Below are positions 1 to 64,000 of a stretch of 64,000 bases of DNA, piece by piece. Within the stretch, counting starts at the first letter, position 1; each line of letters starts with the position of its first letter. This stretch comes from an uncultured virus (IMG/VR IMGVR_UViG_3300027278_000424) (lineage: Duplodnaviria; Heunggongvirae; Uroviricota; Caudoviricetes). The notes under the pieces are model-generated. The model saw nothing but the letters and a program-made list of their open reading frames with translations, made no database searches and was not told the origin of the DNA. The stretch lies in IMG/VR virus record IMGVR_UViG_3300027278_000424; one strand, 5' to 3'. The translations under genes and the position numbers were made by a program.

Positions 1-345
1 TCTCTAAAGAACGCATCCCATGTAGTAAAAGAGTTATGGTGGGATGGAGACGACCTTATGGGACGTATAGAATTATTAAATACCCCGGCCGGTAATATCG
101 TAAAAGAGATATGTAAGGCAGGACATACAATCGGAATCTCATCTAGAGGTACCGGTTCAGTACAACAAACAAACGAAGGAACTTTAGAAGTACAAGATGA
201 CTTTGAATTAGTATGTTGGGATTTTGTATCTAATCCATCCACACATGGAGCATTTATGAACCCAGTATCATTAAATGAAGGTAAAGTTAAAGCCTCTAAA
301 TATTCTAATTTAGATTCAATCATAAACGATATATTAAGAGCGTAA
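1..345 (+). CDS. Prohead core protease (T4 gp21-like), 5'-truncated by the window edge
   Basis: Frame is open from base 1 (SLKNASHVVKELWWDG...). Has SH and GISSRG catalytic motifs and the DFVSNPS motif. Lies directly upstream of scaffold and capsid. Confidence 0.92.
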   Translation, partial: SLKNASHVVKELWWDGDDLMGRIELLNTPAGNIVKEICKAGHTIGISSRGTGSVQQTNEGTLEVQDDFELVCWDFVSNPSTHGAFMNPVSLNEGKVKASKYSNLDSIINDILRA

Positions 346-385
346 CAATAATTCCCTCGGACGCTACCGAAGGCAGGTGTCGATT

Positions 386-415
386 CCTCCATAGAAATAT
401 GGGGGTTTCTTTTTT
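386..415 (+). terminator. Intrinsic terminator after the protease gene
   Basis: CCTCCATA-GAAA-TATGGGGG hairpin followed by TTTCTTTTTT. Confidence 0.75.
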
Positions 416-418
416 ATA

Positions 419-437
419 TATTTATATACTATTTATT
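419..437 (+). promoter_or_regulatory. Putative late promoter(s), TATTTATA / TATTTATT
   Basis: Recurrent intergenic motif, here upstream of scaffold/capsid. Confidence 0.6.
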
Positions 438-534
438 GTATATAATGTACTATCCTATATAGTATTTAAAACTCTTTCCACATTTACAACTTAACCATAG
501 TTGTAGGAAAATCACACAACAATTTATTTTTAAA

Positions 535-1596
535 ATGGCAAACAAAGATTTATTCAAGCAAGCTATTGCTGAAGCAAAGTCTGTACGTGAAGCCGCTATT
601 GCTAACGCTAAAGAGGCATTAGAGGAAACTCTAACACCACACCTTAAAGACATGTTAGCTGCTAAACTTCAAGAGATGGAAGATTCTCAAAACGAAGAAG
701 AAGTAGTAAACGAAGTTGAAGAGGAAGTAGAAGAAGCTGTAGAGGAAAACGCATCAGGATTTATTGCAGTAAAAGAAGCTGAAGAAGAAGAGGCAGAGGA
801 TGATTCAGAAGAATCTGAAGACGAAGCCGGAGAAGAAGGCGAAGAGGAAGCTGGCGAAGAAGCCGGTGAAGACGAAGCTGGAGAAATGGAAGGTGAAGAA
901 GAAATTGACGGAGACGAAGATTTATCTAAACTTTCAGTTGACCAATTCAAAGACATGATTAGAGACATTATTGCTCAAGAAGTAGGCGGAGGCGCTGAAA
1001 TGGGAGCTGATATGGATGCTGGTGATATCGAAGGAATGGGAGACGAAGCACCAATCGAAGAACCTGGAATGGAAGCTGAACCAGAAATGGGAGCTGAAGA
1101 CGAAGAAGAAATCGACTTGGATGAGTTACTTAGAGAACTAGAAGCTACTACAGAAGAAACAGTAGAAGAAGGTGAAGATAAGGAAGAAGAAGAACCAATG
1201 GAAGAAGCAGTTGAAGAAGAGATAGAAGAATCTACAGAATTAGCTGAAGCTTTAGAAACTATTGAATCTTTAAGAAAAGATCTTCAAGAAGTTAATCTTC
1301 TAAATTCTAAATTACTTTATGTAAATAAAATCTTTAAGGCTAATAACCTTACAGAGTCACAAAAAGTTAACGTAATTGCTGCTTTCGACAAAGCTGAAAC
1401 AGTAAAAGAAGTTAAGTTAGTATTCGAAACAGTTTCTGAAAATGTAGTTACTACTAAAAAAGAAACAGTTACGGAATCAAAAATGAGAGGAATGGCATCT
1501 AAAGCTACTGGAGTTACTGCTTCTAAACCAGAAGTAATCGCAGAAGTATCTGATGCTGTTAAAAGAATGCAAAAACTTGCAGGAATTATTAAATAA
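535..1596 (+). CDS. Prohead scaffolding/core protein (gp22-like)
   Basis: Very acidic, helical protein between protease and major capsid, with many (L/I/V)xE potential cleavage sites. Confidence 0.8.
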   Translation: MANKDLFKQAIAEAKSVREAAIANAKEALEETLTPHLKDMLAAKLQEMEDSQNEEEVVNEVEEEVEEAVEENASGFIAVKEAEEEEAEDDSEESEDEAGEEGEEEAGEEAGEDEAGEMEGEEEIDGDEDLSKLSVDQFKDMIRDIIAQEVGGGAEMGADMDAGDIEGMGDEAPIEEPGMEAEPEMGAEDEEEIDLDELLRELEATTEETVEEGEDKEEEEPMEEAVEEEIEESTELAEALETIESLRKDLQEVNLLNSKLLYVNKIFKANNLTESQKVNVIAAFDKAETVKEVKLVFETVSENVVTTKKETVTESKMRGMASKATGVTASKPEVIAEVSDAVKRMQKLAGIIK

Positions 1597-1615
1597 TTAA
1601 ATTAAATTAAATAAA

Positions 1616-3187
1616 ATGGAATTAAATACCCTATTAGAAAGCTCGAACCAATATAAAAGTGTTCAAGCTGACGCAGCTAAATTGTCTCAGAAATGGGCTC
1701 AGTCTGGCTTATTAGAAGGTATCAAGGATGAGAGAGTTGCTGGAAACATGGCAATGATCCTTGAGAACCAAGCAAAACAAATCGTAGCTGAGGCTAACTC
1801 AACTAACATTGGTGGAGGATCTTTCTCTGCTGGTGCTGGTGAGCAATGGGCTGGAGTAGCTTTACCTTTAGTACGTAAAGTATTCGCTCAAATCGTAGCA
1901 CAAGACTTCGTATCAGTACAACCAATGAACTTGCCTTCTGGCCTTGTTTTCTATCTAGATTTCAAATACGGAACAGCAACTAACGGTAGAGGTGACGGAG
2001 ATAATATGTACGGTAACGTATCTACAGCTAACTCTAAAATGGGAGTTGACGTAGAAGTAGCTGGTGGTCTTTACGGCGCTGGTCAATTCGGTTACTCAAT
2101 CAACCAAAACACTGCTAACGCTGCAGTAACAGTTTCTGCTGCTACTTCTGCTTCAGTAAACCACGAAGTTGGTGTAAACTTAGCTGCTTTAGAATTAGTT
2201 TCTGTAGCAACAGCATCTTTATCTAGCCCAGACCTAACAGGAGTTAGAGCATTTAGATTATCTTCAGGTTCAGTATTAGCTCAGTACACTCAAGTAGTTG
2301 GAGGAAACATCCAATTCGTATTGGCTTCAGGATCTGTAGGAACAGGTGTTGCTGATGATGTTAAATACCACGTAGCTCCAGCTGATAACGATAGAGGTGA
2401 CTTCGAAGCTGCATCAGGTGCTGCTGTTGATACTTCAATCACTATCCCAGAAATCGACGTTAAACTTGCTTCTGAGGCGATTGTTGCTAAGACTAGAAAG
2501 TTAAAAGCACAATGGACTCCAGAGTTCGCACAAGATCTTAACGCTTACCATTCAATTGATGCAGAAGCTGAATTAACTTCTTTATTATCTGAGTACATCT
2601 CTATGGAGATTGACATGGAAATTTTAGATATGTTGATCGCAGGAGCTGTTACAACTGAGCACTGGTCAGCTGAGAACAACAAAGTATGGGACGGATCTAA
2701 CTGGTCAGTATCTACTTCAGATTTCTACAACACACAAGGACAATGGTTCCAGACTTTAGGAACTAAAATCCAAAAAGTATCTAACAAAATTCACCAGAAA
2801 ACTTTAAGAGGTGGTGCTAACTTCGTAGTAGTATCTCCAACAGTTGCAACTGTATTAGAAAGTATCCCAGGATATGCAGCTAACACAGATGGTGATTCTA
2901 TGGAATTCAACATGGGAGTATCTAAAGTAGGTAGCTTGGCTAACCGCTTCAAAGTATACAAAAACCCATACATGACTGAAAACACAATCCTTATGGGTTA
3001 CAGAGGTTCTCAGTTCTTGGAAACTGGTGCAGTTTATGCTCCTTATGTTCCATTAATGATGACTCCATTAGTATACGATCCAGAAACCTTCACTCCAAGA
3101 AAAGGTTTGATGACTCGTTATGCTAAGAAAATGATTCGTCCAGAATTCTACGGAAAGATTTATGTAAGCGACATCGCTACTATCTAA
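1616..3187 (+). CDS. Major capsid protein (T4 gp23-like)
   Basis: gp23 motifs VSVQPMNLPSGLVFYL, AKTRKLKAQWTPEFAQDLNAYH, YAPYVPL, FTPRKGLMTRY. Confidence 0.97.
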   Translation: MELNTLLESSNQYKSVQADAAKLSQKWAQSGLLEGIKDERVAGNMAMILENQAKQIVAEANSTNIGGGSFSAGAGEQWAGVALPLVRKVFAQIVAQDFVSVQPMNLPSGLVFYLDFKYGTATNGRGDGDNMYGNVSTANSKMGVDVEVAGGLYGAGQFGYSINQNTANAAVTVSAATSASVNHEVGVNLAALELVSVATASLSSPDLTGVRAFRLSSGSVLAQYTQVVGGNIQFVLASGSVGTGVADDVKYHVAPADNDRGDFEAASGAAVDTSITIPEIDVKLASEAIVAKTRKLKAQWTPEFAQDLNAYHSIDAEAELTSLLSEYISMEIDMEILDMLIAGAVTTEHWSAENNKVWDGSNWSVSTSDFYNTQGQWFQTLGTKIQKVSNKIHQKTLRGGANFVVVSPTVATVLESIPGYAANTDGDSMEFNMGVSKVGSLANRFKVYKNPYMTENTILMGYRGSQFLETGAVYAPYVPLMMTPLVYDPETFTPRKGLMTRYAKKMIRPEFYGKIYVSDIATI

Positions 3188-3209
3188 TCTTAGAAATAGA
3201 TTCAATATT

Positions 3210-3236
3210 AAGAGAGGCCTTCGGGCCTCTTTTTTT
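3210..3236 (+). terminator. Intrinsic terminator after the major capsid gene
   Basis: AGAGGCC-TTCG-GGCCTCT hairpin with a cUUCGg tetraloop, followed by a T run. Confidence 0.92.
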
Positions 3237-3311
3237 ATGTTCGAAAAGTACTATTAATATAATAATAGAATTATTTTAGTAGTATTTTACAATAACCTGT
3301 TTTATAAAAGC

Positions 3312-3406
3312 TATTTATATATGTGGACATGTGTCATGTTAACGGCACCTTAAGTTGGTTTTTTACTTAGAAGAGTAGGTTGTAAGTAGCCTGCTCTTTC
3401 TATTTT
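3312..3406 (+). ncRNA. Candidate stand-alone small RNA (or 10-aa peptide transcript)
   Basis: TATTTATA at 3312, no sizeable ORF, then a GAAGAGTAGGTT/AGCCTGCTCTTT hairpin with a T-rich tail. The next promoter motif is at 3420. Confidence 0.4.
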
Positions 3407-3442
3407 AATATAAAATTACTATTTATAATAAAGATTTTTTGA

Positions 3443-3685
3443 ATGATATTACAAGAATTAACCTGGATACAGTTTGTAAATCAAAATCATATTCGTATTT
3501 TAAATGAAAACGAACAGATACGACAGTATCGTTTTTACTTAGATACAGTTGCAAACCAAATAGTAAATCAAAATAAAGGACCGAAACAGCTAAGATTACA
3601 GATAACAGGATTTCTACTTCAAGAAGACTTATTTTTAATACAGCAAGAAAATGGTTCAGGAATTTATATAACAAGCTATGCCTAA
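3443..3685 (+). CDS. Hypothetical protein, possibly a small virion/decoration protein
   Basis: TATTTATA at 3420 upstream; C-terminal FLLQEDLFLIQQENG; overlaps the next start. Confidence 0.6.
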   Translation: MILQELTWIQFVNQNHIRILNENEQIRQYRFYLDTVANQIVNQNKGPKQLRLQITGFLLQEDLFLIQQENGSGIYITSYA

Positions 3686-4262
3686 TCTACCTATATCGCA
3701 ATTACCGCAGTCGACCACTTTACAAGGAGACGAATTATTTGTTAATGTACAGGGAGGTATTACTAAGTACACAACCCTAGATAATGTAACAGGACATCAT
3801 TCAGCCCACCTCTCTACCTATTCTACTCAATCGCAAGCACTTTCAACCTCAGGTTCTATACAGCCCGTAACATTTACAGATGTATGGACTCAAGATAAAA
3901 TAAGTGTAGTAGAGAATACAAAAATTACATTTCAAGAAGCTGGAGTATACCAATTTAACTTTGTAGCTCAAGTATCTAATTCAGATAACGCAGTACATAG
4001 TACCTGGTTTTGGATAAAATACAATGGAAATAATTTTCCAAACTCGACTTCTCTAATTACACTTAAGCCTAGAAAAAGTGCATCTGAGCCTTCAGCACAG
4101 TTAATGACAATGAATATAATCGGCCGTGCACTAAATGATAACGACTTTATTGAATTATACTGGACAGGTAATAGTACTACTATACAGCTAACAGAAACAC
4201 CAGCATTTGGCGAAGTACCTGAAACTCCATCTGTAATAGCTTCAATAAGTAGGGTAGGATAG
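3678..4262 (+). CDS. Putative virion decoration protein with a C1q/BclA-like beta domain
   Basis: N-terminal ISQLP motif typical of phage structural proteins; ITFQEAGVYQFNF...NDFIELYW resembles C1q/TNF-like jelly rolls. Confidence 0.55.
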   Translation: MPNLPISQLPQSTTLQGDELFVNVQGGITKYTTLDNVTGHHSAHLSTYSTQSQALSTSGSIQPVTFTDVWTQDKISVVENTKITFQEAGVYQFNFVAQVSNSDNAVHSTWFWIKYNGNNFPNSTSLITLKPRKSASEPSAQLMTMNIIGRALNDNDFIELYWTGNSTTIQLTETPAFGEVPETPSVIASISRVG

Positions 4263-4307
4263 TTAATATTCATATATTTATAATAACAAACTAAAACGTT
4301 ATTATAG

Positions 4308-4994
4308 ATGCCTTCAAACCACCACACGGACGATGTATTCGTTCAAAAGAGAAGACCAAAGAATCCAATTAAGTTTAACGTTCAACTCAACGACGAACAA
4401 AAACAAGCCAAACAATTAATATTAGAATCACCGATTACAGTCATAAGAGGAATGGCTGGATCCGGTAAAACCTTAGTAGCTACTCAAGTAGCTTTAGATA
4501 TGTTATTTACCAAACAGGTAGACAAGATTGTCATCACACGTCCAACAGTCTCTAAAGAAGAGATAGGCTTCCTACCAGGCGATCTTCAGGCTAAAATGGA
4601 CCCCTGGTTAGCTCCTATCTACCACAATCTTTATATGTTGTACAACGAAGAGAAAGTAAAGAAGGAATTAGAAGAAGGTAGAATAGAAATTGTTCCTTTT
4701 GCGTTCATGAGAGGTAGAACTTTCGTAGATTCTTTTGTAATAGTAGATGAAGCACAGAATGTTACCCATTCTCAAATGGAAACAGTAGTAGGACGTCTAG
4801 GAAGAGGATCCAAGATGGTAATTTGCGGGGATATGGCACAAATTGACCTAAAAGATAAAAGAGAAACCGGTTTTTCCTTCCTAAGCCGAATAGAAGAACA
4901 AGTAGAAGGGTTTAAAACAATAAATCTTGAACATAATCACAGACATCAGATAGTAGCACCGATACTTAAGGTATACCAGACCTTTAGAGATTAA
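4308..4994 (+). CDS. phoH: PhoH-family ATPase
   Basis: GMAGSGKT Walker A, IGFLPGDL, FMRGRTF, IVDEAQN, GDxxQID, NHRH. Confidence 0.96.
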   Translation: MPSNHHTDDVFVQKRRPKNPIKFNVQLNDEQKQAKQLILESPITVIRGMAGSGKTLVATQVALDMLFTKQVDKIVITRPTVSKEEIGFLPGDLQAKMDPWLAPIYHNLYMLYNEEKVKKELEEGRIEIVPFAFMRGRTFVDSFVIVDEAQNVTHSQMETVVGRLGRGSKMVICGDMAQIDLKDKRETGFSFLSRIEEQVEGFKTINLEHNHRHQIVAPILKVYQTFRD

Positions 4995-5022
4995 TTACTA
5001 TTTATAAGTAAACTATATATAA

Positions 5023-6165
5023 ATGGCTAATGTAACTATATGGGATGGTAGTGCTACCTTTGTAACAGGTTCTACCCCTTTTGGATTCTACGATAGCGAT
5101 ACCCAATTTCAAACAGATGCTGAGAAAGTAGCTAAATTTTGTGGTACTCGACTAGGATATCCTATGATGGATGTTGAGTTACAAGATGAAAACTTCTTTG
5201 CTTGCTTTGAAGAAGCTGTTTCTACTTACGGTAACGAAGTATTTCAATATAAAATAAGAGAAAACTACTTATCTTTAGAAGGATCAAGCAATGTAACATC
5301 AGCTAACAATAAAATTATTAACCCTACATTAGAGAGGATTATTAATATTAGTAAGAACTACGGTACTGAAGCCGATGCTGGAGGATTTGTAACTAGATAC
5401 TCAGGGTCTATCGCTATGACTAGTGGAGTACAGGAATATAACCTTGAACAATGGGCTGTAGACCAAGGTATAACAGGTAGTATTGAGGTTAGAAAAGTAT
5501 TTTACGAAGCACCTCCTGCTATCTTACGTTATTTTGACCCATATGCAGGTACTGGAACAGGTATTCAATCATTAATGGATGCTTTTGACTTCGGATCATT
5601 CAGTCCTGGTGTAAACTTCTTATTAATGCCAGCCTCTTTTGATGTAATGAAGGTACAGGCTATTGAATTCAACGATCAAATAAGAAGATCGGCGTATTCT
5701 TTTGAAATGGTTAATAATAGACTTAAGATATTCCCAGTTCCTAAGAACGATCACTTATTAAGATTTGAATATTACAAAGTAGATGATAAAAAAGCAGCTA
5801 CTTTTATAGATGGAACTAACTTAATCACTAATGTAGGGGAAGTTCCTTATGAAAATCCATTATATACAGGTATAAACAGTGTAGGTAGACAATGGATCTT
5901 TAAATATACATTAGCTTTAGCTAAAGAACTACTTGCTTATGTTAGAGGAAAGTACCAAACAGTACCAGTTCCTGGTTCAGAAGCTACTCTAAACCAAGCA
6001 GATCTATTAGCTGACTCAAGAGCAGAGAAAACAGAGCTTTTAACTAACTTAAGAGAGATGTTAGACCAAACTTCTCGCCAGGCACAGTTAGAACGTAAGG
6101 CTAATGAAGGAGAAAACCTTAGTAAAACATTAAAAGAGGTTCCAATGGTCATTTATATAGGATAA
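5023..6165 (+). CDS. Neck protein (gp13-like head-tail adaptor)
   Basis: RLGYPMMDVEL N-terminus and WIFKYTLALAKELLAYVRGKY C-terminus typical of gp13-like proteins; synteny. Confidence 0.8.
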   Translation: MANVTIWDGSATFVTGSTPFGFYDSDTQFQTDAEKVAKFCGTRLGYPMMDVELQDENFFACFEEAVSTYGNEVFQYKIRENYLSLEGSSNVTSANNKIINPTLERIINISKNYGTEADAGGFVTRYSGSIAMTSGVQEYNLEQWAVDQGITGSIEVRKVFYEAPPAILRYFDPYAGTGTGIQSLMDAFDFGSFSPGVNFLLMPASFDVMKVQAIEFNDQIRRSAYSFEMVNNRLKIFPVPKNDHLLRFEYYKVDDKKAATFIDGTNLITNVGEVPYENPLYTGINSVGRQWIFKYTLALAKELLAYVRGKYQTVPVPGSEATLNQADLLADSRAEKTELLTNLREMLDQTSRQAQLERKANEGENLSKTLKEVPMVIYIG

Positions 6166-6464
6166 TGAAACTAATAGACATCATATCAGAGGTACAATTC
6201 AATACATACGAAGGTATGGTACAGGTAATCTATGACGATACCACGAATTCTACCCAAGTAGCCGCTTTGATGAGGGCTTTACCTGGTGTAACTACGGTAA
6301 CACTTGCTTCTGATGAAGGAAAGAACAGAGAAACGTTAAAGATTAAGTTAATTACACAGAAAACTGGTGAAGAAGCGTTTCAAGCGTTAAAACAAAATGC
6401 TATTAAGAAGTATCCGCCTATTAAAGTGGTGAATATAGGTACAAACACCATAGAGAAGAAGTAA
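6165..6464 (+). CDS. Hypothetical protein, possible internal head protein
   Basis: Coupled to neighbours by TAATG overlaps; N-terminus MKLIDIISE. Confidence 0.6.
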   Translation: MKLIDIISEVQFNTYEGMVQVIYDDTTNSTQVAALMRALPGVTTVTLASDEGKNRETLKIKLITQKTGEEAFQALKQNAIKKYPPIKVVNIGTNTIEKK

Positions 6465-6958
6465 TGATATTTGGATCCAATAGAGACTTTAATTTACTAG
6501 TAGGTATTAACCGAGAACTACTATCAGATGTAGTAGAACAGGAGGTACTATACTATAAACTTAGTTTAGAGGATACAGAAGCCAATATATATGGAGAAGC
6601 CACTTCAAAATCATATTGGTCACCATTAAAACTCAATTGTTTAATAACAAGAGGTGATCAAGTAGTTACTAACGATGAATTTGGACCAGATATGTCAAGA
6701 GATGTATCATTTGCGTTTTTAAGACAAGATTTAGTTGATACTAATATGGTACCTGAGGTAGGAGATATACTTAACTGGCAAGAAGATTACTATGAAGTAG
6801 ATACAGTTAGGGAGAACCAATTATTCGTAGGTAGAGACACGTCTTATAACTTAACACCGTACGGTCAACAGTTCGGTTCATCAGTATCTATAATAGTTGA
6901 TTGTCATATCACAAGAAGAGAAAGAACAGGTATCGAATTTGAAGGTACAACATACTAA
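6464..6958 (+). CDS. Neck/head-closure protein (gp14-like)
   Basis: NIYGEA and PEVGDIL..YYEV motifs; lies between gp13-like and gp15-like genes. Confidence 0.75.
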   Translation: MIFGSNRDFNLLVGINRELLSDVVEQEVLYYKLSLEDTEANIYGEATSKSYWSPLKLNCLITRGDQVVTNDEFGPDMSRDVSFAFLRQDLVDTNMVPEVGDILNWQEDYYEVDTVRENQLFVGRDTSYNLTPYGQQFGSSVSIIVDCHITRRERTGIEFEGTTY

Positions 6959-6962
6959 TACT

Positions 6963-7244
6963 ATGAAAATACAAGATATACTTAAAGAACAAGACTGGAA
7001 ACAAGATGATCCTGATTTCAAATCAAAAAAGACAGGAGTTGACCCGGTAACCGGTACTATATCTTGGGATATTGAGTATACACCGTTAAAAGGTGTAGAT
7101 GACGCTATAGAAGATGCGTACCAAGACTATAAAGCGGTGTTAAAGAAGTATCCGGAAGATCAAAAGCTGGAACAGTTGTTCAATATCTTCAGTTCTTTTA
7201 AAAAGGCGTATAGAACACATGTAAACCGTAAATATGGCAAATAG
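6963..7244 (+). CDS. Hypothetical protein, possible internal head protein
   Basis: ATG at 6963 avoids overlap with the previous gene; N-terminus MKIQDILKE. Confidence 0.6.
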   Translation: MKIQDILKEQDWKQDDPDFKSKKTGVDPVTGTISWDIEYTPLKGVDDAIEDAYQDYKAVLKKYPEDQKLEQLFNIFSSFKKAYRTHVNRKYGK

Positions 7245-8094
7245 TAAAGAGACAAACCAGGTTGTACCTAAATCTCAGGTAGAACTTTCCCAAAATACTA
7301 TTGAAACCTATACCAATCAAGGTAAGGTCCCTGCCCCTGACCCTAAAAGACGAGTAGATCAACGTTCTGTTAAAGGAGATGATACAAAAAGACTCAGTAT
7401 AGGGCTAAGAGACTTAGATGAAGCCATATTCTACTATTTTAACAACGTAATTAAACCATCTGTTATACAGAATGGAGTACAAAAACCTGTTCCTGTACTA
7501 TACGGTTCACCAGAAAGATGGGCTTCAGTACAGAAAGACGGATTTTATAGAGATAAGAACGGAAAGATACAAGTTCCGTTGATAATGATAAAAAGAGATA
7601 GTGTAGAAAAAAATAGAACACTTGGTAACAAGATGGACGCTAATAATCCTACACAATTTGGTATATTTGAAAAGAAGTTTTCGAAGAAAAACACATATGA
7701 TAGATTCTCAGTATTAAATACTAGGTCAATAGTTAAAGAATACCAAGGAGTCGTTATACCAGACTATGTAAACCTAGTATATTCCTGTACAATCTTTACA
7801 GAGTATGTAGAACAAATGAATAAGTTAGTAGAGGCAGTTAACTATGCATCAGACGCTTACTGGGGTGACCCAGAAAAGTTTAACTTTAGAGCGATGATTA
7901 ATAACTATACTACATCTACTGAGTTAACACAAGGTCAAGACAGAACAGTTAAGACAACTTTTCAAATTAACCTACTTGGACATATAATTCCAGATGGAAT
8001 AAATACATTGCCGCAAGGTAATATGAAGTTCTTTAGTAAGGCAGCAGTTTTATTTGGAGTAGAAGCAGTTAATAATATAAACGACTTAGAATAA
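7234..8094 (+). CDS. Tail terminator/sheath stabiliser (gp15-like)
   Basis: VPVLYGSPERW, PLIMI, and YVEQMNKLVEAV motifs; follows the neck genes. Confidence 0.75.
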   Translation: MANSKETNQVVPKSQVELSQNTIETYTNQGKVPAPDPKRRVDQRSVKGDDTKRLSIGLRDLDEAIFYYFNNVIKPSVIQNGVQKPVPVLYGSPERWASVQKDGFYRDKNGKIQVPLIMIKRDSVEKNRTLGNKMDANNPTQFGIFEKKFSKKNTYDRFSVLNTRSIVKEYQGVVIPDYVNLVYSCTIFTEYVEQMNKLVEAVNYASDAYWGDPEKFNFRAMINNYTTSTELTQGQDRTVKTTFQINLLGHIIPDGINTLPQGNMKFFSKAAVLFGVEAVNNINDLE

Positions 8095-8095
8095 A

Positions 8096-8515
8096 ATGGC
8101 AAATAGATACTCAACTACTAGAATCAATACAACAACAGTTAGGTTTTATGATCAAGCGATGACAAAACTTAATACTATCAATATAGAAGAATCTATGACA
8201 GCAGAACAAAAACTATATCTAGGTCTAAATAAGGCTTACAGCAGTAACAATAAAACAGCTACAGTAATACCAGCAACATCAGAACAAAACGCAATTGTAG
8301 AGTTCGCAGATCTTACTTTCGCTACACCTCCAGCAGGTTTCCCTGACCTAACAAAGACAGATTTCAACCTATTTATTAACGGGGTCTTAGTTGAAACAGA
8401 TGCTATTGATTCTATTGTTCAAAATGGTACCGCTACCAAGGTTACACTAAACGCTGGACTTAACTTTGAGATAGAAGGTACAGATGAGTTCATGATAACC
8501 GGGAAATTTGCATAA
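8096..8515 (+). CDS. Hypothetical structural protein
   Basis: FNLFINGV...FMITGKF beta-rich domain in the structural operon. Confidence 0.55.
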   Translation: MANRYSTTRINTTTVRFYDQAMTKLNTINIEESMTAEQKLYLGLNKAYSSNNKTATVIPATSEQNAIVEFADLTFATPPAGFPDLTKTDFNLFINGVLVETDAIDSIVQNGTATKVTLNAGLNFEIEGTDEFMITGKFA

Positions 8516-8518
8516 TAG

Positions 8519-10579
8519 ATGGCATTAATACAGTGGAAACAGATAAATCCTGAACTTTTAGGAAATGGCCGACTTACAGGTTCACTAGAAGTATCAGGAT
8601 CCATAATACTTAACGGAGTAAACCTTTCAGCAGCACAAGGAGGCGGTGGAGGAGTACTTCCTAGTGGAGTAGTATCTGGTTCCAAACAAATAGAAGCACA
8701 AGGATTTGCTTATAGCTCTTCAGTTGATGCTTTACAAGCTTCTATTACTTCTTTAATACTAAGTAGCTCTACTTATTTAACAAGTATAAGCGGATCAAAT
8801 ATACAAGATCTTGCTAATGTAGACATAACTAATATAGTTAACGGTCAAATACTTGCTTATAATTCTCAAACAGGTTTATTTGAACCAACCTCTGCCGGTC
8901 AAGGAGATATTACAGCAGTATATTCTGGAGTTGGACTAAATGGAGGAGGAACCTCAGGAGTAGTAGCTTTAGAAGTTACACCCGGTAATGGAATTATTGC
9001 AAATAATCAAGGAGTACATTTAGATACAGGATCTGCACACTTTATAGCAGGGGTTAACACCCATATTAACATTTTATCAGCATCTATTGCTACACAGCTA
9101 TCAAATATAATTCATACAGATATTTCTGCATTAGACCTATTTACTAGTTCAGCAGATGTAAGAATATCTTCATTAGAAACTTTTTCTGCATCATTAGATA
9201 CATCTTTTGTAACAGAAGTAGAATTAAAATTAGCAACAGCATCATTATCATCCTCTACAGCACAAGCTAACCTAGATTTATCTGGATCTGCACATATTCA
9301 AAGATTAGCACTAAGTAGTTCATTAAAGGACTATACAGATGCTAAATTTGCATCATTAGTAGATGGAGCACCAGAATTACTAGATACATTAAATGAATTA
9401 GCAGCAGCAATTGGAGATGATCAAAATATTTCTTCATCGTTAGTTACTTCTATAGCAGATAAAGCTAGTAATGCAGAACTATCCAACGTTTCTGCTTCTT
9501 TAGCAGCAACAATAAGCTCCATACCTAAAGGTATTGACTATGTTTCTGGATCGAATACTACATTACTTTCACAAATAGAGGTATTAGATTACGATAATAA
9601 CGTAGCAACAGTTTTTCAAGATGGAAAACTTAAATTTATATTTGGAGAACCAGCTTTACCTACGTCTTTAAATGCAAGTATAGGTGGATTTAGTACTGAT
9701 AGATTTAATAAGCAATTAGATAGCTATTCGGTTAACGCTTCTTGGAGTAACGGAGGGTATACGCTCATTTCTGCTTCATTATATGAAGGTTCTACATTAC
9801 TTACTAAGGTAGGGACAGGAACATCTCTTAGCTTTGATCAAAACACAAGCGGATCACATTCATATACCTTATACTATACAGCAAGTTCACCATTAGACGG
9901 AAATATACATACCAACACAGATTATATTTCTGGAAACTTAAGTAAATCACAACCTACTTCTCCTTCTATTAGTTCAACCGCTACAGTAGAGTTAGGAGCT
10001 AGTTCAAATCAGATAGAACAAGGTGCAGTAGGAAATATATCTTTTACATCAGCGTATGGAAGTGCAAACGGATGGACAGAAGTATCATTAGTAGATACTC
10101 CAAACACCTCTCCATTTACAGTATCAAGAGATTCTTCCTTAGAAACAATAACAACAGTAGCCAACTATGAATCTCCAATAGGTTCAAATGATCCACAAAT
10201 CACTACGTCAAGAACTACTAGTACAAACTACAGTAAAATAAGAAGTCTTCGTTTTGGAGCTTCGGCTGCAGTTAGTTTCACACAAGCTGAATTAGAAACC
10301 CTATCAAACTGGGATACTACTTTAGGAGGAGGAATTGGTACTATCAATAAAGGTACAACTAACCCAAATGGACAAAGTGTAACTATTGTCTGGAGTGGTG
10401 ATAAGTACCATTATATAGTTTTTGACAGTTCAAGAAGTAACCTTAGTAACATAACCACAAGTGGGTTTGGAGTATTAGGTTCGTTCTCAGTTACAACAGT
10501 CGGAGATTATAAAATTTATAAGTCTAACACTTTACAAGCTGGAGGAGCTAGTAGCAGTATAACTTATAACTTAACTTAG
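8519..10579 (+). CDS. Fibre/structural protein
   Basis: S/T/G-rich; GDITAV..G.GL.GGGTSG motif; fibre motif GAPELLDTLNELAAAIGDD; beta-rich C-terminal half. Confidence 0.7.
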   Translation: MALIQWKQINPELLGNGRLTGSLEVSGSIILNGVNLSAAQGGGGGVLPSGVVSGSKQIEAQGFAYSSSVDALQASITSLILSSSTYLTSISGSNIQDLANVDITNIVNGQILAYNSQTGLFEPTSAGQGDITAVYSGVGLNGGGTSGVVALEVTPGNGIIANNQGVHLDTGSAHFIAGVNTHINILSASIATQLSNIIHTDISALDLFTSSADVRISSLETFSASLDTSFVTEVELKLATASLSSSTAQANLDLSGSAHIQRLALSSSLKDYTDAKFASLVDGAPELLDTLNELAAAIGDDQNISSSLVTSIADKASNAELSNVSASLAATISSIPKGIDYVSGSNTTLLSQIEVLDYDNNVATVFQDGKLKFIFGEPALPTSLNASIGGFSTDRFNKQLDSYSVNASWSNGGYTLISASLYEGSTLLTKVGTGTSLSFDQNTSGSHSYTLYYTASSPLDGNIHTNTDYISGNLSKSQPTSPSISSTATVELGASSNQIEQGAVGNISFTSAYGSANGWTEVSLVDTPNTSPFTVSRDSSLETITTVANYESPIGSNDPQITTSRTTSTNYSKIRSLRFGASAAVSFTQAELETLSNWDTTLGGGIGTINKGTTNPNGQSVTIVWSGDKYHYIVFDSSRSNLSNITTSGFGVLGSFSVTTVGDYKIYKSNTLQAGGASSSITYNLT

Positions 10580-10586
10580 AGCATAT

Positions 10587-11171
10587 ATGGCAATTATAAT
10601 ACCTGGTGGATTTAACATAACTAACAACGATCCTGTTGATGCAAGGATAACCGTTGCGGATCAAACTGCACGTTTATCATTCTCAATAGCGAACGTATAT
10701 GAAGGTTTAGTTGTATTCCAGAGAGATACAAACCAGTTATATGTATTAACCGATTCTCTTAACCCTGGAGACAATATTAGCTGGGCATTAATCTCTGCAG
10801 CACAAGAAGGAGCAGCTCTAGCAGGTATAGCAGCAGGAAACGGATTGACAGGAGGTGGATCTTCTGGAAATGTTAACGTATCATTAGATACAGGTTCAAA
10901 CCATTTTATCACAGGAGTAATAGATCTTAACATATTTCAGGATATGGGATCGTATTACTCAACTACAAATGAATTACAAGTCACAGGATCTTTAACTCTA
11001 AGGAAAGATGAATCTGGAGACGCTTTATCCATATATAATGGAGATACAAAAACGTTTGGAATATCAAACGAAGGTATCATATTAATGGCTACACAGTCTG
11101 CCACACCGACTGTACAAAAAGGAGGGATGTACTTAGATGAGAATTACAACCTTTTTATAGGTCAGGAATAA
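10587..11171 (+). CDS. Fibre-associated structural protein
   Basis: PVDAR...YEGLVVF...LYVL N-terminal domain; AGNGLTGGGSSGNV..LDTGS.HF shared with the upstream protein. Confidence 0.6.
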   Translation: MAIIIPGGFNITNNDPVDARITVADQTARLSFSIANVYEGLVVFQRDTNQLYVLTDSLNPGDNISWALISAAQEGAALAGIAAGNGLTGGGSSGNVNVSLDTGSNHFITGVIDLNIFQDMGSYYSTTNELQVTGSLTLRKDESGDALSIYNGDTKTFGISNEGIILMATQSATPTVQKGGMYLDENYNLFIGQE

Positions 11172-11220
11172 CATTTTAACTATATTTATTAATAAGCATT
11201 AACTTAAAAACTCGAATAAC

Positions 11221-14200
11221 ATGCCAACATGGAAGAAGGTCGTCGTTTCAGGTAGTGGGGTCTCCCAACTAGCTAATGACGCAAATTATTTAATTGACGC
11301 ACAGACTGGTGCGATCCTTACAGGTTCCTTTACTGGTTCCTTTACAGGGGACGGTTCAGGTCTTACCGGCATCGCTTCTACTCTTGCTTTCAGCGGAGAT
11401 TCAGGAACCGATACGTTAAACCTAAAAACAGAAACATTAACCATTGATGGTGCATCTGGAATTGCAACCTCAGTAACCGATAATAAGATTACTATCGATG
11501 CTGCAGGTTTATCTGGATCAGCTCACACTCAACGTAAGGCAATTGAATCTAGCCTATCTTCTGATATTTCAGCTGAAGAAACTAGAGCTTTAGCAGCGGA
11601 AGGTGTACTTCAAGGTAATATTGATTCTGAAGCATCTGCAAGATCTGCAGCAGATTTAACCTTACAAGGAAATATCGATGCAGAAGCTTCTTCTAGAGCA
11701 GCAGCAGATACTACCTTACAAGGTAACATTGATTCTGAAGCATCAGCTAGAGAAGCAGCAGATTTAACCTTACAAGGTAACATTAACAGCGAAGCTTCTA
11801 CAAGAGCTACAGCAGATACTGCATTACAAAACAGTATAAACAGTTTATCTGGATCTTCTGCAGCAGCCTTAGCTTCTAAAGGAACTGCATTACAATCTAG
11901 TATTGATTCTGAAGCATCTGCAAGATCAGCAGCTGATACGACATTACAGTCTAATATCGACGCTGAAGCATCTGCTAGAACTTCTGCAGACTCTGTATTA
12001 CAGAGCAACATTACTAGTTTATCTGGTTCTGCTCATACAGCTAACGCTAACTTAAAATCTGATTTAACTTCTGCTTACACAGCAGCTGATTCTGCTTTAT
12101 CTGCATCTGCAGCAGCAGCGTTAGCCGGAGTAGCAGCAGCTCAATCTTCTGCATACATTGCAGCTGATACAGCATTAAGTTCTTCAGCACACACACAACG
12201 TTTAGCAATCGAATCTTCTTTAGATGGTAAAATTACTACTGAGAAAGAAAGAGTTGACGCTATCTTATTAGCATCTGACGCTGACAAAGATTCATTTGCT
12301 GAAATTGTATCGTTAATTAACTCAGTAGATACAGCTAACGATACAGCATTTGCAGGATTCGTTACTTCATCTAATGCAAGAGCAACAGCAATTGAAGGAA
12401 GCGTAACAGCTTTATCTTCTTCAGCAGCAGTAGCTAACGGTAACCTATCATCTGATTTAACAGCAGCTTTCCAAGCAGCAGACTCTACATTACAGGGTAA
12501 CATCAATACTGAAGCATCTTCTAGAGCAGCAGCTGATACAGTATTACAAGGTAACATTGATTCTGAAGCATCTGCAAGATCTGCAGCAGACAGTGCATTA
12601 TCTTCTTCAGCAGCTCAAGCATTAGCAGACGCAGTAGCAGCACAATCTTCTGCATACATTGCAGCTGATTCTGCTTTATCATCTTCAGCTCACGTACAGA
12701 GAGAAGCTATCAAATCTGGATTATCTTCTGATATCTCTTCTGAAGCATCTGCTAGAACATCTGCAGATTTAACTTTACAAGGTAATATCGATAGTGAAGC
12801 AGCTACAAGAGCAACTGCTGATACAACCTTACAAGGTAATATCGATAGTGAAGCAGCTACAAGATTAGCTAATGATAATATACTACAAGGTAATATAGAC
12901 GCAGAGGCTACTTCAAGAGCAGCAGCTGATTCAACATTACAATCTAACATCAACAGTTTATCTGGATCTTCAGCAGCAGCTTTAGCTTCTAAAGGATCTG
13001 CTTTAACTTCTGCTTTCCAAGCAGCTGATTCAGCACTATCTTCTTCAGCAGCAGTAGCTAACGCTAACTTAAAATCAGATTTAACTTCTGACTTCCAAGC
13101 AGCTGATTCAGCATTAAGTTCTTCTGTAGCCTCTGCATTAGCAGCAGCAGTAGCAGCTCAATCAACAGCTTATATTGCAGCAGACAATGCATTAAGTTCA
13201 TCAGCTCACTCTCAAAGACTTGCTATTGAATCATCTTTAGATGGTAAAATAACAACTGAGAAGGATAGAGTAGATGCAATCTTATTAGCTTCAGACGCTG
13301 ATAAAGATTCATTTGCAGAGATTGTTAGTTTAATTAACAGTGTAGATACAGCTAACGACCAGGCATTTGCTGGATTTGTTACTTCTTCTAACGCTAGAGC
13401 AACAAATATCGAAGCTAGTGTAGTTTCTTTATCTGGTTCAGCTCATACAGCTAACGCTAACCTAAAATCAGATGTAACTTCTGCTTTCCAAGCAGCTGAT
13501 GCAACTTTACAATCAGCAATTAATAGCTTATCCGGTTCTTCAGCTACAGCTTTAGCATCTAAAGGGTCTGCTTTAACTTCTGCATACCAAGCAGCTGATA
13601 GTGCATTATCTTCTTCTGCAGCACAAGCATTAGCAGACGCAGTAGCAGCACAATCTTCTGCCTACATTGCAGCTGATTCAGCATTAAGTTCTTCTGCACA
13701 TACTCAGAGATTAGCTATCGAATCAGGATTATCTTCTGATATTTCTTCTGAAGCTTCTACAAGAGCAGCAGCAGATGTAGCTTTACAAGGTAATATTGAT
13801 TCTGAAGCAGCTACAAGATTAGCTAATGACAATACATTACAATCTAACATTGACGCTGAAGCATCTTCTAGAGCTACTGCAGATACTACATTACAATCAA
13901 ATATAGACGCTGAGGCTTCTGCTAGAACTTCTGCAGATTCCACTTTACAGTCTAACATTGATTCTGAAGCATCAGCAAGAGCAGCAGCAGATACTGTACT
14001 TCAAGGAAACATTGACAGTGAAGCAGCTACAAGATTGGCTAATGACAATACATTACAATCTAACATTACTTCATTATCTGGTTCTTCAGCAACAGCTTTA
14101 GCATCAGCTAAGTCAACTATCGAATCAGGATATGCAGCAGCAGATACAGCGTTATCTAGCTCAGTAGCTTCTGCTTTAGCATCTAAAGGATCTGCTTTAA

Positions 14201-17145
14201 CTTCTGCTTTCCAAGCAGCTGATTCAGCACTATCTTCTTCAACAGCTCAAGCATTAGCAGATGCAGTAGCAGCACAATCTTCTGCATATATCGCAGCTGA
14301 TTCTGCTTTATCATCTTCAGCTCATTCTCAAAGAGTAGCAATTGAAACTTCTTTAGACGGAAAAATTGGAACTGAAAAAGGAAGAATCGATGCTATCTTA
14401 TCAGCTTCTACAGCAGATGCAGATACCTTCGCAGAGATTGTATCTTTAATTAACAGCGTAGATACTACTAATGATCAAGCATTTGCTAGCTATGTACTTT
14501 CTAACGATAGTAGATCAACAACTATTGAAGGAAGCGTATCAGCTTTATCTTCTTCAGCAGCAGTCGCTAATGATAACTTGAAATCAGATGTAACTTCTGC
14601 TTACCAAGCAGCTGATTCTGTTCTACAAGGAAATATTTCATCTGAAGCTACAGCTAGAGCAGCAGCAGATACAACTTTACAAGGTAACATTGATGCTGAG
14701 GCAGCTACAAGATCTGCAGCAGATACAACTTTACAAGGTAATATCGATGCTGAAGCAACAGCTAGAGCAGCAGCAGATACAGCATTAACTTCTGCTTACC
14801 AAGCAGCAGATGCTTCAATCTCAGCTTCTTTTGCAAGTACTATTGCTAACTTAACTAATGACTATACTGAATTAATTAACATACCAGCAGGTATCGTTTC
14901 TGGATCAGAACAGCAATTAGCTAACTTAGTAGGTCAAGATGTAGTAGCAAATTCATTTGCTGGAGACGGTTCACAGTTAACCAACATTACAATAGACCAA
15001 GCTGCAACAGTAGCTTCTACCTTCTCTAATGTTATATCTACAGTAGTAACTCATAACTTTAACAGTAAGAACGTTACCGTTACAGTATACGACGACAGTG
15101 ATAGAATGATTATCCCAGCGTCAATTACTTTATCAAGCGACAATCAAGTTACTGTTGAGTTTGGAGAAAACACTTCAGGTAGAGTAGTAGTAGGAAAAGG
15201 TGGTCACGTAGTATCTGGTTCAATTGAATTTAACAACGTACTAGGCTTAACAGCATTCAGCTCTTCAGTTGATGCAAGAATAGATGCATTAGACGGTACA
15301 TTCGCAACAGATGCAGATGTAGCAGCTCTATCTTCTTCAGCAGCAGCAGCCAATGCTTCATTAGAATCTAGCTTATCCGCAGATATCTCTGCAGAGGAAA
15401 CTAGAGCTTTAGCAGCAGAAGGTGTACTTCAAGGTAATATCGATAGTGAAGCTTCTACAAGAGCTACTGCAGATACTACTTTACAGTCTAACATTGATTC
15501 TGAAGCAACAGCTAGAGCAGCAGCAGATACTGTACTTCAAGGAAATATTGATTCTGAAGCAACAGCTAGAGCAGCAGCTGATACAGCGTTATCTAGCTCA
15601 TTAGCAGTTTCTATTGCAGCTGAGAAAGCTAGAATGGATGCAGTATTATTAGCAGCAGATGCTGATAAAGATTCATTTGCAGAAATTGTATCATTAATAA
15701 ACTCTGTAGATACAGCTAACGATCAAGCATTTGCTGGATATGTAACTTCTTCTAATGCTCGTCAAACAGCAATTGAATCAAGTGTAGCAGCTTTATCTGG
15801 ATCTTCTGCCACAGCTTTAGCATCAGCTAAATCAACAATCGAGTCTGGATACGCAGCAGCTGACTTAGCATTAAGCTCTTCAGCACATACTGCTAGAGAA
15901 GCTCTAAAAGCAGCACAATCTTCTGCATACATTGCAGCAGATTCAGCTTTAGAAACTAGTCTACAAGGAGAAATTTCTTCACTATCTGGATCTTCTGCTA
16001 CAGCTTTAGCATCAGCTAAATCAACAATCGAGTCTGGATACGCAGCAGCTGACTTAGCATTAAGCTCTTCAGTAGCAGCATCAATTGCAGCTGAGAAAGC
16101 TAGAATGGATGCAGTACTATTAGCAGCAGATGCTGATAAAGATTCATTTGCAGAAATTGTTAGTTTAATTAACAGTGTTGATACAGAAAACGATGATGCA
16201 TTAGCAGGATATGTACTTTCTAATAACACTAGATCTACAAATATTGAATCAAGCGTAACAGCTTTATCTGGATCTTCAGCAGCAGCTTTAGCCGGTGTGA
16301 AACTAGGAGTAGAAGGAGAAGTTTCTTCACTATCTGGATCTTCAGCAGCAGCTTTAGCATCAGCTAAATCAGAATTAGCATCAGATATTTCTGCAGAAGA
16401 AACTAGAGCTTTAGCAGCAGAAGGTGTACTACAAGGTAATATTGACAGCGAAGCTTCTACAAGAGTTACTGCAGATACTACTTTACAATCTAACATTGAT
16501 TCTGAAGAGGCAGCTAGAATTGCAGCAGATGTAGTTTTACAAGGTAATATTGATTCTGAAGAGGCAGCTAGAATTGCAGCAGATAACGCATTAAGTTCTT
16601 CTATTGCAACTACAATCTCTAACTTAAGTTCTACAATCTCAATCTCTGGTTCAACTGGAGCAGCAGATGTAAACTTAGTGACAGATGATTTATCAATTGT
16701 AGGTGTAGCTGGTCAAACAGAAACTACAGTATCAGGAACTACAGTATCAGTTGGATTTGTAACTAACCCAACAGTATCTGGTAACTTAACAGTAACTGGA
16801 GACTTAACTGTAACAGGAAATACTTTTGAAGCTCAAGTAACTAACTTGAACGTTGAGGATAGATTTATCTTACTTAACTCAGGTAGTAACTCAGGAGATG
16901 CAGGTATTATCTTTGGAGGATCAAACGGATCAGCAAACATTGGTTCAGGTATCTTCTTTGATAACCCAGCAGGAGTATTTGGATTTGCACAAGGAATTGG
17001 CGCAGCAGACACATCAGCGACTCACCAATCTAAAATTGGTAACATCGAAGTATCTGCTTCAGCACCAGCAGCAGCTCCAACATTCCAAGGTTCGGGTACT
17101 ATTCACGTAGATTCTTCAACAGGAGAATTATACATCTATAGTTAA
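11221..17145 (+). CDS. Giant repetitive coiled-coil fibre protein (1974 aa)
   Basis: Many 18-aa LQGNIDSEASARAAADTT repeats, five D[KA]D[ST]FAEIVSLINSVDT modules, C-terminal TNLNVEDRFILLNSG domain. Confidence 0.8.
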   Translation: MPTWKKVVVSGSGVSQLANDANYLIDAQTGAILTGSFTGSFTGDGSGLTGIASTLAFSGDSGTDTLNLKTETLTIDGASGIATSVTDNKITIDAAGLSGSAHTQRKAIESSLSSDISAEETRALAAEGVLQGNIDSEASARSAADLTLQGNIDAEASSRAAADTTLQGNIDSEASAREAADLTLQGNINSEASTRATADTALQNSINSLSGSSAAALASKGTALQSSIDSEASARSAADTTLQSNIDAEASARTSADSVLQSNITSLSGSAHTANANLKSDLTSAYTAADSALSASAAAALAGVAAAQSSAYIAADTALSSSAHTQRLAIESSLDGKITTEKERVDAILLASDADKDSFAEIVSLINSVDTANDTAFAGFVTSSNARATAIEGSVTALSSSAAVANGNLSSDLTAAFQAADSTLQGNINTEASSRAAADTVLQGNIDSEASARSAADSALSSSAAQALADAVAAQSSAYIAADSALSSSAHVQREAIKSGLSSDISSEASARTSADLTLQGNIDSEAATRATADTTLQGNIDSEAATRLANDNILQGNIDAEATSRAAADSTLQSNINSLSGSSAAALASKGSALTSAFQAADSALSSSAAVANANLKSDLTSDFQAADSALSSSVASALAAAVAAQSTAYIAADNALSSSAHSQRLAIESSLDGKITTEKDRVDAILLASDADKDSFAEIVSLINSVDTANDQAFAGFVTSSNARATNIEASVVSLSGSAHTANANLKSDVTSAFQAADATLQSAINSLSGSSATALASKGSALTSAYQAADSALSSSAAQALADAVAAQSSAYIAADSALSSSAHTQRLAIESGLSSDISSEASTRAAADVALQGNIDSEAATRLANDNTLQSNIDAEASSRATADTTLQSNIDAEASARTSADSTLQSNIDSEASARAAADTVLQGNIDSEAATRLANDNTLQSNITSLSGSSATALASAKSTIESGYAAADTALSSSVASALASKGSALTSAFQAADSALSSSTAQALADAVAAQSSAYIAADSALSSSAHSQRVAIETSLDGKIGTEKGRIDAILSASTADADTFAEIVSLINSVDTTNDQAFASYVLSNDSRSTTIEGSVSALSSSAAVANDNLKSDVTSAYQAADSVLQGNISSEATARAAADTTLQGNIDAEAATRSAADTTLQGNIDAEATARAAADTALTSAYQAADASISASFASTIANLTNDYTELINIPAGIVSGSEQQLANLVGQDVVANSFAGDGSQLTNITIDQAATVASTFSNVISTVVTHNFNSKNVTVTVYDDSDRMIIPASITLSSDNQVTVEFGENTSGRVVVGKGGHVVSGSIEFNNVLGLTAFSSSVDARIDALDGTFATDADVAALSSSAAAANASLESSLSADISAEETRALAAEGVLQGNIDSEASTRATADTTLQSNIDSEATARAAADTVLQGNIDSEATARAAADTALSSSLAVSIAAEKARMDAVLLAADADKDSFAEIVSLINSVDTANDQAFAGYVTSSNARQTAIESSVAALSGSSATALASAKSTIESGYAAADLALSSSAHTAREALKAAQSSAYIAADSALETSLQGEISSLSGSSATALASAKSTIESGYAAADLALSSSVAASIAAEKARMDAVLLAADADKDSFAEIVSLINSVDTENDDALAGYVLSNNTRSTNIESSVTALSGSSAAALAGVKLGVEGEVSSLSGSSAAALASAKSELASDISAEETRALAAEGVLQGNIDSEASTRVTADTTLQSNIDSEEAARIAADVVLQGNIDSEEAARIAADNALSSSIATTISNLSSTISISGSTGAADVNLVTDDLSIVGVAGQTETTVSGTTVSVGFVTNPTVSGNLTVTGDLTVTGNTFEAQVTNLNVEDRFILLNSGSNSGDAGIIFGGSNGSANIGSGIFFDNPAGVFGFAQGIGAADTSATHQSKIGNIEVSASAPAAAPTFQGSGTIHVDSSTGELYIYS

Positions 17146-17157
17146 TAAGTTAATACA

Positions 17158-17361
17158 ATGCTAAAAAGGTTTTTTAAAATGGGAATAAATAGAACAGACA
17201 ATACCCCAAATAAGATTGATAATCCGGCCTCCATTAATGAAAAGGAGGCTGGGTTCATCATCGCTAAAATGAGACAAGCAACTTACCAAGGTACAGAGTT
17301 TGAAACATTCTACCAAGTTATTTCAAAACTACAAAAAATAGTTGAAAATAAATCAAAATAA
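17158..17361 (+). CDS. Small hypothetical protein, possible fibre chaperone (start may be the ATG at 17179)
   Basis: Short helical ORF immediately after the giant fibre and before a terminator. Confidence 0.6.
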   Translation: MLKRFFKMGINRTDNTPNKIDNPASINEKEAGFIIAKMRQATYQGTEFETFYQVISKLQKIVENKSK

Positions 17362-17365
17362 AATT

Positions 17366-17385
17366 AGGCCTTCGGGCCTTTTTTT
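17366..17385 (+). terminator. Intrinsic terminator
   Basis: AGGCC-TTCG-GGCCT followed by a T run; same core as the terminator at 3210. Confidence 0.9.
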
Positions 17386-17426
17386 ATTATCTTTTAATAA
17401 GAAGTCTAACTATTTATTGTAAAGAT

Positions 17427-17477
17427 ATTATAGGCCCGAAAGGGGAGTGGACTTAGCAATAAGTAGCCAACCGTAAT
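17427..17477 (+). ncRNA. Candidate structured 5' leader RNA (three-way junction)
   Basis: ATTAT.GG pairs with CCGTAAT and encloses CCC-GAAA-GGG and TGG-ACTTA-GCAA-TAAGT-AG-CCA; both loops are GNRA. Confidence 0.55.
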
Positions 17478-17485
17478 TTAAGTAT

Positions 17486-18640
17486 ATGCCAAACTGGAAA
17501 AAACTCATCGTAAGCGGTTCAGACGCTAATCTGAACTCGTTAACTGTAGAGACTTCGTTAAATGCCCAATCTATAACTGGGTCTTTAGAGTACTCTACAC
17601 TTATCAATATACCTGCCGGACTAATCTCTGGCTCTTCTCAAGTAGATATTACTCAAACTGAAGGATTTACAACATTATCTTCCTCTCTTTACACATCTAT
17701 AGATACTCAAAAAAGTAGAATAGATACAATCTTAGCAGCATCTGACGCAGATAAAGATTCATTTAAAGAAATTGTAGATCTAATCAACAGCGTAGATACA
17801 GAAAATGATACTGCATTCGGAACTTATGTAACGAATAACAACATAAGATCTACTCAAATAGAAAACAACCTTACAGACCTTTCCAGCTCAGTAAATACCC
17901 GAATAGATGATATCTCAACAGATTATAACGACTTAACAAATATACCTTCTGGTATAGTTTCGTCATCTACTCAAATAGCTAGTGATATAAGCGGATCTTT
18001 TGTTGCTGCTTCAAGTTCTATACATTTAGACATAAGTAACTTACAAGCTGAAACAATTAACTTAGATACAAGGTTAGATGTATTTGAAAACTCTAAATTA
18101 ATATCTTCTTCCGCACAAATTACTGGAGACTTAAACGTTTCTAATGTGACAGCTTCTTATTTTATAGGAGACGGTTCACAACTCACCAACGTACAAACAT
18201 CAGTAGTAGAGACATCTACAGTAGTAGATTCATTTAGTAATAAAACTACATTAACTGTACCTCATAATTTTAGTACAAAAAACGTAATTGTATCTGTATT
18301 CAATAGTACAGATGAAATGATTATACCTGCTTCTATAGTAACTATAGATTTGAATAATGTAAACATTACATTTAATTCTTCAACATCAGGAAGAGTTGTT
18401 ATTGCTAAAGGCGGACATATAGTATCAGGCTCAGTGGAACTGTATACGTATAAGGAAACCCTAACAGGTTCATCTACATATAGTATAAACCATAACTTGA
18501 ATGAAGATTTTCCTATAGTTCAGATATATGGTACAGATAAAAAACAAGTTATACCAGCAGAAATAACTTCGAGTAATAGTAATCAAGTTCAAATTGAATT
18601 TAACACTGTTTTTAATGGAACAGTGGTTGTAAAAAAATAA
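17486..18640 (+). CDS. Fibre paralog (short relative of the 1974-aa protein)
   Basis: MPNWKKLIVSGS versus MPTWKKVVVSGS; one DKDSF module; two HN(F/L)..VxV domains. Confidence 0.75.
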   Translation: MPNWKKLIVSGSDANLNSLTVETSLNAQSITGSLEYSTLINIPAGLISGSSQVDITQTEGFTTLSSSLYTSIDTQKSRIDTILAASDADKDSFKEIVDLINSVDTENDTAFGTYVTNNNIRSTQIENNLTDLSSSVNTRIDDISTDYNDLTNIPSGIVSSSTQIASDISGSFVAASSSIHLDISNLQAETINLDTRLDVFENSKLISSSAQITGDLNVSNVTASYFIGDGSQLTNVQTSVVETSTVVDSFSNKTTLTVPHNFSTKNVIVSVFNSTDEMIIPASIVTIDLNNVNITFNSSTSGRVVIAKGGHIVSGSVELYTYKETLTGSSTYSINHNLNEDFPIVQIYGTDKKQVIPAEITSSNSNQVQIEFNTVFNGTVVVKK

Positions 18641-18703
18641 AGGAAACCATAACATTAACATATTTATTAATAACACAGAAACAGTAAACAACCTATTTAA
18701 AAA

Positions 18704-21550
18704 ATGAGAATAGACAATCCAATTTCAGACAATGCCATTATCACCGGTTCCTTTACCGGATCCTTCAAAGGAGATGGTTCACAATTAACCGGAATCGAGC
18801 ACCCAAGCATACCTGCAGGAGTTGTTTCTGGTTCAGGACAAATTGTTTTAAGCGATACAGTAGGATATTCTGCTTTAGACGGAAGAGTAACATCAGTAGA
18901 AGGAGATGTATCAGCTATCTTAGCAGCATCATCTGCAGATAAAGATTCTTTTGCAGAAATTGTAACCTTAATCAACTCAGTAGACACCGATAACGATCAA
19001 GCATTCGCAGGATACGTTACTTCAAATGATGCTGCAGTATTAGCAAATACTACAAAATTAGCAGGTATTGAAGAAGGTGCAACAGGAGACCAAACAGCAG
19101 AAGAAATCTTAACAGCTTTAAAAACTGTTGACGGCGCTGGATCTGGTTTAGATGCTGACTTATTAGACGGACAATCCTCATCTTACTACGCCACAGCAGC
19201 AGCTGTAGCAGCAAACACTCAAGCATTAGCAGACCTAGACTTAACTTACGCTTCAGATGCAGATGTATCTACAGTGCAGTCTAACATTGATTCAGAGGCT
19301 TCTACAAGAGCAGCAGCTGATACTTTACTACAAGCTAACATTGATGCAGAAGCAGCAACAAGAGCAGTAGCTGATTCAGCACTACAAGCAAATATTGACG
19401 CTGAAGAATCAGCTAGAATTGCAGCAGATACTCTTCTTCAAGCAAATATTGACGCTGAAGAGGTAGCTAGAATTGCAGCAGACGGAGTATTAGACGGTAA
19501 AATAACAACCGAAAAAGGTAGAATCGATGCAATCTTATCAGCATCATCTGCAGACAAAGATTCTTTTGCAGAGATTGTATCTTTAATCAATACTGTAGAT
19601 ACAGCTAACGATCAAGCATTCGCAGGATACGTAGTATCTAACAATGCAGCAGTAGCACAGAATTCTTCTGATATTTCTGACAATGCAGCAGCTATTGCAT
19701 CAGAAGAAATAGCTAGAATATCAGATGTAGCTGCAATTAACTCTAAATTAGACGGAATTGAGTCTGGAGCAACAGCAGACCAAACACCAGCAGAGATTTT
19801 AGCGGCTATCAAAACAGTAGACGGAGTTGGATCAGGCTTAGATGCTGACTTATTAGACGGTCAATCTTCTGCATACTATGCAACAGCAACAGCTGTAGCA
19901 GCTAACACTTCTAAATTATCTGGAATTGAAGCAGGTGCAACTGGAGACCAAACTGGTGCAGAAATTAAAGCTCTATATGAAGCAGAAGCAGATACTAATG
20001 CATTTACAGATGCAGCATCAGCTAAACTTGCAGGAATTGAAGCAGGTGCAACGGGAGACCAAACTGCAGCTGAAATTTTAACAGCTTTAAAAACAGTTGA
20101 CGGTACAGGCTCAGGCTTAGACGCTGACTTATTAGATGGTCAATCTTCAGCATACTATGCAACAGCAGCATCAGTATCTTCTAATACAACTGCTATTGCA
20201 GCTAACACTTCTAAATTATCTGGAATTGAAGCAGGTGCAACGGGAGACCAAACTGCAGCTGAAATCTTAACAGCTTTAAAAACTGTAGACGGAGCTGGAT
20301 CAGGCTTAGATGCTGATTTATTAGACGGACAGTCTTCTGCATACTATGCAACAGCAGCAGCAGTATCTTCTAATACAACTGCTATTGCTACTAACGCATC
20401 AGGTATAGCAGCTAATGCTTCTGCAATTGCTACTATTAATGCAAAAGACCCTGTACTTACAGTAACAGGAGATGCTAGTGGTACAGCAACATTTACAAAT
20501 TTAGGTAACGCTTCAATGACGTTAACTATTGCAGATGATTCACACAACCATACTATTGCTAACGTAGACGGCTTACAAAGCGCACTTGATGCTAAAGCAA
20601 CACCAGCAGACGTTACTACAGCAGTTAATAACTTAATTAACGGCGCAGGAACAGCTTACGATACATTAAAAGAGTTAGGTGATGCAATTACTGCTAACGA
20701 TAGTGATATTTCAACTATCTTAACTACACAAGCAGGATTACAGTCTCAAATTAACGGTAAGCAAGCTGCAGGTACCTATAATACAATCATCGGTACAGAT
20801 ACAGATGTTAATACTTCTGGTGCAACAATTATCGATAATATCTACATGACCGACGGTGTTATTACATCACACGGTACTAGAGTATTGACATTAGGAGATT
20901 TAGGATATACAGGAGCTACAAATGCAAACTATATTACAAATAACAACCAGTTAGCTAACGGTGCAGGGTATATTACATCATACACAGATACAAACACTAC
21001 TTACTCAGCAGGTGCAGGATTAAGTTTAGTAGGTACGGTTTTTAGCCATACTGATACATCTGCTCAAGGATCTGTAAATAACTCAGGACGTACTTACATC
21101 CAAGATATTACTTTAGATGGATTTGGACACGTAACAGGTATTGCTTCAGCAACAGAAACAGTGGTTAACACAGATACAAACACTACTTATTCAGCCGGTA
21201 ACGGATTATCTTTATCAGGTACTACATTCTTAATGAGCGGTACATATTCAGGTAACTTTACTGCTACAGGAGATATTACTGCATATTCTGATTCACGTCT
21301 TAAAAAAGATGTAAAAACTATCGAAGGAGCATTAGATAAAACTAAAGCACTTAGAGGTGTAGAATTTACACGTATATCTGACGATGCTAAATCAATTGGT
21401 GTTATTGCACAAGAATTAGAAGCAGTATTACCAGAATTAGTATTAACAGATGATGAAGGTATGAAGTCAGTAAACTATGCACAGATTACAGGTTTACTTA
21501 TCGAGGCAGTAAAAGAATTATCTGCTAAAGTAGACGAATTATCTAAATAA
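18704..21550 (+). CDS. Tail fibre/spike with C-terminal intramolecular chaperone (peptidase S74)
   Basis: DITAYSDSRLKKDV...LRGVEF...IGVIAQELEAVLPELV...SVNY..ITGLLIEAVKEL; internal GSGLDADLLDG repeats. Confidence 0.88.
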   Translation: MRIDNPISDNAIITGSFTGSFKGDGSQLTGIEHPSIPAGVVSGSGQIVLSDTVGYSALDGRVTSVEGDVSAILAASSADKDSFAEIVTLINSVDTDNDQAFAGYVTSNDAAVLANTTKLAGIEEGATGDQTAEEILTALKTVDGAGSGLDADLLDGQSSSYYATAAAVAANTQALADLDLTYASDADVSTVQSNIDSEASTRAAADTLLQANIDAEAATRAVADSALQANIDAEESARIAADTLLQANIDAEEVARIAADGVLDGKITTEKGRIDAILSASSADKDSFAEIVSLINTVDTANDQAFAGYVVSNNAAVAQNSSDISDNAAAIASEEIARISDVAAINSKLDGIESGATADQTPAEILAAIKTVDGVGSGLDADLLDGQSSAYYATATAVAANTSKLSGIEAGATGDQTGAEIKALYEAEADTNAFTDAASAKLAGIEAGATGDQTAAEILTALKTVDGTGSGLDADLLDGQSSAYYATAASVSSNTTAIAANTSKLSGIEAGATGDQTAAEILTALKTVDGAGSGLDADLLDGQSSAYYATAAAVSSNTTAIATNASGIAANASAIATINAKDPVLTVTGDASGTATFTNLGNASMTLTIADDSHNHTIANVDGLQSALDAKATPADVTTAVNNLINGAGTAYDTLKELGDAITANDSDISTILTTQAGLQSQINGKQAAGTYNTIIGTDTDVNTSGATIIDNIYMTDGVITSHGTRVLTLGDLGYTGATNANYITNNNQLANGAGYITSYTDTNTTYSAGAGLSLVGTVFSHTDTSAQGSVNNSGRTYIQDITLDGFGHVTGIASATETVVNTDTNTTYSAGNGLSLSGTTFLMSGTYSGNFTATGDITAYSDSRLKKDVKTIEGALDKTKALRGVEFTRISDDAKSIGVIAQELEAVLPELVLTDDEGMKSVNYAQITGLLIEAVKELSAKVDELSK
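20033..20395 (+). repeat. Tandem ~189-bp direct repeat inside the fibre gene
   Basis: GGAATTGAAGCAGGTGCAACGGGAGACCAAACTGCAGCTGAAAT starts at 20033 and at 20222, with near-identical continuation. Confidence 0.85.
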
Positions 21551-21559
21551 TAAAGAAAA

Positions 21560-22111
21560 ATGGGTTTTAAATTAAACGTTGATTTAGAGACAAGTAACGG
21601 TCCTTCACATGAGGTGTACGTTAGAATAGAAAGTCTCATATTTAACAAGGTTACATCTAATGTAATGTTTCAATTAACATACTGGATTGATCAAGAACAT
21701 GCTAAATCTTTCAATAGAGAGTATTTAGATGAGGATATAAAAAACGCCGTAGGACTGATTCAGGAAAGAGTACTTTACTTTCCTGATCAGACCAGCGACG
21801 GAGAAGAAATCCTACTAAGTCACCACTATGAAGTACCGGTAGCAAAGGAAGAAGAAGTGGAGATACCGGAATTTGAAATAAAAACAGTACACAAAGAAGT
21901 ACCTTATACTAGCTTTGACGAAGAAGGGGAAGAAGTAACACTTTACCGAACAGTGTCTAGAGAAGAAAAGGTACAGATAGGAACTAGAAAAGAGATTAAA
22001 AAAGTAATAGATACCAAATTAATAAACAATATATTTGATTTCTGCTACCAAGTTACGAAAACTAAATTGATGGAATTTTTTCCAGAAGACAAAATCGAAA
22101 CAATAAAATAA
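21560..22111 (+). CDS. Hypothetical protein, possibly a fibre assembly protein
   Basis: Directly follows the S74 fibre gene; acidic. Confidence 0.55.
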   Translation: MGFKLNVDLETSNGPSHEVYVRIESLIFNKVTSNVMFQLTYWIDQEHAKSFNREYLDEDIKNAVGLIQERVLYFPDQTSDGEEILLSHHYEVPVAKEEEVEIPEFEIKTVHKEVPYTSFDEEGEEVTLYRTVSREEKVQIGTRKEIKKVIDTKLINNIFDFCYQVTKTKLMEFFPEDKIETIK

Positions 22112-22112
22112 A

Positions 22113-22817
22113 ATGGCAGTATATTCTTATAGTAATCCCGGTCCTATAGCTTTTAGCACGTTTGATACGTGGGCTAATAACGTTAGTAGTGATGTTAACT
22201 CAGGCATCGACAACGCACTGATAGACTGGTTTCCTACCCAATCTGCACCATATAGTACATCTATTCTTTCCGGAGCTAAGATCTTTTACGGGAATGTAAT
22301 AGCAGGTACAGGAGGCTCAGTAGGGTTATCAGCACCTTATAGTGTAGGATCCACACCTAGTTTTGGTGTTAAAAACTTGAACTTAAATATTTATTCACTT
22401 ACGCTAGTTGCTTCTACTACTTATCCGTATACTTTCCATTCATGGAGAACAGCAAATAACGGAGGTGGAACTCAATTAACTACAAGTTCAACGTACACAC
22501 TGACTGGTACTACCGCTACAACGGTAACAGACTTTTATGCGTACTTTACTACTACACATAATAGCGCATCAGCACCTACATCATACAATTACTACTTTGT
22601 AAGAGGATGTGCTGGAACACAGTTTGCAAATCAAGATAGAGTAGTTAAAACTACAAGCACATTTACCAACATAAATACCGCATCTGCAACCTCAGTAACT
22701 ATCTACGGAAGTAAGTTCTTCGCGTACAGTACCACTACTGAAGCTCAATATCTTGCAAATGCTGGAGATTTACCAAGCGTAGATGTAACAGGATTCACTC
22801 TTTCAACAGGGTGCTAA
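22113..22817 (+). CDS. S/T-rich putative virion/adhesin protein
   Basis: YTFHSWRTANNGGGTQL resembles InlB B-repeat/Flg_new-type repeats; last gene of the fibre block. Confidence 0.5.
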   Translation: MAVYSYSNPGPIAFSTFDTWANNVSSDVNSGIDNALIDWFPTQSAPYSTSILSGAKIFYGNVIAGTGGSVGLSAPYSVGSTPSFGVKNLNLNIYSLTLVASTTYPYTFHSWRTANNGGGTQLTTSSTYTLTGTTATTVTDFYAYFTTTHNSASAPTSYNYYFVRGCAGTQFANQDRVVKTTSTFTNINTASATSVTIYGSKFFAYSTTTEAQYLANAGDLPSVDVTGFTLSTGC

Positions 22818-22829
22818 GTAATTAATTAG

Positions 22830-22861
22830 TATGCAGGTACTTAATGTGCCTGCATATATTT
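22830..22861 (+). terminator. Hairpin (terminator or processing site) between the fibre block and the glycan island
   Basis: TATGCAGGTAC-TTAAT-GTGCCTGCATA, 11-bp stem with a weak T tail. Confidence 0.6.
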
Positions 22862-22874
22862 AAATTAATAAGTT

Positions 22875-23729
22875 TTGAAAGTAGTTTGGGTTTTAGAAAA
22901 TATAGAAAAGAATAAGAACTTTTATAGTAAATTTAATATACTATTAATGCTCACATCAACTATCCTTTGGAAGAGAAATCATCCAGAGGATATTTGTATT
23001 TTATATGCTGATGACATTACTATAGATTTTTTAGATAAATTAAAAGTATTAGAAATATGGGACCAGGTAAAACCTATCCCAAAAAGCGGAAGAATAAATA
23101 AATCAATATTCTGGGCTTCCTCTAAATTACAGGTTCTATCAGAAATAGAAGATCCTATTATCTTAATGGATAATGATACACATGTATATAAACCAATAAA
23201 GGGTTTTCTAGACTTGAATAAGGTATACGTAACTAATTTAGAAATAGGAAAAGGGTACTACCCTACCTCCATAGACCCATATATACGTAAACTATCATAT
23301 AAAAACAGATGGAAAACTGAATCTGTTAATGTTTCCTTTCTAAATTTACCTGACTCAGATTTTACTAGAAGGTACGCTAATGAGAGCCTTAAAATGATGG
23401 AAGAATTTACAGAAATGAAAGCCCCTAACTCTCAATATTTAATTTTTGCAGAACAGCTTTTATTAAAACATATGCTTGATAAAGAGAATGTAGCGTATAG
23501 AAGTATACTATCTACATATTGGGATTGTGCAAAATGGAATTGGGGTGAAATTCACAATAAGGGTATATGGAGCATAGAAGAATCAGAAAGGTACTTTAAA
23601 CATTACGGACCGTTAAAAGGATGGTATATCAATAACAAGGACGGCCATGATTATGAGGAACATATTAAACACCTTTTAAACTGTATAATGATACCTAATC
23701 TAGATTTAAAACTATTTAGCAAAAGATAA
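22875..23729 (+). CDS. Putative GT-A glycosyltransferase/nucleotide-diphospho-sugar transferase
   Basis: FWASSKL...ILMDND DxD motif and a later IFAEQ motif; TTG start. Confidence 0.6.
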   Translation: MKVVWVLENIEKNKNFYSKFNILLMLTSTILWKRNHPEDICILYADDITIDFLDKLKVLEIWDQVKPIPKSGRINKSIFWASSKLQVLSEIEDPIILMDNDTHVYKPIKGFLDLNKVYVTNLEIGKGYYPTSIDPYIRKLSYKNRWKTESVNVSFLNLPDSDFTRRYANESLKMMEEFTEMKAPNSQYLIFAEQLLLKHMLDKENVAYRSILSTYWDCAKWNWGEIHNKGIWSIEESERYFKHYGPLKGWYINNKDGHDYEEHIKHLLNCIMIPNLDLKLFSKR

Positions 23730-23733
23730 AAAA

Positions 23734-24507
23734 ATGTCTATAATTAATAATGAATTTGTAAGAACTCATATTACAAATAACAAAGTTACAAAACAGGACG
23801 AAGACGGAAAAGAAACTTTAACTTTTACCCCAGTCCCCTTCAGGTGGACACACGGAGCAACCGAAAATCATTTAGGAGACGGATTACTAATCTACACTAT
23901 CATACAATTAATGAGGTATAAATCTGTAGTATGTTTAGGTTCCGGAGGCGGGTTTATTCCTCGCATTATGACCCAAGCTCGGTTAGATTTACATAAGCAA
24001 GGTATATTTGAAGGGAGTGATAGTTATAATTGGGGAGACATCGGTGCAACATATCTTGTTGATGCAGCTAACGGAGTAGGCGGTACACCGGACTATTTAG
24101 AAGATGATTCGTACTTTAGGTATCAATTTGCTCCTCGGTTTATAAAAGAAACTACAAAGGACGCATATTATAATTTTTTTGTTAAGCAAGATATAAAGAT
24201 AGATTTTTTACATATCGATGCAGGACACTCTTACGCAGATGTCAAGCAAGATTTTGAATTATACTCTAAGTTACTATCATCTAATGGTATGATAGCTATT
24301 CACGACACAGATGAGAAGTTTCAAAAAGAACTAATAATAACAGAAGACGAAAAACAACATTACGACTTATTTGATGGCCCACCTAAGTTTATAAAAGAAA
24401 TTGGACCGGAATGGAAGCAGTTTAACTTTTTTAATACTGGGCAGGAAATAAATAAACCTTCTTCAACCGGTATTACATTACTTCAACGAGCAAAATGCCT
24501 AATCTAG
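23734..24507 (+). CDS. Class I SAM-dependent methyltransferase (Methyltransf_24-like)
   Basis: VCLGSGGG, IDFLHIDAGHSYADVKQDF, IAIHD. Confidence 0.85.
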   Translation: MSIINNEFVRTHITNNKVTKQDEDGKETLTFTPVPFRWTHGATENHLGDGLLIYTIIQLMRYKSVVCLGSGGGFIPRIMTQARLDLHKQGIFEGSDSYNWGDIGATYLVDAANGVGGTPDYLEDDSYFRYQFAPRFIKETTKDAYYNFFVKQDIKIDFLHIDAGHSYADVKQDFELYSKLLSSNGMIAIHDTDEKFQKELIITEDEKQHYDLFDGPPKFIKEIGPEWKQFNFFNTGQEINKPSSTGITLLQRAKCLI

Positions 24508-25334
24508 TTACAGTAGTTGGAGAGAATACACATATCTTACCTCATATGCTAAAACACTATGAAGATAAGGTAGATAAAGTATATGTAGTTGTATATAGAC
24601 AATCCGATAGAGATGATATTTTAGAAAAGGTAGAGGATTTAGGAATCACACCATATAAAGTTGTAACCGAACCAAAATATAATTGGAATAAAGTTACAGA
24701 TTTATATAACGAAACTAAAAGAACCAAACCAAATGATTGGTGGATAGTATCAGATGATGATGAATTACAAATATACCCTGAACCGATCGAAGATATAATA
24801 GAGACATGTGAGAGAAACGATTATGACTTTGTCACAGGAGGTTTCTTGGATAGAATAGGTATAGATGGCACTTTTCCAATAGTGGACAGAGACACAAATC
24901 TACACAAAGCATTTCCTTTGGCTGGATTTTTTAGGTATCCAATGTCTGGGGCATGCCCAAACAAAGTAACTTTAATGAAAGGTTATCAAGATGTTACACC
25001 CGGACAGCACTACGCTCAATTTAAAGACGGTTCAAACAGTTGGGGGAAATCTCATCCAAAAAGAATGCCAATAGAAGAGGTATTTACCCAAGTACACCAC
25101 TTTAAATGGGATTCTACATGTATTAGTAGAATTAAAAAAGTAGCAAACACTAATATGATGTATGCGTATTCTCAAGAATATAAGATAATGTACGATGCAA
25201 TTAAAGCTACAGAAGATAAAATAGATATAAAGAATAGTGAATATTTAGTTGAGAAACTAAAAGAAAGTTCATATATTGAATATATGGATTATTCTAATTG
25301 GAATACCTTAATTAAAAAAATAGTTACAATATGA
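24495..25334 (+). CDS. GT2-like glycosyltransferase
   Basis: LPHMLKHY N-terminus, WWIVSDDDEL, GQH, VHHFKW. Confidence 0.75.
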   Translation: MPNLVTVVGENTHILPHMLKHYEDKVDKVYVVVYRQSDRDDILEKVEDLGITPYKVVTEPKYNWNKVTDLYNETKRTKPNDWWIVSDDDELQIYPEPIEDIIETCERNDYDFVTGGFLDRIGIDGTFPIVDRDTNLHKAFPLAGFFRYPMSGACPNKVTLMKGYQDVTPGQHYAQFKDGSNSWGKSHPKRMPIEEVFTQVHHFKWDSTCISRIKKVANTNMMYAYSQEYKIMYDAIKATEDKIDIKNSEYLVEKLKESSYIEYMDYSNWNTLIKKIVTI

Positions 25335-25519
25335 GCACAAAAAAAGTGGAGACAAGTTTAGAAGAACGTCAAACTAAGGCGTTAGAAACCATTGCAAGTT
25401 CATTAGATGCGCTAAGTTTATGGTTCGAAGAAATCGATAAAGACGAATGGGGAGAAAGAATTCAATACTATCTTTCTGAATTTCACGAAATATTCGATCT
25501 GAGAAAAGAAAATGAGTAA
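25331..25519 (+). CDS. Small hypothetical protein
   Basis: Overlaps both neighbouring genes. Confidence 0.6.
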   Translation: MSTKKVETSLEERQTKALETIASSLDALSLWFEEIDKDEWGERIQYYLSEFHEIFDLRKENE

Positions 25520-26816
25520 ACTTGGAATTATAGTTCCATATAGGAATAGATATCAACATCTTGAAGCTTGGACTAGAGAAGTAAAACATTATCTAGACAA
25601 TCAAGGTATAAACTATAATATTATTGTAGTTGAACAAGACGATGCTACATCCTTTAATCGAGGAATGTTATGTAATATAGGATTTATACATGCTATAAAA
25701 AGAGGATGTACTTATGTTGTGTTTCATGATGTTGATATGGTTCCAGTTACAGTGGACTATACTCCAAATGATACTCCAATTCATTTATTTGATGACCAAT
25801 TGCCTTTTGATAGCTATTTCGGAGGTATGACAATGTTTCCGGTTGAAGATTTTAAAAAAATAAACGGATTCTCTAATATGTACTGGGGCTGGGGATATGA
25901 AGATGACGATTTAAGGTACAGATGTGCTTTACATAATATAGATTTTGGCACACCTTATAAAACCTCAGAAGGAATTAGTAGAGACACCGCTATATTTAAC
26001 GGTAAAAACTCAATCGCACGTATTCCCAATAACTTAAAATTTAGTACGGATTTTACTATAGAGATTTCTGGAAGGCTTGACCATGTAGAAATGGATCCAA
26101 AAAAAGTATTTGATCAGTACACTTTATTAAGTATAAGAGGAAATGAATTAAACATTACCTACAATTCTTTTAACAGATTCTCAGTGCAGCTTTTTGATAA
26201 AAGTTTTGATAAGTACACTATTAATTCAGATGTCTTTATTAACAGTGAATTTAATGTAAAACTACAATATGTAGCACGAACTAAAACAGTATCGTTATAT
26301 GTAAACGATTCTTTAGAAGCTTCTACCACACTTAAAAACAGAATACTTGACTATAGTAAGCAATCGACAATTATTGTAGGAGCAGATTCAGAAGACACTA
26401 ACCACTATCACGGTGCTATAGACAGTATAACACTATATACGAGAAAAGATGAAGTAGTTAACAGGTACTTAAAACCTAATAAAATAAAATATATATGGGT
26501 TGACCATATAAGAAGAGATAAAGGAACATTAGATAATGTAGATGTAGCTCCATATGATGCACCTGAATCTACCGAAATAGACAGCACAGTACCTTATAGA
26601 AGAAAAGGAGACATATACAAACTTCCCCACCCGGATAACGGGTACGTAGAAGGAAGATGGAGAAGTGATTTAACTAGATGGAATCAATTAAGATATAATA
26701 ACGAAGTAAAAAGAGGAGTTTATAATAACTCTAAAGACGGACTAAAAGACTGTGAATATATTCTACATAGTAAACAGTTTAAAGATAAAGTTTTACATTT
26801 AAATATAGGCATATAA
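25512..26816 (+). CDS. GT7 (beta-1,4-galactosyltransferase-like) with an inserted LamG/ConA-like domain
   Basis: IIVPYRNR, FNRG, FHDVD, YFGG, NGFSNMYWGWGYEDDD; beta-sandwich insert (SLYVND, IIVGAD, YHGAID); GT7-like tail. Confidence 0.88.
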   Translation: MSKLGIIVPYRNRYQHLEAWTREVKHYLDNQGINYNIIVVEQDDATSFNRGMLCNIGFIHAIKRGCTYVVFHDVDMVPVTVDYTPNDTPIHLFDDQLPFDSYFGGMTMFPVEDFKKINGFSNMYWGWGYEDDDLRYRCALHNIDFGTPYKTSEGISRDTAIFNGKNSIARIPNNLKFSTDFTIEISGRLDHVEMDPKKVFDQYTLLSIRGNELNITYNSFNRFSVQLFDKSFDKYTINSDVFINSEFNVKLQYVARTKTVSLYVNDSLEASTTLKNRILDYSKQSTIIVGADSEDTNHYHGAIDSITLYTRKDEVVNRYLKPNKIKYIWVDHIRRDKGTLDNVDVAPYDAPESTEIDSTVPYRRKGDIYKLPHPDNGYVEGRWRSDLTRWNQLRYNNEVKRGVYNNSKDGLKDCEYILHSKQFKDKVLHLNIGI

Positions 26817-28228
26817 TGAAACATAAATTAGGAGTATGTGTACCATACAGAAACAGAGAAGAACACTTACACACCTTTATACCAAGAGTTGGGAGGTTTC
26901 TTAAAGAAAGAAATATAGATTTTCAAATTTATATATGCCATCAAGTAGACGAAAAACTTTTTAATAGAGGTGCAACTAAAAACATAGCTGCAAAACACGC
27001 TATTGAAGACGGATGTGACTACGTCGTTTTCCATGATATAGACATGATACCAGAAGACGGCGCAGATTATTCGTACCCTACAGAAGGTCCTCGCCATATT
27101 GCAACTCAAATTTCACAAATGGACTATCAATTAAAGTATCATGAGTACTTTGGAGGTGCAGTCTTATTTACTAAAGAACATTTAGAAGCCACAAACGGTT
27201 ACTCTAACGGATATTGGGATTGGGGAATGGAAGATGATGATCTTTTTTGGAGATGTCACGAAGAAGGTTTAACATTAGATACATACTTACAGAAAAAGAC
27301 TAAACAAAAATACCTACGATATAATGGAGACAGTTCTTATAGTAAAGTTCCATTTACTAGAAAACTTAGAGGGTTAACTTCAAAATCACATACAATCTCA
27401 ATACTGTGTCGAGCTTTTCAACAGCCAAATAAAAATAAAATTTTCTTAATAGGAGATAAGGATAATAAATACGTTGAGTACCCTATTCTAAGAATACCGG
27501 GGTATGACTACGGATTATCATTTAATAACTCAAGAGCACTTTCTCTCACATACTGGGATATGTTTAGTAACCACCACTACATGTGGGTGAAAAGATACGA
27601 TAACCAATGGAGCTGGGTAACTGCGGTATTTAATGAAGAAACAAGAACCAGCCACTTATACCTAAACGGTACAGAAGTTGATTCCAAAGGAGGGTACGGA
27701 AGCCCTTCTCCCCTTAACTGGACCGGTAAATTAAAAAAATACGGCCCTAACGGAATATACATAGGCACTACACCATCTGTACCAGAAGATAGTGGATACA
27801 GATACTTTAAAGGAGATATAGCAAAAGTGTTTGCTTGGGATAGAAACTTAACACCAGAAGAAGTCCAAGACTTACATTTAGATATTCCTACCGATGGATT
27901 AGTGATTGACTCAGATTTTAACAGTCCCAATACCGAAATAGAAAGCTTCAATGTAGAATTAAGAGAGGAAGAGATAGACATTCCAAATTCAATTTTACCC
28001 TATAGAAAAGAAGGTAGATTTACATGTTTACCCCATATTGATGAAGGATTAGTAGACGGCAAATGGGCAAAAGGAGATACTACAGCAGCAAACGAAGAAC
28101 GGTACGTTTTACAAATGCAACAAGGTAAGATCAATTATAAAGAAGATGGAATTACTACCTTAGAGTATACAGTAGAAAACGAAAACATTCTTACACCGTG
28201 GGCTAAAATGATTAATATAAAACTATGA
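26816..28228 (+). CDS. Second GT7 with an inserted LamG domain
   Basis: VPYRNR, FNRG, FHDID, YFGG, NGYSNGYWDWGMEDDD; LamG motifs WSWVTAVF, HLYLNG, FKGDIAKVFAWDRNLT.EEV. Confidence 0.88.
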   Translation: MKHKLGVCVPYRNREEHLHTFIPRVGRFLKERNIDFQIYICHQVDEKLFNRGATKNIAAKHAIEDGCDYVVFHDIDMIPEDGADYSYPTEGPRHIATQISQMDYQLKYHEYFGGAVLFTKEHLEATNGYSNGYWDWGMEDDDLFWRCHEEGLTLDTYLQKKTKQKYLRYNGDSSYSKVPFTRKLRGLTSKSHTISILCRAFQQPNKNKIFLIGDKDNKYVEYPILRIPGYDYGLSFNNSRALSLTYWDMFSNHHYMWVKRYDNQWSWVTAVFNEETRTSHLYLNGTEVDSKGGYGSPSPLNWTGKLKKYGPNGIYIGTTPSVPEDSGYRYFKGDIAKVFAWDRNLTPEEVQDLHLDIPTDGLVIDSDFNSPNTEIESFNVELREEEIDIPNSILPYRKEGRFTCLPHIDEGLVDGKWAKGDTTAANEERYVLQMQQGKINYKEDGITTLEYTVENENILTPWAKMINIKL

Positions 28229-29622
28229 AACTACAGCAAGTAAAGGAAAAGTTAGATAAAGTAGGTTGTGGTTTTTGTTTAGCAAAATGGACCCAAGTTA
28301 CTATACACTTAGGTCTTGGAATGACACACTCCTGTCACCATCCCTCTCCACATAAGATTTCACTAAAAGAGATTAAAAGAAATCCTTCTGCATTACATAA
28401 TACGTCTTATAAAAAACAAAAACGTAAAGAGATGTTAGAAGGAAAAAGACCTCAAGAATGTAACTACTGTTGGAACGTAGAAGATAATTCTAACTCATTT
28501 TCAGATAGAACATTTAAATCTTCAGAACCTTGGTCATTAGACCAATACGATAAGATTGTGGAGTCACATTGGAGATCTGATTTTAACCCAAGGTATGTTG
28601 AAGTGTCGTTCTCTAATACATGTAATTTTAAATGTGCATATTGCGGACCACAGTATTCTTCAAAATGGGTAGAAGAAATAGAAAAAGAAGGGCCTTATCC
28701 AACCACTTATAACTTTAATGATATATCAAATTTAAAAGCTAAGGGAGAAATGCCTTATAAACATTCGGAAGAAAACCCATATGTAGAGGCATTTTGGAAA
28801 TGGTGGCCAGATTTATTTAAAGATTTACATACCTTCAGAATTACAGGAGGGGAACCTCTTTTATCAAAAGATACATTTAAAGTATTAGAGTATATTCAAA
28901 AACATCATGATAAAAACTCCCAACTATCTTTATCCATTAACACAAATTTAGGGGTACCAGATGCACTAATTGATAAATTTATCGATATAGCTAAAGATTT
29001 ATGTGAAAACGATAAAGTAAGAGAATTAACTTTATTTACATCTATTGAAGCAAAAGGAGCTCAAGCAGAATACACAAGATATGGATTAGATTCAGAAAAA
29101 TTTTGGTCTAATGTAGATAAAATTTTAACTGCCCTCCCAAAAGTAACCATTAACATTATGGCTACCTTTAACGCCCTGTCTGTCTTTACATATGATGAGG
29201 TAATAGATAGAACATTTGAGCTTAAAAAGAAACACGCTAATGGACAGAGATATTGGATATCTGCTTTACAGTTAGATACATCTTATCTGAGGTGGCCAGC
29301 TCATTTATCTGTAAAGATATTAGAACCAGACCACCATGAATTAATTTTGAAGTCTGCAGAAAAAATGCTATATTACGGTATAAAGGAGTTTACTACCGAT
29401 AATTATGGATTCTCTAACGTAGAGATACAAAAAATGAAAAGAATCTACGATTATGCAACCGGTACGGATAGCTTTGAAACACATAAGTACAGGACTGATT
29501 TTGTTAAATTTGTAGATGAATTAGATAAAAGAAGAGGTACCGATTTTAATAAAACATTTCCTGAATTAAATAACCTATATGATAGATATAAGAAAAGGCT
29601 CGCCTTGGGTATTTTGGCCTAG
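28225..29622 (+). CDS. Radical SAM enzyme with N-terminal twitch/SPASM-like domain (1)
   Basis: CNFKCAYC and ITGGEP; N-terminal CLAKW..SCHH..ECNYC. Confidence 0.9.
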   Translation: MKLQQVKEKLDKVGCGFCLAKWTQVTIHLGLGMTHSCHHPSPHKISLKEIKRNPSALHNTSYKKQKRKEMLEGKRPQECNYCWNVEDNSNSFSDRTFKSSEPWSLDQYDKIVESHWRSDFNPRYVEVSFSNTCNFKCAYCGPQYSSKWVEEIEKEGPYPTTYNFNDISNLKAKGEMPYKHSEENPYVEAFWKWWPDLFKDLHTFRITGGEPLLSKDTFKVLEYIQKHHDKNSQLSLSINTNLGVPDALIDKFIDIAKDLCENDKVRELTLFTSIEAKGAQAEYTRYGLDSEKFWSNVDKILTALPKVTINIMATFNALSVFTYDEVIDRTFELKKKHANGQRYWISALQLDTSYLRWPAHLSVKILEPDHHELILKSAEKMLYYGIKEFTTDNYGFSNVEIQKMKRIYDYATGTDSFETHKYRTDFVKFVDELDKRRGTDFNKTFPELNNLYDRYKKRLALGILA

Positions 29623-30163
29623 TAGCATATGTGATACATTTCCTGATAAACCTGCAAACAAGATACTATCTGGGCAACATTACTTTCACCTTACCTTCAG
29701 ACTTACATTAAAGGATAAATCAGACGATCAAAAAACCTTATTCACAATAGTACCGAGGTATACTGGTCTAGATTTATATAAGGATAAGATGATACTCACA
29801 GTAACTTGCGAAGACGGTCCTATATATGTAGACTTACCTTTACTGGTTAACTATAACGAAGAGGTAATTATTTCATTAGAACACACTCCTAAAGGTAATT
29901 TTAGATTATTTATAGATAATAAGGTTGTCCACGAAGTAGATTTAAAGGACAAAATTTTTGGATTAGCAGATAGCCCGCACATATTAATAGGAGCAGGAAA
30001 TTTTCCAAAGAATGATTTTAATTTAAACTATACAGATTTTGATCTACATGAGTTTATATTGAAAGATGAGAACGAAATTATATCTCATCACAAATTTGAA
30101 CAATTTATTTTTGATAAATCGGTAGATATTACCGGTAAATGTAATTTTATACACAAGTTATAA
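29579..30163 (+). CDS. Stand-alone LamG/ConA-like protein
   Basis: Beta-rich; FRLFIDNK, ILIGAG, SVDITG..N motifs typical of LamG-like domains. Confidence 0.5.
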   Translation: MIDIRKGSPWVFWPSSICDTFPDKPANKILSGQHYFHLTFRLTLKDKSDDQKTLFTIVPRYTGLDLYKDKMILTVTCEDGPIYVDLPLLVNYNEEVIISLEHTPKGNFRLFIDNKVVHEVDLKDKIFGLADSPHILIGAGNFPKNDFNLNYTDFDLHEFILKDENEIISHHKFEQFIFDKSVDITGKCNFIHKL

Positions 30164-31785
30164 TGGCAGGAGTTTTTGCAAAAAGAGACGACGAAACGTT
30201 TCAGGAATACAGAGATAGAGTAGTAAACAAATTATCCGGCTCATTTTGTGGAGCTAAATGGTATAATGCAACAATCTGGTTAGGAAACGGAACTACCGCT
30301 TCCTGTCATCACCCACCTGCACATAAAATACCTCTAGAGGAAGTAGCTAAATCTTATAAAGCTATTCATAATACTACCTATAAAAAAGCAGTAAGAAAAC
30401 AAATGATGGACGGAGTTCGTCCTAAAGAATGTGAATACTGCTGGAAGATAGAAGACTTAGGAGCAGATAAAGTATCAGATAGGGTTTATAAATCTGTTAT
30501 ATATACAGACGAAGAACTCAAAGATGCTAAAGAGAAATTTGGAGCAGGCTTTGACGTTGATCTCAAGACATTAGAGATTGCTTTTGATGCTAACTGTAAC
30601 TTTGGATGTTCATATTGTAATGCTTCTTTTTCTACTACTTGGCAAAAAGACATTAAGATGTTCGGACCTTACCAGAATCTAGTATCCGATGGTGCAGGAG
30701 CATTTCAACATGATGGTAAACATGCAATGCCGTATGGTAGAAAAAATAAAGATAATCCATATGTTGAAGCTTTCTGGAAGTGGTGGGAAGCAGAGCTGCA
30801 GTACACCTTAAGAGAATTAAGAGTAACTGGAGGGGAACCTTCAATGTCGCCTGATTTTTGGAAGCTAATGGATTGGTGGAAAGATCATCCTGAATGTGAG
30901 GTACCTTTTGCTGTAAACTCTAACTTAGGACAGAAGACACAGCTACTTGATGCTTTAATTGATTCAACTCATAACTTCAAAGATTTTAGTATATATACGT
31001 CTAATGAGGCAACAGGGTTACAAGCAGAGTATATTAGATACGGATTAGAATGGGATGTATGGTTAAAGAATATTTACAGAGTTAATAGAGAAGCAAAAGT
31101 ATCCTCTGTTAACGTTATGATGACTATTAATGCATTATGCTTATTCTCCATTACAGAATTTATGGATGAAATGTTAAAACTAAAAAAAGAGTTTGGACAT
31201 CATGCCGCGGTAATGTCATTTAACATATTAAGATTTCCTTCTTTCCAGTCTATTGTCACACTTCCTGTTAACGTAAGGATGGAAAGAGCTGCACACATTG
31301 AAAAGTGGTTAGAAGCTAATTGGAATGGAGGCTCAAATGGTTTTATGGATATGGAAAGAGACGGGGTACTTAGACTTATTGAATATATTAAACAAGTAGA
31401 TTCAGGACACGCTCATACCTCTTCATTAGAGTCTAGAGAAAGAGATTTTAAATCTTTTTACACTCAATATGATAAGAGAAGAAAGAAAGATTTCTTAACT
31501 GCCTTTCCAATGTTAAAAGAATGGTGGGACAGTATTCCAGAAACAAATATCGAACTACTAAAAGGAGTTAGAGACGGAGACGATGCTAAATCTAACAGGT
31601 ATGTTCACGAAGTACTGAAAAAAGCAAAAGATGAAGGATGGGTACTGAACCCACAGTGGGCTAATCCTGGATCACAAGAGTATGTAGAACCAGACGATCA
31701 ACAACAAGATGATATGATTGACTTAGTTGAACAACTAAAAAAAGATTCAGATTCTAAATTTGTTGGAGGAGTAGCTAAAAGGTAA
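30163..31785 (+). CDS. Radical SAM enzyme with N-terminal twitch domain (2)
   Basis: CNFGCSYC and VTGGEP; N-terminal CGAKW..SCHH..ECEYC; paralog of 28225 (shared NPYVEAFWKWW). Confidence 0.9.
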   Translation: MAGVFAKRDDETFQEYRDRVVNKLSGSFCGAKWYNATIWLGNGTTASCHHPPAHKIPLEEVAKSYKAIHNTTYKKAVRKQMMDGVRPKECEYCWKIEDLGADKVSDRVYKSVIYTDEELKDAKEKFGAGFDVDLKTLEIAFDANCNFGCSYCNASFSTTWQKDIKMFGPYQNLVSDGAGAFQHDGKHAMPYGRKNKDNPYVEAFWKWWEAELQYTLRELRVTGGEPSMSPDFWKLMDWWKDHPECEVPFAVNSNLGQKTQLLDALIDSTHNFKDFSIYTSNEATGLQAEYIRYGLEWDVWLKNIYRVNREAKVSSVNVMMTINALCLFSITEFMDEMLKLKKEFGHHAAVMSFNILRFPSFQSIVTLPVNVRMERAAHIEKWLEANWNGGSNGFMDMERDGVLRLIEYIKQVDSGHAHTSSLESRERDFKSFYTQYDKRRKKDFLTAFPMLKEWWDSIPETNIELLKGVRDGDDAKSNRYVHEVLKKAKDEGWVLNPQWANPGSQEYVEPDDQQQDDMIDLVEQLKKDSDSKFVGGVAKR

Positions 31786-31787
31786 GC

Positions 31788-33125
31788 ATGAAAATTAAAC
31801 CAGAAGAAGGTAATAAGACGTTTTGTATAGCACCATGGACACACACCTACCTCTCTCCTCAGAGTGAGAGGAGGATGTGCTGTGCATCTAGGGAAAAAGC
31901 TTCCTGGGCAACACAGTATTTAGACTCAGATGCAGCAGACGGAACTTCTTCTTATAAACCCGGTACTCTCAAAGAACATTGGAACTCTGAATATATGAAA
32001 GGAGTGAGACGAGACCTTATGGCAGGTAAGGTTATACCTCAATGTTCGGTATGTAATGAACAACTACTAAATATATCTGTTTATAGAGATTATTTTAATA
32101 AATCTTTATTCCCTAATAAAATTGAGGAAGCATTTAGTAAAACAGATGAAACAGGCTTTACAACTATGCCTCCTATATCTTTTGATTACAGGGTAAGAAA
32201 CCTTTGTAATTTTAAATGCAGAATGTGCGGAGATCAACTTTCATCTTCATGGGAAGCAGAGAGAAGAGCAATGGGCGATTACGATAGAGAAGGAAATGGT
32301 GACCATTGGGCTAAAAAAGAAAATAAACCAGTTATTGAAAACTTTCAAAAAGATGTAGCAGAAGCTGAACTTTGGGAAGCTGTGAAGAATGGTACTATAG
32401 AGGAAATATACTGGGTAGGAGGAGAACCTTTAATGTGGGAAGTACACTGGGAAGTAATGGAATATTTAGTTAATAATGATTTAGCTAAAAACGTATGGGT
32501 GCGTTACAATACTAATTTTAGTAGAACGACTTATAAACACTGGGACCTAAAAAACCTACTTCCCCACTTTAAAATGGTTCAAATCTGTGCTTCCATAGAC
32601 GGAACTGGAAAAAATGTTGAATACGTAAGACATGGTATTAAGTGGGATCAATGGATACATAATTTTAAAGAATATTTATTTCTTAATCAAAAATATGGAC
32701 AATACGGTATTGCATTTGACCTTACTATAACCACCCCAGGTCTTTTCAGCCTAAAGAGTTTATTTGATTTAGCAGTTGAACTAGATGTCAACACCCTGAT
32801 TAAAACAACATTTGCATTTGACGGGAGTGTTACTATGTGTCCCCAAGTACTACCTAGAGAACTCTTTAACGAAGTTATTGATGATATATTAGACTACATA
32901 AGACCTAAAGTAGAAGTAAACCCAAAACATGCTAATTGGATAGAATGTCTTGAAGATTTAAAAAACAGAGAGACATTTGAAGAAAAGTACCCTGATTGGA
33001 AGGAGGCCTTAGTTAGAGGTAAACAAAATTTGACTAGAGTAGATAAGTGGAGAAAAAACGAAAATACTCTAGAAGAAATCTATTCGGAAAACCCTAAAGT
33101 ATTAAACTGGTGGAGAAACATATAG
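31788..33125 (+). CDS. Radical SAM enzyme with N-terminal twitch domain (3)
   Basis: CNFKCRMC, GGEP, SIDG; N-terminal CIAPW..MCC..CSVC. Confidence 0.9.
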   Translation: MKIKPEEGNKTFCIAPWTHTYLSPQSERRMCCASREKASWATQYLDSDAADGTSSYKPGTLKEHWNSEYMKGVRRDLMAGKVIPQCSVCNEQLLNISVYRDYFNKSLFPNKIEEAFSKTDETGFTTMPPISFDYRVRNLCNFKCRMCGDQLSSSWEAERRAMGDYDREGNGDHWAKKENKPVIENFQKDVAEAELWEAVKNGTIEEIYWVGGEPLMWEVHWEVMEYLVNNDLAKNVWVRYNTNFSRTTYKHWDLKNLLPHFKMVQICASIDGTGKNVEYVRHGIKWDQWIHNFKEYLFLNQKYGQYGIAFDLTITTPGLFSLKSLFDLAVELDVNTLIKTTFAFDGSVTMCPQVLPRELFNEVIDDILDYIRPKVEVNPKHANWIECLEDLKNRETFEEKYPDWKEALVRGKQNLTRVDKWRKNENTLEEIYSENPKVLNWWRNI

Positions 33126-34333
33126 AAAGTAGTAAAAAGAGTAAGTCTATATGTGCACTACCGTGGCTACATTTAGCTACACATCCTATAGGTACTATTA
33201 CACCTTGCTGTATTACCGATATGAAAGATAGTGCTTCTACAGCAGCTACAGATCATGATGAAGCTCAGCACTTATTTCTTAGCAAAGATTCGCTTGATTC
33301 AATAGCTAATTCAAAAAAGTTTAAAAAGCTACGTAAAGACATGATGAACGGAGAATTCTCCTCTTTATGTCAGAAATGTTACAAATACGAAGCTGCAGGT
33401 GTAGAATCTAAAAGGGAAGTTTCTAATAGGGAGTATGGGAAATACTTAGAAGAGTATATAAAAAACACTGATTCTACAGGACACATAAAAGATATAAATT
33501 ATAGATACATAGAACTAAGACTAGGCTCAGTATGCAACTTGAAATGTGTCACATGTAACCCTTTTTCTTCAAACAGGTGGAACCAAGATATACATGTGTT
33601 TAAGGGTACTGAGTTTGAAAAAGAATATTTTAAAAACGAGATAAAAACAGAGTGGTATAGAGATTACGGATTTTACGATAACCTTCTCGATAAGTGTAAG
33701 GACTTACAGGAAATTTGGATAAATGGAGGAGAGCCTACCTTAATTAAAGAACATGGGTACTTCTTACAAAAGCTTATAGATAATAACCAAGCAAAGGATA
33801 TTAAAATTAGTTACAGTTTAAACAGTACAAAATTCCCGGACAGTTTTTTAGAGATATGGAAAAAATTTAAAAAGGTAAAGATACAAATCTCCATAGATGA
33901 TATTGAAGATAGAAACCACTATGTACGATATCCATCAGACTGGAATACAATAATGACTGCTTTTACAAAAATTGCTAAATATAAAGATGTATTTGAGTTA
34001 GAGATATGCCAGACTGTTAGTGCTTTAAATGTTCATAATTTAAGTAACTTTAAAAACTTTTTTAAAGAATTCGGATTACTTTTTTCTCACAACTACGTAC
34101 ATTATCCATCTCATTTACAGGTTTCGATCTTACCAGAAGAATTAAAACAACAGGTTTTAGAAAATAATTCAGATTTAACAGAGATGGAAATAGATAGACT
34201 AAAATCTGAACTATATAAATCAGCTAGTCCAAAAGAATTAGATAAATTTAAATCCTATATTAATTTACTTGATAGAGCAAGAAATTTAAAAATACAAAAT
34301 TACCTACCTGAGTGGGAACCTTATTTTAAATAA
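33110..34333 (+). CDS. Radical SAM enzyme with N-terminal twitch domain (4)
   Basis: CNLKCVTC, GGEP; N-terminal CALPW..PCC..CQKC. Confidence 0.9.
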   Translation: MEKHIESSKKSKSICALPWLHLATHPIGTITPCCITDMKDSASTAATDHDEAQHLFLSKDSLDSIANSKKFKKLRKDMMNGEFSSLCQKCYKYEAAGVESKREVSNREYGKYLEEYIKNTDSTGHIKDINYRYIELRLGSVCNLKCVTCNPFSSNRWNQDIHVFKGTEFEKEYFKNEIKTEWYRDYGFYDNLLDKCKDLQEIWINGGEPTLIKEHGYFLQKLIDNNQAKDIKISYSLNSTKFPDSFLEIWKKFKKVKIQISIDDIEDRNHYVRYPSDWNTIMTAFTKIAKYKDVFELEICQTVSALNVHNLSNFKNFFKEFGLLFSHNYVHYPSHLQVSILPEELKQQVLENNSDLTEMEIDRLKSELYKSASPKELDKFKSYINLLDRARNLKIQNYLPEWEPYFK

Positions 34334-34339
34334 AGAATT

Positions 34340-35602
34340 ATGAAAGACAGTAAAACATTATGCACAGCTCCGTGGATGCACTTACACATAATTAACGATG
34401 GAAGAGCATATCCTTGCTGTATGACTGAAATTACTAACGAATTAGCAGTAGGTAATGTTAAAACTCAGACACTAAAGGAAGTAGTAAACAGCCCTAAGAT
34501 GAAAGAAATGAGAAAGGGAATGCTTGAAGGTAAACCTCTCCCAGCTTCCTGTGAAAGATGTAAAGGAAGGGAAGATGCTGGATTTAGTTCAATGAGAATA
34601 GGCATGAACAATAATTGGTACGATAAAGTAAAAGACCTAATAGAAAATACAAAACCAGACGGAGAAGTAACAAATTTAAGACTTCTATATTGGGACATAA
34701 GATTTTCTAACTACTGTAATCTAGCTTGTAGAACCTGTTCTCCTACATTTTCAACTTCTTGGGCAAATGATTATATAAGATTAAGAGACCATAATGATAA
34801 TATTGAAACCGGTCTAATAAATTTAGATAATGAAACTAATTTCTGGAATGAGTTAGATGCCAATCTAGATGTAGCCCAAGAGATACACTTCGCCGGAGGA
34901 GAGCCCGTATTAATGCCGGAACATTGGAAGCTTATTAGCTTCTTAGAAGAGAACCAGAGGTTTGATACAAAATTAAAATATTCCACCAATGCTACAAAAT
35001 TAGTAGTTAAAGGTAGAAATATTATTGATGTATGGAAAAAATTTAAAAATGTACATTTAAGTCTATCTATAGACGGAACAGGCGATGTATTCGAACTTAC
35101 AAGACATAAAGGCAATTGGGAATCTACTAGAAATAATTTAATTGAGATTTCTAATAGCAATATAGAGTACTGGATACATCCTACCGTTAGTATATTAAAC
35201 ATTTTTAATATAGTAGAACTACATAAAGAGCTATTTGATTTAAATATTATTCCAAATGAAATAAGAGAATGTGAAGTAGGAAAATCCGGATATAATAGTA
35301 ATGATTACTTTATTAAAAGATTTCACATCAACCCTTGTGTGACCCCAGATATTTATTCAATAACCAATATACCTGAAAATCTAAAAGCAATAGCTACACA
35401 GAAAATTAGAGAATACGCCAATACAAGTCTAAAAGAAAACGGGATACCGGTATCGGGTTGGGAATCGTTAATTAGTATTATGAATAGCCAACCATGTGAT
35501 ATGGAAGTATTCAGGAGATTTGTAGAGACTACTAAGAAATTAGACAAAATGAGAAATCAAAATTTTGTTGAAACGGTTCCTGAATTTAAACCTTATTTTT
35601 AA
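34340..35602 (+). CDS. Radical SAM enzyme with N-terminal twitch domain (5)
   Basis: CNLACRTC, GGEP, SIDG; N-terminal CTAPW..PCC..CERC. Confidence 0.9.
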   Translation: MKDSKTLCTAPWMHLHIINDGRAYPCCMTEITNELAVGNVKTQTLKEVVNSPKMKEMRKGMLEGKPLPASCERCKGREDAGFSSMRIGMNNNWYDKVKDLIENTKPDGEVTNLRLLYWDIRFSNYCNLACRTCSPTFSTSWANDYIRLRDHNDNIETGLINLDNETNFWNELDANLDVAQEIHFAGGEPVLMPEHWKLISFLEENQRFDTKLKYSTNATKLVVKGRNIIDVWKKFKNVHLSLSIDGTGDVFELTRHKGNWESTRNNLIEISNSNIEYWIHPTVSILNIFNIVELHKELFDLNIIPNEIRECEVGKSGYNSNDYFIKRFHINPCVTPDIYSITNIPENLKAIATQKIREYANTSLKENGIPVSGWESLISIMNSQPCDMEVFRRFVETTKKLDKMRNQNFVETVPEFKPYF

Positions 35603-35603
35603 T

Positions 35604-36542
35604 ATGCACTACCTTTACGACTACTTATGGGAATCTCCAACTGAATTTGGAGTTAGAAATCTTTTAAGAAGAAACCACCTAGCTTATTACACAGATGAAA
35701 TAATAAAAAACTGTAATAAAACAGACCCAGGAGAGGTGTACAGTGTAAGGTACTTAGATGAGGAAGAAGAGGCTGAAACCCTTGCAGCTATTAGTAAAAA
35801 TACAACAGACCTAAAAGAAGGAGATGTATGTTATAACCTTGACCGTTTTGGACTAAGACATACAGGGGTGAACATACTTGAAGATGAAGTCGATACTTTA
35901 GTATTTGGATGTTCTTTTACATACGGAGTAGGAGTGCCATTGGAAAAAACATGGGCCTATAGTGTTAACACCCAAATTTTAGACAACCGATACATTAACC
36001 TAGCTATACCGGGAAGCTCAATTTCTAAAATTACAAGACTTTTATATAGTATAGCTCAATTTAAAAAGCCAAAAAGAATTATTATACTGCTACCGGATTA
36101 CAACCGGGAAGAAATAATTACCGAAAAAGATAGTAACGCAAGTAAAAAAGTACGTAATAATTTTGAAACTATAAATTTTGTCCCTAGGTATCTACCTGAA
36201 AACCAAGAGGTAATGTACCATATTAAGAGGTACATGAACACACTAGTTACGGAAAATAACAAAGTCAATACATACAAAAATCTACAAATTATTAAGTTTC
36301 TCACAGACCAGCTGAACATAAAGTTATACATCTCCAGCTGGTGCCCTTGGACTTACTCAACTTTAGAAAAAGTATTTGACACAACTCAAATAGCACCATA
36401 TTTTGAATTTAAAAATGATGCAAAAGATAACCTATATGCTAGAGATGGAGGACATCCAGGTTTGGTAGATAATAAAGAGTTTGCGAACGACTTACTAAAG
36501 TTTATAACTAATAAAGAAAAGGTACACCACAATGTCATTTAA
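35604..36542 (+). CDS. SGNH/GDSL-like hydrolase or acyltransferase
   Basis: FGCSFTYG (block I), NLAIPGSS (block II), DGGHP (block V); ATG at 35604 follows the previous stop. Confidence 0.72.
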   Translation: MHYLYDYLWESPTEFGVRNLLRRNHLAYYTDEIIKNCNKTDPGEVYSVRYLDEEEEAETLAAISKNTTDLKEGDVCYNLDRFGLRHTGVNILEDEVDTLVFGCSFTYGVGVPLEKTWAYSVNTQILDNRYINLAIPGSSISKITRLLYSIAQFKKPKRIIILLPDYNREEIITEKDSNASKKVRNNFETINFVPRYLPENQEVMYHIKRYMNTLVTENNKVNTYKNLQIIKFLTDQLNIKLYISSWCPWTYSTLEKVFDTTQIAPYFEFKNDAKDNLYARDGGHPGLVDNKEFANDLLKFITNKEKVHHNVI

Positions 36543-37836
36543 TCATTACTTAGAAATAAACTATAACCAAGCTATAAATTTCGGTTTTGATAAATTAAAT
36601 ACTAAACCAGACATCGGGTTTGTACACGGTAGTCCGATACTTGAAACTCTAGTCTTTAAAGAAAGCACATCGTACTTTATAGAAACTGGTAAAAAATTTA
36701 TATACCCAATCTCAGGATTAAGTGAAACTATGTATATCTCTCCTGCTTTTTTATTAGAAAGCAATGTTATTGAAGCATGCAAGAATGGCCTGTGTAAAGT
36801 AGGTATAATGTACGATACAGAAGGAACAACATATCAGGACCGGTACCTTTTTTGGCTAGAAGAATTTGCAGAGTTAAATGAATTAGATGAAACTAACTTT
36901 TTTTTCGCACATGGGAATAGACAGTTAATACAAACCTATAGAGATTTTTTAATAAAGAAAAGAGAATTAAATCCTACGTTAGAAGTAAAACCTAAAGTTG
37001 AGATTTTAAAATACTCTTATTTTGAAAATTTTCCTTGGTTTATTCCCGGTGATTATAAATTAAGAAAATCAAAAACTAAAGAGCAATTATTAGAGCACTT
37101 CAATAAAATATTAACCAGGAACAGGGAAGAACAAAAAGTAAAGCATTTTTTATGTTTGAACAGAAGACCGAGACTAGGTAGAGTATTAATATTTGGAGCT
37201 ATTGAAACTAACCCTTATTTAAGAGATAAGACTATACTAACAATGGGTCCTCATGAACTTCCTGAGGGAACAGAGTTTCGACCGTTAAAAGCAATAGAAA
37301 GGAAATATATCCCATCTTGGATATATGATTATGTAGACTCATACGACTTTGAAAAACCCATACATGTAATAGATAATCCAGATAATAGTAATAAAGCACA
37401 TGATATAAATCTTGAGTTTCACCAAAGTACATTTTTAAACGTTGTTACAGAAACACTATACAATAAAGAGATAATGTTTCTTTCGGAAAAAATATTTAAA
37501 CCAATGTATATGCTACAACCTTTTGTAGTGATTGGAAATCCTAATACTTTAAAAGAACTTAAGCAACTTGGGTATAAAACTTTTGATAGATGGTGGGATG
37601 AAAGTTACGATGAAGAAGAGGACTTGGTACAAAGAGTGTTAAAAGTAGAAATAATTTTAAATAAACTAAGTAAGTTAAGCTTTGAAGAACTCTACAAAAT
37701 TACTCAAGAAATGGAAGAAACATTAATACATAACTTTAACAGATTTCTATTTGAAAGTAAACAAGAAACATTAGATTATTTAAATTTTCTAACTTTTCAA
37801 CAATATTTTGAAAAACTACCTCCATATCAATATTAA
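36532..37836 (+). CDS. Putative GT-B glycosyltransferase-like protein
   Basis: FLCLNRRPR, LNVVTET, FLSEKIFKP, PFVVIG, WWDESYD; resembles a GT10-like nucleotide-sugar-binding C-domain. Confidence 0.6.
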   Translation: MSFNHYLEINYNQAINFGFDKLNTKPDIGFVHGSPILETLVFKESTSYFIETGKKFIYPISGLSETMYISPAFLLESNVIEACKNGLCKVGIMYDTEGTTYQDRYLFWLEEFAELNELDETNFFFAHGNRQLIQTYRDFLIKKRELNPTLEVKPKVEILKYSYFENFPWFIPGDYKLRKSKTKEQLLEHFNKILTRNREEQKVKHFLCLNRRPRLGRVLIFGAIETNPYLRDKTILTMGPHELPEGTEFRPLKAIERKYIPSWIYDYVDSYDFEKPIHVIDNPDNSNKAHDINLEFHQSTFLNVVTETLYNKEIMFLSEKIFKPMYMLQPFVVIGNPNTLKELKQLGYKTFDRWWDESYDEEEDLVQRVLKVEIILNKLSKLSFEELYKITQEMEETLIHNFNRFLFESKQETLDYLNFLTFQQYFEKLPPYQY

Positions 37837-38666
37837 TGAAAAGCAACCTTATAACCTTTGGATGTAGTTATACTAAATTTGATTGGCCAACTTGGGCAGA
37901 TTTTCTTAGTTCATATTACAGCACATATACAAATTATGGAAAAGCAGGATCAGGAAACAGAGCGATTTTTCATAAAATTATTAAATACCTAGATTCAAAA
38001 GAAAATTTTACACAAGATCAAGTTATAATTCAGTGGAGCAGCTGCGCTAGAGAAGACAAATACGATAAACATTCTAACCAGGAATATCTTTGCGCAGGAA
38101 ATATTACTAATAATCCTTTCTATACCAAAGAATATGTAGATAAGTACTTTTCATTTCAACAAGACTTAGTAGAAACGGTAAATTACATAAAAACGGTAAA
38201 AGACCTACTTGAATATCATAACATTAAGTACTTAATGACTTTTATGTTAGATTTAAGGATAGGCACACATTTAGGAGAGCCGGGATTCAACAGTAACTTT
38301 GAATACTTAACTGAGATAGAGTTAAATAAATGTAAACCTATATTTAAAAAACTTGACTATTTAGTTGATAATAATTTTACCGATTTATGTATTACTATGC
38401 ACCAATTAGACTGCAGTGATAAAGTATACTGCTTCTCCCCTAAAGGAGAGGTAAACCCAGACTCTCACCCTAGTCCAAATCAGCATTACAGTTTCATGGA
38501 GAAGTATTTACTCCCTAAACTAAAATACATACAGCAGAAAGAAACCCCGGTATCTATCAGTCTATTAAAAGACTGGAATAATTTTGCTAAAATTAAAAAA
38601 AATTTAGAAGATAAGTTAGAGTATAAACCTTCAACCTGGCCTACTAAAACTACAATGAACTTTTAA
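37836..38666 (+). CDS. Second SGNH/GDSL-like hydrolase or acyltransferase
   Basis: FGCSYT, NYGKAGSGN, IIQWS, DSHP. Confidence 0.72.
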   Translation: MKSNLITFGCSYTKFDWPTWADFLSSYYSTYTNYGKAGSGNRAIFHKIIKYLDSKENFTQDQVIIQWSSCAREDKYDKHSNQEYLCAGNITNNPFYTKEYVDKYFSFQQDLVETVNYIKTVKDLLEYHNIKYLMTFMLDLRIGTHLGEPGFNSNFEYLTEIELNKCKPIFKKLDYLVDNNFTDLCITMHQLDCSDKVYCFSPKGEVNPDSHPSPNQHYSFMEKYLLPKLKYIQQKETPVSISLLKDWNNFAKIKKNLEDKLEYKPSTWPTKTTMNF

Positions 38667-38700
38667 CAGTGCTCTATTTATAAAAATAATAAATGTTAGT

Positions 38701-39864
38701 ATGAAAATAGGCTTTATAGGAGTTGGAAAACTCGGAAAAGATGCTGCCGAAGTAATGGCAGAAAAACACGACGTTATAGGTTACGATGTAACAAAAGTTG
38801 AACCGGAAAACTTTAATATGGTAGAAACCATAGGAGAAGTTTGTAAAGGTAGAGAAATGATATTTATAGCGGTTCCAACACCTCACGATCCTGCCTATGA
38901 TGGTAGGTATCCAACAGCACATTTACCAAACAAAGACTTTAACTACCAGATTGTAAAAGACGTACTTACTGAAACAAACAAGTATGTTACAAAAGATCAA
39001 TTAGTAGTTTTAATCTCAACTGTACTACCAGGAACAATTAGAAGAGAGTTTATAGATTTAATTCCTAACGGAAGATTTATCTACAATCCTTATTTAATTG
39101 CAATGGGTACAGTTAAATGGGATATGGTTAATCCTGAGATGGTTATTATTGGAACTGAAGACGGTTCAATGACCGGAGATGCTAAGATGTTACTCGATTT
39201 TTACAAAACGTTTATCACAGAAGGTACACGGTATGAAGTAGGAACTTGGGATGAAGCAGAAGGTATTAAAATATTTTACAATACATTTATTTCTACAAAA
39301 GTAACTTTAGTTAACATGATACAAGATGTTGCCGAAAAAGGAGGTAATATGAATGTAGACGTAGTAACAGGAGCATTAGAAAGATCCACATACCGTATAC
39401 TCGGTAAAGCTTATATGACAGCAGGTATGGGAGATGGAGGAGGATGCCACCCAAGGGACAATATCGCCTTACGTCATATGGCAGAAAAGTTAGGTTTAGG
39501 GTATGATTTATTTGATGCAATAATGAATGCTAGAGAGAAACAAGCTAAAAATCTTGCAGAGACTTTAGTTAAACACGCTCAAGAAAATTCCCTACCTATA
39601 ACAATACTCGGTAAATCTTATAAACCGGATGTACACTACGAAGACGGTTCTACAACTATACTAACAGGTTATTTCTGTGAAGAATTAGGAATAAAACCTG
39701 AATTTGATTTAGAAGTTCCAAATAAGGCAGTTTATTTATTAGGACATATGGGTAAATTTCATGAATACCGGTTTCCTGAAGGCTCTATAGTTATCGATCC
39801 ATGGAGAGCATATAAATCAGATAAAGTTAAAGTAATACATTACGGAAACACCCGACTGGGATGA
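38701..39864 (+). CDS. ugd: UDP-glucose/GDP-mannose 6-dehydrogenase family
   Basis: GFIGVGKLG Rossmann motif, IAVPTP, STVLPGT, K..YN, catalytic GGGCHPRD; TATTTATA at 38675 upstream. Confidence 0.9.
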   Translation: MKIGFIGVGKLGKDAAEVMAEKHDVIGYDVTKVEPENFNMVETIGEVCKGREMIFIAVPTPHDPAYDGRYPTAHLPNKDFNYQIVKDVLTETNKYVTKDQLVVLISTVLPGTIRREFIDLIPNGRFIYNPYLIAMGTVKWDMVNPEMVIIGTEDGSMTGDAKMLLDFYKTFITEGTRYEVGTWDEAEGIKIFYNTFISTKVTLVNMIQDVAEKGGNMNVDVVTGALERSTYRILGKAYMTAGMGDGGGCHPRDNIALRHMAEKLGLGYDLFDAIMNAREKQAKNLAETLVKHAQENSLPITILGKSYKPDVHYEDGSTTILTGYFCEELGIKPEFDLEVPNKAVYLLGHMGKFHEYRFPEGSIVIDPWRAYKSDKVKVIHYGNTRLG

Positions 39865-40505
39865 AAGCAGTAATACTTTCAGGATATTTAGAAAACCTAT
39901 CAGACAATATTAAATCCGTTTTAGATCTTAAAACAGATATGTTTGTACATACCTGGAAAACCAAAGAGAATGAAAGATGGGTAAAAAAGCTACAGAGGTA
40001 TAATAAATTTTGTAACTCAATTAATATTATTGAAGAAGAACCTAAATTCGAAAAAAAATTATATTCTTATGTATATTCAACTTGGCGAGCTGTAAACTTG
40101 ATCACAGAAATTGAACAGTATACATCTATTTTAAAATTCAAACCTAATCTAGATACATATAACATAGAGTATAAAGGAAACTTAGAATTTTACTTTCAAA
40201 AAGCTTCTATACAATCTAGACCATTACTACAGGGGATTAAAAAAGAAGAATGTTTTTACGGGTCAATTTACTACCAAACTATGGATGAAAGAATGTTCTC
40301 TGGGTATCCGTTGGGATTTAGGAAAGTATTTCATACATTGTATAAAGAGTTTCACCTAAATATGGTTAACTTAGACAACCAATTATCTTTAAAGTACGGT
40401 AATGACTACGAAGGTAGTATTTTTTGGAAGGAGTGGTTTGAGAGTAAAGGAATAAAACTAATACAAGATTTAGATTTAAAAATACCTAATAACAGACAGT
40501 TATGA
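39861..40505 (+). CDS. Hypothetical protein, possibly a glycosyltransferase
   Basis: KAVILSG...DMFVHTW N-terminus like phage/capsule GT-like proteins; coupled to ugd. Confidence 0.45.
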   Translation: MKAVILSGYLENLSDNIKSVLDLKTDMFVHTWKTKENERWVKKLQRYNKFCNSINIIEEEPKFEKKLYSYVYSTWRAVNLITEIEQYTSILKFKPNLDTYNIEYKGNLEFYFQKASIQSRPLLQGIKKEECFYGSIYYQTMDERMFSGYPLGFRKVFHTLYKEFHLNMVNLDNQLSLKYGNDYEGSIFWKEWFESKGIKLIQDLDLKIPNNRQL

Positions 40506-40744
40506 AATTAACACAAGAAGAGTTACAGACAATTAAAGAAGTTCAACAACGTCATGCTGCAATTAAAGAAGAATTGAGTTCAATTGGACAAATTAAACTT
40601 AATTTAAAGATGAGGCAATATAAGCTTGAAACTTTTTACTCCCAAACGATTGAAATGGAGCAAAAAACAGCAGCCGATATACAAGCTAAATACGGGAAAG
40701 GTAATATTGATATAGAAAGTGGAGAATTTACTCCCATTCCGTAG
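40502..40744 (+). CDS. Small coiled-coil hypothetical protein
   Basis: KLTQEELQTI...KYGKGNIDIESGEF; immediately upstream of the sheath gene. Confidence 0.7.
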   Translation: MKLTQEELQTIKEVQQRHAAIKEELSSIGQIKLNLKMRQYKLETFYSQTIEMEQKTAADIQAKYGKGNIDIESGEFTPIP

Positions 40745-40859
40745 GAAGGTTTAATAACTTTTAGTCTATTTATATACGTAGTTAAATACCGTTTGCTTAC
40801 CAACAGGTTTAGATATTCTACATATATTTATAATAGACACAAAATAAATTTTACCTAAC

Positions 40860-42575
40860 ATGGCAGAAACAATAATCTCACCAGGTGTATTTCAAAGAGA
40901 GAATGATATTTCATTCATCCAACCCGCACCAGTAGAGGCAGGAGCAGCAATCCTTGGACCAACAGTAAAAGGACCGGTTGAGATTCCTACAATCGTTACT
41001 TCTTATAACGACTATACAAGAAAGTTTGGAGTAACATTTGAATCAGGATCAGATAAACATGAGTTCTTAACTTCAATGGCTGTAAAAAGCTATTTTGATC
41101 AGGGAGGAAATACTTGTTTAGTAACAAGAGTAGTAAGCGGTTCTTATACAGCAGCAACTTCTACAGACATCACAGATGTATCAGGATCTGGAACTTCACC
41201 TTTTGAACTAGAAACTTTAGGTAAAGGTGTTATCTACAACAACCATTCAGGATCAACTTACGGTGAACAAAACTCAGACGGCTCTTTAGTATCCGGTTCT
41301 TCTGATAACTTAAGATTTGAAATCTCAAATGTAGACAGTACAAGAGGTACTTTTGCTTTAGCTGTAAGAAGAGGAGATGATAATACTAAAAATAAAGTAG
41401 TATTAGAATCATTCGTAAACTTATCATTGGATCCTAACTCTCCGAATTATATTGAGAAAGTTATCGGTAACCAAGTTAAAGCAATCTCAGGAGATGCTTC
41501 ACAAGTAACCGTAACAGGAGATTATGTTAATAAGTCTAACTTTATTAGAGTATCAGCAGTTAACTCTCCAACACTCAACTACTTAGAAAACGACGGAGTT
41601 ACTGTAAGAAGTAATTACGCAGATTTACTTCCTATCGCACAGCAAGGAGGATTCCAAGCAGCTACAGGAGATGTAAAAGGAGGAGCGTTACTCTACAATA
41701 ACATTTCTACTCAAACTCAAGGTTTAGAAGGAGGTAACTACGATAACGTTATTACATTATTAGGAAATGCAGATGATTACCAGTTCAATGTTATCTCTGC
41801 ACCTGGTTTAGTTAACGCTTTACACGGTACACAAGTGGATAATCTTATCTCTCTTGTAGAATCTAGAGGAGATAGTATAGCAGTAGTAGATTTAGTAGCT
41901 TACGGGTCTACAGTAGCAAATGCAGCAACAGAGGCAGCTGATCAAAACAGCTCATATGCAGCATCTTACTGGCCATGGTTACAAACTCAATCTTCTACAG
42001 GTAAAAATGTATGGGTACCAGCTTCAGTTGTTATCCCAGGAATTTACGCTTTCACTGATGGAGCAGCAGCACCATGGTTCGCACCAGCAGGTCTTGTACG
42101 AGGAGGAATCGTTGGAGTAATTCAAGCAGAAAGAAAGTTATCTAGAACAGATAGAGATACTTTATATAACGGTAAAGTTAACCCAATCGCTACTTTCCCT
42201 GGAACAGGTTTAGCAGTATTTGGACAGAAAACTTTACAAACTAAAGCTTCTGCTTTAGATAGAGTAAACGTTAGAAGATTATTAATCGACCTTAAGAAGT
42301 TTATTGGTGATCAAGCACAAAACTTAGTATTTGAACAAAATACTATTACAACAAGAAATAAATTCTTATCTACAGTTAATCCTTACTTAGAATCAGTAAC
42401 ACAAAGACAAGGTCTTTATGCTTATAGAGTAGTAATGGATGATACAAACAACACAGCAGATGTTATTGATAGAAACCAATTAGTTGGTCAGATCTTTATA
42501 CAGCCAGCTAAAACAGCAGAATTTATAGTATTAGACTTCGTAGTAGAACCAACAGGAGCTTCTTTCGCAGGATAA
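40860..42575 (+). CDS. Tail sheath protein (gp18-like)
   Basis: ISPGVF.RE.D, GPTVKGP, PWFAPAG..RG, VNPIATFP, GQKTL, DRVNVRRL, PAKTAEFI. Confidence 0.96.
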   Translation: MAETIISPGVFQRENDISFIQPAPVEAGAAILGPTVKGPVEIPTIVTSYNDYTRKFGVTFESGSDKHEFLTSMAVKSYFDQGGNTCLVTRVVSGSYTAATSTDITDVSGSGTSPFELETLGKGVIYNNHSGSTYGEQNSDGSLVSGSSDNLRFEISNVDSTRGTFALAVRRGDDNTKNKVVLESFVNLSLDPNSPNYIEKVIGNQVKAISGDASQVTVTGDYVNKSNFIRVSAVNSPTLNYLENDGVTVRSNYADLLPIAQQGGFQAATGDVKGGALLYNNISTQTQGLEGGNYDNVITLLGNADDYQFNVISAPGLVNALHGTQVDNLISLVESRGDSIAVVDLVAYGSTVANAATEAADQNSSYAASYWPWLQTQSSTGKNVWVPASVVIPGIYAFTDGAAAPWFAPAGLVRGGIVGVIQAERKLSRTDRDTLYNGKVNPIATFPGTGLAVFGQKTLQTKASALDRVNVRRLLIDLKKFIGDQAQNLVFEQNTITTRNKFLSTVNPYLESVTQRQGLYAYRVVMDDTNNTADVIDRNQLVGQIFIQPAKTAEFIVLDFVVEPTGASFAG

Positions 42576-42611
42576 TTTTTTAAACGATATTTATAATAAA
42601 GCAAATATAAC

Positions 42612-43097
42612 ATGGCAGTATTAGATCCAAACGAAATAATGTTCAGAGCATTTGAACCAAAAGTACAAAACAGATTTGTTATGTACATGGATGGAATTCC
42701 TTCCTTCTTGGTTAAAAATGTAAAAGCTCCAACATTTACAGATAACGTAGTTAAATTAGACCATATTAACACATACAGAAAGATTAGAGGAAAAAGAGAG
42801 TGGGAAGATATGACCATGACACTTTACGATCCAATCACTCCATCAGGGGCACAAGCTGTAATGGAATGGGCACGTCTATCTTACGAATCAGTAACCGGTA
42901 GAGCTGGTTATTCAGACTTCTACAAAAAGGACTTAACTTTAAATATTTTAGGGCCTGTTGGAGATATTGTAGGAGAATGGATTATCAAAGGTGCTTTCTT
43001 AACAAATGGAGATTTTGGTCAATTTGACTGGGCTTCAGATGAGGTAGTAGACCTAAACATTACAGTAGCAATGGACTACTGTATCTTAAACTACTAA
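42612..43097 (+). CDS. Tail tube protein (gp19-like)
   Basis: FEPKVQNRF, EW.DMTMTLYDP, YKKD, W.IKGAF; follows the sheath gene. Confidence 0.9.
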   Translation: MAVLDPNEIMFRAFEPKVQNRFVMYMDGIPSFLVKNVKAPTFTDNVVKLDHINTYRKIRGKREWEDMTMTLYDPITPSGAQAVMEWARLSYESVTGRAGYSDFYKKDLTLNILGPVGDIVGEWIIKGAFLTNGDFGQFDWASDEVVDLNITVAMDYCILNY

Positions 43098-43120
43098 GAC
43101 AAAACAATATAATTTATAAA

Positions 43121-43144
43121 GACCCGGATTTAGTCCGGGTTTTT
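43121..43144 (+). terminator. Intrinsic terminator after the tube gene
   Basis: GACCCGGA-TTTAG-TCCGGGTT followed by a T run. Confidence 0.88.
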
Positions 43145-43178
43145 GTTGTTTATAAAATAAAATGTTCTTATATTTATA
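43145..43178 (+). promoter_or_regulatory. Host-type (Bacteroidota sigmaA-like) promoter overlapping a TATTTATA motif
   Basis: GTTG-N20-TATATTTA. Confidence 0.55.
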
Positions 43179-43208
43179 TCTAGAACTAGTTACTATTAAA
43201 TAAAATTT

Positions 43209-43952
43209 ATGGAATCAAAATTTCAATTACCTACCGAAACGGTAGAATTACCATCTAAGGGTTTGCTTTATCCTGAAGATTCTCCATTAGCTAAAGGTAC
43301 TATCGAAATGAAGTACATGACTGCTAAAGAGGAAGATATACTTACTAATCAAAATTATATTCAGAAAGGAACAGTAATTGATAAATTACTACAATCACTA
43401 ATTGTAGAAAAAGAAGTTGAATACAATCAACTACTAATTGGTGATAAAAATGCTATAATGGTAGCAGCACGTATTTTATCTTACGGGAAAGATTACTCTT
43501 TTAATTTTAAAGGTGAAGAATTAACTGTAGACTTGACTTCACTAAATCCTAAAGCAGTTGATTATAGCTTGTACGAAAGCCGCAAAAATCAATTTACTTT
43601 TACTTTACCCACATCAGGTAACGTAGTAACATATAAAATACTTACTCACGAAGATGAAAAAGCTATTGATAGGGAACTACAGGGACTTAAAAAACTTAAT
43701 AAAGAGGAGAGTTCTGAAGTAACAACCCGATTAAAACATATGTTACTTTCAGTTAACGGCCTTTCTGATAGAAAAGAAGTTAGAGATTTCGTTGACGGAT
43801 ACCTTCTTGCTAAAGACGCAAGAGCGTTGAGAGAGGAGTATTCTAAAATAACACCTGATGTAAACTTAGTTTTTCCATATGAAAATGAAAATGGCGTAGA
43901 GGAGGACGTTGACCTTCCAATAGGTCTTAACTTTTTTTGGCCTGACGCCTGA
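43209..43952 (+). CDS. Tail assembly chaperone / baseplate hub assembly protein (gp26/gp51-like)
   Basis: VELPSKG..Y, KYMTAKEEDIL, GDKNAIMVAARI..YG, C-terminal NFFWP; lies between tube and tape measure. Confidence 0.8.
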   Translation: MESKFQLPTETVELPSKGLLYPEDSPLAKGTIEMKYMTAKEEDILTNQNYIQKGTVIDKLLQSLIVEKEVEYNQLLIGDKNAIMVAARILSYGKDYSFNFKGEELTVDLTSLNPKAVDYSLYESRKNQFTFTLPTSGNVVTYKILTHEDEKAIDRELQGLKKLNKEESSEVTTRLKHMLLSVNGLSDRKEVRDFVDGYLLAKDARALREEYSKITPDVNLVFPYENENGVEEDVDLPIGLNFFWPDA

Positions 43953-44184
43953 TTATAAACTGTATGTTTACAGCCAAATACATGAAATAGTTTTTCATGG
44001 AAAAGGAGGGTATACTTGGTACGATGTATATAATATGCCAATCTGGCTTAGAAGGTTTACATTCCAAAAAATACAAGAACACTACTCTAAACAGCAAGAG
44101 CAAAAAAACCCAACTCCAAAAACTCAAAAGAAGGTACATCAACCTAATATAGGTCCTTCTTACAGCACAAAGGCTTCTAAATAA
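43939..44184 (+). CDS. Frameshift extension of the tail assembly chaperone (missed by the ORF track)
   Basis: 81 open codons in the +1 frame right after the T7 run (GLTPDYKLYVYSQIHEIVFHGKGGYTWYDVYNMPIWLRRFTF...). No upstream ATG/GTG/TTG after the in-frame TAG at 43921. Confidence 0.75.
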   Translation, partial: GLTPDYKLYVYSQIHEIVFHGKGGYTWYDVYNMPIWLRRFTFQKIQEHYSKQQEQKNPTPKTQKKVHQPNIGPSYSTKASK

Positions 44185-44196
44185 TTAGAGGCCTTT
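44169..44196 (+). terminator. Hairpin at the end of the frameshift product
   Basis: AAAGGCTTCTAA-ATAA-TTAGAGGCCTTT; followed by TATTTATA at 44199. Confidence 0.6.
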
Positions 44197-44225
44197 ACTA
44201 TTTATAGTATATAGATTTACCGTTA

Positions 44226-46598
44226 ATGGAAAAACAGAATAAACAATCCGAAGAATTAGGGAGATTAGCAAGCGTAGTCGTTGGGCTACAGGAAGCTATA
44301 CGATCTCTTAATGCATCTATAGCACAGACAAGTAAAGAAGCAGCAGCTGTAACAAATGAAGCAGCATCTGTATTTACATCTCAATCAAGGGTAGCAGACA
44401 GTTTGGCCGGTAAACTACAAGGGTACTCAAAAGAGCAGTTAAAAATAAAAGGAGAGTCAAAAAAATTAGAGAAAGACTTAGTCAAAGCTGCAAACGAAAG
44501 AGTAAAACTACAAAGTAAAATAGTATTCTTTGAGCAGAAACTTGCTACCGCTACAGGAGAGGAATCTAAAATCCTTGCAAAACTAATTACACAGTATACA
44601 GATAAGGTTAACTTACTAGACGAAGCAACAGAACATGCCGGTGATTTAAAAGATATTCTAGAAGAAATAGATAAAGAAGTACAGTTTTTCGATGACATGG
44701 CTGATCTTGTTAAAGATGTACCTATACTCAGTAAACTTTTTAGTGATTTCGGGAAAGCAGCAAAAGCAGCAAGAGAAGCAGATGGAAACCGATTTCTAGC
44801 AGGAGCTAAAGTACTAACTGGCTCCATTGCAAAAGCAGGAAGCGCTCTTGGTATGACAATTGCGGTTAAAGGATTAAAACTCACTAACGATCAAGTTACC
44901 GATCTTTCAAGAAATCTTAATATATCTAGAGATCAAGCAGCAGCACTTAGAGAAGAATTTAGTGCTCCAACATTATTTGCAATTCAGGACCTAATAGAAG
45001 CTCAAGCAGCTGTTAATAAGGAACTAGGCTCTACAGGAACTATATCAGCAGAATCCGCTGAATCAATGGCGTTAATGGTTAAACGTCTTGGACTAAGTAA
45101 TGAACAAGCTGCTAAATTTCAAACACTCTCTGCAACTACTGGAAAAACAGTAAAACAGATAACAGAAGAACTCACCGGTCAAGTCCTTGGGCTAAATATT
45201 GCTAATGACACTGCAGTAGATTATAAGCAAGTGATGAAAGACGTTGCTGACGCATCTGCAGCAACCGTAATCACTACCCAGAAATTTCCCGGAGGTATAG
45301 CCAAAGCCGCTTTCCAAGCTAGAAAATTTGGTCTAACTTTAGCACAACTTGAAAGTTCCGCTGGTGGACTATTAAACTTTGAGTCTTCTATAGAAGCAGA
45401 ATTAGAAGCAGAGTTACTAACTGGTAAGCAATTAAATTTAGAGCGGGCTAGAACAGCAGCCCTAACAGGAAACACAGCTGTTTTAGCAGAAGAACTTGCA
45501 AAAAACTTCGGGTCTTTTGCAGAGTACTCAGAAATGAATGTACTCCAGCAAGAAGCTCTTGCTAAAAGTATGGGTCTTTCACGAGAGGAAGCATCTAAAA
45601 TGCTACTTCGTAGAGAAACACTAAAAAGTTTAGATAAAACACTACTACAAGATAGATTTAAAGAACTTTCACTCGCTCAACAAGTTGCAGTACTAGAAGG
45701 TAAAGGGTTAGATAGGGCAGAAGCATTAAAAAAACTAGGTAAAGACGAAATAGATTTTCAAAAATCTAATATGTCTAATGCTGAAGCAACAGCAAACCTA
45801 ACAACGCAGATGCAAGAATCTATGAAAGCTTTTAAAGACCCGCTCAATATAATAGCTAATATAATGTCCTTCTTTGCAGGTCATGCAGGTACTGCTTTAA
45901 TAGCTTTAACAAGTTTGGCAGCTCTTAGGTTTGGAAATATATCTAAATTAGGAAGTGTTTTTAAAAGTATTGGAAAAATATTCAGCAAAGGTGGAGAAAA
46001 AGGAGGTTCTAACTTTGCAAAAGCTTCAGCTAAAAATTTACCCGATAAACAAATACTTTCAGATTTTGGAGGAAAAACTGCAATGCAAGAAGTAAAAGCA
46101 GCAGAAAAAGTAGGTGCTAAGGGTATGGGAAAAATGGCTGCCAAATTTACCGGTAAAGGGTTAGTCAAAAGAATACCCATCTTAGGATCTGTACTTGGAA
46201 TTGGATTTGCTATTGATCGATTAATAAAAGGAGATCTTACAGGAGCCGGTCTTGAAACATTATCTGCAGCAGCAGGTCTACTCGACTTAGTAGCACCAGG
46301 TCTTGGAACTGTATCTTCACTCGGTATAGACGCTGGTATAGCAGCTCGAGACTTAAGCAATTCCGGTACTATAACTCCTACAGCAAACGAGGAACCTGAA
46401 CTGGCAACAGGAGGGATAGTTACCAGCCCTACAAGAGCATTAATAGGAGAAGCAGGCCCAGAAGCTGTGATACCGCTCAATCAACTATATGCAAAACTTG
46501 ACGAATTAATATCAGTTGTTAAATCAGGAGGGCACGTATACATGGATGGAAATAAAGTTGGACATACACTAGCTTTATCAACATATAAATCATACTAA
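44226..46598 (+). CDS. Tape measure protein
   Basis: Ala/Leu/Lys-rich and helical; LLNFESSIEAELEAELLTGKQLNLERAR; C-terminal ATGGIVT.PT.ALIGEAGPEAVIPL; synteny. Confidence 0.85.
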   Translation: MEKQNKQSEELGRLASVVVGLQEAIRSLNASIAQTSKEAAAVTNEAASVFTSQSRVADSLAGKLQGYSKEQLKIKGESKKLEKDLVKAANERVKLQSKIVFFEQKLATATGEESKILAKLITQYTDKVNLLDEATEHAGDLKDILEEIDKEVQFFDDMADLVKDVPILSKLFSDFGKAAKAAREADGNRFLAGAKVLTGSIAKAGSALGMTIAVKGLKLTNDQVTDLSRNLNISRDQAAALREEFSAPTLFAIQDLIEAQAAVNKELGSTGTISAESAESMALMVKRLGLSNEQAAKFQTLSATTGKTVKQITEELTGQVLGLNIANDTAVDYKQVMKDVADASAATVITTQKFPGGIAKAAFQARKFGLTLAQLESSAGGLLNFESSIEAELEAELLTGKQLNLERARTAALTGNTAVLAEELAKNFGSFAEYSEMNVLQQEALAKSMGLSREEASKMLLRRETLKSLDKTLLQDRFKELSLAQQVAVLEGKGLDRAEALKKLGKDEIDFQKSNMSNAEATANLTTQMQESMKAFKDPLNIIANIMSFFAGHAGTALIALTSLAALRFGNISKLGSVFKSIGKIFSKGGEKGGSNFAKASAKNLPDKQILSDFGGKTAMQEVKAAEKVGAKGMGKMAAKFTGKGLVKRIPILGSVLGIGFAIDRLIKGDLTGAGLETLSAAAGLLDLVAPGLGTVSSLGIDAGIAARDLSNSGTITPTANEEPELATGGIVTSPTRALIGEAGPEAVIPLNQLYAKLDELISVVKSGGHVYMDGNKVGHTLALSTYKSY

Positions 46599-46618
46599 AC
46601 TATTTATACTAAAAAGAT

Positions 46619-46819
46619 ATGGCATTATTAGATAAACTAACACAATCACCCTACGGATTAAAAGGTCAAACACCTTCTAAACTACCTGGTGCAGATAAAG
46701 CTTCGACTTTACACAACACCACCTCTATTAATAACACCCCAGAAGGAGAATATCCAGCGTCTACTTTAGACTTAAACGGGAAGATAGGAGCAAAGTACGT
46801 AGATAACTTACCCAAGTAA
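46619..46819 (+). CDS. Small hypothetical tail protein
   Basis: TATTTATA at 46601; C-terminal LDLNG...KYVDNLP. Confidence 0.6.
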   Translation: MALLDKLTQSPYGLKGQTPSKLPGADKASTLHNTTSINNTPEGEYPASTLDLNGKIGAKYVDNLPK

Positions 46820-46825
46820 GACTAA

Positions 46826-48235
46826 ATGGCTATTCTAAGAAACTACATAGAGGGTAACTTAACCCAGTTGAATAAACTGAAGTATGGAGATACCGCTACC
46901 ATAGGTACAGAACCTATTGTACAAAAAACCATACCTACAGATATAAGACAGGCTGGACCGTCCTCAAATCAAGCTTCTAAAAGAATAGACGATTTAAAAC
47001 GAATTGGAACTATACTAACCCAGAAACCTGGTCTAAAGTACCTTGCTAACGAAACAGCTTTAAATGCAGCTAAGGTAACACCAAAAAGTGATCCGAATAA
47101 AACAGTAGCAGGAAATATATTAAGCGGTATAGGTGCAAATCTTTTTAACTCTGTTAAAATTATTGGTTCTACCCTAGCTCAAGTTCCTTTGAATGGAACT
47201 GGTACTCATTTTGTCAAAGGTTTTGCAGGTAAAGGGAAAGGTACTTACTTGTACGGTAAAATAGATGTTGCCCCGCACGTTCTAGCAAGAAATGGCGCTC
47301 CAATACTTGCAGACGCAACATGGGCATCCGAAGCACCGGTCGAAGCACCTAGAGAAAGAGAAGTAGATAACACCCCTCAAGTAAGTACAAAGTTTCTTCC
47401 CTCAGACGGTAATGGAGTTCCAAAAGTAAACAATCCGAAAAATGAGGTTAGAAAAGAAAACCGAATTCTACTAGGGGATGTTGCAAGTATAAAACGTAAT
47501 ATTTCTGATTCATACGCTACAGGAAACTTTATACAAACTCAAGACAAAATAAATTTACTTGGACCATATAAAGGAGAGAAAAAACCGGCAAAAGAAGTCA
47601 ACGATCTAATTAAATTTAGATTTAACGTCATAACTCCTGAAGATAACACATATTTACATTTTAGAGCTTACCTAGATACTTTTTCTGATAACTTTACAGG
47701 AAATTGGAATTCTTTTAATTATGTTGGAAGAGGTGAAAACTTTCATACATACCAAGGTTTTGATAGACAGATTAGCTTAGGGTTTAAGATAGCAGCTCAG
47801 ACAAGATGGGAAATGCGTCCTCTATACCAGAAAATAGTTACTCTTGCTTCTACTACAGCTCCAACTTATCAAGATGGATTTATGAGAGGAACTTTAGTTA
47901 AACTAACAGTAGGAGACTATTTAAGAGAAGTACCCGGATTTTTATCAAGTGTTAATTATAGTTGGCAGCAAGACTATCAATGGGAAATAGCATTAAATAA
48001 TAATGGAGCTGGTAATGGAAATACTGGAGTTGATAATGATCAGCAAGAATTACCTATGGTATTAGACTGCCAGGTAAACTTTACACCAATTCATACATTT
48101 ACCCCTCAAACAGGACTGTATCACTATATTACTACAGATGTTGCACCTGAAACAAATCCTGAAACATTATTCTTTACAAAAAGTCAAAATGGTGAACCAG
48201 GAACTCCTGTAAGACAGCCCGAAGTAAAAGCATAG
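46826..48235 (+). CDS. Baseplate/tube initiator protein (gp48/P2 gpU-like C-domain)
   Basis: FRAYL..FSD...W....YVGRGE.F..Y.GFDRQISLGF, LTVGD, ELP. Confidence 0.65.
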   Translation: MAILRNYIEGNLTQLNKLKYGDTATIGTEPIVQKTIPTDIRQAGPSSNQASKRIDDLKRIGTILTQKPGLKYLANETALNAAKVTPKSDPNKTVAGNILSGIGANLFNSVKIIGSTLAQVPLNGTGTHFVKGFAGKGKGTYLYGKIDVAPHVLARNGAPILADATWASEAPVEAPREREVDNTPQVSTKFLPSDGNGVPKVNNPKNEVRKENRILLGDVASIKRNISDSYATGNFIQTQDKINLLGPYKGEKKPAKEVNDLIKFRFNVITPEDNTYLHFRAYLDTFSDNFTGNWNSFNYVGRGENFHTYQGFDRQISLGFKIAAQTRWEMRPLYQKIVTLASTTAPTYQDGFMRGTLVKLTVGDYLREVPGFLSSVNYSWQQDYQWEIALNNNGAGNGNTGVDNDQQELPMVLDCQVNFTPIHTFTPQTGLYHYITTDVAPETNPETLFFTKSQNGEPGTPVRQPEVKA

Positions 48236-48239
48236 TTAT

Positions 48240-48542
48240 ATGAGTAGATATAGAGACATAGACAGCAGCGTAACAGAAGGAGGAACTAGGTACAGGAGTA
48301 ACCCTATATACCCTACAGTTCCACCTACAGAAGACGATATTTACATTATAACAACTATAGGAGATAGGTATGATACACTTGCTCTGCAGTTCTATAAAGA
48401 CTCATCTCTATGGTGGGTTATAGCATCAGCAAATAATCACCAAAGAGCTTCTTTAGCAGTTACACCGGGTGTTCAATTAAGAATACCAGCTGATAAGTCA
48501 AATGCAATTAAGTTATATAACGAGGTAAACTCAACAAGATAA
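48240..48542 (+). CDS. LysM-like baseplate wedge protein (gp53/gpX-like)
   Basis: GDRYDTLALQFYKDSSLWWVIASAN...GVQLRIP. Confidence 0.85.
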   Translation: MSRYRDIDSSVTEGGTRYRSNPIYPTVPPTEDDIYIITTIGDRYDTLALQFYKDSSLWWVIASANNHQRASLAVTPGVQLRIPADKSNAIKLYNEVNSTR

Positions 48543-48543
48543 A

Positions 48544-51252
48544 ATGTCATTAGGATATAAACCAAGTTCAATAGTAGGAGGCCCTCTAGATGATACTGTA
48601 ATCGATCAACTTTCAGTAAGAAAAGAGAAAGTATCTAAACAGGCTGGTAGGATAAATGAAGATATTCTATACCTGAATAGCAATACAGGTTGGGTAAAAA
48701 TGACTTCTTCTGTAGACGTATTAAGTGAAAATGGTGGATATTCAAATTTACCCTCTAAAAATAGAGTGCTACTAGGAGGAACTTTAGCCAATAATAGAAT
48801 ACAAGGAGGTATCTTTAATGATAAAGACAATGCTTATAGTAAATCGGATACATTAGGATACAGACCAATGGCCGGTATAACAGGCTTCCAAGTAGAAGCT
48901 AAAAATAACTTCGGTACACTAAGAATAGCCTCAGTAGATTTCAAAGTTAACTCTGTAGAAGAGTTAGATGAGTTAGAGCAGTTATTTTTAAGACCAGGAT
49001 TTTCAGTACTACTTGAATGGGGACATTCACTATATTATAATAATGCAGGAGTATTCCAAAATACTATTTTCCCTTTCCCGGATACGTTTTTTAATTCAAT
49101 GAAAGGTCAGGATATACATGATCAAATCACTAGAATAAAAGAATACAGTTCCGGTAACTATGACGGTATGTACGGTATTATAAAAAACTTTGTATGGTCA
49201 TTTAACTTAGATGGCGGTTATGATTGTAAAGTAGACATAGTATCAAAAGGAGAATTAATTGAATCACTTAGTATGATCATTTCTCCTTCATCAAATATAA
49301 ATTTAGATACTTCTTCTCCATATTTTAATGAAAGTTTAAATACAACACCGTTACATGCTTTTCTTAATACAGTTAAGTATGCGGAAACTAGAAAATACTT
49401 TACTGGCCCTGTAGAAGAAGAAGATCTTAGTACAAATTCTATAACAGATGCACTAGAAAAAAATGTACCTCAATTATACAAAACACTAAAAACACAAGTA
49501 GAAGAAGTAGGAAGGTCTTTCCATGTAATAAGAACACAGCTTGATGGTAATATAGTAAATAACTCCCAACAGTGGACAAGGTATATTACATTAAGCACTT
49601 TGATGCAACTTATAAACCAGATCTTTACTTTAAAAAATGAACACGGTGAAATAATTAAATTCCACTTTGGGTCTAAAGGAAATGAAACACCTACTTCCTT
49701 TTTAACATTTGACGCTCATTTTGGATTAGATCCTCTAATTTGCGTACTACCTAAAACTAGTTCTTCTCTTCTTGCTGAAACTAGAGCATTACATTATAAA
49801 GTATCAGAACAAGGAAAAATACCTTTTAGTGAAGAGGATTTACTAAATATATATGTAAATATAGATTATATTTTAGGATGTGCAGATCAAACAATCGCTG
49901 CAGAAGATGTAAAAGCAAAAAGTGTCTTTGATTTCTTAAATTCAGTTATAACTGGAATACAGGGTAATTTAGGTGACATAAACGAATTTCAACTACATTA
50001 CGAAGAATTTGAATCTACATACTATATTGTAGATAAAAAATTAACACCGGATGAAGGAGTATTAAAAGAATCTTTTGTAGACCTTATTGGATTAAATTCG
50101 ACATTAGAAAATTTAACTTTTGCATCTAAACTAAGCAGCTCAGTTACTACTATGATGGCAATAGCTGCTCAAGCAGGAAGTACTAATGTAGGAACAGATA
50201 TGCTAGCTATGCAAACTTGGCAGAGAGGTTTGGAAGACAGGCATAATAGACGGAAAAACGTAACTACTAATTCAACTTACGAAAAAGCTGAAATACCACA
50301 AGAAGATATTAAAAGGCTAGGTGAATTTGTTAAAAAATTAAATGGAGCAAATAAGTATTTTATAAAATACAATACTGAAGATATACAGGGATTAGGACCT
50401 ACTTTCCGTCTATTAATGGTAAGAATCTTAGAATATTATTCAAAAAAGCAGAAAACTAATCCTGCAGGCCTAATACCTTTTGAGCTTTCTTTTACAATGA
50501 AAGGAATCGGAGGTATGAAAATTGGACAAGCATTCAGAATAGACGATACAATAATACCAAAAAGATATAGAGGTAGTATTGGATTTATGATTACCGGAGT
50601 ATCACATTCAATTAAAAGCAGTAGATGGGTAACCGATATTAAAGCTCAAATGATAATCATAAAGAAACTTGACGAAGAAATACCCACATATGATATACAG
50701 AAACCATTAGAACAGGTAGATGACTTTGTATCAGAAGTAGCTGCAATTTCAGCAGGAAAAGGATTTAGAAAGCCTATAGCTGATTTAAAAGTTTCAAACA
50801 GAGGTTTACAAGAAATTAAAAAACACGAAGATCTCAGATTAAATGCATATGTAGATCCAGGCAGCGGATTCAACCCTATTACAATTGGGTATGGAACAAC
50901 AAGAATAAAAGGAAAACCCGTCCAGCTTGGAACCACCATTACAGAAGGACAAGCAGAAGAATATTTTAAAGCAGATATAGCAGAATTTGAAAATCACGTT
51001 AAGAGGTATATAAGAGTAGATGTAACTCAAGAGGAATTTGACGCTTTAGTTTCGTTCACCTACAACTTAGGGCCAGGAAATCTAGCAAACAGTACCTTAC
51101 GTAAGAAGATAAACAGTAAAGATTATGTAGCAGCAGCAGATCAATTCTTAGTTTGGAATAAAGCTGCAGGTAAAGTTCTACCCGGTCTTACAAAAAGAAG
51201 AGCTGCTGAAAAACAAATGTTCTTAACTAACTCACCAGGAAACCCAGCATAA
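48544..51252 (+). CDS. Baseplate hub protein fused to a C-terminal GH24 lysozyme
   Basis: C-terminal IKKHEDLRLNAYVD...TIGYG, FDALVSFTYNLG, WNKAAGKVLPGL.KRRAAE; hub-like FMITGVSHSI....W.T before it. Confidence 0.85.
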   Translation: MSLGYKPSSIVGGPLDDTVIDQLSVRKEKVSKQAGRINEDILYLNSNTGWVKMTSSVDVLSENGGYSNLPSKNRVLLGGTLANNRIQGGIFNDKDNAYSKSDTLGYRPMAGITGFQVEAKNNFGTLRIASVDFKVNSVEELDELEQLFLRPGFSVLLEWGHSLYYNNAGVFQNTIFPFPDTFFNSMKGQDIHDQITRIKEYSSGNYDGMYGIIKNFVWSFNLDGGYDCKVDIVSKGELIESLSMIISPSSNINLDTSSPYFNESLNTTPLHAFLNTVKYAETRKYFTGPVEEEDLSTNSITDALEKNVPQLYKTLKTQVEEVGRSFHVIRTQLDGNIVNNSQQWTRYITLSTLMQLINQIFTLKNEHGEIIKFHFGSKGNETPTSFLTFDAHFGLDPLICVLPKTSSSLLAETRALHYKVSEQGKIPFSEEDLLNIYVNIDYILGCADQTIAAEDVKAKSVFDFLNSVITGIQGNLGDINEFQLHYEEFESTYYIVDKKLTPDEGVLKESFVDLIGLNSTLENLTFASKLSSSVTTMMAIAAQAGSTNVGTDMLAMQTWQRGLEDRHNRRKNVTTNSTYEKAEIPQEDIKRLGEFVKKLNGANKYFIKYNTEDIQGLGPTFRLLMVRILEYYSKKQKTNPAGLIPFELSFTMKGIGGMKIGQAFRIDDTIIPKRYRGSIGFMITGVSHSIKSSRWVTDIKAQMIIIKKLDEEIPTYDIQKPLEQVDDFVSEVAAISAGKGFRKPIADLKVSNRGLQEIKKHEDLRLNAYVDPGSGFNPITIGYGTTRIKGKPVQLGTTITEGQAEEYFKADIAEFENHVKRYIRVDVTQEEFDALVSFTYNLGPGNLANSTLRKKINSKDYVAAADQFLVWNKAAGKVLPGLTKRRAAEKQMFLTNSPGNPA

Positions 51253-51764
51253 TGTACCTACCTAAGTCAAAATATAAAGCCGCTAAATACACCCGAGGAG
51301 AAGAATTTACATTACCTTCCGGTAGACCTTATACCGGATGGTATTTTGAGACATATAAACAGGAATTCTATACAGGTGAATCACCAGGTACAGATAACAA
51401 ACTACTTACACAGTTAAGTAATGGCAGCGTAGAAGAGAATACACTCCGGTTTATTCCACAAAGAGTAGATGAATCAACATTAGATAGAACTAAACCTACC
51501 TTCAAAAGATACTATATTCAAGATACTAGGAATAAACGTATAATAGAAGTTTTAAAAGAGACGTATTATAAATTTACTTCTAAAACCTATATTAAAGGAG
51601 TTGAAGTAGAATGGAGAATTAAAGGTCCAGCTGAAACAGCATTTAAAGGTAAATACCTATATGAAGGAGCTGAATCTAAAAATAAAAAAACCATAGAAGG
51701 ATTCGATAATCTACTTCCAGGATTAAAAGACTATATTAAAGACTACAAAGAGTTTGTAGAATAG
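51252..51764 (+). CDS. Hypothetical (baseplate-associated) protein
   Basis: MYLPKS..YT.GEEF....YTGWY; coupled to the hub gene. Confidence 0.6.
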   Translation: MYLPKSKYKAAKYTRGEEFTLPSGRPYTGWYFETYKQEFYTGESPGTDNKLLTQLSNGSVEENTLRFIPQRVDESTLDRTKPTFKRYYIQDTRNKRIIEVLKETYYKFTSKTYIKGVEVEWRIKGPAETAFKGKYLYEGAESKNKKTIEGFDNLLPGLKDYIKDYKEFVE

Positions 51765-51783
51765 AAAATTCTTCTTATATTAT
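51753..51783 (+). promoter_or_regulatory. Bacteroidota sigmaA-like promoter starting the replication module
   Basis: TTTG-N19-TATATTAT. Confidence 0.55.
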
Positions 51784-51802
51784 ATAAAAGGTTATTTTAA
51801 AA

Positions 51803-53128
51803 ATGTTTTATATAGTTGAAGAAGAATCTAAATTAGTCCATTTAGAGGGTTTAGTAAAATTAGGTTGTTATGTGGATGTAGTATCTTCAAATGACTTATA
51901 CCATCCTAAACTTACCTCTACAATTGCCGTATATATCCGAATAGTAGGTAGTGAACAAGGATTCATTATTCCTATAAATCATGACGAAGGTATAAACGTA
52001 CCAAAAGAACGTGTCTACAGACTTCTTTCACAAGCTTCAACACTCTACACATTAGACAAGAAAAACCTACTCTACCACTTTAATCTACAAGGTGCCATAG
52101 ATCTATCGTTACTATACTCAATGGTAAAGTTTGATAGACTAGAGTATACAAAAGAGAACAGTACTTTAAATTACTTCTACAACAAATTTAAAGACTTTGA
52201 AAACATAAACCAGTTAATTCCTATATCTAAATTACATGAATCATGTGAGAAAATATTTGGACAAGTAGGTCATGTACTGGAATACACCATACCAAAAGGT
52301 TTTGAATTTTATAATACGACAGCTACTAATGTATTCTTCTTATTAGAGCAGCAAGGTTTAGGAATATACTATGAAAACTTTGTAAGGTTATTTACTCCCC
52401 GAGATCCTAAATATAATATTCAAGATAATATAGTTCTAACCCAATACAACCTGTACAATGCGACATCTAGACCTACTAATGCTTTTAATTCTGTTAATTT
52501 CGCTGCTATACCTAAAGATCCAGAGCACAGAGCTTGCTTCCACCCGACCGGTGATTTCTTTGTTGAATTCGATTTTGATGGCTACCACCTTCGTTTACTT
52601 AGCGATCAGATTGATTACCCTTTAACAGATGAATCAGCACACAAACAGCTTGCTAAACACTACTTTGGTACAGAAGATATTACTGAAGAACAGTATTTAG
52701 AGGCAAAACAGATTAACTTTCAGGCAATTTATGGAAAAATACCTGAACAGCACCGTAATTTAGAGATATTTCAAAAAATACAACAGTATATTGACGATAT
52801 GTGGAACTTCTACAACGATAATGGAGTAGTCTACAATCCTATCTCGGATAAACCCTTCACCAAAGAGTTAAAAGAGATGCATCCAGCGAAATTAATGAAC
52901 TATATGATGCAATCGTTGGAGACCGCAAGAAATATACTTATCTTAAAAGATGTACTAAGGTACTTAAAAGACAAAAAAACCAAAATTGTCTTATATACCT
53001 ATGATGCTATACTATTTGACTTCTATAAAGAGGATGGGAAAGAAACATTAGAAGAAGTACAGAGAATAATGGAATCCGAGAAGAAATACCCGGTAAAATT
53101 TAAATTTAGTAAAGATCTTGTTTTATAA
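51803..53128 (+). CDS. Compact family A DNA polymerase-like protein
   Basis: TSRPTN..NSVNFAAIPK; motif A EFDFDGYHLRL; motif B AKQINFQAIYG; NYMMQS; motif C LYTYDAILFD. Confidence 0.8.
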   Translation: MFYIVEEESKLVHLEGLVKLGCYVDVVSSNDLYHPKLTSTIAVYIRIVGSEQGFIIPINHDEGINVPKERVYRLLSQASTLYTLDKKNLLYHFNLQGAIDLSLLYSMVKFDRLEYTKENSTLNYFYNKFKDFENINQLIPISKLHESCEKIFGQVGHVLEYTIPKGFEFYNTTATNVFFLLEQQGLGIYYENFVRLFTPRDPKYNIQDNIVLTQYNLYNATSRPTNAFNSVNFAAIPKDPEHRACFHPTGDFFVEFDFDGYHLRLLSDQIDYPLTDESAHKQLAKHYFGTEDITEEQYLEAKQINFQAIYGKIPEQHRNLEIFQKIQQYIDDMWNFYNDNGVVYNPISDKPFTKELKEMHPAKLMNYMMQSLETARNILILKDVLRYLKDKKTKIVLYTYDAILFDFYKEDGKETLEEVQRIMESEKKYPVKFKFSKDLVL

Positions 53129-53147
53129 AACAGTTTAATATTTATAT

Positions 53148-53606
53148 ATGACACAAAATGTTGTAAGTCCACTGTTCGATTATGATATCGAGCCAATTTA
53201 TTTAAATGAAGATATGAGTAACAAACTGTTTTGTACGTTTGCCACTGAAGAAACTTTGGCAGGAGTACTTGATACAATACAGGAAAGATACAAGATTATT
53301 TACAGCAAAATATTTGTCCTATATTCAAAAAGCCAAGACGAATACATCTGTACATATAATGTTGATTTTGGAAACGTAGGAACGTTTTTAGACAATACCA
53401 TCCTGGTACATAGAAAAAAAGAATCGAATACCTTATATACGATTAACGCTTTGAATACCTTGATTAAGGAACTTAACGGAGGCGTACCTGACCCTAGCTA
53501 CAGAGTCAACTGGGCAGATTATAGAAACTGTATACTACTCACTAAAGGTCCAGAACTAAAAAGAATCAACACTAAATTATTTCAAATTATTGAATTAGAT
53601 AAATAA
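53148..53606 (+). CDS. Hypothetical protein (start may be the ATG at 53214)
   Basis: NKLFCTF, CTYNVD, NTILVHRKKESNTLYTINALN; lies in the replication module. Confidence 0.75.
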   Translation: MTQNVVSPLFDYDIEPIYLNEDMSNKLFCTFATEETLAGVLDTIQERYKIIYSKIFVLYSKSQDEYICTYNVDFGNVGTFLDNTILVHRKKESNTLYTINALNTLIKELNGGVPDPSYRVNWADYRNCILLTKGPELKRINTKLFQIIELDK

Positions 53607-53621
53607 GGTTTAATAAAGGTT

Positions 53622-54188
53622 ATGTTGGAGATCTCCTTAACAGGACATACAAAAGGAATTGGAAAAGCCCTATATGAGAGTTTATCTACCGCCTACTCAG
53701 TAAAAGGATACAGTAGGTCTAATAACTACGATATATCTACAGAAGACGGTAGGTTAGAGATTCTTAACGCAGCAAAAAATAGTAATGTATTTATTAATAA
53801 CGCATACTTTGAAAATGCACAAACTGAACTATTTACATTATTCTTTACTGAATGGATTTACGATGAAAACAAAACAATTGTAAATATTTCCAGTCAATCA
53901 AAGTACCCAGGTATGAGTAAAAACTGGTCCGGATACTCAGCATACAAGGCGTCACTTAACCATCAAGCTTACCTTTGCGGATTTAAGACAGACAGGAAAT
54001 GTAGAATTATTACTATAAATCCCGGGTTAGTTAAAACCAATATGACCCTCTCTACACAAAAAACCGGAAAAGGAATGCTAACCTCAATGGAAGTTGCATC
54101 AGCAGTAAAGTGGGCGATTGAGACTCCTCAACATATAGAAATTGGAGAACTCAGCCTCTGGTATAAATCTCCAGATCAATCAAGGTAG
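53622..54188 (+). CDS. Short-chain dehydrogenase/reductase
   Basis: TGHTKGIG, FINNA, VNISS, YSAYK (YxxxK), INPGLVKT. Confidence 0.9.
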   Translation: MLEISLTGHTKGIGKALYESLSTAYSVKGYSRSNNYDISTEDGRLEILNAAKNSNVFINNAYFENAQTELFTLFFTEWIYDENKTIVNISSQSKYPGMSKNWSGYSAYKASLNHQAYLCGFKTDRKCRIITINPGLVKTNMTLSTQKTGKGMLTSMEVASAVKWAIETPQHIEIGELSLWYKSPDQSR

Positions 54189-54189
54189 T

Positions 54190-55041
54190 ATGAAAGTTAA
54201 TAAATTTCAATTTAGGTGGGAAGAAGTTACTGCAGATAGTATTAATAATACACTACTCCCCGGGCTACGTAATTTAGAGATAAATCCGACTGAACTTTGT
54301 AACAGAACATGTAGTTTTTGTCCAAGAGTAAATGCAGAATTATATCCAAATTCTAACCTACATATGAAATTAGAAACAGCAAAACTACTTTCAGAACAAT
54401 TGCAAGCAGCTAAGTATACAGGAGAAGTAGGATTTGTAGGGTTTGGAGAACCGGTATTAGCAAAAAACATACTAGACCTTCTAGCAGAATTTACACCGTA
54501 TTTTTATACATACACCATGACTAACGGGGATGTATTCTTAAAGGGAAGACAAAAAGTTGAAGATTATATAAATATAGGAGTTCAACTACTGATTGTAAAC
54601 TGTTATGATAACAAAGAGCATTTAGAGAAACTTTCACACCACTTTAAACCTTACGGTAATCAAATTAAAATACAGATTAGGCATTTAGAAGATACAGGTG
54701 AGGTTACAATTTTTAAAGAATATGGATTAACCAATAGAGGAGGAATATTTAATAAAGTAGAACCCCAACAAAGAGGATGTTACATTCCATTTTATAAAGC
54801 AATTGTAGATTGGAATGGAGACGTATTACTATGTAGTAAAGATTGGCAAAGACAAGAAAAAAATTTAAACAATATCACAAATAAACCCTTTCCAGAATTA
54901 TGGACTAGTTCAAGATATAACCACATAAGAAAAACACTTTTAAAAGGGAATAGAATCGAAATACCTGCGTGTAAACATTGTGATGTAAATGGATTAAGAG
55001 TAGGGAAAGAAAGTGTTGAAGTTTTTAAAAATATACTTTAA
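54190..55041 (+). CDS. Radical SAM/SPASM(twitch) enzyme, canonical domain order
   Basis: CNRTCSFC, GFGEP, TNG, NRGG; C-terminal CYIPF..LCS..ACKHC. Confidence 0.88.
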   Translation: MKVNKFQFRWEEVTADSINNTLLPGLRNLEINPTELCNRTCSFCPRVNAELYPNSNLHMKLETAKLLSEQLQAAKYTGEVGFVGFGEPVLAKNILDLLAEFTPYFYTYTMTNGDVFLKGRQKVEDYINIGVQLLIVNCYDNKEHLEKLSHHFKPYGNQIKIQIRHLEDTGEVTIFKEYGLTNRGGIFNKVEPQQRGCYIPFYKAIVDWNGDVLLCSKDWQRQEKNLNNITNKPFPELWTSSRYNHIRKTLLKGNRIEIPACKHCDVNGLRVGKESVEVFKNIL

Positions 55042-55043
55042 AA

Positions 55044-55074
55044 GTTGGAAAACTAGAATTTAGTTCTTATATTG
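55044..55074 (+). promoter_or_regulatory. Bacteroidota sigmaA-like promoter upstream of the SSB gene
   Basis: GTTG-N20-TATATTG. Confidence 0.55.
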
Positions 55075-55106
55075 AATAAATAAGTTATAATTAAAATGTT
55101 ATTATT

Positions 55107-55925
55107 ATGGATTTGAGTGCAATTCAAGCAAAGCTAGATGCTTTGAGCTCTAATGGTCAAGAGAGAGAAAAAATTGACTATTCAACTATTTTTTGGAAAC
55201 CGCAATTAGGAGAACAGACAGTACGTTTAGTTCCTTCTACTTATGATCCTTCCATGCCGTTTACGGAAATGAAATTCCATTATGGAGTTGGAAAGTACCC
55301 GATGGTAGCTTTATCAAACTTTGGTAAGCAAGATCCAATCGAGGAGTTCGTAGCCGAACTAAAAAAGACTTCTGATAAAGACAACTGGTCATTAGCGGGT
55401 AAATTGAATCCTAAGACTAGAATCTTTGCTCCTGTAATTGTTAGAGGAGAAGAAGAAAAAGGAGTTAGATTATGGGGATTTGGTATTACTATCTATAAAG
55501 CCTTACTAGCTATTATTTCTGACGAAGATTACGGAGATATTACAGACCCGGTAAACGGTACAGACCTTACAGTTACTATGACTGCAGGTAATCCTTACCC
55601 AGAAACCTCATTAAGACCTAAACGTAACTCTTCAGGTTTAACAGAAGATAGTGCGTTATTGGATAAGTGGTTAAAAGAACAACCAGACCCTAAAGAAGTT
55701 CATAATGAATACGATTACGCTTTCATTAAGAAACAATTACAAGGTTATTTAGATCCCTCTTCTGTAGCTGAAGCAGCTCCTGCTGCCTCAACAAACTCAA
55801 ACATCGATACTTCTTTACCTGCAAGTTTAGGACAAGAGAAAGTACCTGCTGCGTTTACTACTGAAGCAGCAACTGTAGGAAAACAAGATACAGTTAGTAA
55901 ATTTGACGATCTATTTAACGAGTAA
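55107..55925 (+). CDS. Single-stranded DNA-binding protein (gp32-like)
   Basis: FWKP...VRLVP, DPI.E, YGDITDPVNGTDL, acidic tail FDDLFNE. Confidence 0.88.
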   Translation: MDLSAIQAKLDALSSNGQEREKIDYSTIFWKPQLGEQTVRLVPSTYDPSMPFTEMKFHYGVGKYPMVALSNFGKQDPIEEFVAELKKTSDKDNWSLAGKLNPKTRIFAPVIVRGEEEKGVRLWGFGITIYKALLAIISDEDYGDITDPVNGTDLTVTMTAGNPYPETSLRPKRNSSGLTEDSALLDKWLKEQPDPKEVHNEYDYAFIKKQLQGYLDPSSVAEAAPAASTNSNIDTSLPASLGQEKVPAAFTTEAATVGKQDTVSKFDDLFNE

Positions 55926-55930
55926 TATTT

Positions 55931-57001
55931 ATGGCTAAGAAGAAAGAAGTACAAGAGGCCGCATCTGCGGCAGTCAAGAAGAATTTTAACCTTGGCAATT
56001 TTAAGAAGAAGAAAGGTTTTTCTGAAGCCTCGGTTAAGTTCAAACAACAAGAATGGATACCTCTTTCTCAAGCATACCAAGATATCACCTCCCTCCCCGG
56101 TATTCCTACCGGACACATCACACTCCTTCGCGGACATAGTGATACGGGCAAAACAACTGCCCTACTAGAAGCTGCAGTCAATGCCCAGAAATTGGGCATA
56201 CTGCCAGTTTTTATCATATCGGAGATGAAATGGTCTTGGGACCATGCTAAAGAAATGGGACTACAGTTCGAAGAAGTTAAAGATGCTGATGGAACTGTAA
56301 CCGATTATGAAGGTCACTTCCTATATGCTGATAGGGGTACATTAAATACTATCGAAGAGGTAGCAGTCTATATGGCTGACTTAATGGACGAACAGTCTAA
56401 AGGTAACTTACCATTCGATATGTGTTTCTTCTGGGATTCAATTGGATCTATTCCTTGTGATTTATCAGTACGTTCTAATAAGAACAATAATGAATGGAAT
56501 GCAGGTGCGATGTCTACTCAATTTGGTAATAACTTGAATCAAAAGATTCTATTATCAAGAAAAGAGAACTCACCTTATACAAATACTCTAGTAGCTATTA
56601 ATAAGGTATGGACACAAAAGCCTGAACACCCTATGGGTCAGCCTAAACTACAGAATAAAGGAGGAATGTCTATGTGGTATGATGCTACATTAGTAGTTAC
56701 TTTTGGTAACATTACAAACCCTGGAACTTCTAAGATTAAAGCTGTAAAAGACGGCCTTCAAGTCGAGTTTGCCAAAAGAACTAACATCCAGATTGAAAAG
56801 AACCATATTGGAGGAGTTCAGTCTAGAGGTAAAGTTGTAATGACAGCACATGGATTCATCCCAGACGATAAAAAGGCTATTGATAAGTATAGAGATGCCC
56901 ACAAAGAACACTGGTTAAAATTAGTTGGAAGTATCGACTTCGATCTTATTGAAGAAGGAGATATGGAAGAGGAAAAAATAACTACCGGAATTCTTGATTA
57001 A
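55931..57001 (+). CDS. uvsX: RecA/UvsX-like recombinase
   Basis: GIPTGHITLLRGHSDTGKTT Walker A, WDSIGS Walker B, KGG, IEKNH. Confidence 0.85.
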   Translation: MAKKKEVQEAASAAVKKNFNLGNFKKKKGFSEASVKFKQQEWIPLSQAYQDITSLPGIPTGHITLLRGHSDTGKTTALLEAAVNAQKLGILPVFIISEMKWSWDHAKEMGLQFEEVKDADGTVTDYEGHFLYADRGTLNTIEEVAVYMADLMDEQSKGNLPFDMCFFWDSIGSIPCDLSVRSNKNNNEWNAGAMSTQFGNNLNQKILLSRKENSPYTNTLVAINKVWTQKPEHPMGQPKLQNKGGMSMWYDATLVVTFGNITNPGTSKIKAVKDGLQVEFAKRTNIQIEKNHIGGVQSRGKVVMTAHGFIPDDKKAIDKYRDAHKEHWLKLVGSIDFDLIEEGDMEEEKITTGILD

Positions 57002-58020
57002 TGGGGAACTATAGTAACATTTTAGATAATCTCAAACCCACCCCACCCCGAGAGCTGAATGACCATATCTTGGTCATAGATGCTATGAATATGTTAATTC
57101 GTAGCTTCTCACTGCTCAAAGCAATGAACCCATCAGGTCACCATGTAGGCGGCCTGGTAGGCTTCTTGCGATCACTGGGGTTTGTTACAAGAACTTTTGA
57201 CCCTTCAAGAGTTATAATTGTATGGGACGGTAAGGGAGGTTCAGCTAACAGAAAAAATATTGATCCGAATTATAAAGCACAGAGAGCTACTTCAAGAATA
57301 ACCCACTGGGGACTTTATGATACAAAAGCTGAAGAAACTGAAGCATTAATTGGACAGTTATTTAGAACTCAAGATTACTTGGAATGTCTACCAGTCCAGC
57401 AGCTTATGATGGAAAAATTGGAAGCTGATGATATTATAGCATATTTGGCTAAAACAGCTTCTAAGTCTAAAAAGAAACTAACAATAGTTTCATCAGATAA
57501 AGATTTTTTACAACTTGTAGACGAATATGTAGAAGTATACGCTCCAGTAAAAAAGAAAACGTTTACAAAAGGTAATATAGAAGAAGAACTTCAAGTTCTA
57601 CCGGAAAATTATAATATTGTAAAAGCGTTATTAGGAGATAATTCTGATAATTTAGCCGGAGTAAAAGGATTAGGAATTAAAACTATTCTATCTCAATTTC
57701 CAGACCTAGTTAATAAACCGGGTATGACTCTTGATTATGTTTATAACATATGTGAAGAGAAGATGAATGAGAAGAAGATCTTTCCTAAAATAATTACCGA
57801 ATGGGATAGAGTTGAAACCAACTTTAAACTAATGGACCTGCATATTACTGATCTTGATCAGAAAGAAATGGACCATGTTAAGGATGTACTTAAAGAGGAG
57901 GTCAATAAACTACAAACCGGAGCTTTCTTACATTTGCTTGATGAAGATAAGATTGAAGGTATTACAAAAAATACTGAAGGGTGGTTAGAAAACTTTAGAA
58001 GATTAACAGTAGTAAAGTAG
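57001..58020 (+). CDS. 5'-3' exonuclease/RNase H (PolI N-terminal/FEN type)
   Basis: IDAMN, WDG, YKAQR, EADD, SSDKD, GDNSDN, GVKGLG.KT. Confidence 0.92.
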   Translation: MGNYSNILDNLKPTPPRELNDHILVIDAMNMLIRSFSLLKAMNPSGHHVGGLVGFLRSLGFVTRTFDPSRVIIVWDGKGGSANRKNIDPNYKAQRATSRITHWGLYDTKAEETEALIGQLFRTQDYLECLPVQQLMMEKLEADDIIAYLAKTASKSKKKLTIVSSDKDFLQLVDEYVEVYAPVKKKTFTKGNIEEELQVLPENYNIVKALLGDNSDNLAGVKGLGIKTILSQFPDLVNKPGMTLDYVYNICEEKMNEKKIFPKIITEWDRVETNFKLMDLHITDLDQKEMDHVKDVLKEEVNKLQTGAFLHLLDEDKIEGITKNTEGWLENFRRLTVVK

Positions 58021-58048
58021 GAAAATAGAATTAAAAATCATATATTTA
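58017..58048 (+). promoter_or_regulatory. Possible sigmaA-like promoter upstream of the helicase gene
   Basis: GTAG-N20-TATATTTA. Confidence 0.4.
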
Positions 58049-58070
58049 AGTATAATAAAAAGGTTATTAG

Positions 58071-59420
58071 ATGACATTAAAGAGCTTACAGCAGTACGGG
58101 AAGGGGTTCCAACTAAAAGTACTAGGATCATTACTCACAGACAAGAAATTTCTACTAAACGTTAGAGACGTACTCAAAGAGGACTATTTTGATGCCGATT
58201 CACATAAGTGGATTATCAACAACATTATGGAATACTTTGACAAGTACCACACTACCGTTACAATGGATGTGCTTAAAGTAGAACTTCAGAAACTAGATAA
58301 CGAGATTTTAGTTGTAGCGTTAAAAGAAGAGTTAAGAAACTCTTATGCAGCCACCCAAGACGATTTAGAGTATGTACAGGAAGAGTTCTTAGGATTTTGT
58401 AAGAACCAGGAAATGAAACATGCAATCTTATCCTCAGCAGACTTATTAAAAGAAGGTGATTTCGACGGTATTAGAAATATGGTTGAAAAAGCAATGAAAG
58501 CTGGAATGGATAAGAATATGGGTCATGAGTACAACAAAGATGTAGAATCTCGATATAGAGAGAACTATAGACCTACCGTTCCTACACCTTGGCCTTTAAT
58601 GAATGATGGAATCCAAGGAGGCTTTGGCCCAGGAGATTTAGTTATCGTATTTGGTAACCCAGGAGGAGGTAAATCTTGGACGATGGTAGCTGCAGCAGCT
58701 CATGCTGTTAAAATGGGGTATAATGTTAATTACTATACTTTAGAGTTAGGTGAAGATTATGTAGGTAAACGATTCGACTGTTATTTTACTGGATACTCTA
58801 TAGATGAAGTAAATAAACATAGAGGAGAAGTTGAAAAAGTAGTTGAAGGTCTTAAAGGTAAACTTATTGTAAAAGAATACCCGCCTAAAGGAGCTACAGT
58901 AAACACTATTAAGTCTCATATCCAGAAATGTATTGATATGGACCATAAACCAGATATGATTGTAATCGACTACGTTGATTATTTACGTGCACCGTCTAAA
59001 GGTAAGTTCGCAGAACGCAAGGATGAAATCGATGATGTATTTATCGCTACTAAAGGGCTAGCCAAAGAGTTTCAAATACCTGTCTTAACCCCATCACAAG
59101 TTAACCGAATGGGAGCCAAAGATTCAGTAATTGAAGGAGATAAAGCTGCAGGTTCTTATGATAAAATGATGGTAGCCGATATCTGCTTATCACTTTCTCG
59201 TCAGAAAGAAGACAAGGTATTAGGTACAGGTAGAATACACGTTATGAAAAATAGATACGGCCAAGATGGTATGACTTATGATGTAATGATGGATACAAAT
59301 AACGGTCATATTGAATTTAAAGGCAAAGCAGATCCTGCTGATTTAATGGCAGCCGATGATAAACCAGTTTTCTCTTTAGATAGAGAAACTATGGCTAAAG
59401 TTTTTGATAAAAAGTCATAA
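58071..59420 (+). CDS. Replicative DnaB-like helicase (gp41-like)
   Basis: GNPGGGKS, YTLE, IDYVDYL, SQVNR, KNRYG. Confidence 0.93.
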   Translation: MTLKSLQQYGKGFQLKVLGSLLTDKKFLLNVRDVLKEDYFDADSHKWIINNIMEYFDKYHTTVTMDVLKVELQKLDNEILVVALKEELRNSYAATQDDLEYVQEEFLGFCKNQEMKHAILSSADLLKEGDFDGIRNMVEKAMKAGMDKNMGHEYNKDVESRYRENYRPTVPTPWPLMNDGIQGGFGPGDLVIVFGNPGGGKSWTMVAAAAHAVKMGYNVNYYTLELGEDYVGKRFDCYFTGYSIDEVNKHRGEVEKVVEGLKGKLIVKEYPPKGATVNTIKSHIQKCIDMDHKPDMIVIDYVDYLRAPSKGKFAERKDEIDDVFIATKGLAKEFQIPVLTPSQVNRMGAKDSVIEGDKAAGSYDKMMVADICLSLSRQKEDKVLGTGRIHVMKNRYGQDGMTYDVMMDTNNGHIEFKGKADPADLMAADDKPVFSLDRETMAKVFDKKS

Positions 59421-59457
59421 CTTTTTGATCTGAAACCGAAATATATATTCTATTTAT

Positions 59458-59496
59458 AACCACGTCCTCGGTGGTTTCCACTTGAGGATGTTTTTG
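59458..59496 (+). promoter_or_regulatory. Terminator-like hairpin with an alternative fold upstream of nrdB
   Basis: ACGTCCTCG-GTGG-TTT-CCAC-T-TGAGGATGT followed by Ts; alternative pairing AACCAC/GTGGTT. Confidence 0.55.
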
Positions 59497-59526
59497 TCTT
59501 AATTAACACCAAATATATAATTATAT

Positions 59527-60501
59527 ATGAGCTTATTGCAAGAAAGAGTCGTTTACAAACCATTTGAATACCCACAAGCTTTTGACTATTGGATGAAGCA
59601 ACAACAAGCTCACTGGTTACATACAGAAGTACCGATGGCACAGGATGTTACCGACTGGTCATCCAACCTTAAACCCCATGAAAAGAATCTTATTGGAGGA
59701 ATCTTAAAAGGATTTGCACAGACAGAAACAGTGGTGAACGATTACTGGACTAACCTTGTAACTACTTGGTTTAGAAAACCAGAAATTATTGCAATGGGTG
59801 TTACTTTTGGTTCTTTTGAAACTATACACGCCGAAGCATACTCATTATTAAATGAGCAGTTAGGTTTAGATAACTTTGCTGAGTTTATGGAAGATGAGGC
59901 TACTATGGCTAAAATTGAAAATCTAATGGAAGTTAGAGATTCTCATGATGCACCAGACTGGCACCAAAGAGCTGTCTCTCTCGCAATCTTCTCTGCTTTC
60001 ACAGAAGGTGTTAACTTATTTAGTTCCTTTGCAGTGTTACTTTCATTTAAAATGAGAAACCTTTTAAAAGGAGTTGGACAGATAGTAGAATGGTCTGTAA
60101 GAGATGAATCTTTACACAGTAATGCAGGTTGTTGGTTATTTAAAACTCTAATGGAAGAACACCCAGAGTTTAAAACACCTCAACTTGAAGCAGATATTAG
60201 AGAAGCTGCAGCAGCAGCAATAAAATTAGAGTTTGACTTTATAGATAAAGTATTCGAAATGGGAGATTTAGAAAATCTTTCTAAAGACGAATTAAAAAAC
60301 TTTATTAAACACAGAGTAAATACTAAGATGGGAGATTTAGGTTTAAAACCTTTAATACCATCAGAGGAAATAGATAAAGGAGCATTAAAAACTATGAAAT
60401 GGTTTGATGCAGTTATCGCAGGAAAACAACAAACAGATTTCTTTGCCAATAGAGTAACAAACTACTCAAAAGGGCATATGGATTGGGATTCAGCATTTTA
60501 A
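59527..60501 (+). CDS. nrdB: Class I ribonucleotide reductase beta subunit
   Basis: YKPFEYP, HW...EV, ETIHAEAY, EGVNLFSSF, RDESLH, DFFANRVTNY. Confidence 0.95.
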   Translation: MSLLQERVVYKPFEYPQAFDYWMKQQQAHWLHTEVPMAQDVTDWSSNLKPHEKNLIGGILKGFAQTETVVNDYWTNLVTTWFRKPEIIAMGVTFGSFETIHAEAYSLLNEQLGLDNFAEFMEDEATMAKIENLMEVRDSHDAPDWHQRAVSLAIFSAFTEGVNLFSSFAVLLSFKMRNLLKGVGQIVEWSVRDESLHSNAGCWLFKTLMEEHPEFKTPQLEADIREAAAAAIKLEFDFIDKVFEMGDLENLSKDELKNFIKHRVNTKMGDLGLKPLIPSEEIDKGALKTMKWFDAVIAGKQQTDFFANRVTNYSKGHMDWDSAF

Positions 60502-60512
60502 TATAAAGTTTT

Positions 60513-60680
60513 ATGAAAAAATTAGTTAGGTACCCTAAAAAAGGGTATATAGGAGGAGTTTGTCACGGATTAGGAGAACATACAGGAATTGATCCCATAC
60601 TTTGGAGAACTTTAATGTTTTTCTTCTTAGGAGGAATAGTTTATTTAGCACTTTGGGTTGTTTTAAAAAAAGGAGAATAA
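60513..60680 (+). CDS. pspC: PspC-domain membrane protein (55 aa, below the ORF-track cutoff)
   Basis: MKKLVRYPKKGYIGGVCHGLGEHTGIDPILWRTLMFFFLGGIVYLALWVVLKKGE matches the L.R.....IGGVC.GL....GID....R + TM + Y...W PspC pattern. Confidence 0.85.
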   Translation: MKKLVRYPKKGYIGGVCHGLGEHTGIDPILWRTLMFFFLGGIVYLALWVVLKKGE

Positions 60681-60683
60681 TTT

Positions 60684-62399
60684 ATGAGTATAGCAGTAGA
60701 TACTTCCTCTTGGGAAGCAGGTAAAGATTATCCAGAATGGATGAACGAAGTTTCAATCGCAACAGTATCAAAAGGATACCTACTACCGGGAGAAACCCCA
60801 AAATTAGCATACAAAAGAGTTGCTTCAACAGTAGCCAAAAGATTAGATAGACCAGACTTAGAGAGTAAATTCTTCCGATATATGTGGAAGGGTTGGTTGA
60901 ACTTAGCTTCACCGGTACTTTCTAATACCGGTACAGATAAAGGATTACCAATCTCTTGTTTCGGTATAGACACCCCTGATTCTATTAGAGGTATTGGATT
61001 AACTAATGCCGAACTCATGAGATTGACATCCCTTGGAGGAGGAGTAGGAATTGGACTTTCAAGAGTAAGAGGAAGAGGAGGAAAAATTGGTAAAGATGAT
61101 ATGGGTCAATCTGAAGGGATTGTGCCTTGGGCAAAAATTTATGATTCTACTATTATTGCTACCAATCAAGGAGCAGTAAGAAGAGGAGCAGCATCTGTAA
61201 ACCTAGATATTAATCACCCAGACATTAAAGAGTTCCTACAGATTAGAAGACCTAAAGGAGACCCTAATAGACAGTGTCTAAACCTACATCAGTGTGTTGT
61301 AGTGGATGATAACTTTATGGAGAAACTCGACAGGAGAGTACCGGAGGCTATGGAGACATGGGTGGAAATACTTAAGTCAAGAGTTGAAACAGGAGAACCT
61401 TATATTATGTTTAAGGATAACGTTAATAACGCAAATCCTCCTGCTTATACAAGAAACAACCTAGATGTAACAATGACCAATATCTGTTCAGAGATTACAC
61501 TACACACAGATGAGGAACATTCATTTATTTGCTGTCTATCTTCAGTAAACCTTACTAAATACCACGAGTGGAAAAACTCGGATTTAATTGAAACTTCAAT
61601 TTATTTCTTAGATGGTGTAATGGAAGAGTTTTTAGTAAAAACTAACGGTAAAGAATCTTTGGTTAGATCACACAGATCAGCTAAAAAAGGTAGAGCGATT
61701 GGACTAGGGGTACTAGGATGGCATACATTTTTACAAAACGAAAGAATCCCTTTTAACTCTATTGCAGCTACATCTTATACACACCAGATTTTCTCTAAAA
61801 TTAAAAATGAAGCAGAGGCAGCTTCAAGAAAATTAGCAGAAGAGTACGGGGAACCGCTATGGTGTAAAGGAACTGGTATGAGAAATACACACCTACTTGC
61901 TATTGCACCAACAGTATCTAATAGTACGATTTCAGGAGGAGTATCAGCAGGTATTGAACCAATCCCGGCTAACGTTTATACTTTTAACTCGGCAAAAGGT
62001 ACTTTTATTAGAAAGAACCCGGCCCTAGAGTCATACTTAGAGGATAAAGGACATAACACAGATGAGGTTTGGGATCAAATTATGAAAGATAGAGGATCTG
62101 TAGCAAACCTACCAGAAGATATCATGCCAGTAGATGATAAAGAGATATTCTTAACATTTGCCGAAATAAACCAACTTGCTCTAGTAGAACAAGCTTCTGT
62201 TAGGCAGAAATATATTGATCAAACACAATCTCTAAACTTAGCGTTCGATCCAACAGATAGCCCTAAATTTATCAACTTAGTTCACCAAACTGCTTGGAAA
62301 TTAGGAATAAAAACACTATATTACCTAAGAACAGATTCAGTTATAAACGGAGATATAGGTTCAAGAACTTCAGAAGACTGTTTATCCTGTGACGGATAA
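60684..62399 (+). CDS. nrdA: Class I ribonucleotide reductase alpha subunit lacking an ATP cone
   Basis: ASPVLSN, ISCF, GGGVG, RRGA, TNICSEI, CCLSS, IAPT, TLYY, C-terminal CLSCDG. Confidence 0.95.
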   Translation: MSIAVDTSSWEAGKDYPEWMNEVSIATVSKGYLLPGETPKLAYKRVASTVAKRLDRPDLESKFFRYMWKGWLNLASPVLSNTGTDKGLPISCFGIDTPDSIRGIGLTNAELMRLTSLGGGVGIGLSRVRGRGGKIGKDDMGQSEGIVPWAKIYDSTIIATNQGAVRRGAASVNLDINHPDIKEFLQIRRPKGDPNRQCLNLHQCVVVDDNFMEKLDRRVPEAMETWVEILKSRVETGEPYIMFKDNVNNANPPAYTRNNLDVTMTNICSEITLHTDEEHSFICCLSSVNLTKYHEWKNSDLIETSIYFLDGVMEEFLVKTNGKESLVRSHRSAKKGRAIGLGVLGWHTFLQNERIPFNSIAATSYTHQIFSKIKNEAEAASRKLAEEYGEPLWCKGTGMRNTHLLAIAPTVSNSTISGGVSAGIEPIPANVYTFNSAKGTFIRKNPALESYLEDKGHNTDEVWDQIMKDRGSVANLPEDIMPVDDKEIFLTFAEINQLALVEQASVRQKYIDQTQSLNLAFDPTDSPKFINLVHQTAWKLGIKTLYYLRTDSVINGDIGSRTSEDCLSCDG

Positions 62400-62414
62400 A
62401 AAAGTTGAAATGTT

Positions 62415-63917
62415 ATGAATAAATTAGAAGAAATTTTTAAAGCTTGGAATATTGCCTTTAATCCAGATAATAAACAATCTGAATTAGCATCCCAAAGAAT
62501 AAAAATTTGCAATGCCTGTGAGCATAAGAAAACAGATTTAGGTATTAACAGATGTGGAGTATGTGGATGTGCACTTAAAGGTAAAGTTTTTTCTCCTGTT
62601 ATTGGAGCCTGCCCAGAAGGTAAGTGGGATAAAATAGATAAAGAAATTATGCAAAAAGAAGATCCAATTACAGCAGAAGATACAATATTTGTACAAATAG
62701 CATCTTATAGAGATCCACAATTAGTTCCAACGTTGAATGATCTATTTGAGAAAGCAGATTTTCCTGATAATTTAAGAGTAACGGTAGTTTGGCAAACTTC
62801 CAAAGAAGACCAGTGGGATAATTTAGACCAATACAAAGATGATAGTAGGGTTAATGTAGTAGAGGTCCCATATCAAGAGTCTAAAGGGGCTTGTTGGGCA
62901 AGAAATTTAATACAGCAACACTACAAAGGAGAGAAGTATACTTTTCAACTAGACTCCCATCATAGATTTATTGAAGGGTGGGATAGTATCTTAATTAATA
63001 TGTTGAGGTCTCTACAACAAGAAGGGTTCAAAAAACCACTTCTTACAAGTTACATATCTTCTTTTGACCCCGATAATGACCCAGAAGGAAGAGTACAAGT
63101 TCCCTGGAAAATGGACTTCGATAGGTTTACCCCAGAAGGAGTTGTGTTCTTTCTACCTTCGACTATAGAAAATCACCAATATCTATCTAAACCAATAAGC
63201 GCTAGATTTTACTCTGCTCACTTTGCTTTTACAGTTGGGGAATTCGCTAAAGAAGTACAGCACGATCCAGAATTCTATTTTCATGGAGAAGAAATTAGCA
63301 TAGCAGTAAGAGCGTATACACATGGGTATGATTTATTTCACCCTCACAAGGTAGTAGCATGGCATGAATATACTAGAAAAGGCCGGACTAAACACTGGGA
63401 TGATAGCAAAACATGGTCACAGACTAATACGTATACACACAAAAGGGTAAGACAGTTATTAGGTACCGATGGGGAAGAAATGACTAATGATTTTGGAATA
63501 TATGGATTAGGTACTGAACGTTCGTTAAGTGATTATCAAAGATACGCTGGTATCAGATTTAGAGATAGAGGAGTGCAGAAATACACTACCGGAAACTTTC
63601 TTGCCCCTAACCCTCCAGTAGACGATTATGAAAATTCATTCTTTAGTATATTTAAACATTGTATAAATGTACATAGAAATTCTTTACCGGAGACAGATTA
63701 CGATTTACTGGTAGTAGCTTTCTTAGATGAGAATGGAGCTGATCTTTATAGAAAAGACGCAGAAAAAACAGAAATGGATCGTATTTTTAGCGCTGATGGT
63801 GAATGGTTAAATATTTGGAGAGAATACACCGGACCACTTCCTCATAAATGGTTAGTATGGCCACATTCGGTTTCTAAAGGTTGGTGTGATAGAATAGAAG
63901 GTAATTTAGGTAACTAA
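62415..63917 (+). CDS. GT60-type (Skp1/polypeptide alpha-GlcNAc transferase-like) enzyme with an N-terminal Cys-rich domain
   Basis: TIFVQIASYRDP, SKGACWAR, QLDSHHRF, FHGEE, WHEY.R, YGLGTERSL; N-terminal CNAC..CGVCGC..CP.GKW. Confidence 0.82.
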   Translation: MNKLEEIFKAWNIAFNPDNKQSELASQRIKICNACEHKKTDLGINRCGVCGCALKGKVFSPVIGACPEGKWDKIDKEIMQKEDPITAEDTIFVQIASYRDPQLVPTLNDLFEKADFPDNLRVTVVWQTSKEDQWDNLDQYKDDSRVNVVEVPYQESKGACWARNLIQQHYKGEKYTFQLDSHHRFIEGWDSILINMLRSLQQEGFKKPLLTSYISSFDPDNDPEGRVQVPWKMDFDRFTPEGVVFFLPSTIENHQYLSKPISARFYSAHFAFTVGEFAKEVQHDPEFYFHGEEISIAVRAYTHGYDLFHPHKVVAWHEYTRKGRTKHWDDSKTWSQTNTYTHKRVRQLLGTDGEEMTNDFGIYGLGTERSLSDYQRYAGIRFRDRGVQKYTTGNFLAPNPPVDDYENSFFSIFKHCINVHRNSLPETDYDLLVVAFLDENGADLYRKDAEKTEMDRIFSADGEWLNIWREYTGPLPHKWLVWPHSVSKGWCDRIEGNLGN

Positions 63918-63918
63918 C

Positions 63919-64000
63919 ATGAATACACTTGTAACTGCAATTTATAACCACAGCCCTCATTCAAGAATAGGTGGAAGAGGTTATAGATGGGAAGATTATG
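63919..64000 (+). CDS. Start of a hypothetical (possibly glycosyltransferase) gene truncated by the window end
   Basis: MNTLVTAIYNHSPHSRIGGRGYRWEDY... begins just after the previous stop. Confidence 0.5.
   Translation, partial: MNTLVTAIYNHSPHSRIGGRGYRWEDY

Follow-up and report, generated by a model that had tools for sequence, protein, structure and literature searches.

A Ser/Thr-Gly/Ala-Ser word enriched in the outer virion proteins of a T4-like phage and its relatives

Chloroviruses encode their own soluble glycosyltransferases for capsid glycosylation, and their glycans are N-linked at atypical Asn sites. In Gram-positive bacteria, GtfA and GtfB, two adjacent GT-B proteins of the cytoplasm with ~500 and 440 aa, O-glycosylate Ser of serine-rich-repeat adhesins in S-[A/V/E]-S type repeats. 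For the mycobacteriophages Che8 and Rita, the available part of one report describes phage glycosyltransferases that attach glycans to the major capsid proteins, forming a glycan shield (PMC11256854, on the work of Freeman et al. 2023). For marine T4-like myophages, the available part of another describes a hypervariable 'host recognition cluster' among the tail-fibre genes, with glycosyltransferases, radical-SAM cassettes and UDP-glucose 6-dehydrogenase, and reads the cluster's glycosyltransferases as modifiers of the host O-chain that block co-infection (PMC7029224).

The window analyzed here, a 64,000-nucleotide stretch from an uncultured virus (IMG/VR IMGVR_UViG_3300027278_000424), carries a variable sugar/radical-SAM island (Table 1) with the same position and content as that cluster, as far as the available text describes it, and the island likewise varies among close relatives. 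An earlier note had proposed that a [ST][GAS]S tripeptide recurring in the window's virion proteins is the acceptor sequon of the island enzymes.

Table 1. Coordinates of the features discussed in the text
Feature	Position	Strand	Basis or detail
Major capsid protein (gp23 family), 523 aa	1616..3187	+	PF07068 E=1.5e-81
Capsid motif cluster	2147..2335	+	SAS 178-180, TAS 199-201, SGS 217-219, SGS 238-240
ORF 3678, 194 aa, weak BclA_C-like C-terminal domain	3678..4262	+	PF18573 E=5e-4, below family cut-off
Neck / head-tail adaptor (gp13-like), 380 aa	5023..6165	+	phrog_211 E=7.6e-15
Neck motif sites	5065..5481	+	TGS 15-17, SGS 127-129, TGS 151-153
Fibre block	8519..21550	+	PHROG tail-fibre matches
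Four fibre proteins	8519..10579, 11221..17145, 17486..18640, 18704..21550	+	36 [ST]GS altogether
Variable sugar/radical-SAM island	22875..40744	+	Pfam
Tail sheath, 571 aa	40860..42575	+	PF04984 and PF17482
Sheath motif cluster, five SGS	41043..41300	+	aa 62-64, 93-95, 108-110, 130-132, 145-147
GT60-like polypeptide GlcNAc-transferase family gene	62415..63917	+	PF11397 E=7.6e-78

Enrichment of the tripeptide in the window and across the clade

All 13 pentapeptides listed for the capsid (TSASV 177, ATASL 198, SSGSV 216, ASGSV 237), neck (VTGST 14, YSGSI 126, ITGSI 150), sheath (ESGSD 61, VSGSY 92, VSGSG 107, HSGST 129, VSGSS 144) and ORF 3678 (TSGSI at aa 57, beside a further site, KSASE, at aa 133) were present, as were all five fibre strings (LTGSFTGSF, LSGSAH in 4 copies, LSSSA in 12 copies, LSASI and VTASY). 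The observation as first stated was nevertheless only partly confirmed. Against 1000 within-protein shuffles, the broad motif [ST][GAS]S occurred 84 vs 59.6 times in the 4 fibres of the window (1.41x) and 26 vs 16.5 times in its 20 non-fibre virion proteins (1.58x, p=0.019). The 36 other window proteins showed no enrichment (12 vs 11.5, 1.05x); the motif is indeed scarce in enzymes, those of the island included, but the low count reflects composition and not avoidance. Only [ST]GS stood out beyond the fibres, at 14 vs 5.4 in the non-fibre virion set, compared with 36 vs 10.3 in fibres and 2 vs 3.8 in other proteins; [ST]AS and [ST]SS were not enriched outside fibres relative to the shuffles. 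The non-fibre set includes ORF 10587-11171, one of the small ORFs between the fibre genes, which holds 2 more [ST]GS. Protein by protein, motif counts were 4 vs 1.95 expected in the capsid (p=0.14), 3 vs 0.66 in the neck (p=0.025) and 5 vs 2.03 in the sheath (p=0.042). The two other sense frames gave 1 and 2 matches vs 14 in frame, and in the fibres 0 and 0 vs 36; by this comparison the signal sits at the protein level.

Taken by itself, the window lends some color to the view that Ser/Gly/Ala composition and picking by eye produced the pattern: the broad motif reaches 1.4-1.6x only, reading the pattern backwards, S[GAS][ST], gives a similar enrichment (1.48x in fibres and 1.34x in the non-fibre virion set), and SGS, at 9 vs 2.6 in the non-fibre virion set, is one of several tripeptides at p~1e-3 (6th of 3362, Poisson p=1.6e-3), a rank that fails multiple testing. 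We consider this explanation very improbable. It was contradicted at clade level, where same-composition permutations were not enriched in Flavobacterium phage immuto, in the relative G002 or in 150 sheath representatives. TGS occurred 49 times in G002 vs 6-14 for each of its five permutations, and the sheath representatives held 437 SGS vs 79 GSS and 101 SSG. In the sheath family, moreover, SGS and TGS fill more alignment columns at >=10% of sequences (5 and 4) than any other tripeptide, and in the neck family both are among the top three by this measure.

These comparisons strongly confirm that [ST][GA]S is far above chance in the outer virion proteins of this T4-like phage and its relatives. 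SGS, TGS, SAS and TAS were 2-5x enriched in these proteins across the clade; the motif occurred 161 times vs 58.4 expected in the virion blocks of immuto and 175 vs 47.0 in G002 (a 155-kb record, 95% complete). The clade-level form could be sharpened to hydrophobic-[ST]-[GA]-S-hydrophobic: the residue before the word is hydrophobic in 56-76% of sites and the one after it in 40-64%, against a background of 29-33% at which the flanks of permuted tripeptides remain. The third position is nearly always Ser, with Thr an occasional exception (69 S vs 8 T, 62 S vs 1 T and 75 S vs 0 T). No enrichment was found in 25 virion proteins of T4 (14 vs 23.3 expected), in Syn9 (21 vs 17.2) or in crAss001 (10 vs 13.2). 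Proteins of the tube and hub, the portal and tape-measure-like proteins were not enriched either. The motif is thus genuine, a sequence idiom specific to the clade.

Placement of the word on virion proteins

The earlier note had expected outer surfaces, and in the AF2 models of sheath and capsid the sites occupy loops and turns that belong to variable outer domains; most begin no more than 2 residues from the end of a strand. The capsid, 69% identical to that of immuto, holds all four of its sites in a variable insertion region (aa 123-278) that is unaligned to T4 gp23, which matches at 35-122 and 279-503 only. Blocks within 161-250 are the sole confidently modelled part (pLDDT 74-92), and here a beta-strand immediately precedes each site (164-175, 192-198, 214-215 and 231-237). 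In the sheath model (pLDDT 87.2; VIA-align Z scores of 38.5 against the KP1 sheath and 28.0 against T4 gp18), 5/5 sites are in turns or loops that join strands, and the one at 62-64 makes a two-residue hairpin turn linking strands 59-62 and 65-68. Sheath homologues carry insertions of up to ~1100 residues near aa 100-115.

Several of these sites are shared with relatives. Two capsid motif columns are semi-conserved as S[GA]S among 69 capsids. Capsid column 281 has SGS in 24/69 and SAS in 16/69, and sheath columns 63, 94 and 146 hold [ST]GS in 48, 40 and 60 of 77 sequences, with SGS in 47/77 and SAS in 21/77 at column 62. Where columns are conserved, about 25-40% of sequences have Ala in place of Gly, and the last Ser is rarely Thr or Asn. 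Among 69 neck homologues [ST]GS occurred 169 vs 23.3 times, and the columns at window positions 16, 56, 91, 128 and 152 were semi-conserved; the G002 homologue of ORF 3678 (27% identical, 1109 aa) holds 58 [ST][GA]S vs 7.9 expected. In the fibres the contexts repeat as homologous modules (PAGvvSGS.Q, SLSGSSAAAL, L.[ST]GSAH and LTGSFTGSF.GDG), located between arrays of 54-nt (18-aa) tandem repeats. Convergent acquisition, as originally supposed, was only partly right: the fibre copies belong to these modules and several capsid, neck and sheath sites to inherited columns. The window's copies derive in part from inheritance and in part from fibre module duplication.

The idiom is placed at the junction of a beta-strand with the turn or loop that follows, in variable domains that face outward on the capsid, neck, sheath and fibre proteins. 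We suggest that it may act first as a hydrophilic surface element that caps strands and forms turns, with two hydroxyls toward the solvent and the tiny residue and hydrophobic neighbors packing inward. Such a strand-capping turn element, for which modification is not needed to explain the motif, is the reading that we tentatively favor; the motif's independence from the island was also counted toward it, as was the island's match to the host recognition cluster in its position among fibre genes and its content of glycosyltransferases, radical-SAM proteins and UDP-glucose dehydrogenase. The turn reading leaves several features unexplained: the T4 orthologues, Syn9 and crAss001 do without the motif, Gly and Ala swap freely between fixed Ser residues, the third position is near-exclusively Ser, only the forward order is enriched, and the G004/L013/L090 lineage is poor in three proteins together (capsid 0 vs 1.5, sheath 1 vs 1.7 and neck 1 vs 0.6).

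The island and a glycosyltransferase pair as possible writers

The island encodes DUF6734, methyltransferase, GT2-like, two GT7+LamG and UDP-glucose dehydrogenase proteins, five N-terminal-twitch radical-SAM paralogues (all at 312-371 bits to NF033640, cut-off 170) and other ORFs without assignment. Its place between the fibre and sheath genes, its glycosyltransferases and nucleotide-sugar dehydrogenase, and the few motif copies in its own enzymes all suited the proposal that these proteins modify the tripeptide. The proposal was contradicted by island-free phages and is very unlikely. In immuto, homologues are lacking for all 17 island ORFs from 22875 to 40505 and for the genes at 53622, 54142 and 62415, and G002 has no N-terminal-twitch radical-SAM protein and a 25% methyltransferase homologue as its sole island relative; because both are equally enriched, and because L014 and L015 have motif-poor sheaths (2 vs 1.6 expected) even with 8 island homologues immediately upstream of the sheath gene in either one, the island is not the cause. 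Sheath SGS counts were 0, 3, 5, 4, 3 and 5 in six loci where the neck genes lie directly upstream of the sheath and the island is absent there (L013, L037, L041, L058, L059 and L078), vs 4, 5, 3, 3, 2, 1, 1, 4, 4 and 4 in ten island-bearing loci. The motif is independent of the adjacent island, an exchangeable cassette in the hypervariable tail-fibre region. The first interpretation as a whole, a recognition-type word on exposed virion surfaces with the island as its writer, is thus partly supported: its surface-word half is upheld at clade level because the word is enriched over composition and permutations and its sites lie in outer loops and turns. The sole window gene of a family known to act on proteins is the GT60-like gene at 62415, beyond the range that the earlier note covered; it was found in only 4 of the 50,697 phage records, every one a jumbo phage of Xanthomonas or Stenotrophomonas.

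A better candidate writer is an adjacent GT-B glycosyltransferase pair (483 and 438 aa in G002), which all the long relatives examined (immuto and G002 to G006) carry, motif-poor ones included. With the pair as the most plausible reader, the motif would be a putative sequon for O-glycosylation or another Ser modification, recognized by a soluble clade-wide enzyme, and variable cassettes such as the window island would supply or elaborate the sugar. We regard this as a realistic possibility, only slightly less probable than a turn element. It would account for a word that is directional, Ser-specific at position 3, tolerant of Gly or Ala in the middle, specific to the clade and restricted to outer virion proteins whose folds are unrelated. 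The 483-aa member occurs in 9 of 50,697 phage records (four of immuto, Mel-JY01, LR756508, RM378 and two copies, at 23% identity, in Tetrasphaera phage TJE1), mostly the capsid's nearest relatives, which are immuto, Mel-JY01, LR756508 and RM378. Among solved structures it best matches chlorovirus B736L, a glycosyltransferase (3oy2, E=7.6e-8), with the match restricted to the C-terminal GT-B half (residues 217-344). In the available part of the report on immuto DNA, nucleoside analysis gives only fdPreQ1 replacing dG and glycosylation is not mentioned (bioRxiv 10.1101/2023.04.13.536721), so DNA is no obvious target of the immuto glycosyltransferase cluster. The capsid glycosylation described for Che8 and Rita also speaks for a sequon.

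Against this, the pair is missing from the window and from the near-identical G001 (a 104-kb record, 63% complete), and it is intact in motif-poor G004, which has neither N-terminal-twitch radical-SAM proteins nor an island at this locus. LR756508 has a 31% homologue, yet its capsid and sheaths are not enriched; enrichment in Mel-JY01 is limited to capsid, neck and sheath; and capsid and neck counts are weakly correlated (Spearman 0.21, p=0.10, 61 loci). In NCBIfam the pair matches neither GtfA nor GtfB, its best matches being generic GT4 families at E >= 3e-5, and no GtfA or GtfB structure was among its PDB sequence matches. The co-occurrence of motif and pair counts as one evolutionary event because the supporting genomes all belong to one clade. 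The same sequence features, none tied to sugars specifically, would also suit a docking or recognition word for a partner other than a sugar transferase, such as a decoration or assembly protein, a kinase or a host surface ligand; this is rather unlikely, as sites on many unrelated folds and in fibre repeats are hard to fit to a single protein-protein interface.

Comparison with known systems

Two-residue beta-hairpin turns favor Gly followed by Ser, Thr or Asn, with a type II' turn preference. Sheath 62-64, modelled as strand-G-S-strand, resembles them, but the clade's word often has Ala for Gly, rarely has Thr or Asn for its last Ser and is lacking in the T4 orthologues. The clade's adjacent GT-B pair recalls GtfA/GtfB in its sizes and in the S-[G/A]-S word, although it lies outside the window and matches neither family, and the 483-aa member, through B736L, recalls the chlorovirus enzymes. 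The available text on the host recognition cluster (PMC7029224) describes no virion motif like that of the phages here and no five tandem N-terminal-twitch radical-SAM paralogues like those of the window. Compared with what is available on Che8 and Rita (PMC11256854), the hosts, the virion type (myovirus here vs siphovirus) and, as far as tested, the enzymes are unrelated, and glycosylation was reported there, whereas our case is known from sequence and models; like those phages, the phages here carry glycosyltransferase genes, and their motif lies on exposed surfaces of the capsid and tail.

Enrichment of the motif in virion proteins

The earlier note had singled out the tripeptide [ST][GAS]S in capsid, neck, sheath, fibre and ORF 3678 proteins, and all of the instances that it listed were found in the sequence. 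Compared with 1000 within-protein shuffles, [ST][GAS]S occurred 84 times in the four fibres against 59.6 expected (1.41x), 26 times in the 20 non-fibre virion proteins against 16.5 (1.58x, p = 0.019), and 12 times in the 36 other window proteins against 11.5 (1.05x). The rarity remarked on for the enzymes thus holds as few copies but not as avoidance, because it follows from a lower Ser content. Within the window, reversing the pattern gave a similar enrichment (fibres 1.48x, non-fibre virion proteins 1.34x), and Ala- and Ser-centred variants showed no enrichment outside the fibres in these shuffles. The window signal was carried by Gly-centred [ST]GS, with 36 observed vs 10.3 expected in fibres, 14 vs 5.4 in non-fibre virion proteins and 2 vs 3.8 in the others. 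SGS reached 9 vs 2.6 in the non-fibre virion proteins (p = 1.6e-3), a rank of 6 among 3362 tripeptides that was not significant after multiple testing. Since nearly all matches to the encoding pattern are in frame (14, with the two other sense frames at 1 and 2; in fibres 36, with 0 and 0), the signal lies at the protein level, and a DNA-level motif was ruled out.

The fibre sites repeat within homologous modules (PAGvvSGS.Q, GGHvVSGS, L.[ST]GSAH, LTGSFTGSF.GDG and SLSGSSAAAL). In the 1974-aa fibre (11221-17145), these modules are placed between arrays built from a repeat of 18 aa (54 nt), with the unit TLQGNID.EA.AR..AD. The observation that the motif interrupts coiled-coil repeats is therefore borne out in that modules do break the arrays, but they do so as duplicated units rather than as independent gains. 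The same fibre has a fixed SL-SGS-S(A/H) module 25 residues past the final unit of several arrays, and 12 copies of LSSSA.

In the narrower form hydrophobic-[ST]-[GA]-S the observation is real, giving a weak signal within the window itself and a strong one over the clade. In the Flavobacterium phage vB_FspM_immuto (immuto), the closest isolate (capsid 69% and sheath 67% identical), [ST][GA]S occurred 161 times in 51 virion-block ORFs against 58.4 expected, and in the related virus record G002 (155 kb, 95% complete) 175 times in 42 such ORFs against 47.0. Enrichment in these genomes fell on capsid, sheath, fibres and outer baseplate proteins; their tube, hub, tape-measure-like and portal proteins showed none. 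Avoidance in non-virion proteins was inconsistent, with 7 vs 7.3 in the window, 19 vs 29.8 in the 163 other ORFs of immuto, and 31 vs 23.3 in G002, whose 'other' set was defined by position alone and probably includes unrecognised virion proteins. G002 also encodes, at 49746-53075 (L171/L172), a 1109-aa homologue of ORF 3678 (27% identity) with 58 copies of [ST][GA]S vs 7.9, most of them in repeats of the form x-[st]gs-hydrophobic that recur at intervals of 6-12 residues.

A general property of T4-like virion proteins was excluded by T4 (14 vs 23.3 in 25 virion proteins including the long tail fibres) and Syn9 (21 vs 17.2 in 12 structural proteins), and a trait of Bacteroidota phages as a host phylum by the Bacteroides phage crAss001 (10 vs 13.2 in 19 virion-module proteins). 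The T4 virion proteins fall below the expectation from composition, with TGS at 0 vs 3.9 in the first 21 proteins, which may be chance. Counts were 16 vs 14.5 in LR756508 (37 ORFs around capsid and sheath), 21 vs 15.7 in 19 proteins of Mel-JY01, where capsid, neck and sheath hold 15 of the 21, and 13 vs 7.8 in 11 large ORFs of RM378.

Protein families gave the same picture. From 80 IMG/VR loci with a sheath homologue we retained the 76 with a sheath ORF longer than 500 aa, which contained SGS 246 times against 36.6 expected and [ST]GS 334 times against 73.0. Sheath matches concentrate in few alignment columns (window position 63 in 48/77 sequences, 94 in 40/77 and 146 in 60/77); columns 255 (32/77) and 263 (61/77) also carry the motif, and the window sheath lacks it at both. 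Among 80 capsid loci, [ST]GS was counted at 95 vs 40.0 in capsids (n = 68), 169 vs 23.3 in necks (n = 69), 5 vs 2.2 in PhoH (n = 45), and 0 vs 5.4 and 14 vs 12.4 in the small head-completion ORF families 6464 (n = 68) and 7234 (n = 63). When we counted columns in which one tripeptide is present in at least 10% of sequences, the top tripeptides were SGS (5) and TGS (4) for sheaths, TGS, GSS and SGS for necks, and SAS (5) for capsids. A set of 150 sheath representatives, sharing 35-69% identity with the query and at most 50% with each other, contained SGS 437 times vs 81.5 (permutations GSS 79, SSG 101), TGS 188 vs 75.2 (five other permutations 84-117), SAS 190 vs 78.6 (ASS 105, SSA 94) and TAS 136 vs 73.3. 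From these permutation counts and the controls it follows that the enrichment is real and directional, and that it is a feature of a single T4-like clade and neither of phages nor of Bacteroidota phages generally.

Form of the motif and its predicted placement

Conserved columns exchange Gly and Ala in the centre and keep both flanking Ser residues. Sheath column 62 reads SGS in 47/77 and SAS in 21/77 sequences, and capsid column 281 reads SGS in 24/69 and SAS in 16/69; Ala occupies the centre in 21/77 and 18/77 at sheath columns 62 and 503 and in 23/69 at capsid column 281. A Gly-dependent two-residue beta-turn fails on these Ala-centred columns. Position 1 is Ser or Thr, and position 3 is nearly always Ser at conserved columns (75 S/0 T, 69 S/8 T and 62 S/1 T). 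The residue that follows is hydrophobic (Phe in 77/77 at sheath column 511, Leu in 71/77 at column 503), and over all sites in three genomes hydrophobic residues make up 56-76% at -1 and 40-64% at +1 against a background of 29-33%, with the flanks of permuted tripeptides at background.

In the AF2 model of the sheath (pLDDT 87.2), all five sites fall in turn or loop segments between strands, and a two-residue hairpin is closed by residues 62-64. The capsid model was poor overall (pLDDT 45.7) and was used for residues 161-250 alone (block means 74-92), where a strand directly precedes each of four sites and both Ala-centred sites form short helical turns. The nine modelled sites are thus all in turns, loops or short helical turns, one of them a two-residue hairpin, and seven start no more than two residues from where a strand or bridge ends. 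The models place the motif at predicted strand-turn-strand junctions, in beta-turn position. The capsid sites all fall within 123-278, a stretch with no alignment to T4 gp23, and the sheath sites within 62-147, beside the point where homologues have an extra-domain insertion. Loop placement, these unaligned or insertion segments and the T4 domain maps suggest that the sites are probably exposed on the outer surface. The sequon-like distribution proposed earlier stands as far as enrichment beyond composition, a single direction, loops and turns of outer domains, and the lack of enrichment in tube, hub and portal are concerned; surface exposure itself we infer.

Two readings, ranked close to each other, could account for this pattern. 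We tentatively prefer a strand-capping surface idiom without modification, for which the turn location of the sites and the duplication of fibre modules speak, as does the lack of any chemistry for a sugar on the motif Ser; literature searches found neither a description of the motif nor proteomic data on a glycan at its Ser/Thr. That the motif is instead a sequon directed at Ser, with a clade-wide enzyme reading it, appears to us slightly less likely, though its directionality, Ser-specificity, tolerance of Gly or Ala in the centre and absence from T4 orthologues all argue for it.

The sugar island and a glycosyltransferase pair as candidate writers

All genes of the window are on the + strand, and there is a near-identical virus record, G001 (104 kb, 63% complete). 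The five radical-SAM (rSAM) paralogues of the island are assigned by profile to NF033640, with 341.8, 312.5, 312.8, 346.2 and 370.9 bits for ORFs 28225, 30163, 31788, 33110 and 34340 (cut-off 170, full model length); the GT7+LamG fusion proteins 25512 and 26816 precede them. Among relatives with sheaths 56-92% identical, the island at this locus is full, partial or absent, and copies of N_Twi_rSAM above the cut-off number five in G001, two in the related record G005 and none in G002-G004.

Coordinates of window features and of the glycosyltransferase pair in two relatives
Feature	Record	Position	Strand	Remarks
Major capsid protein gp23	window	1616-3187	+	
Small BclA_C-like ORF	window	3678-4262	+	
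PhoH gene	window	between ORF 3678 and neck gene in map	+	
gp13-like neck protein	window	5023-6165	+	
Four fibre proteins	window	8519-21550	+	one of 1974 aa
18-kb island	window	22875-40744	+	DUF6734, methyltransferase, GT2-like, 2 x GT7+LamG, UDP-glucose dehydrogenase, unassigned ORFs
Five tandem N-terminal-twitch radical-SAM paralogues	window	28225-35602 (in island)	+	NF033640
Sheath	window	40860-42575	+	
Tube, hub, baseplate with gp5-like lysozyme	window	after sheath in map	+	
Replication genes	window	between baseplate genes and GT60-like gene in map	+	
GT60-like glycosyltransferase	window	62415-63917	+	PF11397
GT-B pair	G002	103890-106669 (L174:3890-6669)		
GT-B pair	immuto	49172-51927		

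The specific mechanism put forward in the earlier note, in which the island writes the motif, is not supported, as the two do not track each other across genomes. Immuto and G002 are motif-rich without the island: homologues of all 17 ORFs in 22875-40505 and of ORFs 53622, 54142 and 62415 were not found in immuto, and the sole G002 match to the island was a methyltransferase homologue (25%). The reverse holds for loci L014 and L015, which have eight island homologues each, yet sheath counts of 2 vs 1.6. SGS counts were 4, 5, 3, 3, 2, 1, 1, 4, 4 and 4 in ten sheaths with island homologues upstream, and 0, 3, 5, 4, 3 and 5 at six loci with neck genes directly upstream of the sheath. GT7 and UDP-glucose dehydrogenase (UGDH) genes suggest by analogy a proteoglycan-type Ser-Gly xylosylation, but that modification is at odds with Thr in position 1 and with an Ala centre, and the motif can do without the island. 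The key result is thus negative: the motif does not depend on the adjacent island. Immuto could not serve as a control free of glycosyltransferases (GTs), as a GT cluster of its own lies at 49-60 kb; no clade member lacking GTs was found, because all five long relatives tested carry GT2 genes.

The GT60-like gene 62415 matched 4 of 50,697 phage records (44-50% identity), all Xanthomonas/Stenotrophomonas jumbo phages. It looks like a sporadic transfer, and its occurrence in four unrelated jumbo phage records and absence from immuto ruled it out as a clade-wide writer. Elsewhere in the window, an insertion between PolA-linked genes and the SSB gene (53622-55041) comprises a short fragment of an SDR (188 aa) and a radical SAM/SPASM protein (299 aa), both without homologues in immuto. 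The family A DNA polymerase ORF (51803-53128) has merely 441 aa, and PolA seems to be split over distant loci in the clade, since immuto is annotated with two separate PolA genes (1-1326 and 37898-40231).

An alternative candidate lies outside the window. Immuto and G002 share a syntenic cluster headed by two Glycos_transf_1 proteins of 483 and 438 aa (54-55% identical), the GT-B pair, after which come variable sugar genes; the G002 cluster also includes an Acb1-like (anti-CBASS)/2'-5' RNA ligase-superfamily ORF (L174:6662-7210). The pair was found in all six long motif-clade genomes examined (immuto and G002-G006), and neither in the window nor in the incomplete G001, which stops short of the syntenic region. 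The 483-aa GT matched 9 of 50,697 phage records, namely four of immuto, Mel-JY01, LR756508 and RM378, which are the nearest relatives of the window capsid, and two of Tetrasphaera phage TJE1 at 23% identity. Apart from these low-identity TJE1 records, the pair is confined to this capsid lineage among isolates. Its association with the motif counts as a single event, because all positive cases are in one clade.

Motif-poor relatives that retain the pair favour the strand-capping reading. G004, the closest long relative of the window (RNR 92%, capsid 83% identical), keeps the pair and has 0 vs 1.5 copies in the capsid, 1 vs 1.7 in the sheath and 1 vs 0.6 in the neck; two of its contig-end ORFs are still motif-rich (7 vs 1.3 and 3 vs 1.6), and its three Ser-rich ORFs showed no alternative motif. 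In LR756508, which has a 31% homologue, the motif is not enriched. The one lineage-wide loss, on the other hand, favours the sequon. Capsid, sheath and neck have jointly lost the motif in the G004/L013/L090 lineage, a near relative of the window phage that has kept the GT pair; this lineage has neither fibres nor island between neck and sheath. Over 61 loci, capsid and neck motif counts were weakly correlated (rho 0.21, p = 0.10).

Implications and comparison with known systems

The sequon reading can be made more explicit, in a form that we consider unlikely. The immuto-like aquatic T4-like clade (sheaths down to 35% identity) would use a Ser-specific O-glycosylation sequon, hydrophobic-[S/T]-[G/A]-S, on exposed turns of capsid, neck, sheath and fibres, which would be read by the soluble GT-B pair of all long relatives examined; swappable cassettes such as the GT7/UGDH/five-rSAM island would make sugars particular to each strain. 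This would give the particle a variable glycan coat, comparable to bacterial O-antigen variation. Such a sequon would provide a short, defined acceptor motif for phage virion glycosylation covering an abundant aquatic clade, would explain the large, fast-changing sugar islands beside fibre genes, and would have a bearing on host range, on how stable and sticky particles are in seawater, and on annotation of virion proteins from metagenomes. Since a member is in culture (vB_FspM_immuto on Flavobacterium sp. LMO8), the question can be tested directly. If the motif is a structural idiom alone, it can still serve to mark those virion proteins of the clade that face outwards.

The nearest solved structure to the 483-aa GT is the chlorovirus GT B736L. 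Unlike the GtfA/GtfB accessory-Sec pair, the GT-B pair falls outside both of those sequence families: it matched no GtfA/GtfB model (NCBIfam, E<=1) and generic GT4 families alone, its best matches being to TIGR04047 (E = 3e-5 and 8e-4), so membership of that pair was rejected. In PMC7029224, the host-recognition cluster of marine T4-like myophages is described as hypervariable, and its GTs are interpreted as modifiers of the host surface. The island likewise lies among tail-fibre genes, carries GT, rSAM and UGDH genes, and varies among close relatives.
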